Source of the DNA: Synergistales bacterium
GTDB lineage: Bacteria > Synergistota > Synergistia > Synergistales > JAFGMB01
Assembly (NCBI GenBank): GCA_963666205.1
Contig: OY762654.1
Coordinates: forward strand, 2,080,001-2,144,000
Length of the DNA stretch: 64,000 nucleotides
Reading direction: 5' to 3'
The translations under genes and the position numbers were made by a program. Under the pieces are notes generated by a model. That model made no database searches. It was not told where the DNA came from and saw only the letters and a list, made by a program, of their open reading frames with translations. Shown in pieces: positions 1-64,000 of the stretch (the stretch's first letter is position 1; each line of letters starts with the position of its first letter).

Positions 1-480
1 GGAAAAAGAGATCTCAAGGCTATCATCATAGTATTTGTAATGCTTGGAGTTATCAACTGTATAGGGGCCAGTTCCCTTCTGGGTCTCTATGCAGAAAGGC
101 ATACATCCAGATATGTTTCTGAATTCATTAATTCTCAAAAAAAACCGGGAGATCTGGTGGTACAGTTCAGAGGTTTTGATCAGGGACTTCCCTTTTATCT
201 GGAGCAGAGAGTAGTGCTTCTGTCTCATTCTGAAGATATGAAATTCGGGAATGAGCATGAGAAGGACAGATCCTTTTTCATAGATATGGAAGGTTTGAAA
301 GAACTATGGAATGGTGATAAACGGATTTTTATCGTGGCATATAACGGGGAGCTAAAGGAGCTGGCTCCGATCATTGATGGAGAAATGAAACCCCTGGCTG
401 TTTCAGGGCGGAAGAGTATCTTTTCTAACTGGCCAGCTGATGGAGAAGGAGCATTTCTCTCGAAAGGGGGGACTCCATGA
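1..480 (+). CDS. C-terminal part of ArnT-like (GT39/GT83) lipid-carrier-dependent glycosyltransferase, 5'-truncated by the window edge
   Basis: Frame is open from base 1. The FDQGLPFYL...FFID...ELW segment resembles the ArnT C-terminal domain. Followed by GT2 and GtrA genes. Confidence 0.7.
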   Translation, partial: GKRDLKAIIIVFVMLGVINCIGASSLLGLYAERHTSRYVSEFINSQKKPGDLVVQFRGFDQGLPFYLEQRVVLLSHSEDMKFGNEHEKDRSFFIDMEGLKELWNGDKRIFIVAYNGELKELAPIIDGEMKPLAVSGRKSIFSNWPADGEGAFLSKGGTP

Positions 481-1232
481 TTTATAAAGATTTCCCGGTA
501 TGGATAGTTGTTCCCTGTTATAACGAGGAAAAAAGACTGGAAAGAAGTGCTTTTGCTGAATACCTGTCCATCCATAACGATGTCGGTTTCTGTTTCGTCA
601 ATGATGGCAGCAAAGATGGAACAATTGAAGTTATAAGAAAGGTCAGGGAGGATTTTCCCTGCCAGGTCGTTATTCTGGATCTCAAAAACAATCGAGGAAA
701 GGCGGATGCAGTAAGATCAGGTGTTTTTTATGTATCTGAATTATCTTTTTCCCCTTATATAGGTTTCTGGGACGCAGATCTAGCCACACCCCTTGAAGAG
801 ATAGATGGTTTTCTCAAAATATTGAGATCCAACAAGGATCTGATCGTTGCAAGCGGATCCAGAATATCCCGCATGGGAGCATGTATTGAAAGGACCCCTT
901 TCAGATATATGGAAGGGAAACTATTTGCTGCTCTTTCATCTGCTGTGCTGGGCCTGAAATTCAGGGATACCCAGTGCGGTGCAAAATTATTTGAGAGAGA
1001 AATAGCTCTCAGGATCTTTACCGAACCCCTCATAAGCAGATGGTGTTTTGATGTTGAGCTTTTTGCCAGGATCCGGGATCTGGTGGGTCACGCAGAGGTG
1101 AAAAGGTTAGTATATGAAGTGCCTTTGCAGAAATGGAAAGAGGTCCCTGGTTCCAAGATGGATATTAAAGGCAGTATAGGGATGATCCTCGATCTTGGTA
1201 AGATCTTTCTTCATTACGGGAGTGCCCTGTAA
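477..1232 (+). CDS. Glycosyltransferase family 2 (polyprenyl-phosphate glycosyltransferase-like)
   Basis: VVPCYNEE, VNDGSKD, DADLAT, DTQCGAK, FDVE motifs. Confidence 0.9.
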   Translation: MIYKDFPVWIVVPCYNEEKRLERSAFAEYLSIHNDVGFCFVNDGSKDGTIEVIRKVREDFPCQVVILDLKNNRGKADAVRSGVFYVSELSFSPYIGFWDADLATPLEEIDGFLKILRSNKDLIVASGSRISRMGACIERTPFRYMEGKLFAALSSAVLGLKFRDTQCGAKLFEREIALRIFTEPLISRWCFDVELFARIRDLVGHAEVKRLVYEVPLQKWKEVPGSKMDIKGSIGMILDLGKIFLHYGSAL

Positions 1233-1648
1233 TGAGACAGTTCACTGGTGCCTTATCCGGTCTGTTTCGATTCGCTGATCTTACTTTTATAAGATATTGC
1301 ATTATAGGGGTGATAAATACCCTCTCATGTTTTTCGGTAATATTCATCATGATGTACATTGTTCATGTTCATTATCTGATATCCAATATAATAGGTTATG
1401 CCACGGGAATAATGGTTTCCTTCATTCTCAACAAGTATAAAAATTTCAGGAGCAGGGGTTCGGTTAAAACTGAATTGCCTGTCTTTCTTGTAGCCTTCGG
1501 ATGTTCCTATTCTGCCAATGTCCTTGTGCTGTGGTTTGCCGGAGAGATCCTCCATGCCGATAAATTTTTCAGCCAGCTGGCAGCGGGTACTATATATACA
1601 ATGATATTTTATCTCTTAATGAGATCTGTTGTATTTGCCAGACGGTAA
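1232..1648 (+). CDS. GtrA-family flippase-like membrane protein
   Basis: 138 aa with 4 TM segments, FIRYCIIG and SFILNK..F motifs; TAATG coupling to the GT2 gene. Confidence 0.85.
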   Translation: MRQFTGALSGLFRFADLTFIRYCIIGVINTLSCFSVIFIMMYIVHVHYLISNIIGYATGIMVSFILNKYKNFRSRGSVKTELPVFLVAFGCSYSANVLVLWFAGEILHADKFFSQLAAGTIYTMIFYLLMRSVVFARR

Positions 1649-1679
1649 TGTAAAGATTAATGTATGCCCTGAAGGAGAG

Positions 1680-2354
1680 GTGAAGATCATCCGTCTTTTA
1701 CTAGTTGAAGATGATCAGATGATCGGCGAGGAAATAAAGGAAGGTCTTACTCACAGGGGATTTACCCTGGACTGGGTGAGTACCCTTAGTTCAGGTGAAG
1801 AAGCTTTGAAGATCGATAATTTCGATCTACTGGTTCTTGATGTGGGATTGCCTGATGGTAGCGGTCTTGACCTTTTAAGATCACTCAGAACCAGGAATAA
1901 AGGGATCCCGGTCATTATCCTTACTGCATGGGATGCTGTATCTGACAGGATCAGTGGTCTGGATGCCGGATCTGACGATTACATGGTGAAACCCTTTGAC
2001 CTTGATGAACTGGCAGCACGGATCAGGGCTCTTCTGAGACGCTCTGCAGGCAGGATCAGTTCCCTCATTGAATATGGTCAGATATCTGTCGATCCTTCAA
2101 TTATGGAAGTGACCCTCCAGGGCCATCCAATCCACCTTTCACGCAACGAATATGCGCTTCTGGTAACATTCATTGAGAATCCCGGCAGGATCTACTCCAG
2201 AGTAGAGCTGGAAAAAATTCTCTACGGCTGGGAACAGGAGATAGAAAGCAATACGGTTCAGGTATTCATTCATAATCTCAGGAAAAAACTGGGCAAGGGG
2301 CTTATCCGTAATGTTCATGGCCTTGGCTATGTACTGGGTAAAACAGAATCATGA
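1680..2354 (+). CDS. OmpR-family response regulator (QseB/PmrA-like)
   Basis: LLVEDD, LDVGLPD, DDYMVKPF and a winged helix (NTVQVFIHNLRKK). GTG start at 1680 follows a purine-rich RBS. Confidence 0.9.
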   Translation: MKIIRLLLVEDDQMIGEEIKEGLTHRGFTLDWVSTLSSGEEALKIDNFDLLVLDVGLPDGSGLDLLRSLRTRNKGIPVIILTAWDAVSDRISGLDAGSDDYMVKPFDLDELAARIRALLRRSAGRISSLIEYGQISVDPSIMEVTLQGHPIHLSRNEYALLVTFIENPGRIYSRVELEKILYGWEQEIESNTVQVFIHNLRKKLGKGLIRNVHGLGYVLGKTES

Positions 2355-3685
2355 TATCTATAAGGAAAAAGCTTTTATTCGGTCTTTTTATAGGGGCCAT
2401 ACTCTGTATATCCGTAATCACGGTTATCCTGTTCCTTGAAATAAGAGAAGAGATTTATGAGATCATGGATTACCAGATGGAACAGATAGCCCTTGTGCAC
2501 CGCCTTCAGTCCTATCCCAGGGAAATAGATACGAGAAGCGGATTTGAAGAGGATAAGATCGATTCCCTGGTTCAGATATGGGATTCATCTTATGAACTTG
2601 TCTACACTAATGACCGATCTATGTCCATTCCTTTATCCGGGAGCAATGGTTTTTCTGTGGTGACCTGGGGAGGCCAGAAGTGGCGGGTCCTTCTTGAAGA
2701 GGGTCCCTTAAAGATCCAGGTAGCCCAGTCCATGAAGCTGAGGCAAAGGGTTATTTTCCTGATAGCTCTTAAATTTTCCCTTGTAATGTTATTGTTCCTG
2801 TTTCTCCTGGGGGGGTGGATAGTCTTTATCGTCAGAAATAGTTTTAAACCTTTGAGGGATGTCCGAAAACAGATCAGAGAACGAAAGGCCTCCCTGCTTG
2901 CACCCATACCGGATAAGGGCGTTCCCGAAGAAATCCTCCCCCTGGTCACAGAATTGAACTACCTTCTCTCCCGTCTTGACAGATCTCTGAAAAGCCAGAA
3001 ACAATTTCTTGCTGATGCTGCCCATGAGCTGAGAACTCCTCTAACCGCACTGGATCTGCAGATCCAGAATGCCCGCTATGCCATGGCAGGTGAAAATAAA
3101 GAGATCTTTATCCAGAAACTGAAAAGGGGAGTTGATAGGGCCAGTGCCATGATCAATCAGTTACTTACAATTTCGCGCATGGAATCGGGTTTCCTGAAAA
3201 ACGAGGTTTCAGATGTAGATCTGAAAAGGGTGGTCGCCAGGGTGTTCTCGGATCATTCAGCCATGGCAGCAGAGAAAGGAATAGTTCTGGAATCCGTGGT
3301 TCATGGTCAGGTCACGATGAGGGGGAATGCCGGAAGCCTGGAGGTAATGATCTCTTCTCTGGTAGATAATGCCATAAAATATTCACCGTCAGAAACTGAA
3401 GTTAAGGTGGATATTTTTCAGACAGAAGTAGAAACTGTTATTGCGGTTATGGACCAGGGACCCGGAATACCTGAGGGGGAACGGGAAAAGGTTTTCCAGC
3501 GTTTTTACAGATACCAGGGTCAAAGGGTACTTGGAAGCGGTCTGGGCTTGTCAATAGTTAAAGATATTGCCGATTTCCACAAGGGAAAGATATCCCTTGC
3601 GGAAGGTCCGGGTGGCAGGGGACTGGAAGTCTGTATAACCTTTCCCGCGTTATCAGGTGATGATCTCCCTGATCATCCAGAATAA
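2351..3685 (+). CDS. Sensor histidine kinase (QseC/PmrB-like)
   Basis: 2 TM segments, H-box DAAHELRTP, N-box NAIKY, DQGPG, GSGLGL. Confidence 0.92.
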   Translation: MISIRKKLLFGLFIGAILCISVITVILFLEIREEIYEIMDYQMEQIALVHRLQSYPREIDTRSGFEEDKIDSLVQIWDSSYELVYTNDRSMSIPLSGSNGFSVVTWGGQKWRVLLEEGPLKIQVAQSMKLRQRVIFLIALKFSLVMLLFLFLLGGWIVFIVRNSFKPLRDVRKQIRERKASLLAPIPDKGVPEEILPLVTELNYLLSRLDRSLKSQKQFLADAAHELRTPLTALDLQIQNARYAMAGENKEIFIQKLKRGVDRASAMINQLLTISRMESGFLKNEVSDVDLKRVVARVFSDHSAMAAEKGIVLESVVHGQVTMRGNAGSLEVMISSLVDNAIKYSPSETEVKVDIFQTEVETVIAVMDQGPGIPEGEREKVFQRFYRYQGQRVLGSGLGLSIVKDIADFHKGKISLAEGPGGRGLEVCITFPALSGDDLPDHPE

Positions 3686-3755
3686 AAAAACCTTTTACCC
3701 CTGTACCGATCTGTAAGAGGTATAAAAGTATTATGCCTATCTCCCATGAACAGAA

Positions 3756-3797
3756 AATAAGCAGGACCGTTGAATTCATGCCCCGGTCCTGCTTATT
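3756..3797. terminator. Hairpin terminator between convergent genes
   Basis: AATAAGCAGGACCG...CGGTCCTGCTTATT, 14-bp stem. Confidence 0.7.
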
Positions 3798-3817
3798 CTT
3801 TCCATGTTTGCTTCTTC

Positions 3818-3985
3818 TTAGACAACAGTTACTATGTCGAAGTCTTCCTTGCCCGAAAAACATAGAGGGCATTGCCATTTTCCCGGCAGATCTTCAAAGG
3901 AGGTTCCCGGTTTGATCCCGCTTTCAGGATCACCCACTTCGGGATCATAAACGTAACCGCAGGGAATGCATATATATTTGTCCAT
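3818..3985 (-). CDS. Rubredoxin (55 aa, absent from the ORF track)
   Basis: Hand translation gives [55 protein letters not shown], with CxxCG and CPxC. RBS AAGGAGGA at 3991-3998. Confidence 0.95.
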
Positions 3986-4016
3986 GTTATTCCTCCTTAT
4001 CCGGATATCCGGAATT

Positions 4017-5681
4017 TTATTTCCCGGCCATCATGGCCTCGATATCAGATTTTACATCGCCTATGGGCTTGATGTCGAATTTTTCGACCAGAACCTTGAG
4101 GACATTAGGCGCTACAAAGGCAGGAAGGGTTGGGCCGAGCCTTATTCCCTGAACTCCAAGGAACAGAAGGGCGAGGAGAACTGCTACAGCTTTCTGTTCG
4201 TACCAGGCGATGTCATAGGATATAGGCAGTTCGTTGATATCATCCAGACCGAAGGCTTCCTTGAGCTTCAGAGCGATAACAGCGAGGGAGTAGGAGTCGT
4301 TGCACTGACCGGCATCGAGAACCCTGGGAATTCCACCGATATCTCCAAGATCCAGTTTGTTATAGCGGTATTTTGCGCACCCGGCAGTCAGGATAACCGT
4401 GTCCTTCGGCAGTGCCTCGGCCACTTCTGTGTAGTAATCCCTGTCCCTGAATCGGCCGTCGCATCCGGCCATAACCACAAAACGTTTTATAGCCCCGGAC
4501 TTTACCGCTTCTACAACCTTGTCAGCAAGGGCGAGGACCTGGTTGTGGGCGAAGCCGCCTACAAGGGTTCCATTTTCAAGTTCCTTCGGAGAATCACATT
4601 TTTTCGCAAGCTTGATGATCTGGGAGAAATCCTTGGTACCTCCTTCCTCCCTTTCAGGAATATGTATGGCTCCAGGATAGCCCGCGGTATTTGTGGTGAA
4701 AAGCTTATCCAGGTATGTGTTGTTATTCTTCAGCGGAACGATACAGTTGGTGGTCATGAGGATGGGGCCGTTGAAGGACTGGAACTCCTCGTTCTGGTGC
4801 CACCAGGAACCGCCATAGTTTCCGACAAAATGGTCATACTTCTTGAAAGCAGGATAGTAATTGGCAGGAAGCATCTCGCCATGAGTATAGACGTCTACAC
4901 CTGTACCCTCGGTCTGTTTTAGAAGTTCCTCCATATCCTTGAGATCGTGTCCGCTGATGAGGATCCCCGGGTTGTTCCGTACTCCCAGATAGACCTCGGT
5001 TATCTCAGGGTTCCCGTAGGTACTGGTATTGGCCTTGTCCAGAAGGGCCATGGTCTGCACGGCCATTTCCCCGGCCTTCATGACCAGTTCCACCATCTTA
5101 TCCACCGGCAGGTCCTCTGTTGTCGAAGCAAGTGCCTTTGAAGCGAAATCGTAGATGCCGTCATCCTCGAAACCAAGGATGGCCGCGTGGTCAGCATAGG
5201 CACAGATACCCTTGAGGCCTATCACCAGGAGTTCCCGAAGGGAGCGCACGTCCTCGTTCAGAGTGGACAGGACGCCCACTTCCTTTGCCTTCTCGGCAAA
5301 TACCTGGGGGTCATCGGAATACCACGTTGCGGATTCATGAAGATCTTCATTCAATTCTGTACCGTGTTTCTCCTTCCACGCCGAAAGGACCTTGTCCTTG
5401 AGCTGGTTTCTCTTTTTTAGGCTGTCTCTGATAAAAACAACGAATCGGTCATCGTCAAAATTGGCATTTGTGATGGTGGCAAAAAGGCCCTCGGAAATGA
5501 AACGTCCGGTGCTCTTATCCTGTACACCAAGTTCCCGGGCTTTCTGATCCCATATGGAAAGACCCTTTAAGGTGAAGACAAGAAGATCCTGCAGATTCGC
5601 GGTGCTTTCCAGCTTTCCACAAACCCCTCTCATGGTGCATCCTTTGTTGCCTGCTGTTTCCTGGCACTGAAAACAATACAT
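4017..5681 (-). CDS. hcp: Hybrid cluster protein (hydroxylamine/NO reductase)
   Basis: [10 protein letters not shown]...[41 protein letters not shown]. Confidence 0.97.
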
Positions 5682-5683
5682 CT

Positions 5684-6400
5684 CTATACCTCCTTTTGAA
5701 ATTTACTGGCTATTACCCCGGTAGCCGGGTTGTTTTCCCCGTAGGTTTCCATCAGTCTGTTCAATATTTCTTCTCTGTCTTTCCCCCGCTCTTCCATTTC
5801 CTTCACCATCTGGTAAGCAGCGAATAAAGGGGAAGGCCCTATTTCGGAGGAAAAGGTTCCAATTCCTCCATTCCATGCAAAAAGGGAGAAAAGCTCATCC
5901 ATCTCGGCAACGGTAAGGCCTGAAGAATAGGCTTTGACCAGTTCACGAGTGGCCTGGCGGATGCGTCCCGCACCAACAGCGTTTGAGAGGGAGAGTAGAA
6001 GCTTGGTCTTGAGATCTATGGCGGGGGCATCTTTCCCCCAGGTGAGTTCCCAGAAGTTAACGGCGATTTCTGCAAGGGTATTATCTATTCTTTTATAGTT
6101 TACTATAGCAGTAGGCTTAAGGGGAAGGTCCCCTGTTTTTTCATAGGTACTTTCCTTGATTGTCTTTCTATAGAAGCAGGCCCGGTATTCCCCTTCAGGG
6201 CCTTTTTCAGTGAAATGTTCAAAACCGAGTTCCTTCATAGCTGAGTAAAGAGGAATGGGTTCAAAACTCTGAACAATGCATAAACCGCTGCCCATATCCA
6301 TCTGTCTTGCCTTATTCAACAGCCCGGGAAGAAAATTGCCCTTTCCTTTCCTGACGTCAATTACTTCAAACTGATCTACCTGGTCTTTCCATTCTTTCAT
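5684..6400 (-). CDS. DUF2249-like domain fused to a carboxymuconolactone-decarboxylase/AhpD-like domain
   Basis: N-terminal IDVR...FEPIPLY (DUF2249-like). C-terminal helical [12 protein letters not shown]...GLTVAEMDE (CMD-like). First gene of the hcp operon. Confidence 0.6.
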
Positions 6401-6481
6401 CAGTTAAGCCTCCTTCAGGGAACAGAAATAACTTGCTTTTCCTGTTTCATGAATATATTGTCAGATTACTGGCATGCTTTC

Positions 6482-6497
6482 CTTGACCTATGTCAAG
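6482..6497. promoter_or_regulatory. Crp/Fnr (HcpR-type) operator
   Basis: Perfect CTTGAC-N4-GTCAAG between the divergent hcp operon and the Crp/Fnr gene. Confidence 0.75.
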
Positions 6498-6531
6498 AAT
6501 GAAGGGATACTTTTTCAATTGGAGGAATAAT

Positions 6532-7227
6532 ATGGATGAAATAATGGATTTTATTTCACAGATATCATTTTTTGAGGGGCTTCTTGTTGAGGAAATAGAA
6601 GAGGTCGCTTCCATAGCACGAAAAAAGAGCTTCTCCAGGGGAGAGACCCTTTTTCTACAGGGTGATGAAGGGAGCGGATTCTTTGTTGTTGTAACTGGAA
6701 GGGTCAAGATATACAAGGAGTCTCCCGAAGGCAAGGAAGCTATAATTCACATCTGCGGTCCCATGGACCAGTTCGGTCAGGTTGCTGTTTATGCAGGAAG
6801 AACATTTCCCGCCAGTGCTCAGGCAATAGCTGATTCGACCCTCCTGTTTTTTCCCCGGTCCGAATTCAGGGACCTGATCCGAAGGAAACCGGATCTTGCC
6901 CTTTCAATGCTCTCTTCTCTTTCGATAAGGATACGACAGGTGACATCCCAGCTGGAAAGCCTTGCCCTTAAAGAGGTGCCAGGGAGGCTGGCTGCCTACC
7001 TCGTATATCTGCAGGAGCAGCAGGGAGGGGAGAACGCAGTTTTACTTAAAATTTCCAGGGGAGAATTGGCAAGTCTCCTTGGAACGACACCTGAAACTCT
7101 TTCCCGTATAATGGCAAGGCTGGAGGAGGAGGGGTTTATCAGGGTCGAAAAACGTACCATCGCCATACTGGACGCAGATGCCCTGGAGCAGCTTGCCTCC
7201 CGGGGACGGATGCAGCGGGGCCTTTGA
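6532..7227 (+). CDS. Crp/Fnr-family regulator (HcpR/Dnr-like)
   Basis: cNMP-binding domain plus HTH GTTPETLSR. No N-terminal FNR cysteines. ATG at 6532 follows GGAGG. Confidence 0.9.
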   Translation: MDEIMDFISQISFFEGLLVEEIEEVASIARKKSFSRGETLFLQGDEGSGFFVVVTGRVKIYKESPEGKEAIIHICGPMDQFGQVAVYAGRTFPASAQAIADSTLLFFPRSEFRDLIRRKPDLALSMLSSLSIRIRQVTSQLESLALKEVPGRLAAYLVYLQEQQGGENAVLLKISRGELASLLGTTPETLSRIMARLEEEGFIRVEKRTIAILDADALEQLASRGRMQRGL

Positions 7228-7382
7228 TCCCCATATCTGCTGGAAACGCACTGTTAAAGAAAAATGATTAAACCTTATTGTCCTGGCATTAATATTGAAA
7301 ATATGGTGACAATAGAAATAAAATAGAAATAATATAAGGAAACTTTTGTATTCCTGATCTTGATAACAGGGGGATTCTTTCG

Positions 7383-8906
7383 ATGATCTCAAAGAGTGGG
7401 TTGGGCTTCGATAACGAGAAGTACCTTGAAGAACAGACAGCGGCAATATATGAAAGAGTCAGAAAGTACGATAACAAACTTTACATTGAATTCGGCGGCA
7501 AACTGATTTTCGACTACCATGCCGCAAGGGTACTTCCAGGTTACGACCCTTCTGTAAAAATGCGGCTCCTCCAGGAGTTCAAAGATCAGGTGGAAGTAAT
7601 AATATGTGTTTATGCCGGAGATATCGAGAGTCGTAAAATGCGGGCCGACTTCGGTATAACCTATGATGCAGAGGTCCTTAAGCTCATCGACGATCTTACT
7701 GAAAGAGATATAAAGACGGCCGGTGTTGTGATCACACGTTTTGACAGTCAGCCTTCCGCGGTCCAGTTCAAGAACAGGCTTAAACGAAGGGGTATAGTGG
7801 TCTATACACACCGGGCATCCAAGGGCTATCCCATGGATGTAGATACCATAGTAAGTAAATCAGGATATGGAGCCAATGCCTATATAGAAACCGAAAGACC
7901 CATCGTAGTCGTTACCGGCCCAGGGCCGGGAAGCGGCAAACTGGCTACCTGCCTTTCCCAGCTTTACCATGACCACCAGCAGGGGATAAGATCCGGTTAT
8001 TCCAAGTTCGAGACTTTCCCGGTATGGAACCTCCCCCTGAAGCATCCAGTAAATGTAGCATACGAGGCAGCAACTTCAGACCTTGGAGATGTGAACCTTA
8101 TCGATCATTTCCATCTTGAGGCATACGATGAAAAAACAGTGAATTATAACAGGGATATTGAAGCCTTTCCCCTTTTGAGCCGGATACTCGCCAGAATAAC
8201 CAATGAACCCTCCATGTACCGTTCTCCCACCGATATGGGCGTGAATAGAGTCGGTTTCGGGATCATAGATGATGAAGCAGTGAGGGAGGCGTCCATCGAT
8301 GAGATCATCCGAAGGTTCTTCCGGTATTCCTGTGACTATGCCATGGGTAATGCTGAGAGGGAGACAGTTGAAAGAGTCGAACTCCTTATGGATGAACTGG
8401 GCATAAAACCGGAAGACCGGGCTGTGGTCAATTTTGCGAGGAAAGCATCACTGGAAGCAGACAAAAAGGGCAAGGGCGTGGATGGAGCTTTCTGTGGAGC
8501 TGCCATTGAACTGAAAGATGGGACCATAGTGACGGGAAAGAATTTCCCCCTCCTGCATTCATCCTCCAGTGTGGTTCTGAACGCAGCCAAAGTGCTTGCC
8601 GGAATACCGGACCAGATAGACCTTCTCCCGCCCAACGTTATCCAGTCTCTGGGATATCTTAAAAAGGATGTTCTTAACGGAAAAAAGATAGGGTTGGACC
8701 TCGAGGAAACCCTCATTACCCTTGCTATAAGTTCCGCAAGTAACCCTGCCGCTGCAGCTGCCATGGAGAAACTGAAGGATCTGCAGGGATGTGAAGCCCA
8801 TCTTTCCCATATTCCGACGCCTGGAGATGAGGCAGGTTTTCGGAAGCTTGGAGTAAACCTGACAAGCGATCCCCTTTTCTCTTCCAAGTGCCTTTTCGAG
8901 GATTGA
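7383..8906 (+). CDS. DUF1846 family protein
   Basis: KLYIEFGGKL.FDYHAARVLPG, GPGSGK, KFETFPVWNL, SPTDMGVN. Confidence 0.88.
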   Translation: MISKSGLGFDNEKYLEEQTAAIYERVRKYDNKLYIEFGGKLIFDYHAARVLPGYDPSVKMRLLQEFKDQVEVIICVYAGDIESRKMRADFGITYDAEVLKLIDDLTERDIKTAGVVITRFDSQPSAVQFKNRLKRRGIVVYTHRASKGYPMDVDTIVSKSGYGANAYIETERPIVVVTGPGPGSGKLATCLSQLYHDHQQGIRSGYSKFETFPVWNLPLKHPVNVAYEAATSDLGDVNLIDHFHLEAYDEKTVNYNRDIEAFPLLSRILARITNEPSMYRSPTDMGVNRVGFGIIDDEAVREASIDEIIRRFFRYSCDYAMGNAERETVERVELLMDELGIKPEDRAVVNFARKASLEADKKGKGVDGAFCGAAIELKDGTIVTGKNFPLLHSSSSVVLNAAKVLAGIPDQIDLLPPNVIQSLGYLKKDVLNGKKIGLDLEETLITLAISSASNPAAAAAMEKLKDLQGCEAHLSHIPTPGDEAGFRKLGVNLTSDPLFSSKCLFED

Positions 8907-8933
8907 TCTGATTTTTCGAATTACCATGTAAAG

Positions 8934-8965
8934 ACAGCCTGGTCCCTTATTCGGGACCAGGCTGT
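8934..8965. terminator. Hairpin terminator between convergent genes
   Basis: ACAGCCTGGTCCC-TTATTC-GGGACCAGGCTGT. Confidence 0.75.
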
Positions 8966-8994
8966 TAAATCGAAGGAAGATCCTGTGCTGCCTG

Positions 8995-9684
8995 TTATTG
9001 CAGCGCAAGTTCAACCGCCCTCCGGGCATGTATCTTTCCAGTATCAAAAACGGGAATATCAGAGTCTCCATCTTTGACCACCAGGGGAAGTTCCGTGCAT
9101 CCGAGAATAACCCCTTCGGCACCCTCAACTGCCAGAGTGGCGATTATTTCCTTAAATCGCTGTACAGAGTCCTCCATGATCTTTCCATAGGAAAGTTCCT
9201 CTGCGATAACCCCCTGAATAAAGTTACGATCTTCTCTTGAAGGAATAATCACTTCAAGTCCCTTTTCCACAAGCGGTTTTTTATAGAACTCCTGTTCCAT
9301 AACGAAGGATGATCCGAGCAGGGCAACCTTTCCCAGATTTTTCTCCAGAATATGATCGGCTGCTGCGTCCGCAATGTGAAGGAGAGGTACCCCTATTCCT
9401 CCCTGCACCTGGTCTGCAACTCTGTGCATGGCGTTGCAGCAGATAAGAATTATATCTGCCCCTGAAGTCTCCAGCTTTTGCGCATTTTCTGCCATTCGAA
9501 GTGCCAGTTCATCCCAGCAGTCAGAGTAGAGCAGCCTGTCAATCTCGGAAAAATTCTCGGAATATATAAGACACCTTGCAGAACTCAGGCCTCCAAGTTT
9601 TTCATTGATCCCGACATTGATCTCCCTGTAATACTCCAGAGTTGCTCCCCATGTCATTCCGCCGACAAGGCCTATTGTCTTCAT
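8995..9684 (-). CDS. Aspartate/glutamate racemase family protein
   Basis: MKTIGLVGGM, CCNAMH, LGCTEL. Start at 9684 follows GGAGGT. Confidence 0.9.
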   Translation of the reverse strand: MKTIGLVGGMTWGATLEYYREINVGINEKLGGLSSARCLIYSENFSEIDRLLYSDCWDELALRMAENAQKLETSGADIILICCNAMHRVADQVQGGIGVPLLHIADAAADHILEKNLGKVALLGSSFVMEQEFYKKPLVEKGLEVIIPSREDRNFIQGVIAEELSYGKIMEDSVQRFKEIIATLAVEGAEGVILGCTELPLVVKDGDSDIPVFDTGKIHARRAVELALQ

Positions 9685-9816
9685 GCTCCGATACCTCCCA
9701 TGGATCCTGCCTGACCCTGGCCATAATAGCAGAATATCAGAAAGGATAAAACATTCAGAAATATAGCTGCTATCTGGTAAAATGAACGGCATGTTACTGA
9801 TAAAGAACTTTTTGAA

Positions 9817-10791
9817 TTGGAGAATGGGGGAAGTATCTTGCTGGTATCTGAGATCAGGAGAGTATGTATTCTTGGTGCTGGAACAATGGGGTCTGCCATT
9901 GCCCTTAATTTTGCAGTTAAGGGCTTTGACGTCAATCTTTATGATGTTTCAGATGAAGCCCTTGAAAGAGGTTATTCTTCCATAAGGAATTCTCTCCAGG
10001 TTCTGGTAGATAACGATCTGGTGGGACAGGATGAAGTTCCTGGAATTATGGACAGGATAAAGGGATGTACAACCCTCGAAGATGCTTCAGAGGAGGCCTC
10101 CTTCGTTATCGAATGTGCCCCTGAAAAACTTGAACTCAAGCAGAAACTTTTCAGGGACCTTGAAGATTATTTTCCCGATGATGCCATATTCGCTTCCAAT
10201 ACTTCAAGCCTGAGTCCTACAGAGATAGCTTCATTACTTTCGCACAAAGAGAGATTTACAGCGTCTAACTTCTGGAATCCTGCTCATCTTCTTCCCCTTG
10301 TTGAAATAATGCCTGGAGAGGAAACATCCATGGAAACGGTCCTTGCAGCAAGGGCTCTGATGGAGCAGATAGGGAAAAAACCGGTTGTACTGACCAGGGA
10401 AACGCCAGGATTTCTGGGTAATCGCCTTCAGTTTGCCCTGCTGAGGGAAGCTCTATACCTTGTAGACTCGGGAATAGCGACCAAAGAAGATGTAGATGCT
10501 GCTGTAAAGTATGGTATAGGAAGAAGATTGGGCGACACCGGCCCCCTGGAAACAGCCGACCTGGGAGGGACCCACGTATTCTCGGCTATCTGCGACTCCC
10601 TCTTCAGCGATCTCTGCAACTCGGATAAAGTTTCTCCTTCTCTGATAGAAGCTGTAAAAAATGGCCATCTTGGCTATACCACTGGCAAAGGACTTTACGA
10701 ATGGACCGAAGAGGAGCTTGTCGAGGTCCAGCGTAACAGGCAGAGGACTCTTATAGACTGGCTCCGAAGGGATAAGGAACGGGAAGAATAG
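9817..10791 (+). CDS. 3-hydroxyacyl-CoA dehydrogenase family protein
   Basis: GAGTMG, ASNTSS, PGFLGNRLQ, GPLETAD. The start may be TTG at 9838. Confidence 0.9.
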   Translation: MENGGSILLVSEIRRVCILGAGTMGSAIALNFAVKGFDVNLYDVSDEALERGYSSIRNSLQVLVDNDLVGQDEVPGIMDRIKGCTTLEDASEEASFVIECAPEKLELKQKLFRDLEDYFPDDAIFASNTSSLSPTEIASLLSHKERFTASNFWNPAHLLPLVEIMPGEETSMETVLAARALMEQIGKKPVVLTRETPGFLGNRLQFALLREALYLVDSGIATKEDVDAAVKYGIGRRLGDTGPLETADLGGTHVFSAICDSLFSDLCNSDKVSPSLIEAVKNGHLGYTTGKGLYEWTEEELVEVQRNRQRTLIDWLRRDKEREE

Positions 10792-10830
10792 GGTTATCTG
10801 AACAATTGAGGAGAAATAAAAACAAAAGCA

Positions 10831-12102
10831 ATGGCTGACCTTTATCCTTACCTTAAGGAACTGGAAAATAAAAAAATACTCGGGATCAACCCTCCCGTTT
10901 TCGATTTTGCCTATTTTGACCTGTGGGCGAAACCCCTTGGATTGCTGTACATCCTTCAATGGCTGAGATACAGGGGAAACCAGGTTGAACTCATAGACTG
11001 CATCTACGAAGCCAGAGACAGGGCAAAGACCTTCGGTCGTTATGTGCCCCGCCGGAGAAAGATGGAAAAGCCTGCTCCCTATCGGAATATACCGAGAAAT
11101 TACTGGCATTTCGGCCTGAACGAAGAAGAGTTCATCTCCAGGCTTGAAAGGCTGGAAAAGCCGGATGTGATCCTCCTGACTTCCACCATGACCTACTGGT
11201 ATGGTGGTGTCTTCTGGTGTATAGAGCAGATAAAAAGGGTGTTCCCTAATGTTCCCATCCTGCTGGGAGGTATCTATGCCCGCCTTTGTCCGGACCATGC
11301 CCTTCTTTCCGGAGCCGATCATGTGCAGACAGGACCCTTTCCCATTGAAGCCCCGTATCCCGCCATGGATCTTTATAAGGATCCCGAATACGGAATAAGC
11401 ATCACATCCTGGGGCTGTCCCATGGGATGTGACTATTGTGCGTCTAATATCCTGTGTCCTGACTTCTGCCAGAGAGGGGTAGATGAAGTAGTGAGGGAGA
11501 TGGAGTTTCAGCTTTTGTCAGGAACTATGACAGACATGGCCTTTTACGACGATGCCCTCCTTGTGAACAGGGAGGAGCATTTTTACCCCATCTGCGATCA
11601 GATATTGAAACGGTTCAGCCATATAAGGTTTCATACCCCTAACGGTCTCCATGTTCGTCGCCTGGATGAAAAGTGTTCAGAATATATTTTCAGGACAGGT
11701 ATCCGGACCATAAGGCTCAGCCTGGAGAGCGTGGATCCCGAAGTACAGAAGGAGAGCTCTTCGAAGGTTTCCAGACAGCAGTACCGGATGGGTGTGGAGA
11801 ATCTCCTCAAGGCCGGTTACCATCATGAAGACCTTGAGACATATGTATTAGCCGGTCTTCCCGGACAGAGCATGGAAGGCATTAAAGAAACCATAGCCTT
11901 TGTAAAGGATCTGGGGGCCAGGGTCAGGATAGCCCAGTTCTCACCCATACCCGGAACTTCCCTGTATAAGCAGGCCGTTAAAAAAGTTCCGGCACTGGCA
12001 GAAGAACCCCTCCTGCACAATAACACTGTTTACAGTTCCTGGGTTTCAAAGGAGATCCCTCCTGCAGAGCTCCAGGAACTGAAAGACTTTTCCCGCCAGT
12101 AA
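10831..12102 (+). CDS. B12-binding radical SAM protein
   Basis: KPLGLLYI, LGGIYA, GCPMGCDYC. Confidence 0.88.
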   Translation: MADLYPYLKELENKKILGINPPVFDFAYFDLWAKPLGLLYILQWLRYRGNQVELIDCIYEARDRAKTFGRYVPRRRKMEKPAPYRNIPRNYWHFGLNEEEFISRLERLEKPDVILLTSTMTYWYGGVFWCIEQIKRVFPNVPILLGGIYARLCPDHALLSGADHVQTGPFPIEAPYPAMDLYKDPEYGISITSWGCPMGCDYCASNILCPDFCQRGVDEVVREMEFQLLSGTMTDMAFYDDALLVNREEHFYPICDQILKRFSHIRFHTPNGLHVRRLDEKCSEYIFRTGIRTIRLSLESVDPEVQKESSSKVSRQQYRMGVENLLKAGYHHEDLETYVLAGLPGQSMEGIKETIAFVKDLGARVRIAQFSPIPGTSLYKQAVKKVPALAEEPLLHNNTVYSSWVSKEIPPAELQELKDFSRQ

Positions 12103-12143
12103 ACTCCGGGTTTTCTATTTTGGATGTTTTATCACAAAAGAAT

Positions 12144-12174
12144 GGGGTCAGACCTTGATTTTAACCGTATGTAT
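12144..12174 (+). repeat. GGGGTC-site, subtype A
   Basis: GGGGTCAGACCTTGATTTTAACCGTATGTAT, identical to 19540-19570(-) and 55302-55332. Confidence 0.95.
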
Positions 12175-12254
12175 TCAGTATTAACAAACAGGATGCGCTT
12201 CAGCGTACCGATAAACTGCGGGAATACACCTCTTCTGGTCCTGTCTTTACAGGA

Positions 12255-12857
12255 TCACGAGAGATGCAATAGGCTGAAGGCCGTATATACCAGCAGAATA
12301 CTGAGGGATATATTGATGTACTTCTTCAGTTTCGGGTCGCTTATCGTCCTTTTCAGGGCTGTTCCGCATAGAGCCCATAGAGCTACGGAACTGAAGCCAA
12401 TAATTCCCAGGAGTAACGCCGACATTACAAGAGTTGCAGGTTGACCCGCAAGGGGGTTCAGAAAGGTAGTGTAAAGGGTGATGCCGTAAATTATAACCTT
12501 GACATTTACTACCTGGAGAAAAACTCCCTTTATAAAACCCATCCTTGCTATATCATTATCCCCTTCAAAGGCATAGCTTGATCTGAGGGTCCCGTAGGCC
12601 AGCCACATAATATAGCTGAAGCCGATCCAGCGAAGCCATTGGGATACTGAAGGCAGCAGTTTTATCATAAGGCTGGACATGGTTCCGCAGAGGAGCATCA
12701 TCAGTATGAACCCTGAAGAAACTCCAAGCAGATATGGCAATGATCTGAAAAACCCGAAGACAAGGCCCATGGAGGCGCTGGATACATTGTTTGGTCCGGG
12801 AGTATAAGAGGTTACTGCAACAAAGGTAAGAAGGGGGACAAGGTCAAGGGCTTCCAT
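12255..12857 (-). CDS. LysE-family amino acid exporter
   Basis: TPGPNN motif and multiple TM segments. Start at 12857 follows GGAGG. Confidence 0.88.
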   Translation of the reverse strand: MEALDLVPLLTFVAVTSYTPGPNNVSSASMGLVFGFFRSLPYLLGVSSGFILMMLLCGTMSSLMIKLLPSVSQWLRWIGFSYIMWLAYGTLRSSYAFEGDNDIARMGFIKGVFLQVVNVKVIIYGITLYTTFLNPLAGQPATLVMSALLLGIIGFSSVALWALCGTALKRTISDPKLKKYINISLSILLVYTAFSLLHLS

Positions 12858-12877
12858 CAGGATTGCCTCCATTATCG

Positions 12878-12900
12878 ATTGGATTTAAGATTAGTCCAAT
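12878..12900. promoter_or_regulatory. Possible operator between the divergent lysE-like and ybaK-like genes
   Basis: ATTGGA-N11-TCCAAT inverted repeat. Confidence 0.35.
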
Positions 12901-12966
12901 TCTACATTACTCACAGTGAAAAAGCACATTAATTATCTGGTAGAGATCCTGAAAAGAGGTATCTGG

Positions 12967-13455
12967 ATGCAGAAAAAAGATAAAGTCTACGAAGTACTCC
13001 GTAATCTTGCTATCGATTATAAAGTGGTAACCCATCCTGCGGTATTCACCTCCGCCGAGGCTGAGCAGTACAGAACCCTTTTTGAAGGAGCGAGATGCAA
13101 AAATCTTTTTCTCAGGAACGGAAAGGGGGATGCTCATTACCTGGTTATCATTGACCAGGCTAAAGACATGCACCTCAGGGAGCTTGCCCTTGAATTGGGA
13201 GAAAAAAGGCTCGGATTCGCTTCTCCGGAAAGGCTGGAGAGATACCTGGGACTGACGCCAGGTTCTGTGTCTGTCTTCGGCCTGATCAGCAATATCGACA
13301 AGAATGTTGTAGTTGTAATTGATGAGGACCTTCAAAAGGAAGAAAAGATAAACTTCCATCCCAATATCAATACTGAAACGCTGACTATTTTATACAGTGA
13401 TCTTTTAAAATTTCTTCGCTGGACAGGAAACAGGGTTATAATTCAGAGGCTGTAG
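12967..13455 (+). CDS. YbaK/ProX-type aminoacyl-tRNA editing protein
   Basis: HPAVFT, CKNLFL, LGLTPGSVS, FHPNINT. Confidence 0.9.
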   Translation: MQKKDKVYEVLRNLAIDYKVVTHPAVFTSAEAEQYRTLFEGARCKNLFLRNGKGDAHYLVIIDQAKDMHLRELALELGEKRLGFASPERLERYLGLTPGSVSVFGLISNIDKNVVVVIDEDLQKEEKINFHPNINTETLTILYSDLLKFLRWTGNRVIIQRL

Positions 13456-13486
13456 ATCTTTTCAACCTTCCGGGGGAGGTATTTTT

Positions 13487-14401
13487 TTGTTAACAGGTAC
13501 GGATAGAAAGGTAGTTCTTGCTGATCTTGCAATGGTCTTCATCGCAATTTTCTGGGGTTCCGGTTTTGGTGTCAGTAACATGCTCCTTCGGCAGATCAGC
13601 CCTCTCTGGCTGATATCCCTCAGGTTTATCTTCAGTGCCATAATTGTTGTAGTGATATTCTGGCGCAGAGTTATGCTCCTGACCAGAAAAGACATGGTCC
13701 TGGCCTCTTTTGGAGGGCTTATCCTCGCTGGAGCATTTATCGCCCACATTCTTGGTCTTAACATAACCACCCCTGGTAAACAGGGATTTATTCAAAGCAC
13801 CAGTGTCATAATGGTTCCCATATTCTATGCCATTCTTTACCGGAAATCTCCGGGTCTGCTGAGTTTTCTCGGAGCTATCCTGACCACCCTTGGACTCCTT
13901 GTGATGGCTTTTACTCCAGGAATGACCTTTAACCTTGGAGACGCCCTTTCCCTGGTTCTTGCCCTTTTTGTAGCCTTCAATGTTCTTTCCGTAGGCAATT
14001 TCAGCCGTCGAATGGATCCTTTGGGCTATGCAGTGGTTTCCTTTATCTCTTCCGCAGTCATAATCACTGCCTTTGCCATTATCTTTGAACCATTTCCAAA
14101 ACTTGGCGGACTTGGTCTTTCCTTCTGGGTGAACCTTGCCTACGTGATAGTGATGGTCACTGTTGTCCCTTTCCTGATCCAGCCCATGGCTCAGAGATAT
14201 TCCCCGGATACACACGCAGCCATCCTCCAGTCCACAGAATGTCTCTGGGGATATGCAATAGCTATAGCGATCGGAGAGGAGATGCTCAACTGGCAGGTTT
14301 TGCTGGGAGGAATGATAATTTTCCTTGGTGTAATGGTTACAGAATCAGAAATGTTCTTTAAAAAAAGGAACAACAAGGATGGGGAAAATATTACAGAATA
14401 A
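13487..14401 (+). CDS. DMT/EamA family transporter
   Basis: FWGSGF, LRF, about 10 TM segments in two repeats. Confidence 0.9.
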   Translation: MLTGTDRKVVLADLAMVFIAIFWGSGFGVSNMLLRQISPLWLISLRFIFSAIIVVVIFWRRVMLLTRKDMVLASFGGLILAGAFIAHILGLNITTPGKQGFIQSTSVIMVPIFYAILYRKSPGLLSFLGAILTTLGLLVMAFTPGMTFNLGDALSLVLALFVAFNVLSVGNFSRRMDPLGYAVVSFISSAVIITAFAIIFEPFPKLGGLGLSFWVNLAYVIVMVTVVPFLIQPMAQRYSPDTHAAILQSTECLWGYAIAIAIGEEMLNWQVLLGGMIIFLGVMVTESEMFFKKRNNKDGENITE

Positions 14402-14430
14402 TCCTCTGATCGGGATATGAGTACAGAAAA

Positions 14431-14455
14431 AAGGCACCCGTTGAGGGGTGCCTTC
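14431..14455. terminator. Hairpin terminator
   Basis: AAGGCACCC-GTTGAG-GGGTGCCTT between convergent genes. Confidence 0.7.
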
Positions 14456-14484
14456 ATATTTTAAGCACTATCAGCGGGAAAGGC

Positions 14485-15054
14485 TCACATGGTCAGTTTT
14501 GTGTAACCCTCCGGGAGCTCGAAAGTATCAGCGGAAATATCCCCCTTTTCTATATTTGAATAGAGGATTGTGACCGTATCCTGGGGTGATTCCGAGTGTA
14601 TCTTCAGGGGATAGTTGAGTTTCCTGGCCACCCACACAAGAGATTTTCCGAACTGGGGATCATCGTATTCCACGGAATAGTGATCACATTTGTAGCCCTC
14701 TATATCCTCCGTTCCCAGCTTTGTCACTTTGCCCATATCCTTGTATTTGTCCTCAATGGATTCCGACTCGGCAAGAGAAACCTGGTTATTGGGAAATTCC
14801 ATGTACATCTGCTGTCCCGGTATTAAAACGTACATCATGTTGCTGCTTGCGTTCACGATTGAAACCTGGGTTCCCATCGGTGTCAGGATCTCCTGGCGAA
14901 GGGAGTTGCCTTTCACAAAAACTTTTCCGGTCATTTCGCCCCCTGCAGCACTCTGGATCAGCATATCCGCCTTGAACTCTGCCGCGCCGGCGAAGGAGAC
15001 AAAAAGCCCCAGGAGCAGTAATGCAGCAGCAACCCTTACTGAGTTTCTATACAT
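14485..15054 (-). CDS. DUF4412/LolA-like exported protein
   Basis: Signal peptide, then AEFKADM, LGTEDIEGYKC and a terminal FELPEGY. Confidence 0.75.
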   Translation of the reverse strand: MYRNSVRVAAALLLLGLFVSFAGAAEFKADMLIQSAAGGEMTGKVFVKGNSLRQEILTPMGTQVSIVNASSNMMYVLIPGQQMYMEFPNNQVSLAESESIEDKYKDMGKVTKLGTEDIEGYKCDHYSVEYDDPQFGKSLVWVARKLNYPLKIHSESPQDTVTILYSNIEKGDISADTFELPEGYTKLTM

Positions 15055-15236
15055 CTTCGGACCCCTCCTTGTTGAATTGCTTTCATGATAACAATAATAT
15101 GTATTATTCTCTGTCCATTCTACTATGATTTTCATAAATCAGTTTTTCCTTACATTTAGCCTTCCTTCCAAGATAATCAGCTCGATAAAAAACACAGGAG
15201 TGCTTCTGCGCACCAGAAAGACTGGCAAAAAGATGA

Positions 15237-16451
15237 TCAGCCCTTTTGATTCCGGGAATCACTCCATTCCAGGAACCATAGGGAGAAATCGCTGTAGGGA
15301 CTGTAACTTAAATCCATATTGTCCTCTATAAGTTTACGGAACCTGTTCCACCAGTAAGGTTTCCTGTGTTCTGTTATTTCAAGCCCTGAAATAAGGACTT
15401 TCAATTCCTCCAGGTCATATGGCACATGAAAACCCCACTCAGAAGGATCTTCAGAGTTGAACATCAAAGCCAGTATTCCTCTCAGGCATTTTTCACAATA
15501 TCCGCAATTATTCACAGCATTTCCTGACATTTCGTCAAGACAGATCCTGAGGAAAGGTTTTTCAAGATATGGGTGTCTTCTGTAGAAGGATACTATCTCA
15601 GTAACCTTATCTGTCCATATGAGATCTGCATCGGTGTAATCCACCTGAATACCATTGACCTTGAGATTAGGTTCAAGGAAAAGATGGGATCCCCAGGCGT
15701 ACTCTTTACGATGAGTACCAACAGATGATGAAAAAAGGATTTTGTCCCATCCGGAATATGCGGCGAGGGGGAAGGCTAATCCCGCAAGTCCGATACCATG
15801 TTGGACCTTCCCGTACCATGGTTTGAGCTGTGGATATTCCACGTGGATACCTCCGCAGCGAAGAAGTCCGAAGGTGTTGGCGTAGACCTGTCTTGTCCTG
15901 AAATGAAAAATATCGGCAAAATCATTGACCTTTTTCCGTACAGCATTCCATGCATTATCATTATACAGAGAGATATCATGTCCTCTTATTGTAAGCAGTA
16001 CGGTTTCTTCTGGTTCACAGTGCAGGGCGGAACAGGTCGAATCAACTCCTCCTGAGAAAAACAGAACCTGTGAAGGTGTTTTTCCTCTATGTTCTGAGAT
16101 GCTGTTTTTTCTCAGGCCATAAGGGACAAGTTCCCCTTCCCATGGAATTTCCGGGTACATCCTTCTGAAGCCGTCCCGGATCTTTTCAAGACTGCAGAAG
16201 AGGTCTTCATCCATGTTATCGATGCTGTAATTTCCACCCAGGATCCAGAGAAAGGGAGCCACGTTCAGAAGAAATGGGGTTATTAGTATGGAATGGTCCA
16301 ACTCCCTGAGATCGATCTCTCCATCATATCCGACTGAAAAGGGTGCTCGTAAAAAGGATTCCAGAGGAGGTCCTGGAAAAACTGTTACTTTATCAGGATC
16401 TACCTGTACTTTTGAAATAATATTCTTTTCAGTAATTGTTATGGCAGGCAA
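15237..16451 (-). CDS. Hypothetical PP-loop (QueC-fold-like) protein
   Basis: FFSGGVDS and C-x10-CGYCEKC. Confidence 0.6.
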   Translation of the reverse strand: MPAITITEKNIISKVQVDPDKVTVFPGPPLESFLRAPFSVGYDGEIDLRELDHSILITPFLLNVAPFLWILGGNYSIDNMDEDLFCSLEKIRDGFRRMYPEIPWEGELVPYGLRKNSISEHRGKTPSQVLFFSGGVDSTCSALHCEPEETVLLTIRGHDISLYNDNAWNAVRKKVNDFADIFHFRTRQVYANTFGLLRCGGIHVEYPQLKPWYGKVQHGIGLAGLAFPLAAYSGWDKILFSSSVGTHRKEYAWGSHLFLEPNLKVNGIQVDYTDADLIWTDKVTEIVSFYRRHPYLEKPFLRICLDEMSGNAVNNCGYCEKCLRGILALMFNSEDPSEWGFHVPYDLEELKVLISGLEITEHRKPYWWNRFRKLIEDNMDLSYSPYSDFSLWFLEWSDSRNQKG

Positions 16452-16565
16452 TATTTCAGTTCCTTTCGGTTTGTTTCAGGATAAGGACAACAGACATGGC
16501 ATAATAAAGTTTCTCTAAAACTCGCTGTTTTACCCAGGGCCACAAAAAACCGGTAGGGGCCTTTT

Positions 16566-16901
16566 CTAGAGAGGCTCTTCCTCTTCAGTATCGGAGATAC
16601 TTTGTAGCAGAAGTTTTTTACTGAAACTTCCCCGTTGTTCTCTTTTGGTAAACCGTATCTCTTCAAGATCCTCCATGGTACAGCCATGGTGTTCCACGAG
16701 AACATAAAGGATTTCCAGTATATCAGCCAGTTTTTCAAGATCTTCGGAAGCCAGGTATTCCCTTACCACTTCGTCCAGTTTTTTATTCAGTTCTTCTTCG
16801 AATTCTGAAGGATTGAGAACTTTAACATTACACTTCTTGCCGGTCAACTCAATTATTTCAGGGATTTTATCTCGAATAAGCTTGTTATAGATCTTTTCCA
16901 A
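16566..16901 (-). CDS. MazG-like nucleoside triphosphate pyrophosphohydrolase
   Basis: YNKLIRDKIPEII, LADILE, KREQRGSF. Confidence 0.85.
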   Translation of the reverse strand: MEKIYNKLIRDKIPEIIELTGKKCNVKVLNPSEFEEELNKKLDEVVREYLASEDLEKLADILEILYVLVEHHGCTMEDLEEIRFTKREQRGSFSKKLLLQSISDTEEEEPL

Positions 16902-17221
16902 TCTCTATGCCTCCCCGTATGTTATTTCCTTGAATTTATTTTAATAGACCCTATAAGCCAATGTCGCTATTTTATGACACTTTAGGGATTTATGCATATC
17001 CTGAAAACTTAATGTATCCTGGACAGAGCAAACATACTGCAGCAGGGTTGGAACAAGCCATGGACTATTGGGAATGATTCAGATCAGCTTTCCAGGCTTC
17101 ACCATGGTTGAAAGAACCTGAAAATAGAAGAGAGCAGTAGCCTATCTCATCTTTATTGAAATGAAGGATTAATAATGTTAATCTTTGACTACCGACAACC
17201 TTGGGAGGAGGAATTTGATTT

Positions 17222-17677
17222 ATGAGACGCAAAGACAGGGAGATCACCGACATTAAAGAGCTAGAGGCTATACTTGAAAAAGGAACAGTATGTCACCTTG
17301 GTCTGAGTAACGATGATCAGCCCTATGTGGTTCCCATGAATTACGGCTACAACAACGGGTATTTGTATCTTCATTCAGCCCTTGAGGGCCTGAAGGCCGA
17401 TATGGCGAAGAAAAACCCGAAAGTCTGTTTCCAGGTAGATACGGATGTGGAAATAATCTCCAGTCCCGAGGCATGTGAATGGGGTTGCCGGTATAAGAGC
17501 GTAATAGGCACAGGATCGGTGGAATTTCCAGCAGATCCGGAACAGAAAGCAGAAGCTCTTAACATAATCATGGCGCACTACTCAGGAAAGACCTTCGAAT
17601 TCCCTCCCCAGGCCCTTGCAAGGGTCCTTGTCTGGAAGGTTAAAGTGGATACTCTCACAGGCAAGAAGTGCGGATGA
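17222..17677 (+). CDS. Pyridoxamine 5'-phosphate oxidase-like / NimA family flavin-binding protein
   Basis: MRRKDREI, PYVVPMNY, NPKVCF, YKSVIG, TGK. Confidence 0.9.
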   Translation: MRRKDREITDIKELEAILEKGTVCHLGLSNDDQPYVVPMNYGYNNGYLYLHSALEGLKADMAKKNPKVCFQVDTDVEIISSPEACEWGCRYKSVIGTGSVEFPADPEQKAEALNIIMAHYSGKTFEFPPQALARVLVWKVKVDTLTGKKCG

Positions 17678-17738
17678 TGCCTTTCTAAAGGCCAGTTATT
17701 GCTGTAGTTACTGAAATATTTATTGTAATCTCCTTATC

Positions 17739-18317
17739 ATGAGAGTTGAGAATTCATTGGAGGAACATATATTGACCTCTCGCTGTCCCTTAACTTTTAA
17801 GCGTAACAAAGCTTTTACTCTGGTAGAGCTGCTTATAACCATGATTATAATAGGCATCCTGGCCAGCGCTCTCCTTCTGGTGGCTGGAGGGGCAGAGGAA
17901 CGGGCCATGGCCAGCAGGATCCTGGAAGATGCCCGGACCATGAAGTCTGCAGCCCTGTTTTATAATTCCGATCATGACAGCTGGCCCATATGGGTGTTAT
18001 CCGGTCCGAATTACAGGAACATGGTCCCGGGACTTTCTGACGCATTGCCTTCAAAATACGTGGGGCACATCCCTGTGCGTGAGCAGTACTGGTTCGGAGT
18101 AGTTAACGATTCCACAGTTTCCTCCGGGGACGTAAAGGCTGCGGTGGTTCTCTATGATAGTGGACTTTCCTCCGGAGTCCGGAGAAGGATGGGGCTCATG
18201 GCGGAAGAAATGGGTATTTACGCCATGGATGATCCAGCTGCCAGAGATTTTTCCCTGGTCCATACCTATACTCCTTCCGACAGTAATATGATGTGGTTTA
18301 TCACGGCCAGGCCGTAA
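17739..18317 (+). CDS. Type IV pilin-like protein
   Basis: KA|FTLVELLITMIIIGILA prepilin motif with Ala at -1. Confidence 0.85.
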   Translation: MRVENSLEEHILTSRCPLTFKRNKAFTLVELLITMIIIGILASALLLVAGGAEERAMASRILEDARTMKSAALFYNSDHDSWPIWVLSGPNYRNMVPGLSDALPSKYVGHIPVREQYWFGVVNDSTVSSGDVKAAVVLYDSGLSSGVRRRMGLMAEEMGIYAMDDPAARDFSLVHTYTPSDSNMMWFITARP

Positions 18318-18347
18318 AAATAGAGAATATACAAATCTTTCGTTACA

Positions 18348-18373
18348 GGAGGCGGGGATAATTCCCCGCCTTC
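18348..18373. terminator. Hairpin terminator
   Basis: GGCGGGGA-TAAT-TCCCCGCC. Confidence 0.65.
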
Positions 18374-18405
18374 ATTATAGTCTTTACCTGGTTTCCGAAA
18401 TTATT

Positions 18406-18939
18406 TCAGCGGGAACCTTCGGTGAAAGTGTAATTTAGAGGTTTGAGATATTTTGCCATCAGAATGGCCACCAGGGTCAGGAGTGGCAGGGATACCACGT
18501 ATCGGATAACCGTAAAGGGGATTCCCAGGAAGGATATTTCGAAAAGGGTCATGGGGATCCTGCAGATAGCAGAAGCATTTATAAAAGTAAAAAGAACGCC
18601 CAGGGATGCACCCTTTTTTTGAAGGATATAACACAGGGGCAGAGTTACGTACAATCCTCCAACCATGGTCCCTGCAAGGAGAAAGGCCCAGAAATATCCT
18701 TTGAGGCCTGATTCTTCTCCAAGGTGTCTTTCTATCACTTCCCTTTTTACCCATACCTCGAAAAGACCGATCAGGATGAAAGCAGGTGGAAGAACCCCGG
18801 CCATTTCTTTAAGAAATGAAAGGAGGTTAAGGCCGCTTCTCTGTCCGGGAGCAAAACCTGTAAACATGGAAATAACGACAAAAAGAAGAAATCCTGCCAG
18901 AATCATGAGGGAATTTCGTGCTTTCTTCGGGATATTCAT
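18406..18939 (-). CDS. Permease (DUF318/ArsP-like half), subunit 2
   Basis: LIGLFEVWV, KKGAS, FEISFLG; hydrophobic. Confidence 0.8.
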   Translation of the reverse strand: MNIPKKARNSLMILAGFLLFVVISMFTGFAPGQRSGLNLLSFLKEMAGVLPPAFILIGLFEVWVKREVIERHLGEESGLKGYFWAFLLAGTMVGGLYVTLPLCYILQKKGASLGVLFTFINASAICRIPMTLFEISFLGIPFTVIRYVVSLPLLTLVAILMAKYLKPLNYTFTEGSR

Positions 18940-19421
18940 TACAGTATCTCTCCGAAGGCCAGACCGATAGCCAGGGCAACCACAAGGGCTATGACAAAGC
19001 TTGAGATGTTCCTGATCAGTGCCACCTTTGTGCCTAAAAAACTTTTCTCAAGGGGAAAACTTATAAAACCAACCATCATTAAAGTTGTTGTAAAGGCTGC
19101 CAGAACGGTGTAGGGGACACCCTTTTCCAGAAGGATGCCCGCTAGGGGAAATGCCACAAAACCAGGTATGGCGGTAATCGACCCTGTAAGAGCTCCAACA
19201 GCTGTTCCGAACCATAGCCCCTTTCCAGAGAGAACTTCGAGTATCGTCTTTTCAGAGATCAGCCCCAGGCTAAGAGATGTCAGGACGAGAACGGTAATGA
19301 ACACAGGGCATATTCTGCTGAAAATATTCCATGTCTTTTTGAGGGCCTGAAACGTTTTTTTCCTGTTACATAAAAAGGAAATTATCAGCCCTGAAAGGGC
19401 GGCTATCCATAATGGGATCAT
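18939..19421 (-). CDS. Permease (DUF318/ArsP-like half), subunit 1
   Basis: GSITAIPGFVAFPLA, FTTTLMMVG, ALIRN; coupled to subunit 2. Confidence 0.8.
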   Translation of the reverse strand: MIPLWIAALSGLIISFLCNRKKTFQALKKTWNIFSRICPVFITVLVLTSLSLGLISEKTILEVLSGKGLWFGTAVGALTGSITAIPGFVAFPLAGILLEKGVPYTVLAAFTTTLMMVGFISFPLEKSFLGTKVALIRNISSFVIALVVALAIGLAFGEIL

Positions 19422-19539
19422 ATCTATTTCACCTTGCCAGAAAATGAATAGGGGTATCAGGTGTTAATTCTGTATTTTAACAGTTTACTATGATATGGTG
19501 GGTATCTCAAGGGATGAATGTAACCATAGTATTAATAGT

Positions 19540-19570
19540 ATACATACGGTTAAAATCAAGGTCTGACCCC
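19540..19570 (-). repeat. GGGGTC-site, subtype A (inverted)
   Basis: Reverse complement is identical to 12144-12174. Confidence 0.95.
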
Positions 19571-19621
19571 ATTATTACTAAAGTATCGATATACGCTGGA
19601 GATCGATAATTGCTAGCCTTG

Positions 19622-19839
19622 GAAACCCATGACAATTTGAAAAATGTATCATTTTTCCGGGAATGGGAAAAAGTCACAGGCAAGATTACAAAAGTTTGCC
19701 GGTGGCTTGTTTCCATTGCAAACTTGCAAAAATTCCACCTTTGCAGGTATGTCATGGGTTCTGTAAGTAACAAGGTTTTATGATTTCCTCAGCGTACCTC
19801 TGCGTAGACTCAAGTCCTCTGCGTCCCCTGCGGTAAAAT
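19622..19839 (+). repeat. Dispersed repeat Y (~215 bp)
   Basis: Colinear similarity to the reverse complement of 45920-46125. Confidence 0.7.
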
Positions 19840-19875
19840 GGCGTTCTAAAGGGTTGCAACTTTATGTTAATGTTT

Positions 19876-20057
19876 TCCTCCGTGGTGAGAAAGGATTCTT
19901 GGTTTAGCTTAACGCTTCTCGATCGTGAAAAATGGAGTTTCTTTTTTCGCAGCATCACAAGGAGTGTCAAGGGCCGCAGGTCCGACCGTCCACGGTTTGT
20001 TTAGATGGGTTTTGGCGGATTTGTGTCTTTGCGGTGAGATGTTTTTTTGACTTTGAC
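19876..20057 (+). repeat. Dispersed repeat X
   Basis: Shares GTCCGACCGTCC and TTTTGGCGGATTTGTGTCTTTGCGGTGAGAT.TTTTTTGACTTTGA with 26113-26321. Confidence 0.85.
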
Positions 20058-20073
20058 CTCTTTTTTCATTAAT

Positions 20074-20271
20074 TTACTGCATGAACAGAAAGTAGATAAG
20101 GCCGTGGACCAGTCCGGCGAGGATGGCCCCAAGACCGCACCATTTATGTATCTTCAGAACCCTGGGTCCTTTCATGAACCTGCGGAAAAAGGGTCCGAAT
20201 AACCCTGTTGCTCCTGCTGTCAGCATGAGAATTACCGTTAACCTTCCCGACCATGTAAAAAGACCGAACAT
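20074..20271 (-). CDS. Small membrane protein
   Basis: 65 aa, 2 TM segments, H-x13-H pattern (KIHKW...LVHG); RBS AAGGGGG. Confidence 0.65.
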   Translation of the reverse strand: MFGLFTWSGRLTVILMLTAGATGLFGPFFRRFMKGPRVLKIHKWCGLGAILAGLVHGLIYFLFMQ

Positions 20272-20628
20272 AACTGTTTTCCCCCTTCTGTGTCCTGAAA
20301 TCCATAAAGCCTTTAATATGATACCACGAGGAAGATGTATTCCTTTAATATGTGCTTATTTTATGTGTTTAAAATCTCTGTTATGATGTAAAGACTCCCG
20401 GGATTGGAACTTTGATTAGCCTGGATAGTTTCCGAATGCAAGGGAAGGGTGATAGATTTGCTGCCTATTCCTTTTACCTGCTTCTTCTGTATTTGTTAAG
20501 GGAGACTTTTCTTCAGAGATGATCCAGCCTCTTTATTGTTCAGGGTATCTGTTGCGGCGTCTTTTGTCTTGACCATTATGAAAACCAGAATAGAACAAGC
20601 CTTGTTCAATACAGAGAGGTGATTACGG

Positions 20629-23202
20629 ATGTCTTGGGAGATTGAGGCCAGAGACCCCAATTTATGGGAAGCATTGTTATCCGTCAGGGGTAACTCTGAC
20701 AGCAGGCTAGCCTTGTTGTCAGCAGAGGGAAGAGAGAGTGCTTTTTCCCAACTGGCGGACTATGTGAGAAGTGCTGCCGTAGACCTGTGCAAATGGGGTA
20801 TCCTTAAAAATCACAGGATCGCCCTTGTAACAGATAACGGTCCCCATGCAGTTACCGCGTTCCTGTCTGTGTTCAGCACATGTACCTGTTTTCCACAGAA
20901 TCCATCCTCCCAGCTGGATGAGTGTATCCGTTATATGGAAGAGAGCGGGGTATCAGGAGTCCTTCACCAGGCAGACCTCGAAACGAATTTCATGGAAGCT
21001 GCATGTCACCTGCAGATTCCTGTCATTTATTTTTCCCCGAAAGATGAATTCCCGGGACTTCTATCTATATCAGATCCGCCCTTCATGAAAGGCCAGGGAG
21101 AAGAAAAACCCTCCGGAGACGATATCGCTATCATCCTCCAGACCTCTGGGACAACTTCCAGGCCTAAAATAGTCCCTTTCTCCCACAAAAGACTCATCGG
21201 GACAGCCCTATCATTTGGGGAGTCTCTCGGCCTGACCGAACAAGACAGGACCGTGAATGTAACGCCTCTTTTTCATGGATACGGGCTGAACACGGTGGTT
21301 CTTGCCACTCTTTTTTCGGGAGGGTCGGTGATTTGCTGCCGGGAGTTCCCCTTTGAAAAATTTCGGGAGATCCTTGAAAAGATGGTTCCGACCTGGTTTT
21401 CAGCTGTACCCACGGTTCTTCAATCCATCGCGGAAGATGCTTCAGGAAGGGAAATAAAGCACAAGCTGCGTTTTATCAGATCAGGTTCCTCAGCCCTTGC
21501 ATCTTCAGTAGCTGATCAGCTGGAAAAGTCCTTCCGTGTTCCCGTTGTTGAGGCATATGCGACCACTGAAACTGTCCTTATAGCAAGTAACCCCGTTGAT
21601 ATGAAGAAAAGAAAGAGGGGTTCTGCAGGTATCCCGGCAGGTTGTGAAGTTGCAATTATGGATCATTCCGGATCTTTTGTTTCTTCTCCCGGAACGGGTG
21701 AAATACTGGTCAAGGGACCCCTCGTGATGTCAGGATATGAAAACAGTCCCGAAGATAATGAAAAAGTGTTCATCCATGGCTGGTACAGGACAGGAGATGA
21801 AGGTTTCCTGGATGAGGAAGGTTTCCTCTATATAACTGGACGGATAAAGGAAATGATCAATCGGGGAGGGGAAAAAGTCTCTCCAGGGGAAATAGATGAA
21901 GTCCTCCTGAGCCACTCCTCTGTAGTTCAGGCCGTTGCTTTCCCGTTCCCCCATGCAACTCTGGGGGAAGATATTGCAGCGGCGGTTGTCCTGCGGGATG
22001 GATATACCCTTACAGGATCTCAACTGAGAACCTTTGTGGCCTCAAAGCTGGCTCCTTTCAAGGTACCCTCAAGGATCGTTATTCTTCCAGAGATACCAGA
22101 GGGACCTACAGGAAAATTTGTCCGTCGCAGTCTGGGCGAACTCATCCATTTTACCGAACCTGATAATCGTCCCATTGAAACTGATAATGAAAAGCTGTTG
22201 GCGGCAATATGGAAGGAAACACTTGGTGTGGACCCTCTGGGAGCTGAAGATGATTTCTTTGCCTCGGGAGGTAACTCCCTTCTTGCAGCCCTTTTAGTTG
22301 TAAATATCCAGACGAAAACCGGAGTAGACATTCCTCTGGCTCATATATACATGGCAAGGACTCTTGCCATGATCGCAAAGGAACTGGATAAACCCCCATC
22401 CCCGGAAATGAATGGAAATATGACTCTTATCAAACATGGTGATCCATCCAGCACCCTTTACTGTGTATTTTCCGAGGAGGACGAAGTTTCTGTGAACTTT
22501 GGAGGGATTGCCTCAACTCTCCAGGAACATGTACGGGTCGCAGGTATTGAAAAACCGGATCCGGAGTATTTCCAGACCATTGAAGAGGAAGCCCTTTATG
22601 TTGCAGAGGAGATCCTCCAGGATCGGCAGGAAGGGCCTTTCCATATTACCGGTTTCTGTTACGGGGGAATGATAGCTTTTAAAGTTGCTCAGATCCTCGA
22701 AGAAAGAGGCCATAAAGTATATTGCTGCCTTATCGATATTCCTTTCTATAAAAGCAGGCTCAGGTATTACCTTGAATACGGTACCTATTTCTGTCTGGCC
22801 AGGTTCAAATGGTTATATTCCCATGGAAATCAGAAATTGAAGGAGAGGTTGAGAAAAAATGCAAGAAAGTTCCACATCAAAACATTCTGGTCAGATCAGG
22901 GGTATTTCAGGGGCCATTGCATACAGATAGCAGGGAAATTTGTCCTCTCCAGCGATCTCTACAACGGATACTCTGAATATTTCATGCAGCATTTCGATCA
23001 TATCGATAATGTCAGCGTTGATAAGGACCATTTGCAGATGCTGAAAGGACCTGCCTCGGTGGAGATAGGCAAAGCCATAAGTCAATGGTTCTGTCAGGAA
23101 AAAGTTTCAACATGCAGAAGTGGAAATCTGATGGAGAGTCCTGATGAGAGTACAGAGAATGACATGGTTCTGGAAAAAACCATATCAGTTCACGGCGGTT
23201 AA
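20629..23202 (+). CDS. Single-module NRPS-like protein (adenylation, carrier and thioesterase-like domains)
   Basis: A domain TSGTTSRPK, EAYATTE, YRTGD, INRGGEK, GPTGK. Carrier DDFFASGGNSL. TE-like GFCYGG and DHLQML. Confidence 0.88.
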   Translation: MSWEIEARDPNLWEALLSVRGNSDSRLALLSAEGRESAFSQLADYVRSAAVDLCKWGILKNHRIALVTDNGPHAVTAFLSVFSTCTCFPQNPSSQLDECIRYMEESGVSGVLHQADLETNFMEAACHLQIPVIYFSPKDEFPGLLSISDPPFMKGQGEEKPSGDDIAIILQTSGTTSRPKIVPFSHKRLIGTALSFGESLGLTEQDRTVNVTPLFHGYGLNTVVLATLFSGGSVICCREFPFEKFREILEKMVPTWFSAVPTVLQSIAEDASGREIKHKLRFIRSGSSALASSVADQLEKSFRVPVVEAYATTETVLIASNPVDMKKRKRGSAGIPAGCEVAIMDHSGSFVSSPGTGEILVKGPLVMSGYENSPEDNEKVFIHGWYRTGDEGFLDEEGFLYITGRIKEMINRGGEKVSPGEIDEVLLSHSSVVQAVAFPFPHATLGEDIAAAVVLRDGYTLTGSQLRTFVASKLAPFKVPSRIVILPEIPEGPTGKFVRRSLGELIHFTEPDNRPIETDNEKLLAAIWKETLGVDPLGAEDDFFASGGNSLLAALLVVNIQTKTGVDIPLAHIYMARTLAMIAKELDKPPSPEMNGNMTLIKHGDPSSTLYCVFSEEDEVSVNFGGIASTLQEHVRVAGIEKPDPEYFQTIEEEALYVAEEILQDRQEGPFHITGFCYGGMIAFKVAQILEERGHKVYCCLIDIPFYKSRLRYYLEYGTYFCLARFKWLYSHGNQKLKERLRKNARKFHIKTFWSDQGYFRGHCIQIAGKFVLSSDLYNGYSEYFMQHFDHIDNVSVDKDHLQMLKGPASVEIGKAISQWFCQEKVSTCRSGNLMESPDESTENDMVLEKTISVHGG

Positions 23203-23257
23203 TGAGACAGAGAGAGAATGAACAAATTCTAAAATATCCTGACAAAGGGGTGCCATC

Positions 23258-24703
23258 ATGCATTTTACTTCTTCTATCTGGGTAGTAACGGCAGGTTATC
23301 TTGCAGTATCGCTATTTATAGGAACATGGGCTTCGAGCAGAGGTCAGTCCAGTTATGAACATTACACCATCGGTGACAAAAAACTCCGTTACTGGCATAT
23401 CATGTTCACCTTTTTTGCTACTTCATTCGGTGCTGGAAACATATTGGGAAATGCCGATAAGGCCTACAAGGTGGGGTTGCCATGGATAGCCTACATCCTG
23501 GGAGCCCAGGGGTCCAAGATCCTTTTTGCCGTCTTTCTTGTGGGTTTTCTGGCACGTTACAGATACAAGAGCCTGGCAGAGTTCACCAATGAGATCATCG
23601 TAAAAGATAAAGTGACCAGGATCCTATCAGCCCTTCTGCTATGCGGTCCATGTATTGCATGGACAGGAGCCCAGGCCATGGGTGTTGGACTGCTCTTCAA
23701 GTATTTTACAGGAGCTGATCCGACCCTGGTGGTAGTTGTTACTGCAATGGTCTTTATCCTGTATACGACCATCGGAGGGATCGAAGCGGTTGTCTGGACA
23801 GATCTCTTTCAGGGTGCGCTCATCTCTTTCCTCGCCTTGTTCTATTATTATTTCGCTTTTAAGGCCATCAACTTCGATTTTGCTTTTCTTGCCAGGGAGC
23901 TCCAGGCCATAGACCCTGGACTCTGGGATCTCAGCAGGATCAGCGGGGTAAAGGTCCTCAGCCTTTTCCTGACCGCGGCCATGGGTACGATAGTCCTGCA
24001 GGTCTTCTGGCAGCGCTGTTTTGCTGCTCAAAAACCGTCTGAGGCAAGAAATGGAATGATCTTCACCGGTGTACTGGCCATGATCTTTGTCAGCTGTACG
24101 GCATTGGCCGGCATGATCGTCCGTGTACTTAACCCGGAACTTAACACGGGTGTAGGGGCATGGATGATGAAGGAACTGCTGCCCCAGTGGGCAGCCCTCC
24201 TGATGTTCGTATTTCTCATAGCTGCTACAATGTCCACTGCAGATTCTAACCTGAATTCAGCAGCGGTCTGCATAATAAATGATATAGTCTTGCCTTTCTG
24301 TCCGAATGTATCCGATAGAACAAAGGTAAGGATGACAATGGCTGTAACAGTTTCGATAGGAATATTCGCAGTTCTGGGGACAATGTATTTCAAATACCTC
24401 ATGGATTATGTCAACTTTGCCTATACTATAGCCGGAGGGACTTTATGCCCTCTCATAATAGTTGGCCTCTTATGGCGATGGGATAAAAAAGCACCCTATT
24501 CGCACAGCAATTCCAGGATCACCCCCATGGCAGCAAAGATATCCCTTATAGCCGGTTCCGTCGTGGCTCTTCTTTTCTCCCTGGTACCGGAGCTTAAATC
24601 CATTTTCGGAGGAGGGGTAATACCTGCAGGGATGGTAACAACAGCCCTTCTCTTTATAGTGTCTTCTTTTGCCCGAAAGCCTTCAGCCATCCAGGATGTA
24701 TGA
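23258..24703 (+). CDS. Sodium:solute symporter family protein
   Basis: YTTIGGIEAVVWTD, WQRCFAA, AATMSTADS. Confidence 0.92.
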   Translation: MHFTSSIWVVTAGYLAVSLFIGTWASSRGQSSYEHYTIGDKKLRYWHIMFTFFATSFGAGNILGNADKAYKVGLPWIAYILGAQGSKILFAVFLVGFLARYRYKSLAEFTNEIIVKDKVTRILSALLLCGPCIAWTGAQAMGVGLLFKYFTGADPTLVVVVTAMVFILYTTIGGIEAVVWTDLFQGALISFLALFYYYFAFKAINFDFAFLARELQAIDPGLWDLSRISGVKVLSLFLTAAMGTIVLQVFWQRCFAAQKPSEARNGMIFTGVLAMIFVSCTALAGMIVRVLNPELNTGVGAWMMKELLPQWAALLMFVFLIAATMSTADSNLNSAAVCIINDIVLPFCPNVSDRTKVRMTMAVTVSIGIFAVLGTMYFKYLMDYVNFAYTIAGGTLCPLIIVGLLWRWDKKAPYSHSNSRITPMAAKISLIAGSVVALLFSLVPELKSIFGGGVIPAGMVTTALLFIVSSFARKPSAIQDV

Positions 24704-24781
24704 CAGATATGATTTGAGATCCGTAAGTGGTAAAACTGCTGAAAAGGCAGAAGACTTTTCAGCATGAACAAGCTTCATAAA

Positions 24782-24819
24782 ATCAGGGGGCCTCTATTCT
24801 GATAGCAGGCCCCCTTGAT
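24782..24819. terminator. Hairpin terminator between convergent genes
   Basis: ATCAGGGGGCCT...AGGCCCCCTTGAT. Confidence 0.65.
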
Positions 24820-24881
24820 CATTGTCTACTAATTTCAGGAAATGTAAAAGAATGTTCCTGTAATACCAGGGTGTTCTTCGA

Positions 24882-25877
24882 TCACGCTTCTTTGAGGTAA
24901 CGTGCAAGGAATATATCCGGCTTATGCAGCAGGAGATAACCCTTGAGCCAGGTTTCCGGCTTCATCTTGAAACAGTAAAAGGATTGGCTTCTGCGGATGA
25001 GATCAAGATACTGCGGATCTGAAAGAGAATCCCGGAACGTCTCCTTTTCTCCGGATCGAAGGGCCAGTGCAAGATCTTTTATGGCAGAGTGGGGTATCTT
25101 GTACTTATCGACCACGTCTATAAGGTTTCTGGAAGCATTGTTATCTTCAAAGAAGGAGAGGAGGGTTGAAAACATTCCCAATTCAACTTTAGCCCTGTTA
25201 CGAAGAGCCCCTGGTTGTTTTGTCTGCTGTCCCTCCCATTGGACATAATGGAAAAGCACATCATCCATACAGGTCACTTTCCCGGAGTGAAACAGGGTAA
25301 TGGCGGTAAATAACTGATCTTCCCCATAATTCACCCCTTCGTCAAAGCGTATGTTATTTTTCCTTAGAATACTGGCTCTGAGAAGGATCCGCCCCATCTG
25401 TATGGTAAGTTTATCCTTGATGAGAAACCTGTGAAGTAATTCCAGTCCGGTTTTTTCCTTTGTGAATAAAAGTTCGGATCTTTTGATGTTTCTGATGAAC
25501 CTGTTATCCCCATCTACGATATCCAGGCCACAGAATACGGCGTCGCTCTGTTCACGGATCGCCCTGTCATGAAGCTTGTACAGGTAATCAGTTTCAAAGC
25601 GGTCATCACAATCGCAAAAAATAACGAAGTTTCCCGTGGATAATTCGAAAGCCCTGTTCCTGGCTGCAGAAACACCCCTGTTTGTTCCCTCTGATACCAG
25701 TTTCCATTCCAGCCCGTTGTCTCGTATAAAAGAAGAAACGATCTCTGCGGTATTATCTTCAGAACCATCGTCAACAATAATGAGCTCAAAATCCCTGAAG
25801 CTCTGTCTAGCAAAATCATTCAGGGTTTTTTCGATTACAGAACCGGCATTGAAAGCAGGCATGAGTACACTTATCAA
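24882..25877 (-). CDS. Glycosyltransferase family 2
   Basis: ISVLMPAFN, VDDGSED, GVSAARN, DCDD, GED. Confidence 0.92.
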   Translation of the reverse strand: MISVLMPAFNAGSVIEKTLNDFARQSFRDFELIIVDDGSEDNTAEIVSSFIRDNGLEWKLVSEGTNRGVSAARNRAFELSTGNFVIFCDCDDRFETDYLYKLHDRAIREQSDAVFCGLDIVDGDNRFIRNIKRSELLFTKEKTGLELLHRFLIKDKLTIQMGRILLRASILRKNNIRFDEGVNYGEDQLFTAITLFHSGKVTCMDDVLFHYVQWEGQQTKQPGALRNRAKVELGMFSTLLSFFEDNNASRNLIDVVDKYKIPHSAIKDLALALRSGEKETFRDSLSDPQYLDLIRRSQSFYCFKMKPETWLKGYLLLHKPDIFLARYLKEA

Positions 25878-25977
25878 GGAATTACACTCTCCAGACGAAC
25901 AGATTTAAGAAAATTTTCCTGCCGGGTGACATGACTGGAAACATGATTTTCCCACATATCTGGAGTTATTAACAGCA

Positions 25978-25992
25978 TCTGACCCCATTATT
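25978..25992 (-). repeat. GGGGTC-site head (inverted)
   Basis: Reverse complement AATAATGGGGTCAGA is the same 15-mer as at 19562-19576. Confidence 0.7.
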
Positions 25993-26112
25993 GCTTCTGG
26001 CCTGCAGATTTTCCTGGCACAAATCTACGATTTCGTCCCTCCCCAAAACCTGGATCGTAGTGTCCGCTTCAGCCCACCGATAGCCTGAACAATTTCCCCA
26101 AGGGTTATGCCT

Positions 26113-26321
26113 TCCTCTGTGGTGAATCGATTTTGGATTTTTGATTTTATCGTGCAAAACCGGTCCATCATTTTGCGCAGCACACCATTGTTTATGAAAG
26201 TCTTTCCTTCTGGGTCGATGGTTTTCGCACTGAAGGTTTGTGCGAAAGTCCGACCGTCCCCGATTTATTCATGGTTTTTGGCGGATTTGTGTCTTTGCGG
26301 TGAGATATTTTTTGACTTTGA
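26113..26321 (+). repeat. Dispersed repeat X, second copy
   Basis: Direct copy of 19876-20057 with an internal insertion that carries a TTTCGCAC/GTGCGAAA hairpin. Confidence 0.85.
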
Positions 26322-26429
26322 ACTTGTTTCCCTCTATATCTCTTCCACCTGTTTGACAGCATCACTTTACCCGGATATTATGAAAATAGGTAAAATTATT
26401 TATAAAACATACAAAAGGGAGGAAATATC

Positions 26430-26987
26430 ATGAAAAGAAAAACACTCATCAGTACCATGCTCATTATCGGTTTTATCGCTGTGCCCTTCATATTTTCACC
26501 TTCCTCCCGGGCAGAGGCTACATCTCCCCCATGCGAACTTTTCACCCGGGAAGATGCAGAAGCCCTTTTCGGCGAGGAGGTCTCCGAAGGTGTTCTTCGC
26601 GATGCCGTATCACCGGCAGGACAGTCCTGCCGTTACTCATTCATGGACGCTTTCGGCATCACCCTGAGGGTTGCCACTACCGAAGCAATTGTCGAGGAAG
26701 GAATCTACGATTCGGCAAAGGATGTTTTTGAGCGTCAGGTTAAGGCTAGAAAGGCCAGTGCAAATGCATCAAAAAAATACAATGAACTCGAAAACCTGGG
26801 TGACGGAGCCTTCTGGGAAGGAACATCCCTTTGGGTGCTTGAAGGAGATGTGCTTCTGATCTTCAAAGTCAACTCGGTTCTTGAAGGTTCCTTCGAAAGC
26901 AGGGAGGCCCTTGATGAGGCAAAGGAAGCGCAGAACCTGGAACTCTCTTTGAAAGCTGCTGAAACTGTTCTGTCACGGCTGGAGTGA
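26430..26987 (+). CDS. Exported hypothetical protein
   Basis: Signal peptide, PCELFT...C...LGDGAFW; RBS GGAGG. Confidence 0.8.
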   Translation: MKRKTLISTMLIIGFIAVPFIFSPSSRAEATSPPCELFTREDAEALFGEEVSEGVLRDAVSPAGQSCRYSFMDAFGITLRVATTEAIVEEGIYDSAKDVFERQVKARKASANASKKYNELENLGDGAFWEGTSLWVLEGDVLLIFKVNSVLEGSFESREALDEAKEAQNLELSLKAAETVLSRLE

Positions 26988-27070
26988 ACATCTCCTGTTA
27001 TATACCATGGAGGACCCATACCATATAAGTGTGGATCCTGTTCCGGAATATTGCAAAAAGGAGGAATATC

Positions 27071-28141
27071 ATGGGAAGGTCTTTTAGCGCCATCACGGTT
27101 ATATTGGCGGTTATCCTGTTTTTCCCCATACTTTCTCTCGCAGAGGTCCCCATGGCGGACCTGCAGGGCTCCCAGGACAGCCCCTTACTGGGACGTTACG
27201 AAGGCTCCATCATTGTTTCCTTCGAGCACAAGAACTTCAACGAATTTACCATGCCCCTCTCCGCACTGGAACCGGTGAAGGAAAAGAGGGATCCCCGTAA
27301 CAATATCCTCTTCGAACCGAAAGAGAAGAAAACCCTCGAAGGGGAGTACTGGCGTCTGGTCTACCTTGTACCACAAGGAGTTTCCCCTCTTGAAGTTCTG
27401 AGAAACTACCAGGAGGAGATCCAGGCAAAAGGCGGAGAGATCCTTTATGAATGCAAAAGCAGCGAGTGCGGCGGAGCCCCTGAGAGGGGGAGCAGCGGCG
27501 GAGGTGGGGACATGAGCCTTGCCATGTATCTCCGGCCTGACGAAATGATAAAGGATGCCCATTTTTCGCCCGGATCCTGCGCACAGAGGGAATGGATCTC
27601 CGACCAGCGCTATACAGTGGGTGTACTGAGCGACAGCGGTGCCCATGTTTCGGTGCTTACATACACCTTGAAAGCCGGACACTCCTGCAGGGACTTCGAT
27701 GGACGGACCATTGCCGCTGTGGACATTATCCAGCCTCAAAAACGTGAACAGAAGATGGTTACCGTCAAAGCTGAAGAAATGGCTGGGGAGATATCCACCA
27801 AGGGAAGCATAGCCCTGTACGGCATATACTTCGATACCGGCAAATGGAACATAAAACCTGAATCGAATTCTACCCTTCAAGAGATAGCCAGGCTTCTCGG
27901 TGGAAACCCCGAAATGAAACTGCTGGTAGTGGGCCATACTGATAACGCCGGGACTTTTGAATTCAACATGGACCTGTCCCGTAAACGCGCTGATTCTGTG
28001 GTTAACGCCCTGGTGAGCCAGTACGGCATTGAGAAAGTCCGCCTGATGCCCGTGGGAGTTTCTTTTGCATGCCCCGTGGCATCCAATAAAACGGAAGAGG
28101 GAAAGGCAGAGAACCGCCGGGTAGAACTGGTGGAGAACTGA
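27071..28141 (+). CDS. OmpA-family protein with a DUF4892-like N-terminus
   Basis: Signal peptide, IYFDTG, VGHTD, NMDLSRKRA, NRRVELV. Confidence 0.9.
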   Translation: MGRSFSAITVILAVILFFPILSLAEVPMADLQGSQDSPLLGRYEGSIIVSFEHKNFNEFTMPLSALEPVKEKRDPRNNILFEPKEKKTLEGEYWRLVYLVPQGVSPLEVLRNYQEEIQAKGGEILYECKSSECGGAPERGSSGGGGDMSLAMYLRPDEMIKDAHFSPGSCAQREWISDQRYTVGVLSDSGAHVSVLTYTLKAGHSCRDFDGRTIAAVDIIQPQKREQKMVTVKAEEMAGEISTKGSIALYGIYFDTGKWNIKPESNSTLQEIARLLGGNPEMKLLVVGHTDNAGTFEFNMDLSRKRADSVVNALVSQYGIEKVRLMPVGVSFACPVASNKTEEGKAENRRVELVEN

Positions 28142-28156
28142 CAAGGGAGTGTTAGT

Positions 28157-28603
28157 TTGGGAAATAAGGATATGCAGCAGGAAAGGCTTATGCTGATCCT
28201 TCAGGGTCTGCCCTCGATAAAGGATCTTGCCCTGTGGTTCAAGAAAAGCCATGAAAGGGAATACCTGGACTTTGTTCCCACTGATATACCCCAGGACTTT
28301 CTTTCATATGGAGGTTTTATGGGTTTTTATCTTGTTGCAGAAGAAGACCAGCTTTACATTTACCTTCCCACCGTTACCCGGGATGGACAGACTCCAGTTC
28401 CATCAACCAGGTTATGGAAAAAATGCGACCTTACTGAAACTAATAACGATCATCTCAGGGAATTATTGATAGAGGCACTTCAGACAAGACTGAACGAGTT
28501 CAACCCGTGTAAATATTGCGGAAGATACTTCCCCCCGGAGTACAGATATGATGAAAACATTTGTCAGGGCTGTGCTGAAGAGCACCTGGGATTAGTGCAT
28601 TGA
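28157..28603 (+). CDS. Hypothetical protein with a C-terminal CxxC...CxxC zinc-ribbon-like motif
   Basis: CKYCG and CQGCAE. Confidence 0.7.
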   Translation: MGNKDMQQERLMLILQGLPSIKDLALWFKKSHEREYLDFVPTDIPQDFLSYGGFMGFYLVAEEDQLYIYLPTVTRDGQTPVPSTRLWKKCDLTETNNDHLRELLIEALQTRLNEFNPCKYCGRYFPPEYRYDENICQGCAEEHLGLVH

Positions 28604-28679
28604 GGGGGGTATATGTAGATACTCAGGCAATCGGCTTTGGCCATCCTGAATTCTGATCAGAAAGCAGGTAACCAGAGAA

Positions 28680-28907
28680 ATGAAAAAGATCAATAAGGAT
28701 AAACCTGGGAATGAAAAAAGGTATCACTTGATAGGCTGGAGTTTATTTGTAACAGGAGTTCTGTTCTTTATCGCCTCACGGTGGATTGGTCAAAATACCT
28801 TGAAACTCGTAGGTACTTTCATTTTTTCACTGGCCTGCGCCTCTTTTCTTACCCCCATGCTCTGGCCAGACAAAAATAAAGATCATGAATCAATAGATGA
28901 TCTGTAA
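28680..28907 (+). CDS. Small 2-TM membrane protein
   Basis: 75 aa, GWSLF...FFI...GTFIF. Confidence 0.6.
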   Translation: MKKINKDKPGNEKRYHLIGWSLFVTGVLFFIASRWIGQNTLKLVGTFIFSLACASFLTPMLWPDKNKDHESIDDL

Positions 28908-28936
28908 GAAATAACTGAAGTATTTCCCTTTCCGGC

Positions 28937-29031
28937 CTACCCGAACCCGTCCATCCTTTTAAAGTTTAATCCTTGCCCACTGATTCCTCACACCTAATGT
29001 ACGAGGCCTTGCATGCACGGTTTTGTAGTGC
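28937..29031 (+). repeat. Repeat Z, ending in a headless subtype-B' site
   Basis: CTACCCGAACCCGT...ATCCTT...TAATG.ACGAGG...TTTGTAGT, similar to 37316-37410. Confidence 0.75.
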
Positions 29032-29123
29032 TATCCAGTGTGTGGGTCATGTTTAGAAAAGGAGATATCTACATTCTTCTGGTGGAAAATCGTTCTTATT
29101 CGGATACCTGGATCTTAAGATCC

Positions 29124-29561
29124 TTATTTCCTTTCATACATTTTTTTGATGATCTTTTTTCCTGAAGCTGTTTTGAAGTATTTGTCTGCAAAATCCATGG
29201 CAGTATTTTTATCCAAATCCTTTTCTGGTGCATTGACGAGGAAGTCCGCTTCCACAAGTACCTGGAAATCAATGCCATCAATATACTCAAAACTGTGATG
29301 ATGGCCGATGATGAAACACACTCTTTCTATTATGTCTTCATTTATCTGCAGTTTCTCCAGAATACCCCTGGCTACAGGAGGACCTTCGCTTTCCTGGCAT
29401 TTCCAGGCGGAGGTATTGAATTTTCGTTCGCATTCTTTTATGCCAATGTCGTGGAGTATTGCTGTAATGGCGATTATTTTCCGGGTTTCGGGATCGAGGG
29501 ACTCCAGTTCGGATATGGCACTGGCGTAACCGTACACCTTTACTGCATGGTCTATTCTCTT
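29124..29561 (-). pseudogene. 5'-truncated HD-domain phosphohydrolase copy
   Basis: Near-identical to 39572-40009 but lacks the first 17 codons and the RBS. Similarity stops 8 bp before the site at 29570. Confidence 0.88.
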
Positions 29562-29569
29562 CGGAAAAC

Positions 29570-29623
29570 GGGGTCAGGCCTTGCGTGTACGGTTTTGCAC
29601 AACAAAATAACACCTCGATATTT
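29570..29623 (+). repeat. GGGGTC-site, subtype B
   Basis: GGGGTCAGGCCTTGCGTGTACGGTTTTGCACAACAAAAT, nearly the same as 42591-42629. Confidence 0.92.
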
Positions 29624-29976
29624 AACTAAAACTTTTAAAATAATGTCTTCTGCAAGGGTGGGACGAATGGAGATCAAGCACTATTTTCGATAGATTCCCA
29701 GGGCAGGGTAAATTGTTATCACTGGGAGATCCCCATTTCCTGAACCCGTTTATGATTTTTTAAGTAGACCTGGAGAAAGAATGAACAGTCCTTATCAGAG
29801 AAGAAGATATCCTCCCGATGATCGTCCCTGGATGTTATCTGATGCAGATCACCTGGAACTGAGGCCCCTGATCAAGATCACCCCCATTGTTGTTGCCCTT
29901 CAGGTCCAGTTGAAGTCCAGCGGGTGGATCTTTAAGCTGTTTTCGCATCCATTGACCAGTTCTGGGCCGTTAAACA

Positions 29977-31476
29977 TTATTCCACAACAAATGATCCCAT
30001 CATTCCCATATCATCGTGTTCGAGAATGTGGCAATGATAGACAAACTTGCCCTTTTTCTGGAACTGGACCAGAACCTTTACTGTTTCATAGGGATATACG
30101 AGTACTGTATCTTTCCAGCCTCTTTCGTTGACCGGCGGAGCAGCTCCGTCCCTTTCGATGACCCTGAACTGTACTCCATGAATATGGAAAGGATGAACCA
30201 TAGCCCTGGCCATGGGCATTCCTCTTCCTCTCATTCTCCCCATGCCTCTCATCATGTTGCCTCCCATTGGACCACCCTGGAACATCTCGTTTCTTATCTC
30301 CCAGACCTCGGTATCGTTGAGCTTCACCATTTCGTCGATACGATCCAGGTTAAATTGTCTTCCGTTAATGCTTACCATGGGACCCATTCCCGAAAGGACA
30401 AAGGTTCGGTTCCTTACAACCCGAGAGGTATCAACGCGTTCTATTTGTGTAAGGTTTCTAGGTATGAAGCTTTGTTTTGCCCCTTCTGTATTCTTTACAA
30501 GGCAGGTGAGGATCTCAAATTCCCGGGACCTCAAAACAGCCCTGTCTCCATACTGGCTGCTGGAAAAATCTACAAGGATTTCTGCCCTTTCTCCGGGGGC
30601 CAGGGTTAAAACCCTTGTCTGAACAGGGCTGGACAGAAGTCCTCCATCGGAGGCAATCTGCCAGAATGTCCGGTTGTTCTCGAAGAAAAGGTCAAAAATT
30701 CTTGCGTTGGATCCGTTGATAAGCCTGAAACGTACCATTTCCCTATCAACTTCGAGATAGGGATTATAGGTGCCATTCACAACAGGCACATCACCCATCA
30801 TTCCGTGCATTGTGTCCATCATATGGGTCAGATATACCAGTTCGCCATTTCTCGAGAAACGTTTGTCCTGGATTACCAGTGGTATATCGTTTTTTCCGTA
30901 ATTATCTGGTAAATCGAGGTTCCTGGATATGTCATCCTCTACAATGAGTACCCCTGCGAGACCCATATATACCTGCTTTCCTGTCCGGCCGTGAGGATGA
31001 GGATGGTACCAGAGTGTGGCTGCCGGCTGATCGACGGGAAAAGAGACCTCCCATGTTTCACCTGGTGCGAAAGTATAGTGGGGACCTCCGTCCTTTTGTC
31101 CCTCCACTTTCATTCCGTGCCAGTGGAGAGTTGTGTCTTCATCTAGTTCGTTGATAACCTTTGCATGAAGGGTCTGTCCTCTTTCAACCTTTATTGCAGG
31201 TCCCAGGTAGGATCCGTTGTAACCAAGGGTGTGAGTGAAGTTTTGCGTACCAAAAAAGGAAGTTTTTCCTTCCACGGCCCTGAGAGTAATATCCATTGCG
31301 CTGTTTTCTGGATTTTCGTCTTTCAGCAAAGGGGGGATCTTCAGGGCATTTTTTTCGCTGATAAAGGAAGAAGCATCCTGGGCAAAGGCAGCTATTACAT
31401 TAAGAGTGGGGGTCGGGGCTATCAACGTAATTATTGCTGCCAGCGAAACAACAAACAGTTTTTTTCGCAATATCAT
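29977..31476 (-). CDS. Multicopper oxidase (CueO/CotA-like)
   Basis: LHWHG, WYHPHPH, HPFHIHG, YHCHILEHDDMGM, plus a Met-rich insert. Confidence 0.95.
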   Translation of the reverse strand: MILRKKLFVVSLAAIITLIAPTPTLNVIAAFAQDASSFISEKNALKIPPLLKDENPENSAMDITLRAVEGKTSFFGTQNFTHTLGYNGSYLGPAIKVERGQTLHAKVINELDEDTTLHWHGMKVEGQKDGGPHYTFAPGETWEVSFPVDQPAATLWYHPHPHGRTGKQVYMGLAGVLIVEDDISRNLDLPDNYGKNDIPLVIQDKRFSRNGELVYLTHMMDTMHGMMGDVPVVNGTYNPYLEVDREMVRFRLINGSNARIFDLFFENNRTFWQIASDGGLLSSPVQTRVLTLAPGERAEILVDFSSSQYGDRAVLRSREFEILTCLVKNTEGAKQSFIPRNLTQIERVDTSRVVRNRTFVLSGMGPMVSINGRQFNLDRIDEMVKLNDTEVWEIRNEMFQGGPMGGNMMRGMGRMRGRGMPMARAMVHPFHIHGVQFRVIERDGAAPPVNERGWKDTVLVYPYETVKVLVQFQKKGKFVYHCHILEHDDMGMMGSFVVE

Positions 31477-31908
31477 TAAAAAACACCTCCAGTCAATTAC
31501 CTGAAAGATGGATGGGATGTTCGTCTTTTAAAAGTTCACGCTATAGAGAGCAGTCAGAATTTCTGGTTCGGGAAGATCTTATGCCTTTCAGGCTTTCACT
31601 ATAATGCCGATTTACCGAGGTCAACTGTTATTATAATACGAGCAGTCAGAATATGTTCCACAGTCCGGGTTGTTTTATTTCAAAGGACACAGAAGACCAG
31701 GGTCTGCTACTGAAATCTAAATGGTTTCCCCTGAGACATTTCAAATATATATTTCAGCCGCCCGTAAATTTCCGGTAGGCTTTTTGATACTCAGGGTTAC
31801 AGGAAAATTTGACTATTTCCCAACCAGAATTTATATTTGTGTCAAGTCTATATAATAACTCTCTAAACAGGCGAAGCAAGAAACCAATAGAAGCAGGGAG
31901 GTTAGAGA

Positions 31909-32718
31909 ATGGATCAACTTATTGTAAAACTTCAGGAATGGATGGCTTTCTACGGATTGAAAGTCATTGCGGCCCTGGCGATCCTCCTTTTTGGACGCCT
32001 GGTTGCCAAAGCACTTAGAGGGACCATCAAAAAGGTCCTCCAGAAAGGGCAGGTGGACGATACCCTGGTGCTGTTCACAAGCAGCGTGTCTTACGTAGCC
32101 ATAATGGCTTTCGTGATCATTGCGGCTCTTGGTCAGCTCGGAATTCAGACCACCTCCTTTGTGGCCATACTGGGTGCCGCAGGCCTGGCAGTAGGCCTGG
32201 CCCTCCAGGGTTCCCTGGCCAACTTTGCTGCAGGAGTTCTGATGATAATTTTCAAGCCCTTCAAAGTCGGTGATTACATTGAAGGCGGAGGTGTTTCAGG
32301 GACAGTCGAGGAGATAGGCATCTTTACAACTGAACTGAAATCACCTGACAACAGGAAGATCATTGTCCCTAACGGAAAAATGACCAGTGATAATATCGTC
32401 AATTACACCGCAAGGGATATCCGCAGGGTGGATATGGTCGCTGGGGTAAGCTATAAAGATGACCTGGATAAAGTCAAGAGCATCCTGAAAGAGATCCTTA
32501 CATCTGACGAAAGGATATTGCAAGATCCTGCCCCTGTTATTGGATTACTGGAACTGGGTGAGAGCAGTGTTAATTTTGCAGTGCGTCCATGGGTGAAGAC
32601 TTCGGATTACTGGGATGTGTTTTTTGCAACCCAGGAAAGCATAAAGAAACGGTTTGATGCCGAAGGGATAAGTATTCCCTTTCCGCAGCAGGATATCCAT
32701 ATTCACAAGATGGAGTAG
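31909..32718 (+). CDS. mscS: Small-conductance mechanosensitive channel
   Basis: GAAGLAVGLALQGSLANFAAG, PFKVGD, IPFPQ. Confidence 0.93.
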   Translation: MDQLIVKLQEWMAFYGLKVIAALAILLFGRLVAKALRGTIKKVLQKGQVDDTLVLFTSSVSYVAIMAFVIIAALGQLGIQTTSFVAILGAAGLAVGLALQGSLANFAAGVLMIIFKPFKVGDYIEGGGVSGTVEEIGIFTTELKSPDNRKIIVPNGKMTSDNIVNYTARDIRRVDMVAGVSYKDDLDKVKSILKEILTSDERILQDPAPVIGLLELGESSVNFAVRPWVKTSDYWDVFFATQESIKKRFDAEGISIPFPQQDIHIHKME

Positions 32719-33124
32719 AACAGAGCGAAACTCAAAGGAAAGCTTCATCCTTTTCCACTGGCAGGGAGGTAGTGGTGTTAAAAAGAGTTTTATCTGTTTT
32801 CCTTGAACATGGGGCATTTCTCAGAGTTGCAGAGTTCGAGGATTCTTTTCTGAAGAGGTCATATCCGGGAAAACCGGTGTTGACCTCCTCTTTATGTTGA
32901 AGTATGGGCTGATTCAGCGACCCTGATCTCCTGATCCTCCATCGGGGTACTCAGTTTCTGCTCACCTTAATAGCTTATGGCAATGCCTGCAAGCCAGGCT
33001 ATATATCCCAGATAGCAGGCCAGGAAAAAAGAGCCCTCCAGGTGAGATACAGGCTCTTTTGCCTTTGGCTTTTTCAGGGACTATTGGGAGCTGGGTTGGG
33101 ACTTATCCTGCTGCGGTTTGGGTT

Positions 33125-34585
33125 TCATAAAGTTCTTGGGATGTTCGACAGGATAGCATCTTTCAGGACGCTCAACCCGTGTTTCATTTCTTCTTCACTC
33201 ACGTAGGAAAATGACAGCCTGATGGCGTCGCGATTCTTCGGGTCGTACATATAGCCCGGATTGATCAGGACGCCATGACATCGACAATACTCGAAAACGC
33301 TTTTGATGTCTGCCCGGTTTTTCAGCCTCAACCAGATATAGAAGCCGCCCGATGGTTTCATCCATTCGGAGAAGCCGGTAAACCCCTCTTTCAGGATCTC
33401 ATGCATGAGGTCCCTTTTCGCCCTCAAGGTCTGTCTCAGTTTAGAGAGGTTCTCTTCGAACCTACCACTCCGAAGGAGGCTATCGAGGACAAGCTGGGAA
33501 AGAGAGCTGGTGCCGTAGTCGATCTGCATCTTGAGATCGGCCAGTTTTCTGATGACTTCTTCCTGGCCTATGATCCAGCCGACTCGCAGGCCGGCGCAGA
33601 GGGTTTTGGATATGCTTCCGACGTGGATCACGAACTGACTCTCATCGCTTGCTTTCAAAGGCAGGGGCCTTTCTTCGTCATAGTAAAGTTCCCGATAGGT
33701 GTCGTCTTCGATGACCGGGATCCTGAGTTTCCTGTAAGTCTCCATGAGTTCAATACGTTTTCTGTCGCTCAGGCGATGTCCCGTGGGGTTGTTGAAATAG
33801 GGGATGGTGTAGTGGCTCGCCGTGCTGCCCCTTTTATGTATATTGACAAGCCTGGCGATGTCAAGGCCTTCGCCATTGCAGGGAACTCCGCAGAGGTTGA
33901 TCCCGGAAGATTTGAAGAGATTAAGTGAATAGAGATAGGAAGGGGTCTCGCAGGAAACGGATGCGCCTTTCGGGAACAGTCCTACAGAGATCAGGTGGAT
34001 GGCCTGAAGGGCGCCGGATACAATAAGGATCTGTGTGGGTTTGGCTTCCACGCCCAGACGACGGTAATACTGGACGAGAGACTCCCTGAGTTCGATGGTT
34101 CCGTTGGGATGATCGTAGCCCAGGCTGTACCCACCGGCGATCAGGTTTTCCAGAACCCGGTCCGTCGAATTCCTGGGCAGGTAGTCGGGCGAAAGCTCGC
34201 CGGTGCTTAAGCGGATAAGGTTTGAACTGAATTCATGATCATGGATACTGCGCGTGATTTCGCGATTGGGGCTGAGACTGCCCGACCGGATGTATTTGAG
34301 CCAATCCGGCGAAAGGGGTTTGCGGAAAAGAGACCAGGTATTGTTCCTGACATAGGTGCCGCTCTTACCCCGGGTACCCAGGATGCCGTCTGCCGTCAGA
34401 TCTTCCAGAGCTGTTTTCAGTGTGCTTCGGTTGACTCCGAAATACAGGGCTAACTCTCTCTGCGGAGGAAGCTGAAAACCCAAAAACCACTCGCCGCAGG
34501 AGATCTTCCGGATGACGAACTGTTTTATCTGCTCATAAAGAGGCTCATCGAGGTTTTTATCAGGTTTCCAGTCCAGATCGTGCAT
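33125..34585 (-). CDS. MocR/GabR-family PLP-dependent transcription regulator
   Basis: GntR HTH (LPPQRELA..GVNRST) plus an aminotransferase domain (NNPTG, IEDD, SISKT..GLRVG). Confidence 0.93.
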   Translation of the reverse strand: MHDLDWKPDKNLDEPLYEQIKQFVIRKISCGEWFLGFQLPPQRELALYFGVNRSTLKTALEDLTADGILGTRGKSGTYVRNNTWSLFRKPLSPDWLKYIRSGSLSPNREITRSIHDHEFSSNLIRLSTGELSPDYLPRNSTDRVLENLIAGGYSLGYDHPNGTIELRESLVQYYRRLGVEAKPTQILIVSGALQAIHLISVGLFPKGASVSCETPSYLYSLNLFKSSGINLCGVPCNGEGLDIARLVNIHKRGSTASHYTIPYFNNPTGHRLSDRKRIELMETYRKLRIPVIEDDTYRELYYDEERPLPLKASDESQFVIHVGSISKTLCAGLRVGWIIGQEEVIRKLADLKMQIDYGTSSLSQLVLDSLLRSGRFEENLSKLRQTLRAKRDLMHEILKEGFTGFSEWMKPSGGFYIWLRLKNRADIKSVFEYCRCHGVLINPGYMYDPKNRDAIRLSFSYVSEEEMKHGLSVLKDAILSNIPRTL

Positions 34586-34683
34586 TAGTTCACCTGTTTC
34601 TTCCCCGCATGCCTCGCTGCCGGGAAGAATGTCGTCCTGACAGTGAGGCTATGACTCATGGTTATTGAATATTCCTCTGCAGT

Positions 34684-35802
34684 TTACCGGTCAATAAAGT
34701 CACGGATGTTGGCGGAAATGCCCTGCAGCCCGCTCCTCAATTTGTCCATGTCGTTCCAGGCAAAGCCGATGCGCATGTAGTTCTTCCCGAAACCGAACCA
34801 GTGCCCCGGCCCGACGTAGGTGCCGTACTTGCTCAGTAATCGTTCATAGAAGACATCATAGTCGATCTCGAGGCCGGCATCAATTCGGACGAAGCAGGTG
34901 CTCCCACCGTCCGGTTCAACCCAGTCGAGATGGGGGTCTTCCGAGATCCACTTTCGAACGATCTCCTTGCCTTCGAGAATTTCCGGCAGCACCTCGGCGA
35001 GCCATACCTCTTTCTGCAGGAGCGTCTCGTAAGCTACGGTTTCGTCCAGGATGCTGCCGTGGATGCTCATCTGCTCCTTGGCACAGAGGAACGATTCCAT
35101 CAGTTCCCTGTCCTGGCAGTGGATCCAGCCAATGCGGATCCCCGGGACGCCGTAAGTCTTCGACATGGACGAAATGCTGACCACATGGCTGCCCAGGGTG
35201 GCCGCCACAGGCAGGAGATTTTCATGAGCCATCTCCCGGTAGGTTTCGTCCACGAGCAGGCGGCAGCGTTTCTCTTCTGTGATCCGGACCACGGCTTTGA
35301 GCTCCTCCAGTGTGAGCATACTCCCGTCGGGATTGTTAGGACAGGTGAGGCTTACGTACTTTGTTCGGGGTGTGACCACTGCTTTCAGGTAATCCGGGTC
35401 AAAGCGGAATCGCCTGTCGTACTCCAGTTCGACGAAGGAAACGTCACAGCCGATGGCCTCGGGTGTTTCGATATTCGTGCAGTAGTTGGGCCTGGTAATG
35501 ACGACATGGTCATCCTTTTCCAGAAGTGTGATGGCCATGATGAACAGCGCGGCCGATGCACCAGCCGTTATCATTATGTGGTCCCTTTCGACGTTCGGAC
35601 CGCTCTGAGAGGCGATGAGCTCTCTCAGTTCCGGCAATCCAAAGTGATCCTGAGCGTAGGGAAGGTCCAGGCCTTTGAGTTCGATGCCCAGATCCTTCAG
35701 GGAGCGATCCCGAACGGAGCTCTCGGCAAGGTTGTACCGTATCCTGTCATAGCCGATGACTTCAGCGCCCTCGGCTTCAATTGCGCTTCTGTAGAATTTC
35801 AT
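34684..35802 (-). CDS. Class I/II PLP aminotransferase
   Basis: PNNPDG, VDETY, SMSKTYGVPGIRIG. Confidence 0.9.
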   Translation of the reverse strand: MKFYRSAIEAEGAEVIGYDRIRYNLAESSVRDRSLKDLGIELKGLDLPYAQDHFGLPELRELIASQSGPNVERDHIMITAGASAALFIMAITLLEKDDHVVITRPNYCTNIETPEAIGCDVSFVELEYDRRFRFDPDYLKAVVTPRTKYVSLTCPNNPDGSMLTLEELKAVVRITEEKRCRLLVDETYREMAHENLLPVAATLGSHVVSISSMSKTYGVPGIRIGWIHCQDRELMESFLCAKEQMSIHGSILDETVAYETLLQKEVWLAEVLPEILEGKEIVRKWISEDPHLDWVEPDGGSTCFVRIDAGLEIDYDVFYERLLSKYGTYVGPGHWFGFGKNYMRIGFAWNDMDKLRSGLQGISANIRDFIDR

Positions 35803-35811
35803 GGTGTCCTC

Positions 35812-37026
35812 CTAAACCATTTCTCTGACTGCACTCAAGAGGCGATCGACCTCTTCCATGGTGTTGTACATGGAGATCCCCATCCTGACAACACCGCCGC
35901 AGTCCACCGTATCCAGGACCTCGATCGCTCTTTCGGCAGCGAAATCTCCGTCCCAGACCAAGATCCCTTTTTCAGCCAACTGTTGCGCCACCAGATCTGA
36001 GCTCATCCCTTTAACGACGAAGGAGACGGTTGGCGCACGGTTAGGACAGTCGAAGGATTGCCCGAAGAGGGTCACATGATCCATTGAGCTGAGCTGACTG
36101 TAGGCGTGTCGGGCCAGTTTCCGTTCGTAAATTTCTATTTTTTCCATTGCATTGACCAGCTGTTCTCTTAAGCCTGTTCCCGAACCGAAAGAAGCGATGT
36201 AATCAATGGCTGCTATAGTACCGTTGAGTCCTTCATGGTTAAGGGTCCCCGATTCGATCCGGTATGGAGAAGAGTTGTCCTGCGAATGTATCTTCTCAAC
36301 CGGTAACCGGGTAAGCAGCCCTGGTCTCGTGTAGAGAACCCCCACATGGGGGCCGTAAAACTTATAGGCTGAGCAGAGCAGGAAGTCGCAGTCGATCTCC
36401 TGGACGTCAATCGAGAAATGAGGTGCGTAGTGTACGGCGTCCACCAGCAAATAGGCGCCCACTTCCCTGCTTGCCCTGCGGGTCTCGGCGATTTCGTTCA
36501 CTGTTCCGATGGCGTTGGAAGAGTAACCCAGGGCCACCAGTCTTGTTCGATCTGTTACGCGCCTTCGGAAGCCCTCCATGTCCAGCGTGCCGTCCTGCTT
36601 CAACGGAATGGACCTGACGATAACTCCCTCTTTCTGGAGGTTCAGCCAGGGACCGCGGTTCGCTTCATGATCAAGCTCGGTGATGACGATCTCGTCGCCT
36701 GGTGAGAGCAGGTTTCGAAATGCCCGGCTTAGAGCCAGGTTGAGCGATGTCATGTTGGGCCCCAGGGAAATGCAATCCCATGATGGGGCTCCCAGGAAGG
36801 TGGCCAGATATTCCCTGCATCGCTGGATGATGGCGTCCGATTCCCTGGATACGAGGAAATTGCCGTGGATGTTGCTGTTGTAGTTTCTCAGGTAATCGAC
36901 GACGCTGTCTATCACGGCTTGTGGAGGCTGTGTTCCTCCTGGTCCGTCGAGAAAGGCAAGGGGCATGCCTCTGTGTTCTCGACGCAGCGCGGGAAAGTCT
37001 TCCCGGCAGAACTCGATCTTTCTCAT
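35812..37026 (-). CDS. Cysteine desulfurase-like (class V PLP) protein
   Basis: DGPGGTQ, DHEAN, VDAVH, SAYKFYGPH. The usual persulfide Cys is not evident (WDGDFAA). Confidence 0.88.
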   Translation of the reverse strand: MRKIEFCREDFPALRREHRGMPLAFLDGPGGTQPPQAVIDSVVDYLRNYNSNIHGNFLVSRESDAIIQRCREYLATFLGAPSWDCISLGPNMTSLNLALSRAFRNLLSPGDEIVITELDHEANRGPWLNLQKEGVIVRSIPLKQDGTLDMEGFRRRVTDRTRLVALGYSSNAIGTVNEIAETRRASREVGAYLLVDAVHYAPHFSIDVQEIDCDFLLCSAYKFYGPHVGVLYTRPGLLTRLPVEKIHSQDNSSPYRIESGTLNHEGLNGTIAAIDYIASFGSGTGLREQLVNAMEKIEIYERKLARHAYSQLSSMDHVTLFGQSFDCPNRAPTVSFVVKGMSSDLVAQQLAEKGILVWDGDFAAERAIEVLDTVDCGGVVRMGISMYNTMEEVDRLLSAVREMV

Positions 37027-37315
37027 AAACCCACCTCTTTTCATCTTGAAGCACTCAACCGACTTGTGTCTGACAGGATCGATTTACTTACCACCCATAA
37101 ATATCCCTGGCGTATCCTTGTCCAAGCTGCCCGGGGAGACTGAATAGAGCGGTTGATCAGGGTTTTCATCCTTATTTATGCCCAAGCCGGAAGTTCTGTT
37201 TTTCCAATTTTATCTCAAGAAGTGTGGCTTGTATCCACCCATAACTTTCGCTAGTAACCCACCCAGAAAAAGTGTTTTTGAGAGATCCTTCCATGTTGTT
37301 TCAGTCTTGCCAGAT

Positions 37316-37410
37316 CTACCCGAACCCGTTCATTCTTTCCTGGTCTGATCCTTATCCTGCCTCTACAAACCTTAATGAACGAGGTTTGACATAAACACAT
37401 TTGTAGTTCA
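37316..37410 (+). repeat. Repeat Z, second (degenerate) copy
   Basis: Shares CTACCCGAACCCGT and the downstream layout with 28937-29031. Confidence 0.7.
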
Positions 37411-37472
37411 AAAAGATGAATGTTCATCTTTCTGTTTTACGAGAATTAACTATTCTTTTCTCTGTATTCATC

Positions 37473-37511
37473 CACAAAAACCCACCCTCAATCTCAGGGT
37501 GGGTTTTTGTG
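37473..37511. terminator. Hairpin terminator
   Basis: CACAAAAACCCACCCT...AGGGTGGGTTTTTGTG. Confidence 0.8.
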
Positions 37512-37538
37512 GCAAAGCTATTTCAGGTTTTCAGAACA

Positions 37539-38510
37539 CTATGGATGAAGTACAGATTTGGCAAGGAAAAAGATATATCCCATGTAACAGGCCAGGAAAA
37601 GGGCACCTTCAAAACGGTTGATCCGACCGGGTCCCCTGAAACCGTAGCCGATGATGAAAAGCGATATGGTAAGGGCTGCCATGAAGAACATATCCCTGTA
37701 GAATACTTCCGGCCCGAAGCCTATATGGTTAATAGTACCGGCAATTCCCACCACTGCAAGTGTATTGAACAGGTTGGATCCCAGCACGTTGCCCAGGGCG
37801 ATTTCGTGTTCTCCTTTTCGAACAGCCGTAATGGAAGAGGCAAGTTCCGGCAGTGATGTGCCTAAAGCCACAATGGTCAGGCCTATTACCAGGTCACTGA
37901 TCCCGAAACCCCGGGCTATCTGGACTGCTCCCCATACCAGTATCCTTGAACTGACAACAAGTAAAACCAGGCCTGCCACAAGAGAGAAAAGTGCCCTTCG
38001 GACAGGCATGGGATGTGCCAGGAGTTCCTTTTCAGTTTCAGTACCCAGGGCATCAGGTGATCTCTGCATTCCCTCCCAGATACTCCAGGCCATGATAACT
38101 CCGAAGACCGTTAGGAGTTCTACCGCTTCTAAACGGGTGATCTTTCCATCCCACGCCTGAAGGGCTGCCATTACTGTGACTGCAGTAAGGATGGGCAGTT
38201 CCTTGCGAAGAACCCGAGAATGGACTGCCACGGGGCTGATGATCGCAGTCAGGCCAAGAATGAGGGCTATGTTGGCAATGTTCGAGCCATAGGCATTACC
38301 CAGGGCAATGCCCGTGTTTCCCTGCAGGGCAGCCACAGTGGATACCACCATTTCAGGTGCTGATGTACCGAAACCGACAATGACCATCCCGATCAGGAGG
38401 GAGGGGATCCCGAAATGCCTTGCCAGGGAGGCGGAACCCTCTACAAAATGGTCGGCGCTCCAGAAAAGCAGGGTCAAACCGATGACTACAGCAAGAAAGG
38501 CAAGGATCAT
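37539..38510 (-). CDS. Calcium/sodium antiporter (YrbG family)
   Basis: GTSAPE and GTSLPE alpha repeats, GN..GSN. Confidence 0.92.
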   Translation of the reverse strand: MILAFLAVVIGLTLLFWSADHFVEGSASLARHFGIPSLLIGMVIVGFGTSAPEMVVSTVAALQGNTGIALGNAYGSNIANIALILGLTAIISPVAVHSRVLRKELPILTAVTVMAALQAWDGKITRLEAVELLTVFGVIMAWSIWEGMQRSPDALGTETEKELLAHPMPVRRALFSLVAGLVLLVVSSRILVWGAVQIARGFGISDLVIGLTIVALGTSLPELASSITAVRKGEHEIALGNVLGSNLFNTLAVVGIAGTINHIGFGPEVFYRDMFFMAALTISLFIIGYGFRGPGRINRFEGALFLACYMGYIFFLAKSVLHP

Positions 38511-38547
38511 GTCCTGGAAAACCTCATCATGTATCCCTTAAGATAGC

Positions 38548-39195
38548 TCAATTCTTCCTGGCCAGCCTTTGGCCAAGTCTGAAACTCTTTTCCAGGTCCT
38601 GTGGGAAGACCTCTCTGTGTCGTGCCAGCTTTTCTTCCGTATCGAACATATCCGACACATAGAGGGAATAGTCATCAAACTGCAGGGTATTGAAAGAGAA
38701 AAGGGATTCGCAGTTTCCGAAAAACCATGACATCAGGCTTTCATTCTTACCGGTCCATTTGTCATAAGCCCGTTCTTTAAAAGACTCTTCCTTTGCGTTC
38801 ATGGTGTAGATGAAGGCTGTCTTTAATTTGCCGGGGAAAATGCTCCTGTAGTCCTTTGAATATGCAAGGTAGGGAAAGAAGAGCCTTTCCAGGAAGGATC
38901 TCATCTCCCCGGTTACGTCACCGAAATAGACAGGAGAGCCGAGTACCAGGGCATGGATTGTATCGACTTTTTCAAGAATGGGCGTCAGGTCATCCTTCAG
39001 GGCACATTTCCCGTAACTTGGGCCGTTTTTCAGTTTGCAGGCAAAACAGCTGGTACATCCCTTGAAATCGAGGTCGTAAAGATTGACCATTTCAGTATCT
39101 GCTCCCAGGGATGCGGCACCTTCCAGGGTTTTCCCAAGCAAGGCGGCAGTGTTGCCGTTCTTTCTGGGACTTCCGTTAATTGCCATGATCTTCAT
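38548..39195 (-). CDS. Flavodoxin-fold iron-sulfur flavoprotein
   Basis: INGSPRKNGNT, CTSCFAC..C, GSPVYFG. Confidence 0.9.
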   Translation of the reverse strand: MKIMAINGSPRKNGNTAALLGKTLEGAASLGADTEMVNLYDLDFKGCTSCFACKLKNGPSYGKCALKDDLTPILEKVDTIHALVLGSPVYFGDVTGEMRSFLERLFFPYLAYSKDYRSIFPGKLKTAFIYTMNAKEESFKERAYDKWTGKNESLMSWFFGNCESLFSFNTLQFDDYSLYVSDMFDTEEKLARHREVFPQDLEKSFRLGQRLARKN

Positions 39196-39390
39196 GAGGG
39201 TCACCTGCCTTTCATTACAGGATATTTTCTCATATCCAAAACTGGAGGTCGAACTTTGAGATTGTGTTAAGGAAAGGTCGTCTGGGGAGTAAGATAAGGT
39301 AGACTATAGTGGAGTTAAGTTTTATTACAACCTTTAAACGCGGGCATTCTCTAAATAACCGTTTTCTGAAACTGATACAGGAGGGAAACC

Positions 39391-39444
39391 ATGGCTGAAT
39401 TTAACTTCGATATTATCAAACACTTTGGAACCTTATCCGAATAA
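39391..39444 (+). pseudogene. 5' stub of a YdbC/PC4-like DNA-binding protein gene
   Basis: RBS AGGAGG, then MAEFNFDIIKHFGTLSE*, resembling YdbC N-termini from memory. The stop lies 1 bp before the site at 39446. Confidence 0.6.
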
Positions 39445-39445
39445 T

Positions 39446-39479
39446 GGGGTCAAGCCTTGCATGCACGGTTTTGTAGTGC
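39446..39479 (+). repeat. GGGGTC-site, subtype B'
   Basis: GGGGTCAAGCCTTGCATGCACGGTTTTGTAGTGC, one mismatch from 63106-63139. Confidence 0.93.
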
Positions 39480-39571
39480 TATCCAGTGTGTGGGTCATGT
39501 TTAGAAAAGGAGATATCTACATTCTTCTGGTGGAAAATCGTTCTTATTCGGATACCTGGATCTTAAGATCC

Positions 39572-40060
39572 TTATTTCCTTTCATACATTTTTTTGATGA
39601 TCTTTTTTCCTGAAGCTGTTTTGAAGTATTTGTCTGCAAAATCCATGGCAGTATTTTTATCCAAATCCTTTTCTGGTGCATTGACGAGGAAGTCCGCTTC
39701 CACAAGTACTTGGAAATCAATGCCATCAATATACTCAAAACTGTGATGATGGCCGATGATGAAACACACTCTTTCTATTATGTCTTCATTTATCTGCAGT
39801 TTCTCCAGAATACCCCTGGCTACAGGAGGACCTTCGGTTTCCTGGCATTTCCAGGCGGAGGTTTTGAACTTGCGTTCGCATTCCTTTATACCTATGTCGT
39901 GGAGTATTGCTGTAATGGCGATTATTTTCCGGGTTTCGGGATCGAGGGACTCCAGTTCGGATATGGCACTGGCGTAACCGTACACCTTAACTGCATGATC
40001 TATTCTCTTTTTGTCATTCCCGAATGTTGCGATCATTTCTGCTATGGGCAATGGAGACAT
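39572..40060 (-). CDS. HD-domain phosphohydrolase (intact copy)
   Basis: MSPLPIAEM start follows AAGGAGG; H...LHDIG...HHH...EAD. Confidence 0.9.
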   Translation of the reverse strand: MSPLPIAEMIATFGNDKKRIDHAVKVYGYASAISELESLDPETRKIIAITAILHDIGIKECERKFKTSAWKCQETEGPPVARGILEKLQINEDIIERVCFIIGHHHSFEYIDGIDFQVLVEADFLVNAPEKDLDKNTAMDFADKYFKTASGKKIIKKMYERK

Positions 40061-40166
40061 ATGTGCTCCCTCCTTAGTAAATCGATTCTGATCTATTCTA
40101 TTTGTTACATAATTGAGTTGAATATATCCCAGTGTAATAAGAAAGACAAACCCCCATCTATAAAAT

Positions 40167-40191
40167 AGGGTCAGGTCTTGAATTGCCACAT
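40167..40191 (+). repeat. GGGGTC-site, subtype C
   Basis: AGGGTCAGGTCTTGAATTGCCACAT, similar to 47323-47347. Confidence 0.75.
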
Positions 40192-40729
40192 CTTTATCAT
40201 TTGGGATGTTACGATTCTGAGGCACAATGTTCTCATAACAGAAAGCATTTGAATTCTGGGTGATATCACTCATAGTAAAAAGTGGATAGTAGATTAAGAC
40301 TGAAAAATGTATTTTCCCAAGGAGATTCCTTTCAAAAATCCTAGAGTTTCACGGGAAAAAGTTGTGGTGTCTGAATTTGCTTTTTATGAGAGCTATCTCA
40401 TTCTGGATGATCTGGACAGGTGCTATAATTAAAATCAGTTAAATTTCATTTTATTTTTTCTTTACCTATATACTTTCTTCTATTTTCAGGTCTTTGCATA
40501 AATACAAATTATTCAGCCCTTTTGATAAGACAAAAGAGAGGTGATGCGATCTGGTAAACCCTTTTTACGTCTTGCTGTGCATACTGGTTGAATAACTGGG
40601 ATATTCGTGGTTCAAGAGCATTTCATGTCTCATTTATTCCTAATATCTTTACCCCCAAACATAACATAGATACACCAGACTTCGAAGAATATTTCACAAC
40701 CTATCATTCTTCTTAAGGGAGTGGTTAGA

Positions 40730-42442
40730 GTGAAAAAGACATTTCTTGTTCTTTTTACTGTTCTGGTTCTGTTGATCTTTTCAGGTTCCTGTTATGCATA
40801 TGAATTTGAGGTTGCAACATCAGATGATTTACGGTTTGCTCTTGATATTGCTGATGATAACGGTGAAAGTGACACTATTACATTATTGCCAGGGACGTAC
40901 GAGACAGGAGGTACTTATTTTTTCTATTCAGCAATTGTACCTCCGGGAGCTACAGGTGACCTGACAATTATCGGATCAGGCGATGTTGTACTGGATGGAG
41001 GAAGCTCAAGTCAAGTATTAAATATAGCTTCAAATTATTCAACAGTTATTACTCTCAGGAACCTGACTGTCCAAAAAGGAGTTGCTCTTGAAGGGGCTGG
41101 AGCAAACATTGATATCGAAACAGGAACGATCAATGTGGTTAACTGCTCTTTCAAAGATAATTCCGCAATCGAATATGACGCGGGAGGACTGTATGCCAAC
41201 ATAGATAATGGAGGCAATATCCAGGTTACAAGCTGTGATTTTTCCGGGAATACGGCAAACGAGACAGATGCAGATGGAGGAGGCTTATACGCCAGAGTTA
41301 ATAGCGGAGATATAACTGTTATCGCCAGTTCCTTTAATGGGAACGAAGGTGCACGATATGGTGGAGCTGCCCATCTTTATTTAACAAACGGGAACCTAGC
41401 CCTTTCAGACTGCACCTTTACGAATAATACAGGCAGTGCTTCTGACTGTTATGGAGGCGGCGCATATATAGAAACAGACGAGGTCAACTGTGTGGTCACC
41501 GGAAATACATTTTCAGGCAATATCTCCCCTTACACTGCAGGTGGTATATCTCTTTACAGTTATAATGGCGGCGCATATTTTGCATCCAATAACCTGGAAG
41601 TTAATAGTGCGGACTATGGCGGTGGAGCGTTTATTTACTGTGAGGGGAACCTGACAGTGGAGAACAACATATTCACCGACAACATGGGTGCAGAATATGG
41701 TGGCGGAATAGCATTTGAGACAGGTGGCTGGCTGGAGGATGCCCATCACGTGATCTTCAGGAACAATCTGGTAGCAGACAATACTACTGACTATAAGGGA
41801 GGAGGAGTACATTTCATTTCACGTTATGTTGCAAGTGCAGATATAATCAACAATACCATTACCGGCAATACCTGCACTGGTGATGCCACTTGGTCATACG
41901 GCGGAGGTCTATATATCGAATGTGCCTATTCTGAAACAGACTTTTCTATATACAACAACATTCTATGGGGCAACACCAGTTACAGTGTTAATAGGACTAC
42001 CATCGGACCTGATGACCTTTTTCTCTATGACGACGTGTATATGAATTATTTCTACGTATATAACAATCTTCTCTCTGTTATCCAGAAGGATTTCAACGAC
42101 GGAGGCAGCGTCTTCTCAAGCGGATCTAATTATAATACCCTTGATCCTCTCTTTGTCTCCGAAACAGATTATCACCTTCAGGAAGGTTCTATTGCCATAG
42201 ACCGGGGAGATAACCTGGCACCAAGCCTTCCTTTAACCGACCTGGACGGAAATGACAGGATCTACGGAGGTACCGTGGACATGGGAGCCTATGAGTACGA
42301 TTCGATCCCAACGGGAGACGACGAAGATGATGACGATGAAGATGGCAATGGAGGCGGTGGTGGAAATTGTAATATCGGTTCCTTCATTCCTTCGATGTTA
42401 CTGCTGATCGCTCCTCTGCTTCTTCTTGTAAGGAAAAGATAA
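40730..42442 (+). CDS. Surface beta-helix repeat protein with a Synerg-CTERM-like tail
   Basis: Signal peptide, repeated FxxN...GGG/A, DLDGNDRI...DMGAYEY, acidic linker, GGGGGNC-hydrophobic-RKR. Confidence 0.88.
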   Translation: MKKTFLVLFTVLVLLIFSGSCYAYEFEVATSDDLRFALDIADDNGESDTITLLPGTYETGGTYFFYSAIVPPGATGDLTIIGSGDVVLDGGSSSQVLNIASNYSTVITLRNLTVQKGVALEGAGANIDIETGTINVVNCSFKDNSAIEYDAGGLYANIDNGGNIQVTSCDFSGNTANETDADGGGLYARVNSGDITVIASSFNGNEGARYGGAAHLYLTNGNLALSDCTFTNNTGSASDCYGGGAYIETDEVNCVVTGNTFSGNISPYTAGGISLYSYNGGAYFASNNLEVNSADYGGGAFIYCEGNLTVENNIFTDNMGAEYGGGIAFETGGWLEDAHHVIFRNNLVADNTTDYKGGGVHFISRYVASADIINNTITGNTCTGDATWSYGGGLYIECAYSETDFSIYNNILWGNTSYSVNRTTIGPDDLFLYDDVYMNYFYVYNNLLSVIQKDFNDGGSVFSSGSNYNTLDPLFVSETDYHLQEGSIAIDRGDNLAPSLPLTDLDGNDRIYGGTVDMGAYEYDSIPTGDDEDDDDEDGNGGGGGNCNIGSFIPSMLLLIAPLLLLVRKR

Positions 42443-42465
42443 ACTAACTTAAGAAACAAGTATTG

Positions 42466-42494
42466 AAGGGTCCTTTCACCAGGACCCTTTTTTT
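42466..42494 (+). terminator. Intrinsic terminator
   Basis: AAGGGTCCT-TTCACC-AGGACCCTTTTTTT. Confidence 0.8.
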
Positions 42495-42590
42495 ATTCTG
42501 GCAGGGATCTGTATTGGCTCAGGAGGTTTGGAGATTTTATCCAGGTTCTGTCAAAAGATCACTGTAAAAAACACTAAGGCCCAGAAAATC

Positions 42591-42644
42591 GGGGTCAGGC
42601 CTTGCGCGTGCGGTTTTGCACAACAAAATGATTCCTCTACATTT
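42591..42644 (+). repeat. GGGGTC-site, subtype B
   Basis: GGGGTCAGGCCTTGCGCGTGCGGTTTTGCACAACAAAAT. Confidence 0.92.
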
Positions 42645-42742
42645 CATTTTTTAAAAACAAAAAAAGCCGCTGCCTTTTACGACAGCGGCTTTTGAACATT
42701 TCGAATTATATCGGTTCGGCGGAGGCTTACGTTCTATCTGCC

Positions 42743-43747
42743 TTACTCGCCGTGGGATTTCATGTAGGAACTGACCCGAAGTTCGGCGTTCCGCCTGAGG
42801 TTGCGGTAGAAGAAGGTGTAGTCGTAGGGGTGGTAGAATCCGGGGATACTCATGGCATCAAGGTCTTCGATATTTGAGGGCGTTGAAATGACAAAAGCCC
42901 CGTTGACAGTCTGTCCACCCGTGTAATGCGGGATATCCATTACACCTGTCTCGGTGAAGAAGACGGCCCCCAGGTTCCTGTCGGCCTGAGCTGACTCTCC
43001 GGTGATTTTCATGGTGAGCGGGTTTACTGCCACAGCTCCCTCGCGAACGATGCTGTAATCCGCGTTCAATCCCTGGGTGTTATAGCTGATGATGCAACCC
43101 GTCTGATCGTGGGTTTCTGCCATCTTCAGGTGGGGATACCGGGCCAGGTCATCCTCTGTAACGGACCAGCCAATGATATAGGCCGCAACCAGTTTCTTTC
43201 TCAGATCCGGGTTGCCGAAGCGCCGCTCCATAAGGTGCAACAGGTGTTCCGATCCCTGGCTATGGCCGGCAAGGATGAATGGGCGTCCCTTGTTCCAGTG
43301 GGCCATGTAGGCGTTGAATGCGGCCTCCACATCAGTGTAGGCTAAATCCAGGGACTGCCTTTCAGGACTGTCCTCGGGAGTGTGCAATACGGCCAGATTA
43401 GCCTGGCGGTAGTAGGGTGCAACGAGGCAGGCAGAAGACGAGAATACCCCAGCCTGGCTCATCATGAGCTCTTTCACCTCGGGGTCGGCGGCCTCTCCCT
43501 CGAGGGACTGGTTCCAGTTATCGTCTCCTCGATAGGTCGTGGGGTGAACGAAGAAGATATCCACCGGATAGGAACGAGAGTCTTCGGGAAGGACGGCCCA
43601 ACTGTCCTGTGAGGAATAATCAGGGGTTGCTGGCACAAGATTCAAGTCGAAAGTATGGTTCGGATCGGCACCGGACGGCCCGGAAAAGCCCAGGACCAGA
43701 ATGAGTGTGCATAATATGAGGAGTGTAAAATCGAGACGTTTGGACAT
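42743..43747 (-). CDS. DUF3089 alpha/beta-hydrolase (exported)
   Basis: DIFFVHPTT, APYYRQ, GHSQG, H.YDY.FFY. Terminator hairpin at 42662-42693. Confidence 0.88.
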   Translation of the reverse strand: MSKRLDFTLLILCTLILVLGFSGPSGADPNHTFDLNLVPATPDYSSQDSWAVLPEDSRSYPVDIFFVHPTTYRGDDNWNQSLEGEAADPEVKELMMSQAGVFSSSACLVAPYYRQANLAVLHTPEDSPERQSLDLAYTDVEAAFNAYMAHWNKGRPFILAGHSQGSEHLLHLMERRFGNPDLRKKLVAAYIIGWSVTEDDLARYPHLKMAETHDQTGCIISYNTQGLNADYSIVREGAVAVNPLTMKITGESAQADRNLGAVFFTETGVMDIPHYTGGQTVNGAFVISTPSNIEDLDAMSIPGFYHPYDYTFFYRNLRRNAELRVSSYMKSHGE

Positions 43748-43964
43748 GTTGTTTCGCTCCTTTGTTTTATGTATGTTTGAGGTCCAGCGACCATGCCTCA
43801 GGCCGTTGCTCTTCTGGATTCCCCTATTTTCATACGCCTGAAGACCGGTCTCAATGACGGACTCTAGACAGGTGGTTTTTCTATCGGGGAAATGATCCTT
43901 ATTATACTCACGTGTTGCTCTTTTTCAACATGATTACGGTCGTAAGGTTTATATACAGGGAAAT

Positions 43965-44020
43965 GGGATCAGGCCTCGCACTCTAGGTTTTATCGTACAG
44001 AAATTCCTCCTCTGCAATTT
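43965..44020 (+). repeat. Degenerate GGGGTC-site, subtype B
   Basis: GGGATCAGGCCTCGCACTCTAGGTTTT...CCTCTGCAATTT. Confidence 0.6.
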
Positions 44021-44178
44021 CTTTAATATTCTTCTGATTTTGTTTTATCCTATTAGCCTGGATATGGTAGGGTATAGCTTATATGGAATGGTTCATTAAT
44101 GGGCTGTGGAAAATTTATCGGAGCAGTCGATGTACTGAATTGACGTGTTTTTATAACAGCAGGGGGTACGAAGATAAC

Positions 44179-45816
44179 ATGACCAGGGTCTGTGATGTTG
44201 ATGTGCTTATCGTCGGAGGCGGACTTGCCGGGTTATCGGCAGCTCTTGTGGCTCGGGAACAATTTCCTGAAGTTGGCCTTGTCTGCAAAAGTAAGGCTGG
44301 AAAGAGCGGGAATACCCTTATCTCTGCCGGGGTCCTGAGTCTTGCAACAGAGGAGGGTGGATACGGAGACGATCCGGCTATCTTTGAAAAGGATATTCTG
44401 GATTCGGGTAGCAAAATAAATAACGCAGAACTTGTTAAGGTCTTTGCTGAAGAGTCAGGGTCTGTAATTCCATTTCTGAGAGAAAATGGAGTGGTATTCA
44501 AGAGCATTGACGGCAAATTCCTGGTAAAACATCCGCCGGGACATTCGATAAGCAGATCCTTTATCGCTGAGTACAAGTCCTGTTCCTACTTTAACAGAGG
44601 ATTGCCTCTGACTTTACCCCTGCTTCAGAGAGCTTTGGAGGGGAGAGTAAAGGTCTTTGACGAAACAACAGTTATAAAACTTCTGACAGACGAAAAAGGA
44701 ATTGTTGGTGCAGTTGCCCTGGACAACAATACGGGTGAAAAGCATCTCTTCAGGTCAAAAGTGGTCATCCTTGCAGCAGGCGGGGGGGCAGGGTTGTTTG
44801 AAAGACACAACAACACTTCCGATGTCTCCTGCGATTCCTGCAAACTGGCATATGAGGCCGGAGCTGTCCTGAGGGATATGGAAATGGCCCAGTTTCATCC
44901 TTCCATGATGTTCGAACCTGTAAAAATGATTATTTCCAATCCACTCTTCGGTGCTGGTGCCGTTCTGAAAAACATTAAGGGCGAGGAGTTCATGTATCAT
45001 TACAGCGAGAAAGGGAACCTTGCTACAAGGGATGTCATGACCAGGGCGATCAAGACTGAGATAGATGAAGGGCGAGGGAATCCCCATTACGTGTTTATGG
45101 ACTGTTCAAAAATTGACCCAGAGGTGCTGGATAAGAAGTACGAAGAACTTTCACTTATTCTTAAACGGGTCGGTCTTGATATAAAGAAAGATGGTATTCC
45201 TATCTGTCACGCGGCCCATTTCTATATAGGCGGAGTGGATATAGACAGAGATTGCCAAACATGTGTGGAGGGCCTTCTTGCATGTGGTGAAGCGGCGGGA
45301 GGTCTTCATGGGGCGAACAGGCTGCCGGGGGTAGCCCTGGCAGAATCGGTTGTTTTCGGCAGAATAGCCGGTAAAACCGCGGCAGATCTCTGTGAAAAAA
45401 GGACAGGAACAGCAACACTTACAGAATCAGTGGATATCCTGTCTGAAAGAAGATCCGGCGGAGTACGGCTGCAGGACCTGATGAAAGACCTCCGTTCAGT
45501 TATGTGGGAACATGCTTCCATAACGAGAAGTGAAGGATCACTGAGTCGTGCAAAAAAAGAACTGGAGCACATAGTAGAGCAGAAGGATCTGGCAGGGGTG
45601 AAGAATATCAGGGATATTCTCTGCTTCCATCAGCTGGAGTCGATGATCTTGGAAGCCCGTATGCTGATTGAGGTCAGTGAACAGCGCAAAGAAAGCAGAG
45701 GTGCTTTTTTCAGGACTGATCACCCTGAAAAGGACGAAAGGTTCCGGGGGAATTTCTTTGTTAAAAAGAATGCTGATGGAGAGATGGAGTGTTGTTTCAG
45801 AAAGGCAAAACCATAA
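44179..45816 (+). CDS. FAD-dependent oxidoreductase of the SdhA/FrdA/NadB family
   Basis: GGGLAG, QFHP, HFYIGG, GLHGANRL, ESRGA. Confidence 0.9.
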   Translation: MTRVCDVDVLIVGGGLAGLSAALVAREQFPEVGLVCKSKAGKSGNTLISAGVLSLATEEGGYGDDPAIFEKDILDSGSKINNAELVKVFAEESGSVIPFLRENGVVFKSIDGKFLVKHPPGHSISRSFIAEYKSCSYFNRGLPLTLPLLQRALEGRVKVFDETTVIKLLTDEKGIVGAVALDNNTGEKHLFRSKVVILAAGGGAGLFERHNNTSDVSCDSCKLAYEAGAVLRDMEMAQFHPSMMFEPVKMIISNPLFGAGAVLKNIKGEEFMYHYSEKGNLATRDVMTRAIKTEIDEGRGNPHYVFMDCSKIDPEVLDKKYEELSLILKRVGLDIKKDGIPICHAAHFYIGGVDIDRDCQTCVEGLLACGEAAGGLHGANRLPGVALAESVVFGRIAGKTAADLCEKRTGTATLTESVDILSERRSGGVRLQDLMKDLRSVMWEHASITRSEGSLSRAKKELEHIVEQKDLAGVKNIRDILCFHQLESMILEARMLIEVSEQRKESRGAFFRTDHPEKDERFRGNFFVKKNADGEMECCFRKAKP

Positions 45817-45919
45817 CAAGAATTTTACCGCAGAGGTCGCGGAGAAACCCGTAAACCCTTTGTATGACTGAGCAAAATCAGACTAGATTTTTCTCGAGGA
45901 AATCAAGAATCCAGAATCG

Positions 45920-46125
45920 ATTTACCGCAGAGGACGGGGAGGTTGCGCTGAGGTGCGCAGAGGAGACCTTATACCATTAACCCGGAACATTATGGTCAAA
46001 AGAAGACCTGTTTTGCCCTTACGGTAATGCAACAAATCCACTTGAAAACTTTGACAATCTTTCCCGTGAATTTTTTCCCATTACCTGGAAAAGGATTTCA
46101 TCATTTTCCTGATGTTACGGGTTTT
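45920..46125 (-). repeat. Dispersed repeat Y, inverted copy
   Basis: Reverse complement aligns by eye with 19622-19839. Confidence 0.7.
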
Positions 46126-46171
46126 GAGGACACTTCTTCACAAAGAGACAAAAAGAGGGCAAGAGCTCTTC

Positions 46172-46311
46172 AACCCCGGACATGTGAGTAAAATGATAGT
46201 TCATTTTACTCATCGGCATTAACATATTCTATCCAGGCTCTTACGATCCTGTCTTCGACTATGTATTATGCCGAAAAAATAATATACATATTTTTTCATA
46301 TGTCCCGGGTT
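46172..46311. other. Structured element with terminal inverted repeats and internal hairpins
   Basis: AACCCCGGACATGTGA / TCATATGTCCCGGGTT; TGAGTAAAATGA / TCATTTTACTCA; TCGGCAT / ATGCCGA. Confidence 0.6.
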
Positions 46312-46572
46312 TCAGGGGAAAGTTCGCATGAGGTGCTTAACCCCGATTCATCAGAGAAAATAAAAAACAATCATTAAATCTGGATAGTTACAGGGCTTAT
46401 GACATGTATGTAGCAGATATGCATCACACCTGGTCAGAAAGAAATCGTGCTTCTTCTTAACATTTCCAAACATTTCTTAACCCCAAATAAACAGCTTTAT
46501 CTGTATACTTCTGTCCGTAGAGCGGAAGTCTGGTTCAAAAACATGTTCTGACTGCAGGAGGGTATAAGAGTT

Positions 46573-47295
46573 ATGAACAAAGCTATAATGAAAATGTCCA
46601 GGTTACAGATTGCAAGAATGGCAGTGCAACTGCTTTTTCTAGGTGTTTTATTTGCAGGGTTATTGCTTAAGATAAAACCGGTGTTGATGGTTTTTCTTCC
46701 GCTGGCACTTTTGTCCGGGTCTTTCTTTTGCGGGTGGATCTGCCCATTCGGGGCGATACAGGATTTCTTTGCTAAAGTTGGCAGTCTTTTTGTAAAACGA
46801 AAATTTAAAATGCCCAGAGCTATCCAGAAATATGCCCAGTATTCGAGGTATGTTCTGGCGATAGCGCTTTTCTTTATGGTCGCGGGAGATTCTATTATCA
46901 AAACGTCAATGAATTCATATTTAACCTTTATATTTACTGCAACGGGGCAAGGTGCTGAGCCCGTAGCGATCGGTATCATGGTTGGCTTCATTATGATCGC
47001 CATGTTCTTTGAAAGGCCCTTTTGCAATTATTTCTGCTCAGAGGGGATCAAATACGGAGTGTTAAGCCTTGGAAGACTGTTCACGATCAGGAGGAATACA
47101 GAAACCTGTATTAATTGTAAGCAGTGTGATAAGTCATGCCCCATGAATATTGAGGTTTCAGCGAAAAAGCATGTAAGAAATGCCCAGTGTGTGAACTGTT
47201 TCGAGTGTATAGATGCCTGCCCGGTCAAGGGAACATTGACCTTTGGCCCGGTTATAAAACTGGGGAAAAAGGATAATAAGGAAAATACGGCATAG
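46573..47295 (+). CDS. Membrane 4Fe-4S protein (NapH/MauN-like)
   Basis: FCGWICPFG, RPFCNYFC and two CxxCxxCxxxCP motifs. Confidence 0.9.
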   Translation: MNKAIMKMSRLQIARMAVQLLFLGVLFAGLLLKIKPVLMVFLPLALLSGSFFCGWICPFGAIQDFFAKVGSLFVKRKFKMPRAIQKYAQYSRYVLAIALFFMVAGDSIIKTSMNSYLTFIFTATGQGAEPVAIGIMVGFIMIAMFFERPFCNYFCSEGIKYGVLSLGRLFTIRRNTETCINCKQCDKSCPMNIEVSAKKHVRNAQCVNCFECIDACPVKGTLTFGPVIKLGKKDNKENTA

Positions 47296-47320
47296 TGCTG
47301 TATTCTCCAGAACAGGAAAA

Positions 47321-47447
47321 TCAGGGTCAGGTCTTAACTTGCCATATTTGCTCTATATGCTGCTATATCAATAGTTTTTTAAGTTAAGATTCAGCAATTA
47401 TTCTGGCAAAAAAACCTAAAATATGACAAATCAAACCCTGACCCTGA
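47321..47447. mobile_element. REPIN/MITE-like unit made of two inverted subtype-C sites
   Basis: TCAGGGTCAGGTCTTAACTTGCCATATTT versus the reverse-complemented right end TCAGGGTCAGGGTTTGATTTGTCATATTT. Confidence 0.7.
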
Positions 47448-47452
47448 GGGTG

Positions 47453-48331
47453 CTAGATGGAATGGCGCTCGGGTACGCTGTCCAGGTATTCGTCGTCCAG
47501 TTCTGCTATCATGTCATCCACTTTTTCGATAGCCCTTTCCCTGTCCATTGGCAGAACTGCATCGAAGGTGGCTGTGTTAAGGGCGTGTATTCCCATGTAA
47601 TAGGTATTCGGAACATCTATGAGTTCGATGAGTTTTTTCTGTTCCTCCAGAACTTCCCTTTCGGTTGCGGGTACGAACCTGCCGGTTTTAACATCTTCTG
47701 CAAGCTGGCTGTCGCCGAAGGCCCCCATGGTAGTTGTAACGACACCAATGGGTTTCGATGCATTGAACAGTTTTGCACTTGCTATGGCATTTTCTATTCC
47801 CTTGCCTGCGCCTGCACCACCGAGAATGTAGGCATCGAAATGCTTTATTCCCGCTTTGTTCAGCCTTTCAAGCTGCTCGCAGGAATCTTTGAGGGTAAAG
47901 CCCTTGTTCATATATTTCAGGGTCTCTTCGTGACCTGTTTCAACGCCGATCCAAAGTTCATCTATCCTGAGGTCATGGAGTTCCCTGAGTTCCTGGTCGG
48001 TCTTGTCCCTGATGTTGTTGATGGAGGAGTACATAGTAATGACTTCCATATTAGGAAAGTATTTGAGTATCAGCTGGGCAATGGGTTTGAGACGGCCGGC
48101 AGAAAGAACAAAGGCATCTCCGTTGACCAGGAATATTCTCTCCAGATCTCCGTAAAGTTCCTTTGCTTCCTGTATATCCTTTTCAACCTGTTCAATGGAT
48201 TCCATGGAAAATTTAACATCTTTGTACATGGAGCAGAAGGTACATTTGTTATGAGCACAGCCCACAGTAACCTGAAGCAGCGGGGTACCTGCTTCATAGG
48301 GTGGTCGATATACGGGTCCTGTAAATTTCAT
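47453..48331 (-). CDS. Radical SAM protein
   Basis: VYRPPYEA, GCAHNKCTFC, GVETG. Confidence 0.9.
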   Translation of the reverse strand: MKFTGPVYRPPYEAGTPLLQVTVGCAHNKCTFCSMYKDVKFSMESIEQVEKDIQEAKELYGDLERIFLVNGDAFVLSAGRLKPIAQLILKYFPNMEVITMYSSINNIRDKTDQELRELHDLRIDELWIGVETGHEETLKYMNKGFTLKDSCEQLERLNKAGIKHFDAYILGGAGAGKGIENAIASAKLFNASKPIGVVTTTMGAFGDSQLAEDVKTGRFVPATEREVLEEQKKLIELIDVPNTYYMGIHALNTATFDAVLPMDRERAIEKVDDMIAELDDEYLDSVPERHSI

Positions 48332-48332
48332 G

Positions 48333-49139
48333 TTATTTCTCTAATCCAAGCAGGTCATTGGTGACTGTAATAAGCCTGTCGATCCTGGCTTCGTCATAGG
48401 CATCCCTGTGTGCCGGTCCGAAGGTGCCTTTGTCATTGTCGAAGTACTTGCCTGTAACTCCCTTGTACTCATCGGAGATCGCCAGGTTGTGGAGGATATT
48501 TGCTCCTTTATCGGCTGAGGACCAGTGCCTTCCGTAGGCTTCCTGTACCAGTTTCGTGTTGAGGAGCGAGCCCGGATTTACTGCGATCACAGAAATGTGA
48601 GGGACCTTTCTGGCAAGGTCGAAGCACCACATAGTCAATGCCAGTTTGCTTTGGGCATATGCTTCCTGGACTGGAAGTTCTTCTTTGCCGATGAGGGCTT
48701 CAAGGGAAACAGAGGCCTGTGCGGCAGAACTCAGGCTTATGATCCTTGGTTCATTGCCCTTTTCCAGCAGGGGGAGCAGTTCCCGGGTGAGCAGGAAGGG
48801 AGCCAGGTAGTTGACCACCAGCCTCATATCGATACCGTCTGTATTGAGGGGCTGTGGACTCATGAATATACCTGCGTTATTGATCAGCACGTCGAGTCTG
48901 GCCACTTCGTCCCTGATCTGTTGAGCGAGCTTTCTTACTGAATCCAGGTCCGAAAGATCTCCGGCAAAGCCTGTTACGTTCTGGTTCTGCGCTGCTTCCT
49001 TTATTTCTGAAGTGACTGCAGCGAGTTTTTCGGGGTTCCTTCCATGGAGATATATGGTATGTCCTTCTTTAGCCAGCTTTGTGGCTGCCAGCTTTCCTAT
49101 TCCGTCTGTGCTTCCTGTAATTAATATAGTCTTTTTCAT
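48333..49139 (-). CDS. SDR family oxidoreductase
   Basis: ITGSTDGIG, NNAG, YAQSK. Likely start at 49139. Confidence 0.92.
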   Translation of the reverse strand: MKKTILITGSTDGIGKLAATKLAKEGHTIYLHGRNPEKLAAVTSEIKEAAQNQNVTGFAGDLSDLDSVRKLAQQIRDEVARLDVLINNAGIFMSPQPLNTDGIDMRLVVNYLAPFLLTRELLPLLEKGNEPRIISLSSAAQASVSLEALIGKEELPVQEAYAQSKLALTMWCFDLARKVPHISVIAVNPGSLLNTKLVQEAYGRHWSSADKGANILHNLAISDEYKGVTGKYFDNDKGTFGPAHRDAYDEARIDRLITVTNDLLGLEK

Positions 49140-49158
49140 TGTTATTTTCTCGTTGTCT

Positions 49159-51033
49159 TTATGTTTCTTTCGGTTGGTGCTGCGGGTTCTCGGCAGTCCA
49201 GGCCTTGTCGAGTTCTTCCATGTCAGATCCAAGGTCCATGGACATAAGTTCTTCCAGGTCAGAAGAATGCTTCTGATAGGTGGAAATGTAGTTCTCTTCA
49301 TCTTCACAATGTGTTTTGTAGAGTTCAGGCATCATTTTCTGGTCATGTCTGCGGAAAATCCGCATTAGTCTGTATGCTTCGTAGGGGTCGACTCCAAGTA
49401 GCCTCAGGGCATCCTGGCCAAGTGCCAGGGCACTGCCTAAAGTTTCTCTTCTAAGGCTGGTGATCCCAAGATCCATGAGTTCCCAGGCGGAGGAGTGGTC
49501 GTTGGCATTGGCCGCGATTTTAAGGTTCGGGTAGTGTTTTGATGCCAGTTCGACCAGTTTTCTCGAAGGTTCTATATCTCCTATGGTTATGATAAGAAGT
49601 TCCGCTTCGGCTGCTCCTGCTGCTTCGAGCAGGTCGAGCCGGGTAATGTCTCCGTAATACACTTCGAATCCATATTTTCTGAGAACATCCACATTTGCTT
49701 CGTCATGGTCAATGATAACCGGTCTGATGCCTGCTGATATGAGGAAACGGCCCAGATCCGTTCCCAGACGGCCGAATCCTGCAATTATTACTTTATGTCC
49801 ACTACGATCGATAGTATCTGGTTCAACTCTACCTTTTGTCTCTCCTCCTTTGACTTTGATACTGATCTTTTCATAGATCAGGAACAGGAGGGGAGCCAGG
49901 AACATGGAGATCGCCACTGCTGAAATAAGGGGTTCTGTTACCTGGGCTGGCAATACGCCCTGAGTCCTGGAAAACTGGAAGAGCACAAAGGCGAATTCTC
50001 CCCCCTGGGCAAGGGCTACAGAAAAGAGGGCTCGCTCTTTTTTAGTCTGTTTAAAGATAAGTCCGGTTACGACCAGAACCACCCATTTGATAGCTATCAG
50101 AGATACTGTAAGTCCTTCAATGAGAAGGATCTTTTCTCTTATAAAGGTAAAGTTGAGACTGGCCCCTATGGATATGAAAAATATTCCCAGTAACAGACCC
50201 TTGAATGGTTCAATGTCGCTTTCAAGTTCGTGGCGGTATTCGCTGTCTGCCAGAACAACGCCGGCAAGGAAGGTTCCCAGGGCAGGTGAAAGGCCGACTG
50301 CTGTCATGAGCAATGATATGCCTACTACCATGGCCAGTGCGGCAGCTACAAAGATCTCTCTTACCCTTGTGGCTGCAATGGTCCTGAAGATGGGCCTGCT
50401 TGCAAATTTACCAATAAGGAAAACAGACAGTACTGCCAGCAGGGTAACAGCCATTTGCATATATCCGGGGAGTGACCCTATATCGAAAAGAGCAGACTCC
50501 AGATGGCCACCATCATGGATTGCAACGGTTGCAAGGAATGGTAGCAGTGCAAGCATGGGAATGACCGCCAGGTCCTGAAAAAGGAGCACCGAAAAAATGG
50601 ACCTTCCGGTACAGGTGTTCATTAGCCCTTTTTCGCGCAGGGTCTGCAGCACTATTGCGGTCGAGGAGAGGGACAGGGTCAGTCCTACAGCTATAGCCTG
50701 CTGCCATGGCAGGAAGATGAGAGATACTCCTGTAATTGCAATACTTGACAGGAGTACCTGTGTTCCTCCCATTCCCAGTATGGGGGTGCGCATCTGCCAG
50801 AGCAGGGACGGCTTGAGTTCGAGCCCCACAAGGAAAAGCATCATAACTACGCCGAACTCGGTGAAGTGCATTACTTCGTCCACATGACCGATAAGGGAGA
50901 GGCCGAAGGGGCCGATGATGATGCCTGCTATCAGATATCCCAACACTGAGCCAAGGCCGAATCTTTTGGCCAGGGGAACGGCAATGGATGCTGCTGCAAG
51001 GAAAATAAACAGCTGAAGGAGGAAATGTTCCAT
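49159..51033 (-). CDS. KefB/KefC-type CPA2 potassium efflux antiporter
   Basis: [38 protein letters not shown] and a KTN domain (GFGRLG). Confidence 0.93.
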
Positions 51034-51034
51034 T

Positions 51035-51643
51035 TTATGACCTCCTTATAGCCGAGTTGAGATCGGTGTTCAGATATTGGCTTCGTTGAACTGTATCGAT
51101 ATCAAGTGTGTCATCCCTCAATGCGATGACAGCACGACGGTAGTCTTCCGCGTGAGCTGTCACAGTTTCATCGGGCAGGCCCCTGTGTATGCCCAGAACG
51201 GTGAATGGTGGCAGCCAGGTCATTCCACAAAGCTTCGCTGTAGCCTGAAATGGGGAGGTCAGCTCTGCGAAAGTAAATCGGTTGAACCCTTCTTTCCTGT
51301 AGGTACTGCTGTCGCCGCCTGCCGTAATAACATGCAGAAAAAGCTTACCCTGCAGTGCATTGCCCAGTGGCCCGTATGCCCAGCCGAATTCCAGTACCTG
51401 GTCGAACCATTCCTTCACGATCGCCGGGGCATAGAACCAGTAGAAGGGATACTGAAATATAATTACATCATGATCTTCACAGAGATCCTGCTCTTTTCTG
51501 ACATCGATAAGAAAATCCGGGTAGGCTGCATAGAGGTCAGTAAGGGTGACACCTTCAAGACCTTCTACTGCAGCACGAAGAGCATTATTGATCCTTGAAC
51601 GTGATCTTGCCGGATGGGCAAAATTAATAAGTATCTTATTCAT
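51035..51643 (-). CDS. KefF/KefG-type NAD(P)H oxidoreductase
   Basis: [26 protein letters not shown]. Confidence 0.92.
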
Positions 51644-52122
51644 GATCTGAAGTCTCCTCTTCCAGGGTGCATTCGAATGCCCGGATATGGCGGTTCATCA
51701 GCTTTAAATTCTCCAGAAATTCCTGCTGCACCGTATTTCGGCTATTATCACACAGAATCATATTGTGATCGGACCGTGTATGTTTATTATATATTTATCT
51801 GAAACAAACTGAGCCGCCGCCATACAGGACAACGGCTCAGGGATGAAAGAGGTTTTCCTTGCAGAAACAGTCAAAAGATCTTAGTAATTACACAAACCTG
51901 AGAATTTCATCCACATCTTTGCGCGGTGTGGCTTCGGGATGTTCTTAGGGATAGCTGTAGACGATAAGGGCAGACCTGCGACCCTGGAAATTGAGTCGTC
52001 ATCGATGATAACGAAAGTTATATGATTCGCTGAAGCAAATCCTATCAATTCAATGAAATCAGGAATGGAATGGGATTGCAGGGAAGAAGAGATCCAGGAA
52101 CCTCTTTTGATAACTGTAGGAA

Positions 52123-52166
52123 AAACAGAAACCGGCACTTCAGATCTGAAGTGCCGGTTTCTGTTT
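52123..52166. terminator. Perfect 44-bp palindrome, probable terminator
   Basis: AAACAGAAACCGGCACTTCAGA|TCTGAAGTGCCGGTTTCTGTTT. Confidence 0.7.
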
Positions 52167-52232
52167 CTATGTGTAACTCATAAAAGCAGCCCGAGATATT
52201 CGGGCGTACTGACAAAAAGAGAAATCACAAGG

Positions 52233-52787
52233 TCAGTTTCTCGGACCTCCTCCAGGGCCTCCTCTTTGTCCCATCTGTGCAAACATCTCAGCCCTGTTCT
52301 GAGCTATCTCGTCTGCAAGGTCATCGTCCCACTGGCCGCTCTCAAACATGTTAAGCAGGGCTTGATTTTCATTTTTCATCTTGCTGGATGTATTTGCTCC
52401 TCCCTGATCGCCGCGGGGGGGATGGTTTCCCATCTGTTCCATGTTCTTTTTAACCTGGACCTTCTGATCGTTTTTAAGAACACTGTTCCACACCTCGAAC
52501 TCGAGCTTAAGCATATCCTTGTGGTAGGACTGGATCTCTTCCTCGTCTCCGTTTTCCATAAGTTCCCTCATATCTTTCATACTGTCTCCCATGATCTCTT
52601 CAGATATTTCCTTTATTTCTGACTTCTGGTCGTTAGTGAGGTTAATACCTTCCAGGGAACGGGGGATCCCTTTTTCTCCCCGGTTCCCTGGGCCGGTTCT
52701 GCCTCCCTGGGCAAAGCTTGCAGAAACACCTGCCAGAAGAAATACTGCCAAAAGAAATAGTGCTGCCACCTTTTTTGTGCTGTTCAT
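52233..52787 (-). CDS. Spy/CpxP-like periplasmic protein
   Basis: Signal peptide; LTNDQ and LKNDQ (LTxxQ-like) motifs; Met/Gly-rich. Confidence 0.7.
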   Translation of the reverse strand: MNSTKKVAALFLLAVFLLAGVSASFAQGGRTGPGNRGEKGIPRSLEGINLTNDQKSEIKEISEEIMGDSMKDMRELMENGDEEEIQSYHKDMLKLEFEVWNSVLKNDQKVQVKKNMEQMGNHPPRGDQGGANTSSKMKNENQALLNMFESGQWDDDLADEIAQNRAEMFAQMGQRGGPGGGPRN

Positions 52788-52878
52788 AGTTGTGATGTCC
52801 TCCTGTATAGATCATATTCATGGCCTGTACTTACCGAACCATGGACATAAGTCTACAAAGAAAACTGTTTATTGGGGG

Positions 52879-52924
52879 TTAAGGAATGTTTAAAAATATT
52901 AAGAAGAGTTAAGGATAATTAAGG
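52879..52924. promoter_or_regulatory. Five TTAA(G) direct repeats at ~10-bp period, candidate response-regulator site
   Basis: TTAAG at 52879, 52899, 52909 and 52919; TTAAA at 52890. Confidence 0.55.
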
Positions 52925-53171
52925 TCTCTGCTGGGGTAAGATATTTTTGATTATTAGACCGAAAACCTTTGTTTCAGGCCTTATGGCCCAATTAATATGG
53001 TGGTCTGTACACGAAAGATTAAAAATCCAAAATCAATTTACCGTTGAGGGAAGTCTGTTAACCCTGTGGAAAAATTTTGCTGGAACAAAAAGCCCCCTCG
53101 CGGTCATGAGGGGGCTTGAAGTATTAAAAGCAATAATCAGAATGGAATGATCTTTCTGGTAACCCTGCTTG

Positions 53172-55166
53172 TCAGGGCTGACCGATCTTTACCTTCTTTA
53201 TATCGAATTCCACCATATCCTGTATTCTCAGGGGTTTTATAATATTTTGAAGCCCTGGAATGTCCATATCCTGCCACAATGGGTCTACCACTGTACCCCC
53301 TGAAACTAACGGATAGGTTTTACCGGGTTTAAGTCCCTTCTTCATAAGAGGTTCTGCCGATCTTGCTCTGGTGGCACCAAGCTTTAACTTGCCCAGATCC
53401 GGATAGGATGCTCCCGGCATATTCTGCGTTACCGTGGTATAAACCGAGGGCAGATCTGGGGGCGTGGGGACAAGGGTCGGGGAGAACAGGTGAGGACGAA
53501 GGGTGGGATCCCCGAACAGGGTCTGACTGTAATACCTTTTGGGGCTCACATGACCAGGATTTGGAGGGAAGGTGGTGCCCCAGTTCTGGTGTCTGGCGTA
53601 GGACCTCTGAGTGATCATCTGGGCCTGCCCTATGTTCATCCCGTAGGCCATGGAAACATAGAACATCCCTGTTTCATGGGGACCCACGGTGGTGTTCCCC
53701 AGTACAGCCATGGGTTTCAGCTCCCCTATGTGGTTGGGGAAGAATAGATAATGCTCTCCCAGGTTATCTCTGTGCTTATAGTCGCAGGCAGAGCATCCAT
53801 GGTGGTAATAGAAAAGGGCTTTCATTTTCTGTGCCTTGAAAAGTTCTTCTTTGAAAACGCTTTCAATTCCCGAAGATATTCTGAACTCGTGCAGGTCATG
53901 GGCAGAATGCATGAATGTCTCCACCCAAAGGTAGTTTCCAAGTTTAAGCCTTTCGATATAATCGGCCTTGTTCGTGGTGTTCGTCCCGTTGACTATGCGG
54001 GTATATCCTTCAGTGTGCCCTGTTCCGGCATAGGAAGTTTCACCGAAGACCGGTCCTGGCCATGTAATGGACATCATGTTCGCTGTTGCCTGGGCAAGGT
54101 CCTGCATATCGTCATCGTAATAGATAAGGCGGTTTTTGAAGGTCTGTTCTTCCACATCTTCTGCGGAAGGGGTTTCCAGGCCCTTGCGGTAACAATGGTT
54201 GGCGTAGAGATACTTGCAGATCGCAACCCCATCCGAAGTCTGTAAAAAGTCAAGATTCTGAGGATTGATCCGCCCCATCCATATCTCGGGTTTTGCTCCC
54301 ATTCTTCCCCAGTCCTGGGTGTCGCCGGTCCAGTAAGGGGATACTTCATCCCCGGCCACACATTCATGATCTATTGGAATTTCCGGGTAGTCCATGGTGG
54401 TCACCAGGGGGTAGCCCGTTTCGTCAATCAGATTCCAGTTACCATCCATATCGGTAAGGTAGAGGTCACAGGCGAAAACACCTTCGTACAGCGTCTCATT
54501 CATCGTTCCCGATCCCGGGGTATCCTCTTTCCATGTCCTCATCCTCTTGTGGACCAGGGGAAGGGGAAAAGGACCCATCAGCACAAAACCAGTACCAAGG
54601 TCAAAGGCTTCTTTTGAAAGCTTGCCTTCTTCACATTCCTTGAGGGTCTCCAGCCACTTGGACCGAATGAAGCCCTTCAGATTTTTCACGTTGGTAAAGA
54701 AAGGGTCTATGTTTCCTTCAAAGCTGATGGTAAAAAGCTTCACCTTGTAGCCTTCGCTGGCCACATCTTTAGCATAGGTATGTACGTGAGGTAGAAGACC
54801 CTTTAACTGACCGACCTTCTCGCTGAGAAAAATAAAGAAAGTTCCTTCCCGGCCACCCTGTGCTTCCCAGATCCCCCCTGGCATGGCTTTCAAGGTGCCG
54901 TAGGTTTCAGGAGCTATGGTCACCTGCGAGATCATCCCCGGGGTTTTGATGATCTCCGCAGGGATCTTTATAGTATTTACAGGTGTTTTTTTAAGTTCGG
55001 GTGTTTTCTTGATGATGATCTTCTGAACATCAGTCTTTGCAGGGGGTTTCTGGATGGTGACGCTTGCAGCCCGGGTTTCAAATGCAACCCCCAGGACAAG
55101 CAGGCATAAAAAACAGGGGAGAATTATCATTAAGGTTTTTCTTATTTTTTTTTTGCCGCAGGACAT
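53172..55166 (-). CDS. Exported C25 (gingipain)-like cysteine peptidase
   Basis: Signal peptide, DLY.TDMDGNW, PEIWMGRI, FMHSAH, HHGCSAC, LFGDPTL. Terminator near 53089-53118. Confidence 0.65.
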   Translation of the reverse strand: MSCGKKKIRKTLMIILPCFLCLLVLGVAFETRAASVTIQKPPAKTDVQKIIIKKTPELKKTPVNTIKIPAEIIKTPGMISQVTIAPETYGTLKAMPGGIWEAQGGREGTFFIFLSEKVGQLKGLLPHVHTYAKDVASEGYKVKLFTISFEGNIDPFFTNVKNLKGFIRSKWLETLKECEEGKLSKEAFDLGTGFVLMGPFPLPLVHKRMRTWKEDTPGSGTMNETLYEGVFACDLYLTDMDGNWNLIDETGYPLVTTMDYPEIPIDHECVAGDEVSPYWTGDTQDWGRMGAKPEIWMGRINPQNLDFLQTSDGVAICKYLYANHCYRKGLETPSAEDVEEQTFKNRLIYYDDDMQDLAQATANMMSITWPGPVFGETSYAGTGHTEGYTRIVNGTNTTNKADYIERLKLGNYLWVETFMHSAHDLHEFRISSGIESVFKEELFKAQKMKALFYYHHGCSACDYKHRDNLGEHYLFFPNHIGELKPMAVLGNTTVGPHETGMFYVSMAYGMNIGQAQMITQRSYARHQNWGTTFPPNPGHVSPKRYYSQTLFGDPTLRPHLFSPTLVPTPPDLPSVYTTVTQNMPGASYPDLGKLKLGATRARSAEPLMKKGLKPGKTYPLVSGGTVVDPLWQDMDIPGLQNIIKPLRIQDMVEFDIKKVKIGQP

Positions 55167-55301
55167 CACATACACCTCCCAAAGTTTGAACTGACAGGAT
55201 CTCCAACTTATGACCTTGATCTGAGAGCAAATCCGGAAATCAATTGCTTAATAGTATAGACCTTTTGAAGCATGTTTTGTTAAACAGATAAAGTAACTAA
55301 T

Positions 55302-55336
55302 GGGGTCAGACCTTGATTTTAACCGTATGTATGCAA
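55302..55336 (+). repeat. GGGGTC-site, subtype A
   Basis: GGGGTCAGACCTTGATTTTAACCGTATGTATGCAA, with a degenerate inverted partner at 55479-55493. Confidence 0.95.
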
Positions 55337-55507
55337 TGTAAGGATAGTCAAGGTGTCAATCATTGTATTACCGAACTATCCATCCATGGAGTGGAGCATA
55401 TTAAAACAGGGAGGGGACCAAATTTATCGGGTATGTTATTACCTTTCCTCGATAATCATCAATAGTCCATCAAAATAGCCAGGGTCTAACCCGAAGTATT
55501 CAGGACT

Positions 55508-55996
55508 CTATCTGTTTTCATACATTTTCTCAATGATCTTTTTCCCTGATTCCGTTTTAAAATGTTTATTAACAAAATCTATAACCGTATTCTTATCCAT
55601 GTCTTTTTCCGGCGCATTCACAATAAAATCTGCTTCCACCAGGACCTGAAAATCCATACCATCAATATATTCAAAACTGTGGTGATGGCCTATGATAAAA
55701 CAGACTCTTTCGATTATGTCTTCATTAATCTGTAATTTCTCCAGGATATTTCTGGCAACAGGAGGCCCTTCCATTTCCTGGCATTTCCACGATGAGTTGT
55801 TATACTTTCTCTCGCATTCTTTTATCCCTATATCGTGGAGTATTGCTGAAACAGCTATTATTTCCCCGGTTGAGGGATCAACTGCTTCAAGTTCGGCTAT
55901 GGCATTGGCGTAACCGTAAACCTTCATCGCATGGTCTATTCTCTTCTTGTCATTCCCGAATATTTCGATCATTTCTCCTATGGGTAGTTGAAACAT
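55508..55996 (-). CDS. HD-domain phosphohydrolase (diverged intact paralog)
   Basis: Colinear with 39572-40060 (LHDIGIKECERK, IIGHHH); RBS AGGAGG. Confidence 0.9.
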   Translation of the reverse strand: MFQLPIGEMIEIFGNDKKRIDHAMKVYGYANAIAELEAVDPSTGEIIAVSAILHDIGIKECERKYNNSSWKCQEMEGPPVARNILEKLQINEDIIERVCFIIGHHHSFEYIDGMDFQVLVEADFIVNAPEKDMDKNTVIDFVNKHFKTESGKKIIEKMYENR

Positions 55997-56236
55997 GCTT
56001 ACCTCCTTTTATCGATCTATTATGAGTTGGTCTGTTTTCTCTGTGGTGAAGTTTCTTTCATTTTCAAGCCAAGCATTTTTCGACCTGTCTGGTATCGATT
56101 TCAATTGAATATAGCTCAAGGGAGGGAGAAAAACAAACCTTTTATCCTTTATTCAGAACCTACTGTTCAAATAGAAAGGCCTCTCCCCAAATGGAGTGGG
56201 GCAGAGGCCTTTTTCACTTCTGCTGAAAGATGGTTC

Positions 56237-58606
56237 TTATCTTTTCCTGAGCATCATGATCAATGGTATGAGCATCATCCAGAGAATCATTCTCAGGCTG
56301 GCAATGCTGCACCCACCACCACCTGAACCGGCTGAGGGTTCTGGTTCTTCAGGGCTGCCTGGCTCTGATGAAGTATCCCTGTTCAGAATCTCAGGATCAA
56401 GTGTAGATGCCATCATGGAGCCCCAGGCTTCTTTGGGGATCTGGATGAAACATGACCAGTCTCCCTCTGTTTCCATTTTCCAGGTCAGAGGCATTCTGAT
56501 CCATTCCGTACCATCATGCCACCAGAGATCGGGCCTCTCTCCTGTAAGCCATGGATAGTCTTTCTCATTGAGTGAAGAACTCAAGGAAAGATAGTCGATC
56601 TTTTCTGTACCCTCCGGAAGAAGGTAGAAGAAGATGCTGTTTTCAGACCATTCTGCACCTTCCTTCAGCAGAGAAGACACCAATCCTGCTTCTGGTTCTA
56701 TCATTGCGGCTGAGATCTGCCCATTATATTCTGCAGAACATGGAGTAAGGACTATCCTGTAGGGTATACCCTCGGAGTCCGGATAGAATCCTTCTATGGT
56801 GGTTTCCATGATTCCCGATTCCGGGCCCGGAGGTATTACAGGACCAGGAGTGATATCAGGATTGATGAGCCAGATCTGGCATCCCTTGCTGGAATTAGCT
56901 GTTCCCAGGAATATCCCTTCTGAAGTTGAGATCATGGTTCTTCCCCCGATGTTCAGTTCATCTCCAATGATGTCATTGACTTCGTCAAAGTAGCCGAAGG
57001 TCTCACCGAACCCTCCGTCCTGGGTAATGGGTGTCCAGTCAGTTCCATTTTCCGTAAAATACAGGTCGAAGCCGCTCCTGTTGCTGTTCACAAGCCTGAA
57101 AAATCTGACCAGACCTTCCATGATTTCTTCGTTTCCTTCTCCAAGCATCTGGATTATGCCCTCGAACATAGCCCTCAAATCAACGGTAGATGCATAAAGC
57201 CTGTTATCATGAGCGCACATCCTCCATATATATCTCTGGATGCTCAGATTCGGGAAATACTCCTTGAACAATGGCAATGAAGGCATGGGACCGAAAATGG
57301 ACTGGAAGATATCCATGATCTCAAAGCTGGAAAGAGATGGAGCTTCGAACCATCCTGCTCTCCAGTTGCCTATCCTGTAATTGAAATCCTCAAGGGGAGA
57401 GGACCTTCCAGGGTCACCGATCACCATTTCCCAGTTATCACTGGTATCAGAACGGTATATCTGTGGAGGAGTCCAGTTATTCAGGAGGGTAACAATACCT
57501 CCGAGAATATCTTCCGTCGCCCCTCCTCCCATTGCCTGGAGCATCATCATTATCAGATCTTTCCAGTTGGAAAAGGTTCCCATGTACATCATTCCGTTGA
57601 AGATAACAGGACTTGCCGCTGCATTCTCGTAATTGCCCAGCCCTGCAGGGTATTTACCACCTGCACTTTTCGTTACCACCTTGTGCCAGCCAGGATCCCC
57701 GGGGTTTTCTCCCTTGAACACCTGGAAGCCGTTAATGGGGTCGGCAATGGAAACATAGAGGTAACCGTTGAAACTGACCATGTCCCATACACCTGACCAT
57801 CCCGGGAAATAACCTATCTCGGTGAAATGGTCAGGGGAACCCACCTTTTCCCATCCAACCCAGGAATTAATGTTCGAGAAATCCGATGAAAGGGGTTCCT
57901 GGGCAACTGGAGCTGCAGTGCTCCTGTAGATATCTACCAGGGTGTTCCCGTAAGGAATTCCGTTCTTGTCCACTCCAAGGATATTTGCGGAGTCGGCACC
58001 AACGTAAAGTCTGCAGTTGTGGACCGTCATTCCCCTCAGGCCAGATCCGCTGGTATTGGCCATGCGGAAGACTTCCTCAACCTCAGATGACCCATCAGTG
58101 AAACGGAGTATCCTTGAAAAGGGACCAGTAAAGAAAGGATAGGAAACAACGTACAGGGACCCATCATAGACCTCCATGGCCCGATACCCTTTTTCCAGGG
58201 TCACATCCTCACTTCCCACAGTGATCTTAGGGGATTCATAGACCAGTTCCCAGTTTCCTGTCAGATCGGTCTTGTCCCTCCTGTAAAGTTTGGCCCTGTC
58301 ATCCGACAAGGGAGGCAGCATTCCGGGGGGCATGGAAAAACCTGGTCCTCCCGGATAACCCATAAGCATTTCATTCATGTAATTTCTGACGGTTCCCACG
58401 TAAATATCTCCTGCATATTCCTGTTCGCACCATGCATAGCTGTTCTCAGCATCATTAACCAGTCCGTCTACTTCCATCGGATTTACAGGAAGGATCTGGT
58501 TTCCGCTAACCTTCTGAACGTTATGTACAACATCTGCTCCTGCTGCATAAGGTAAAAGGGAAAGAACAAGTAAAAGAAGAAACCCTGTCAGTGCACTTTT
58601 TTTCAT
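56237..58606 (-). CDS. Large surface protein with a Synerg-CTERM-like tail
   Basis: Signal peptide, propeller-like repeats (FNGYLYV, FNGMMYMGT), SGGGGC-hydrophobic-RKR. Terminator near 56177-56213. Confidence 0.85.
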   Translation of the reverse strand: MKKSALTGFLLLLVLSLLPYAAGADVVHNVQKVSGNQILPVNPMEVDGLVNDAENSYAWCEQEYAGDIYVGTVRNYMNEMLMGYPGGPGFSMPPGMLPPLSDDRAKLYRRDKTDLTGNWELVYESPKITVGSEDVTLEKGYRAMEVYDGSLYVVSYPFFTGPFSRILRFTDGSSEVEEVFRMANTSGSGLRGMTVHNCRLYVGADSANILGVDKNGIPYGNTLVDIYRSTAAPVAQEPLSSDFSNINSWVGWEKVGSPDHFTEIGYFPGWSGVWDMVSFNGYLYVSIADPINGFQVFKGENPGDPGWHKVVTKSAGGKYPAGLGNYENAAASPVIFNGMMYMGTFSNWKDLIMMMLQAMGGGATEDILGGIVTLLNNWTPPQIYRSDTSDNWEMVIGDPGRSSPLEDFNYRIGNWRAGWFEAPSLSSFEIMDIFQSIFGPMPSLPLFKEYFPNLSIQRYIWRMCAHDNRLYASTVDLRAMFEGIIQMLGEGNEEIMEGLVRFFRLVNSNRSGFDLYFTENGTDWTPITQDGGFGETFGYFDEVNDIIGDELNIGGRTMISTSEGIFLGTANSSKGCQIWLINPDITPGPVIPPGPESGIMETTIEGFYPDSEGIPYRIVLTPCSAEYNGQISAAMIEPEAGLVSSLLKEGAEWSENSIFFYLLPEGTEKIDYLSLSSSLNEKDYPWLTGERPDLWWHDGTEWIRMPLTWKMETEGDWSCFIQIPKEAWGSMMASTLDPEILNRDTSSEPGSPEEPEPSAGSGGGGCSIASLRMILWMMLIPLIMMLRKR

Positions 58607-58934
58607 TTGTTTCTACCCCCCCTTTTTTTGGTAATACATCTTTTGTTGACATCACATTTGCCGGTTTGAAGGCAAAAAAATCCCATGCAAACTCTATAGA
58701 CATTTCTTTATTTTCTGAATTGAAGCAAAGACGTTCTGATTTTTAATAATTAAGAAGATTATTTCAGGAAATTAAGTAAAAATAAAAAATGACGTGATGT
58801 TCAGGAAACACTGAGGAGTTATTAGTAATTCTAAGTATTAAGCTAAAGAAGCATTGCATTAACAATACATCATGAAATAGGATTTGTAAATCAACTAACC
58901 TGGAATTTGACAATGAAATAGGGATAATAAAAGC

Positions 58935-58997
58935 GGGGTCAAACCTTGCACGCAACTCGTCAAGGTCAGAGCTTGATTTTAACCGTATGTATGCAAT
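58935..58997 (+). repeat. Tandem GGGGTC-sites: truncated B' followed by A
   Basis: GGGGTCAAACCTTGCACGCA-ACTCGTCAA-GGTCAGAGCTTGATTTTAACCGTATGTATGCAAT. Confidence 0.9.
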
Positions 58998-59333
58998 CAC
59001 AGTTATATCACTATGCATGTGTACCATATCCTTGAGGATTTGTAAGGAAATGACAGATCCTACCTTAATGAATTACGCACATTTTCTTAATTTTCCCGGT
59101 AAATCAGAATTCTACATGGGAAGCCTGGAGCAGTAGTTCGAATTTATAATGGGAAGTTAAGAAGAATCTGGCTCTTTTCTTTCAGACCTATTTCTACGCA
59201 TTGACTTGGTGAAGGTATGTTTAATTGACACTCTTTCTTTATATAAGTATTCTGTTAAATAAGAATTGAAAGTTGTTTCCTCATTAAATCCATCCGCAGA
59301 TGCCTGCGGTATCCCAAGTCGGAGGTGATACCC

Positions 59334-60887
59334 ATGATAAAGAAAAACAGAAGTTTATCTTTTCGACTGGCGGCATTGGCTGTCCCGTTGCTCTTGATAT
59401 GCCTTTTTATCCATTCCTCACAGGCATCTGCCACGGTCTTCATGAATGTTCCTGATGGATCTGAACTTGAAGAGATCCTGGGCAAATTCGAGACCCTGGT
59501 CGAAAAGACCCGCCAGGAATTCGGTATACCAGGTATGGCTGTTGCCATAATCCAGGACGACGAGGTCGTATATTCAAAGGGGTTCGGTGTAAGGAAGGTG
59601 GGCAAGGACAAACCAGTGACCCCTGAAACAGTTTTTCAGATCGGTTCTACTTCCAAGGCTTTTACCGCAGCCCTGGTGGCAACCCTGGTTGATGAGGGTG
59701 AAGTGGGATGGAAGGATCCTGTGGTCAAGCATCTGCCGAATTTCGTCATGGCTGATCCTTGGGTGACACAGGCTTTCCAGGTACGAGACCTTATGGCCCA
59801 GCATAGCGGGATGAAACAGTATACCGGTGATATCCTTTCACTTATGGGTTACGGAAGGGATGATATTGTACGGTCTACAGCATTTCTTCAACCTGTCTCA
59901 AGTTTCAGATCGGAATTTTCTTATGTTAACAACCTCTGGGTTACAGCTGCTGCTCTGCTGGAGAAAAAAACCGGGAAGAGCTGGGAGCAGAACCTGCAGG
60001 AGAGGATACTGGATCCCCTGGGTATGAAAAACACAACCTTTACAAAAGAAGGCCTGCTGGGTTCACCCGAAGCCACATCACTCCACATACTGGAGAACGG
60101 GAAAGTGGTTCCTCTTGAAGGAGACTGGATCTTTTTTGACTGGTGCTATACCTATGCTCCTGCAGGAGGTATCAATTCGACAGTCATGGACATGGCAAGA
60201 TGGGTTAGATTCCAGCTTGGTGACGGGACTGTTGAGGGTAGAAAGATCCTTTCTCCCCAGAACCTGGAGTATCCCCATCATCCCCAGACTCCAATAGATG
60301 CAAAAAACTCCTACTGTATGGGCTGGTTGAAGTCTGATTTTCAGCCTTATCCCCTGATATGGCACAACGGAGAGACTACGGGATGCAGGACCCTGGTCAT
60401 GATGATGCCTAGGGCGAAATTGGGAATAGTGATCCTCTCAAATCTAGGGACCCGTGCGCCTGAGGGTCTGGGGTTTGCCTTTATGGACATGTATTTCGGC
60501 AATACTCCGGAAAAGGACTATATCTCAAAGGTTCTTAAGGCCTGGAATCGATCAAAAGAAAAGGCGGAGAAGAATGATCTCTCACAACATGCCTGGGTTC
60601 CTGAAGATCGTTCCGTATATGAAGGCATTTACAAAAGTGACTTTTTAGGAAGGGGTACGGTCATTGAGGAGGAGGGATGTCTTTGGTTACAGCTAGGTCC
60701 TCTGGGCCGGCGACTTAGCCTCAATCCCCTGAAACAGGATTTTTTCGCCTGCGAGGTTGAGAGCCTGGGACTTGCGGGGATGGTCCGGTTTAAACATGAT
60801 CCGGATGGAAAGGTCCTGGCCTTTGATATGACCGATGAGGATGGAGACCATTTCACTTCTTTTGTGAAAAAGAGTTCCCTGAAATAA
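59334..60887 (+). CDS. Serine hydrolase, beta-lactamase/PBP-like family
   Basis: SxxK (GSTSK), YxN (YVN), WHNG; signal peptide. Confidence 0.9.
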   Translation: MIKKNRSLSFRLAALAVPLLLICLFIHSSQASATVFMNVPDGSELEEILGKFETLVEKTRQEFGIPGMAVAIIQDDEVVYSKGFGVRKVGKDKPVTPETVFQIGSTSKAFTAALVATLVDEGEVGWKDPVVKHLPNFVMADPWVTQAFQVRDLMAQHSGMKQYTGDILSLMGYGRDDIVRSTAFLQPVSSFRSEFSYVNNLWVTAAALLEKKTGKSWEQNLQERILDPLGMKNTTFTKEGLLGSPEATSLHILENGKVVPLEGDWIFFDWCYTYAPAGGINSTVMDMARWVRFQLGDGTVEGRKILSPQNLEYPHHPQTPIDAKNSYCMGWLKSDFQPYPLIWHNGETTGCRTLVMMMPRAKLGIVILSNLGTRAPEGLGFAFMDMYFGNTPEKDYISKVLKAWNRSKEKAEKNDLSQHAWVPEDRSVYEGIYKSDFLGRGTVIEEEGCLWLQLGPLGRRLSLNPLKQDFFACEVESLGLAGMVRFKHDPDGKVLAFDMTDEDGDHFTSFVKKSSLK

Positions 60888-60981
60888 CCTGCAGTAAAGA
60901 TTGCTTGATGTAACACTGCAACATAACTATGGCCTGATGAATCTGTTTCAGACCTCCGATCCGATGAGAAGGAGTGAAACT

Positions 60982-63003
60982 ATGAGTAATTTCAAAAGAT
61001 ATGTTGTTCTTGTTCCAGTTCTTATTGCGCTTCTGTTTATTCCTTCATGGTACGCTGAGGCCCTGGAGTCAGGGGGGAATTATCCTCAAACCATCTCCAC
61101 AGCCCGGGAGGTTCTGTGGAAGGCCATATCATCAGGTGTTAACTCTGCCACAGTTGCTGTAATGGATGGAGGGAATATCATCTATTCCGAGTGTTTTGGT
61201 CCGGCAGACCGTGCAGAGAACAGGCTGGTGGATGCCAATACCCGTTTCAACATAGGATCCACCAGCAAAATGTTCGTTGCAGTTGCTACCCTGCTGCTTG
61301 TCGACGAGGGCAAGCTCGATCTTGATGACCCTGTGGTCAAATATATTCCGGAATTTACCATGCCTGACGAGCGGTACAGGGATATAACGGTTCGAATGCT
61401 CTTCAACCATTCATCCGGTTTACCGGGTACAACCTTCCTGTTCGGTGAAGATCCGGGCAGGGATCTCTATATGCTTCTTCTGGATAATCTCAAGGAGACT
61501 TATCTGAAGCATGTCCCCGGAGCTATGAGTATTTACTGCAATGACGGTTTTACCCTTGCGGAAATGATCGTGGAACGCCTTTCGGGACAAAAATATATGG
61601 ACTTTATCGATGAAAGGATCTTCAAGCCTCTGGGAATGAAGAACACGGGGCCCAGTATAGGTGAAAGAGGCGGAAATGTTGCGGAGTACTATGATCCCGG
61701 CAATGGAAAGAAATATCCCCTGGAGACGGTGCTGGTCCATGCCGCAGGAGGGCTCTCCTCAACACCGCAGGACCTCTGCCGTTTCGGTGACAGTATGGCT
61801 CCAGGCGGGAATAATATTCTTTCCAGGGCTTCTCTGGAAGAATTAATGAAAGAACAGCCTACAACTTCGGTGGGTTGGTTTAAGGGGAATGCCCTTTATA
61901 ATTCATTCGGTTGGGAACATGCCTGGCTTCCCGACTATAAAGAAAAGGGGTACCAGGTCCTGGGTAAGGGAGGTAATACGGTATATTATTCCACCGGATT
62001 ACAGATACTGCCGTCTGAGAGAATCGCTGTTGCCGTAATAATTTCAGGGCAGGCCAGCGGAGAAGGTCTGACCAGTCCCATTCTGGATGCCCTTATGGAG
62101 GATAAGGGGCTTTTTGACAGGGAAGCACAGGTAGTTGCAAAACCGGTGAAGCCTCAATCTGTTCCCTCCGAGATGCTTCCCTTTGCGGGCTATTATGCAG
62201 ATGAAAAGACGGCTGTACAGTTCGTCTTCGATCAGGAAAAACAGACCCTGAGCATCTATCCCATACTGCCATGCCCTCCTGAAGGGAATGGAGAGAGGGT
62301 ACCTGCGCTGGTGTTGACCTATAACAACGGGTATTTCCATAATTTTGAGAAAAACATGCACTGCTATTTTCTGGAGGAAGAGGGAAATACCTTTCTTGTA
62401 GTTGAGAAGATCCCTGTCTATGGCAGCGATGTCTGGATCTTTCAGAAACTTGAAGAGATGGAAGACCCTGTGAAGCTTTCAGTTGAAATGGATGAATCCA
62501 TCTGGCTCGTGAGAAATATGCCTGCCCTCACCATGGTAGATGACGATCCATTTATGGTCAGGTCTTCCCTAAACCCTGCTATGCCGGGATATCTTTCCTT
62601 CTACGGGGTGGTGAAAATAGACGATCCCGATCATGCAGGCATTGCCGCTACTGCTTTTCGTGATCAGAGGGATCTGGTGCTTTTCCGGAAAAACGGTGAA
62701 GTACGTGTTAAGACGGGATTATTTGTTTTCTCTTGGGAGAATGTGGCCAGGATTCCTGAACCAGGGGTGAACACTGTAACGATCGGTGCTGAGGGAGAGA
62801 ATGAATGGATGAAGGTCGAGTCGGGATCTGTTCTTTCCTTCGAAAAGCCGAAGAATGGGCGTGTTCTCTTAATGTCGGCCGGGAAAGATACACCAATGCT
62901 ATACGACAGCGAGGTTGATAGCGGAGAAATATATGCGCCCGCGGGCAGCTTTATCTTTTTCGCCGGATCTCCGGGGGATGTGTTCGAGGTAAGGGCACGG
63001 TAA
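60982..63003 (+). CDS. Serine hydrolase, beta-lactamase/PBP-like family
   Basis: GSTSK, YCN, KGG. ATG at 60982 follows AAGGAG. Confidence 0.9.
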   Translation: MSNFKRYVVLVPVLIALLFIPSWYAEALESGGNYPQTISTAREVLWKAISSGVNSATVAVMDGGNIIYSECFGPADRAENRLVDANTRFNIGSTSKMFVAVATLLLVDEGKLDLDDPVVKYIPEFTMPDERYRDITVRMLFNHSSGLPGTTFLFGEDPGRDLYMLLLDNLKETYLKHVPGAMSIYCNDGFTLAEMIVERLSGQKYMDFIDERIFKPLGMKNTGPSIGERGGNVAEYYDPGNGKKYPLETVLVHAAGGLSSTPQDLCRFGDSMAPGGNNILSRASLEELMKEQPTTSVGWFKGNALYNSFGWEHAWLPDYKEKGYQVLGKGGNTVYYSTGLQILPSERIAVAVIISGQASGEGLTSPILDALMEDKGLFDREAQVVAKPVKPQSVPSEMLPFAGYYADEKTAVQFVFDQEKQTLSIYPILPCPPEGNGERVPALVLTYNNGYFHNFEKNMHCYFLEEEGNTFLVVEKIPVYGSDVWIFQKLEEMEDPVKLSVEMDESIWLVRNMPALTMVDDDPFMVRSSLNPAMPGYLSFYGVVKIDDPDHAGIAATAFRDQRDLVLFRKNGEVRVKTGLFVFSWENVARIPEPGVNTVTIGAEGENEWMKVESGSVLSFEKPKNGRVLLMSAGKDTPMLYDSEVDSGEIYAPAGSFIFFAGSPGDVFEVRAR

Positions 63004-63105
63004 ACAATGGACAACCCATAGTCCTGGAGCTGTTATTCAATCCTTTATCCTTGTGAATTGACGATGTCAATGGTGCTTTGCTACCATAGGTCCCGTAATA
63101 AAAGC

Positions 63106-63141
63106 GGGGTCAAGCCTTGCACGCACGGTTTTGTAGTGCAA
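63106..63141 (+). repeat. GGGGTC-site, subtype B'
   Basis: GGGGTCAAGCCTTGCACGCACGGTTTTGTAGTGCAA. Confidence 0.93.
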
Positions 63142-63198
63142 CTGAATTGAAAACAGAGTTTATGATTGCTTAAAGCCCAAAAAGGTAGAAGATTAAAC

Positions 63199-63280
63199 AA
63201 GAGACTGGGGTATGGCTTTAGTCGCCCATCTGGTTCGCCGGATGGATTAGACTGTATATGTCCCCCCAGTCTTTTTTTTT
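63199..63280 (+). other. Long irregular hairpin with a UUCG loop and U9 tail (candidate ncRNA or terminator)
   Basis: AGACTGGGG/CCCCAGTCT, TATGG/CTGTA, TTTAGTC/GATTAGA, CATCTGG-TTCG-CCGGATG. Confidence 0.6.
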
Positions 63281-63328
63281 GGCATTCCCCAAAACTCTGA
63301 TCATTTCAGCTATCGGCAATGAAGACAT
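63272..63328 (-). pseudogene. 5' stub of a fourth HD-phosphohydrolase copy
   Basis: RBS AAGGAAG, then MSSLPIAEMIRVLGNAKK versus MSPLPIAEMIATFGNDKK in the intact gene. The frame then runs into unrelated hairpin sequence and stops at 63218. Confidence 0.85.
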
Positions 63329-63550
63329 ATTCACTTCCTTGATAGATCTATCCTGATGATCCTGATTTATTCATCAAATAGTTTTGTTCGGTGAGTTTCA
63401 CCATACACCATTTACCCGTCCTAATTTCTGGGATGGCCAGTTTATTGAAGTCTGAATAAATTTTTCCGTATCTTGAGTTATCTCCCTTAACGTGACCACA
63501 TTTATTTCAATAGAGTGACTCAGGCGGGAGTTTTTTAGGCATCTGCAGAG

Positions 63551-64000
63551 TTATATTCTGTTTTTACCATCTCTTTCAATTATTGTATCGACCTTTTTAC
63601 CCAGATTTTCCTGAATGATCATTTTGAAAATCTCGATCGATTCATTGGAGCTCATTGCTCTTCCGGCAGCAGAAATAATACAATCACCCGCTTTTAGGCC
63701 GAGTGAGGAAGCTACGCTTCCACTGTAAACTATTAGTAAGTAGAATGGGTTTCCTGGTCGGGGCTGAACTCCAAGTCTGAATTTTGACGGACGGGAGCTT
63801 ATCCCAAGGAAATATGTCAGGTCAACAGGGACGGTTTCCTTAAATGTTGCAGACTGTTGATAGAGGTTTGCGGTCTGCTCGCTTTTTTCGAAAATAGTTT
63901 CCTTGGCCAGATTGCGTAAAGCTATGGAACGTTTCAACAAATAGCGGCATTGGGTGGGAAATCTTTTGCCTGTTGTCCGGTTACAATAGCATTAATAAAA
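63551..64000 (-). pseudogene. PDZ-domain-containing gene end, probably frameshifted
   Basis: RLGV...GSVASSLGLKAGDCII...IERDG is PDZ-like. There is an in-frame stop upstream, and another frame is open from the window edge to about 63935. Confidence 0.5.

Follow-up and report, generated by a model that had tools for sequence, protein, structure and literature searches.

The 64 kb stretch of DNA analyzed here (the window; 2.2% of the genome, with 54 ORFs on its gene map) contains a family of short repeats that lie between unrelated blocks of genes, and it raises the question of what these repeats are and what acts on them. An earlier note, made from the sequence letters, had counted about 14 dispersed copies between genes and read them as the recognition ends of an enzyme encoded elsewhere that builds an integron-like array. 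It seems very likely that they are the TIR repeats of a TIRtron system whose enzymes (TIRYTs) are encoded elsewhere in the genome, and that this zone has been reshuffled at the sites. Such a system is not new but of a known kind, the TIRtrons and TIRYTs of 2013 (Di Nocera, De Gregorio & Rocco 2013, PMC3733652).

Fifteen copies are present in the window (Table 1), in good agreement with the earlier count, and 15 of 15 lie outside the 54 mapped ORFs, in the intergenic 17% of the window as measured on the gene map. The 31-mer that marks the A subtype has four matches here and none in 100 shuffles; three are exact and the one at 58962+ has three mismatches. The head GGGGTCARRYCTT, with up to one mismatch, is found 10 times (shuffle mean 0.89, largest value 4 in 100 shuffles). 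Heads of the family begin GGGGTCAG (reverse form CTGACCCC). The B copies (starting at 28998, which is headless, 29570, 39446, 42591, 43965, 58935 and 63106) belong to repeat families D3 and D6, and the C copies (40167+, 47323+ and the inverted partner of the latter at 47419–47447) to D18 and I10. The TIRs are non-palindromic and ∼40–47 nt long; 7–9 A/T-rich nt on the outside are followed by the head GGGGTCAR, by RYCTTG and by a subtype-specific core. Folding of four single sites, two of them on both strands, gave no hairpins (n = 6; z +0.3 to +1.2), and the inverted C pair, taken as single-stranded DNA, folds at −16 kcal/mol (z −2.1). Neither Rfam nor a tRNA scan had a match in the window. The near-uniform direction reported beyond 29 kb is real (+ for 12 of the 13 copies), and sites that point the same way do separate unrelated cargo.

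Table 1. TIR sites and associated genes of the window, and the intact TIRYT genes (the latter in genome coordinates)
Feature	Position	Strand	Context or evidence
A-type solo TIR, exact 31-mer	12144..12174	+	between radical-SAM and LysE genes, whose 3′ ends converge
A-type solo TIR, exact	19540..19570	-	orthologous to G001:C8:299711-299741
Head-only remnant CTGACCCC	25979..25986	-	D19 and alignment; full A site at orthologous place in congener
Headless B, B-type core with head replaced	28998..29031	+	D3
HD-domain paralogue, 5′-truncated	29124..29561	-	Pfam HD, E 0.0014
B-type TIR	29570..29603	+	left edge of multicopper-oxidase block, beside TIRYT relic
TIRYT gene relic, 40 codons	29740..29859	-	profile positions 8-47, PG..ITSR.D..EDIF motif region
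Possible 17-codon start of PC4-like gene (tentative)	39392..39445	+	cut off by B site
B-type solo TIR	39446..39479	+	head and repeat-family match
HD-domain gene, full-length	39572..40060	-	flanked by B site and C site
C-type solo TIR	40167..40191	+	head with 1 mismatch; D18; profile E 8.9e-5
B-type solo TIR	42591..42624	+	head and repeat-family match
Degenerate B-type TIR, head GGGATCAG	43965..43998	+	D3, 71% to reference copy
Inverted C-type TIR pair, REPIN/MITE-like dimer	47323..47447	.	∼125 nt; I10, 83% complementary
A-type solo TIR, exact	55302..55332	+	175 nt before 3′ end of HD gene
HD-domain gene, third paralogue	55508..55996	-	Pfam
Tandem pair	58935..58992	+	B-type head + 12 nt (first 20 nt only), then A-type core with degenerate head; D6, D7
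B-type solo TIR	63106..63139	+	congener counterpart is an A-type site
TIRYT1	genome 1556563-1557408		bracketed by A sites 1555575+ and 1557458-
TIRYT2	genome 1642337-1643173		head-bearing site 46 nt upstream of start

The earlier note mentioned an HUH/Y1 (RAYT-like) gene lying between GGGGTCAG...CTGACCCC ends, and suggested looking for copies that flank such a gene. Two intact Y1/HUH genes with a C-terminal HTH, TIRYT1 and TIRYT2, lie 0.44–0.52 Mb from the window. PF01797 has three matches in the genome (E 4.6e-13 for TIRYT1 and 9.9e-10 for TIRYT2), and HTH_28 matches the two proteins with E values of 1.6e-6 and 4.1e-5, respectively. The HUH histidines (H59, H61) and the tyrosine (Y118) show no variation among the 12 aligned proteins, and a profile of TIRYT proteins matches TnpA_REP (PDB 4ER8) with an E value of 7.4e-21; the profile was required for this match, as a PDB search with a single TIRYT sequence returned nothing. 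TIRYT1 is bracketed by inverted A sites, one of them 47 nt upstream of its start, and at TIRYT2 only the upstream copy was found, not a second flanking site. The arrangement named in the note is thus confirmed in this very genome, and the proposal that the sites are recognition ends of an enzyme encoded elsewhere is supported; the A-type sites would be those of TIRYT1.

Related loci have the same organization. The congener's TIRYT1 is bracketed in the same way by 45-nt arms that are 93% complementary, and inverted repeats surround the TIRYT gene at eight or nine of nine related loci, seven of which have the GG(G)GTCAR head (six of the eight when the congener is set aside). At L024 and L025 the reported arms are the CTTGA core only, and another scan located the GGGGTCAG head at the downstream arm of L024. 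The TIRtron includes two cargo ORFs, one PC4-like (71 aa) and one of 180 aa. They were considered as accessory genes and rejected; since they are confined to the TIRtron of this genus (2 of 14 scanned loci), they are best viewed as cargo and not as a conserved partner. The A 31-mer (up to three mismatches) occurs in 5 of 41 genomes, and four of those five carry a TIRYT1-like gene.

B is the commonest type in the window, and its pattern is present in 5 of 21 genomes, all of the same family. No intact cognate enzyme for it was found in this genome; the B-type sites agree with the TIRs that belong to a third lineage of TIRYTs, which is intact in a sister genus and here represented only by the relic at 29740–29859. 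In a tblastn comparison, the relic is identical at 19 of 37 positions to the TIRYT of genome G003 (E 3.7e-5 against the genome); it was found at E ≤ 0.05 by 1 of 12 queries and by a profile search with E 2.8e-4, and no TIRYT relics were found beyond it. The statement that the window has no transposase or recombinase is therefore correct for intact genes (Pfam on 58 ORFs and genome searches) but overlooked this relic.

The TIRYTs are subclass 2.1 of the TnpA_REP proteins as treated by Quentin et al. (2018; PMC6006769), whose account of the subclass gives HTH_23, HTH_28 or Bac_DnaA_C as its C-terminal HTH. The site heads found here fit the head motif GGGGWSAS as it is given in the sections on these repeats in PMC3733652 and PMC6006769. 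According to the same sections, a TIRtron is a Y1/HUH gene with a C-terminal HTH lying between non-palindromic, GGGGWSAS-headed inverted repeats at a fixed distance to the start codon, and the repeats also form a dispersed family of moderate abundance, with singles, dimers and clusters, as they do here. The present case differs in nothing of kind; its own features are three TIR subtypes in one genome, a TIRtron with two cargo ORFs, nearly half of the family in a single plastic zone, and a comparison that links sites to block boundaries. The REP/BIME/REPIN repeats with their RAYT (TnpA_REP) enzymes and the REPtrons (PMC8266576), to the extent that the cited text covers them, share a homologous catalytic domain, a single-copy, vertically inherited enzyme gene, short intergenic repeats in trans, and inverted dimers like the C pair at 47323–47447. 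Here, however, single sites are not palindromic and have the head GGGGTCAR without a GTAG or CGTC tag, the enzyme is ∼280 aa long with an HTH, and there are about 33 copies, not hundreds. Against the RAYT equivalog model NF047646, TIRYT1 and TIRYT2 score 77.9 and 62.3, just below the cut-off of 80 bits, and the third Y1 gene (genome 2458074–2458580) scores 179.5 bits; no site was found beside the latter in the profile scan.

A profile scan of the whole genome, as the earlier note had proposed, gave 44 matches at E ≤ 10. Thirteen weak ones with no credible head or few matched positions were dropped, and two window copies missed by the scan (43965+ and 47445-) were added to the 31 kept, for a total of 33. 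The family is clustered, with 15 of about 33 copies in the 2.2% of the genome that the window represents (binomial P 8e-17). The orientation bias that the note asked about is apparent for individual sites, where the lagging-strand template carries the head strand in 23 of 27 (P 3e-4), but not once clusters are collapsed (9 of 12, P 0.15), and in the same zone of the congener 5 of 12 sites are opposite in direction. Ton-Hoang et al. reportedly linked IS200/IS605 elements with replication (the lagging-strand template) in 2010. These elements (IS608, ISDra2; PMC6006769) share with the present system a Y1/HUH enzyme, an absence of observed target duplications and a possible lagging-strand-template bias. 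They differ in that the ends here are inverted repeats without subterminal hairpins and are not distinct from one another, and neither TIRYT matches the IS200/IS605 transposase model NF033573 (TnpA, about 130–150 aa).

In alignments of orthologous loci, sites coincide with synteny breaks. Homology blocks shared with the congener (G001) cover 62% of the window and 61% of the congener stretch, and all the sites compared, 14 in the window and 12 in the congener, lie at block edges or in gaps. Within the collinear section 15267–28937, three of three interruptions abut a site and none of seven site-free intergenic gaps is interrupted (manual counts; Fisher P 0.008). Homology continues 9 nt past the head of the 19540–19570 site and then ends, begins 7 nt outside the GGGG of the 29570 site, and stops 17 nt before the 58935–58992 tandem; the 43965 site lies 25 nt ahead of the flavoprotein homology block. 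Block ends at 31680, 45897, 49141 and 52978 have no site. The alignment also shows that the remnant at 25979–25986 lacks the core plus 12 nt, the break falling between head and core, and that the congener has 99 bp, including an A site, that are missing here (the locus was found in none of three other genomes of the family, so that these give no polarity). A 1.95-kb insert in the congener, which holds B-type sites and a decayed TIRYT together with a cargo gene, corresponds to an empty site here. Contigs of a third relative (run X1) have a different module order with joints 40060>44062 and 42499>39443, the second of which falls 3 nt outside the GGGG of the 39446 site. No target-site duplications were seen.

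Genes are also interrupted at or beside sites, as had been claimed. The HD paralogue is truncated 8 nt outside the head of the 29570 site and belongs to an intragenomic duplicate (29006–29561 corresponds to 39454–40009) whose first 256 nt are identical, with about 11 mismatches in 556 nt by manual count. A second copy with the alternative left part of the headless B site lies at genome 1731659–1731741. The PC4-like fragment is a tentative case, because the match of 10 of its 17 residues to the 71-aa PC4-like ORF of the TIRtron was made by eye; tblastn did not report it, and G003 has no intact PC4 gene at the place of the relic.

The reading that best fits these observations is that TIRYTs, as RAYT-like Y1/HUH nucleases with a C-terminal HTH, would spread solo and paired TIRs in trans on single-stranded DNA, and that a TIR once in place may be a portable point where DNA is broken and rejoined, whether the enzyme cuts near the head, copies undergo homologous recombination with one another, or the two act together. 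If TIRs act in this way, the 29–64 kb accessory zone would be a mosaic of modules whose order and content differ between close relatives. TIRYT cleavage and transposition of TIRs are predicted, and the passages on TIRYTs in PMC3733652 and PMC6006769 report no binding, cleavage or transposition assay. Recombination between repeat copies could account for the reshuffling just as well.

A lesser but real possibility is that the sites are old, inactive ends, and that the reshuffling is due to RecA-type recombination between the 35–47-nt copies and the ∼0.5-kb HD paralogues in a region where change is tolerated. Many sites sit at orthologous places and so predate the split of the two species, and the TIRtron locus is itself orthologous in both. 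The duplicate 29006–29561 resembles gene conversion between paralogues; its left edge can be explained by the end of homology, with no need for a nick, and plain homologous recombination would likewise put breakpoints at repeat boundaries. On the other hand, six orthologous A-site pairs have five changes in 186 core positions, and interior flanks are about 83–97% identical (manual count). Site cores thus change ∼3 times more slowly than their flanks, which suggests that they are still recognized by something. Moreover, both TIRYT genes are intact with their catalytic residues kept, and the single-site indels and the A/B exchange at 63106 need insertion or replacement, which goes beyond exchange between copies.

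The stronger form of the enzymatic reading, dedicated capture, in which a TIRYT nicks the head and joins TIRs so that modules are excised as circles and re-inserted into an integron-like array, seems unlikely. As in integrons, unrelated cargo lies between sites of the same direction and its content varies among relatives. The order of modules is circularly permuted between this genome and the arrangement of X1 and the congener (surface-protein gene, site, HD gene versus site, HD gene, site, surface-protein gene), two separate breaks fall directly behind GGGGTCAR (at 25979, where only the head is left, and in the headless B copies), and the two species have different subtypes at one and the same place. 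However, cargo lies on both strands in blocks of 0.1 to about 8 kb, some with several genes and at least one with a terminator-like hairpin; several block ends have no site; and the enzyme genes are 0.44–0.52 Mb away, with the B-type cognate dead here. The vicinity lacks IntI, attI and Pc, the sites have no attC-like fold, and of six PF00589 integrase matches in the genome none is in the window, the nearest starting 382 kb past its end; the description as an integron-like array is not supported. No circle or empty-site junction was seen. The four sequencing runs compared consisted of contigs; those of the probable source strain (X15) break at repeats and have no alternative joint at a site, and since contigs drop rare variants they say nothing about circles or excision. 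In the pdif modules of Acinetobacter plasmids, XerC/D sites surround gene modules, and the HUH elements IS91/ISCR bring about one-ended mobilization. There too short sites of a trans-acting enzyme border shuffled modules, and several blocks here begin at a site but have none at their other end, which resembles one-ended mobilization, but the enzyme here is a Y1 protein with an HTH, not Xer and not an HUH protein of the IS91/ISCR type, and the setting is chromosomal. It is similarly doubtful that TIRYTs are site-specific single-strand recombinases that nick the lagging-strand template just behind GGGGTCAR and join the end to another TIR, which would make solo TIRs portable crossover sites for the excision, permutation and re-insertion of whole modules; integron or dif-module systems would then have a Y1/HUH counterpart, caught here with the same modules in three arrangements.

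That the repeats are host promoters, operators, terminators or small RNA sites unrelated to transposition is very improbable: all 15 are intergenic and strongly conserved, and one lies just upstream of TIRYT1, but they have no fixed relation to their neighbors (they face 3′ as well as 5′ ends and also convergent gaps), single sites show no fold, and no Rfam family is present in the window. Tn3-family ends also begin GGGG and at ∼38 nt resemble these repeats, but remnants of such ends can be dismissed as exceedingly improbable, as the repeats flank Y1 genes instead and DDE_Tnp_Tn3 has no match in the genome (control genomes were positive).

TIRYTs are a widespread branch of the HUH nucleases, and under the TIRtron reading this locus offers a candidate enzyme–site pair (TIRYT1 and the A-type TIR), a predicted nick position (the head/core border), a B-type cognate enzyme that is dead, and the same modules in three natural arrangements whose joints have sites. 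Should the enzyme cut and join at the sites, short TIRs would be a new route of accessory-gene shuffling in bacteria; if not, the locus is a clear example of dispersed repeats as recombination substrates.

A degenerate head at about 29867–29888(-) was left uncounted; it abuts the relic in the wrong place for a proximal TIR and was missed by the profile. Just outside some heads small inverted repeats can be seen by eye, and these are inconsistent among copies. The HD gene was considered as the enzyme and rejected, as it is no transposase; its three copies all lie in this zone, and it looks like cargo.

The GGGGTC-headed sites dispersed through the window, built of a GGGGTCAR head and a core specific to subtype A, B or C, are terminal inverted repeats (TIRs) of elements that encode RAYT-like Y1 (HUH) enzymes. 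The site family described in the earlier note is confirmed. All 15 copies (Table) are intergenic on a map whose 54 ORFs occupy 83% of the window; a window search would be expected to give no A-type 31-mer by chance, and the common head GGGGTCARRYCTT is matched ten times there with at most one mismatch, against 0.89 expected. Of the 13 copies past 29 kb, 12 have the same orientation, and site direction is not tied to gene direction, the cargo genes between 29 and 59 kb being mostly on the minus strand and the sites on the plus strand. Single sites show no single-strand folding (z +0.3 to +1.2), and the inverted C pair alone folds (z -2.1). The window also has a perfect palindrome (22+22 nt without spacer) in surroundings without a Pfam-supported gene, and a second repeat whose copies are separated by ~300 nt from the outer side of the 19570 and 25986 heads; this repeat comprises 43 nt at 95% identity plus ~130 nt that also match two places in the congener G001, and part of it is similar to sequence near 1.054 Mb.

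Table. Sites, enzymes and associated features in the Synergistales genome G000 (window coordinates unless marked as genome)
Feature	Position	Strand	Remark
A sites, exact 31-mer	12144; 19540-19570; 55302	+; -; +	
A site, 3 mismatches	58962	+	
B sites	28998 (headless); 29570; 39446; 42591; 43965; 58935; 63106		repeat finder
C sites	40167; 47323; inverted partner 47419-47447		repeat finder
Head-only remnant	25979-25986		repeat finder
TIRYT1	genome 1556563-1557408	-	between inverted A sites 1555575+ and 1557458-
TIRtron-1 (L001/L022)	G000:C1:1555575-1557458		
Third Y1 gene (L003)	G000:C1:2458074-2458580		classical RAYT
TIRYT relic	29740-29859	-	~140 nt from B site 29570
Homology interruption 1	past head of 19570 site		
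Homology interruption 2	25979		G000 keeps head only; G001 has full A site
Homology interruption 3	28144/28145		G001 has 99 extra bases including an A site
HD-domain genes	39572-40060; 55508-55996; 29124-29561		full; full; truncated
Palindrome	52123-52166		
Second repeat	19876-20047; 26140-26313		

A Pfam Y1_Tnp search of the genome found three genes, all outside the window. Two of them, TIRYT1 and TIRYT2, encode ~280-aa proteins with Y1_Tnp and a C-terminal HTH_28 domain; all 12 aligned proteins keep both HUH histidines and catalytic tyrosine without exception. The profile of aligned TIRYT proteins matches E. coli TnpA_REP (PDB 4ER8, E 7e-21), and a PDB search from one single TIRYT sequence gave no match. 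The TIRYT1 start codon is 47 nt past the upstream head, and inside the arms this element (TIRtron-1) carries two further ORFs, a 71-aa PC4-like gene (PF02229) and a 180-aa ORF without a Pfam or NCBIfam match. This cargo is also present in the congener and is missing from the TIRtrons of other genera; ~1.9 kb lies between the arms, compared with roughly 0.9-1.3 kb at other loci. TIRYT2 is 54% identical to TIRYT1; a head-bearing site precedes it by 46 nt, and no partner site could be recognised downstream. The third gene is a classical single-copy RAYT (182 aa; NF047646, 179.5 bits) with no TIR-family site beside it.

Inverted repeats surround the gene at all nine related TIRYT loci examined, and at seven of these, including the locus of the congener G001, where the arms are A-type and 45 nt long, the arms carry a GG(G)GTCAR head. 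Together with the inverted A sites that bracket TIRYT1, this bears out the link to Y1 (RAYT-like) genes that the earlier note had raised, and copies do flank such genes in relatives, as it proposed to check. At the other two loci (L024 and L025) the reported arms span the CTTGA core only; a search with the A-type 31-mer showed that the downstream arm of L024 has a GGGGTCAG head. This 31-mer is present in 5 of 41 genomes searched, four of which have a TIRYT1-like gene (62-93% identity); there was no match in the fifth, G035, whose assembly is 93% complete in 60 contigs.

The system is of an already described kind. Di Nocera, De Gregorio and Rocco (2013; PMC3733652) gave the name TIRtrons to RAYT-like genes with non-palindromic terminal inverted repeats and TIRYTs to their enzymes, and reported a head common to TIRs, GGGGWSAS, as well as "moderately abundant" dispersed TIR families that occur as singles, dimers and clusters; the window head GGGGTCAG agrees with this motif. 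Most TIRYTs belong to TnpA_REP subclass 2.1, with HTH_23, HTH_28 or Bac_DnaA_C tails, according to Quentin et al. (2018; PMC6006769). No assay of a TIRYT was found in the accessible parts of the literature that names them.

The B-type pattern, present in 5 of 21 genomes, every one in the family of G000, supplies in one of them (G004) both arms of an element whose intact TIRYT belongs to a third lineage; this protein is ~49% identical to TIRYT1 and TIRYT2. Genome searches found no intact gene of this lineage in G000, and the relic in the window has 19 of 37 residues matching across conserved N-terminal motifs (E 3.7e-5 with one protein query, 2.8e-4 with a profile). The earlier note had stated that the window contains no recombinase or transposase, which is correct for the Y1 genes and for the six tyrosine recombinases of the genome, none of which is near the window, but does not allow for this relic. 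In the congener a 1.95-kb insert (G001:C14:269131-271081; 632-2582 of locus L048) lies directly after a terminator and contains a 365-aa ORF (putative cargo), two B-type sites, a decayed TIRYT (now a pseudogene, interrupted by four stop codons) and, as the right end of the insert, a head-bearing site; G000:C1:1293658-1293660 is the corresponding empty site.

The window is 2080001-2144000 of C1, the single 2.95-Mb contig of G000. Scanning this contig with a profile of 26 copies yielded 44 matches at E<=10; 31 were retained, 13 weak ones excluded and two window copies missed by the scan added, giving a small family of 33 sites. They are clustered, which the earlier note had proposed to test, with 32 between 1.05 and 2.15 Mb and 15 inside the window (P 8e-17). 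Elements of the IS608 type, which also use Y1 enzymes, have a known bias of the element strand to the lagging-strand template. With dnaA at 1.635 Mb and cumulative GC skew lowest at 1.68 Mb and highest near 0.06 Mb, the GGGGTCA strand is on the lagging-strand template at 23 of 27 sites (P 3e-4), a count that omits six of the 33 (two inverted pairs, namely that of the TIRtron itself and the C pair, one origin-adjacent site and one weak match). The orientation bias, a further test proposed in the earlier note, is apparent by site but not after collapsing to 12 clusters (9 of 12, P 0.15), five sites in the homologous G001 zone have the opposite orientation, and the bias is no more than suggestive. 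A second cluster (G000:C1:1373074-1409992) comprises five minus-strand A sites; three have a common 200-330-nt tail beside the core, one tail overlaps the 3' end of a 249-aa ORF, and some sites have a short inverted repeat directly outside the head. At G000:C1:1731560-1732000, directly past a tRNA gene and its terminator, a headless B copy lies in a 165-nt insert, which precedes an A site with a degraded head; at this place G001 has a clean A site.

These conserved sites mark the places at which blocks differ between genomes. Window positions 15267-64000 correspond to G001:C8:295433-350000 with the blocks shuffled (homology blocks make up 62% and 61% of the respective stretches), and block edges or gaps hold all 14 window sites of this span and all 12 G001 sites. 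The three interruptions of homology within the collinear part (15267-28937) all fall at sites, and none of the seven site-free intergenic gaps there has one (manual count; Fisher P 0.008). Homology between the two genomes starts 7-9 nt outside GGGG. Six orthologous A-site pairs have 5 changes in 186 core positions (manual count) and interior flanks that are ~83-97% identical; outside the head, five of these pairs show no homology or only weak similarity.

Genes, too, are broken at or beside sites, as had been noticed from the sequence: the truncated HD paralogue stops 8 nt outside the head of the 29570 site, a flavoprotein fragment comes after the B site at genome 2148340, and a possible PC4-like gene start ends, tentatively, at 39446. 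Contigs of the metagenome run X1, which holds a relative at roughly 90% identity, supply a third arrangement. They join 40060 to 44062, with the HD gene beside the flavoprotein gene as in G001, and 42499 to 39443, with the surface-protein gene followed by a B site and the HD gene; this order is a circular permutation of the same modules in G000, and one breakpoint is 3 nt outside a head. Ordinary homologous recombination between repeat copies would likewise put breakpoints at repeat edges, and the near-identical duplicate 29006-29561/39454-40009 resembles gene conversion; however, the single-site indels, an A/B site swap at one position and the 1.95-kb insert require insertion or replacement. 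A Tn3-type origin of the ends was rejected, as the genome has no Tn3-type transposase. The TIRYTs are a candidate cause and may have made the rearrangements. Breaks exactly between head and core arose in two separate events, one at the head-only copy (25979) and one in the ancestor of two headless B copies, which hints at this border as the TIRYT nick position. The proposed cassette capture and shuffling is partly right. What stands of it is that the sites lie at module borders and represent the ends of trans-acting Y1 enzymes, whereas "integron-like capture" is not supported as stated. The value of the locus lies in a matched enzyme and site, a suggested nick position and three natural arrangements that can be tested.

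The HD-domain gene (162 aa) is confined to this zone in G000, and each copy has its 3' end 90-175 nt from an opposite-strand site; G001 likewise has three copies. An ~8-kb block (31681-39445) with genes for MscS, a GntR-aminotransferase, two aminotransferases, a Na/Ca exchanger and an FMN reductase was not found in the corresponding G001 region; X1 contigs bypass it (joint 31534>40237), and in a sister genus some of its parts lie next to one another. The stretch 59325-63003, between TIR sites, holds a tandem pair of genes for serine hydrolases of the Beta-lactamase family (PF00144; 520 and 700 aa), which are kept in the congener at 83%.
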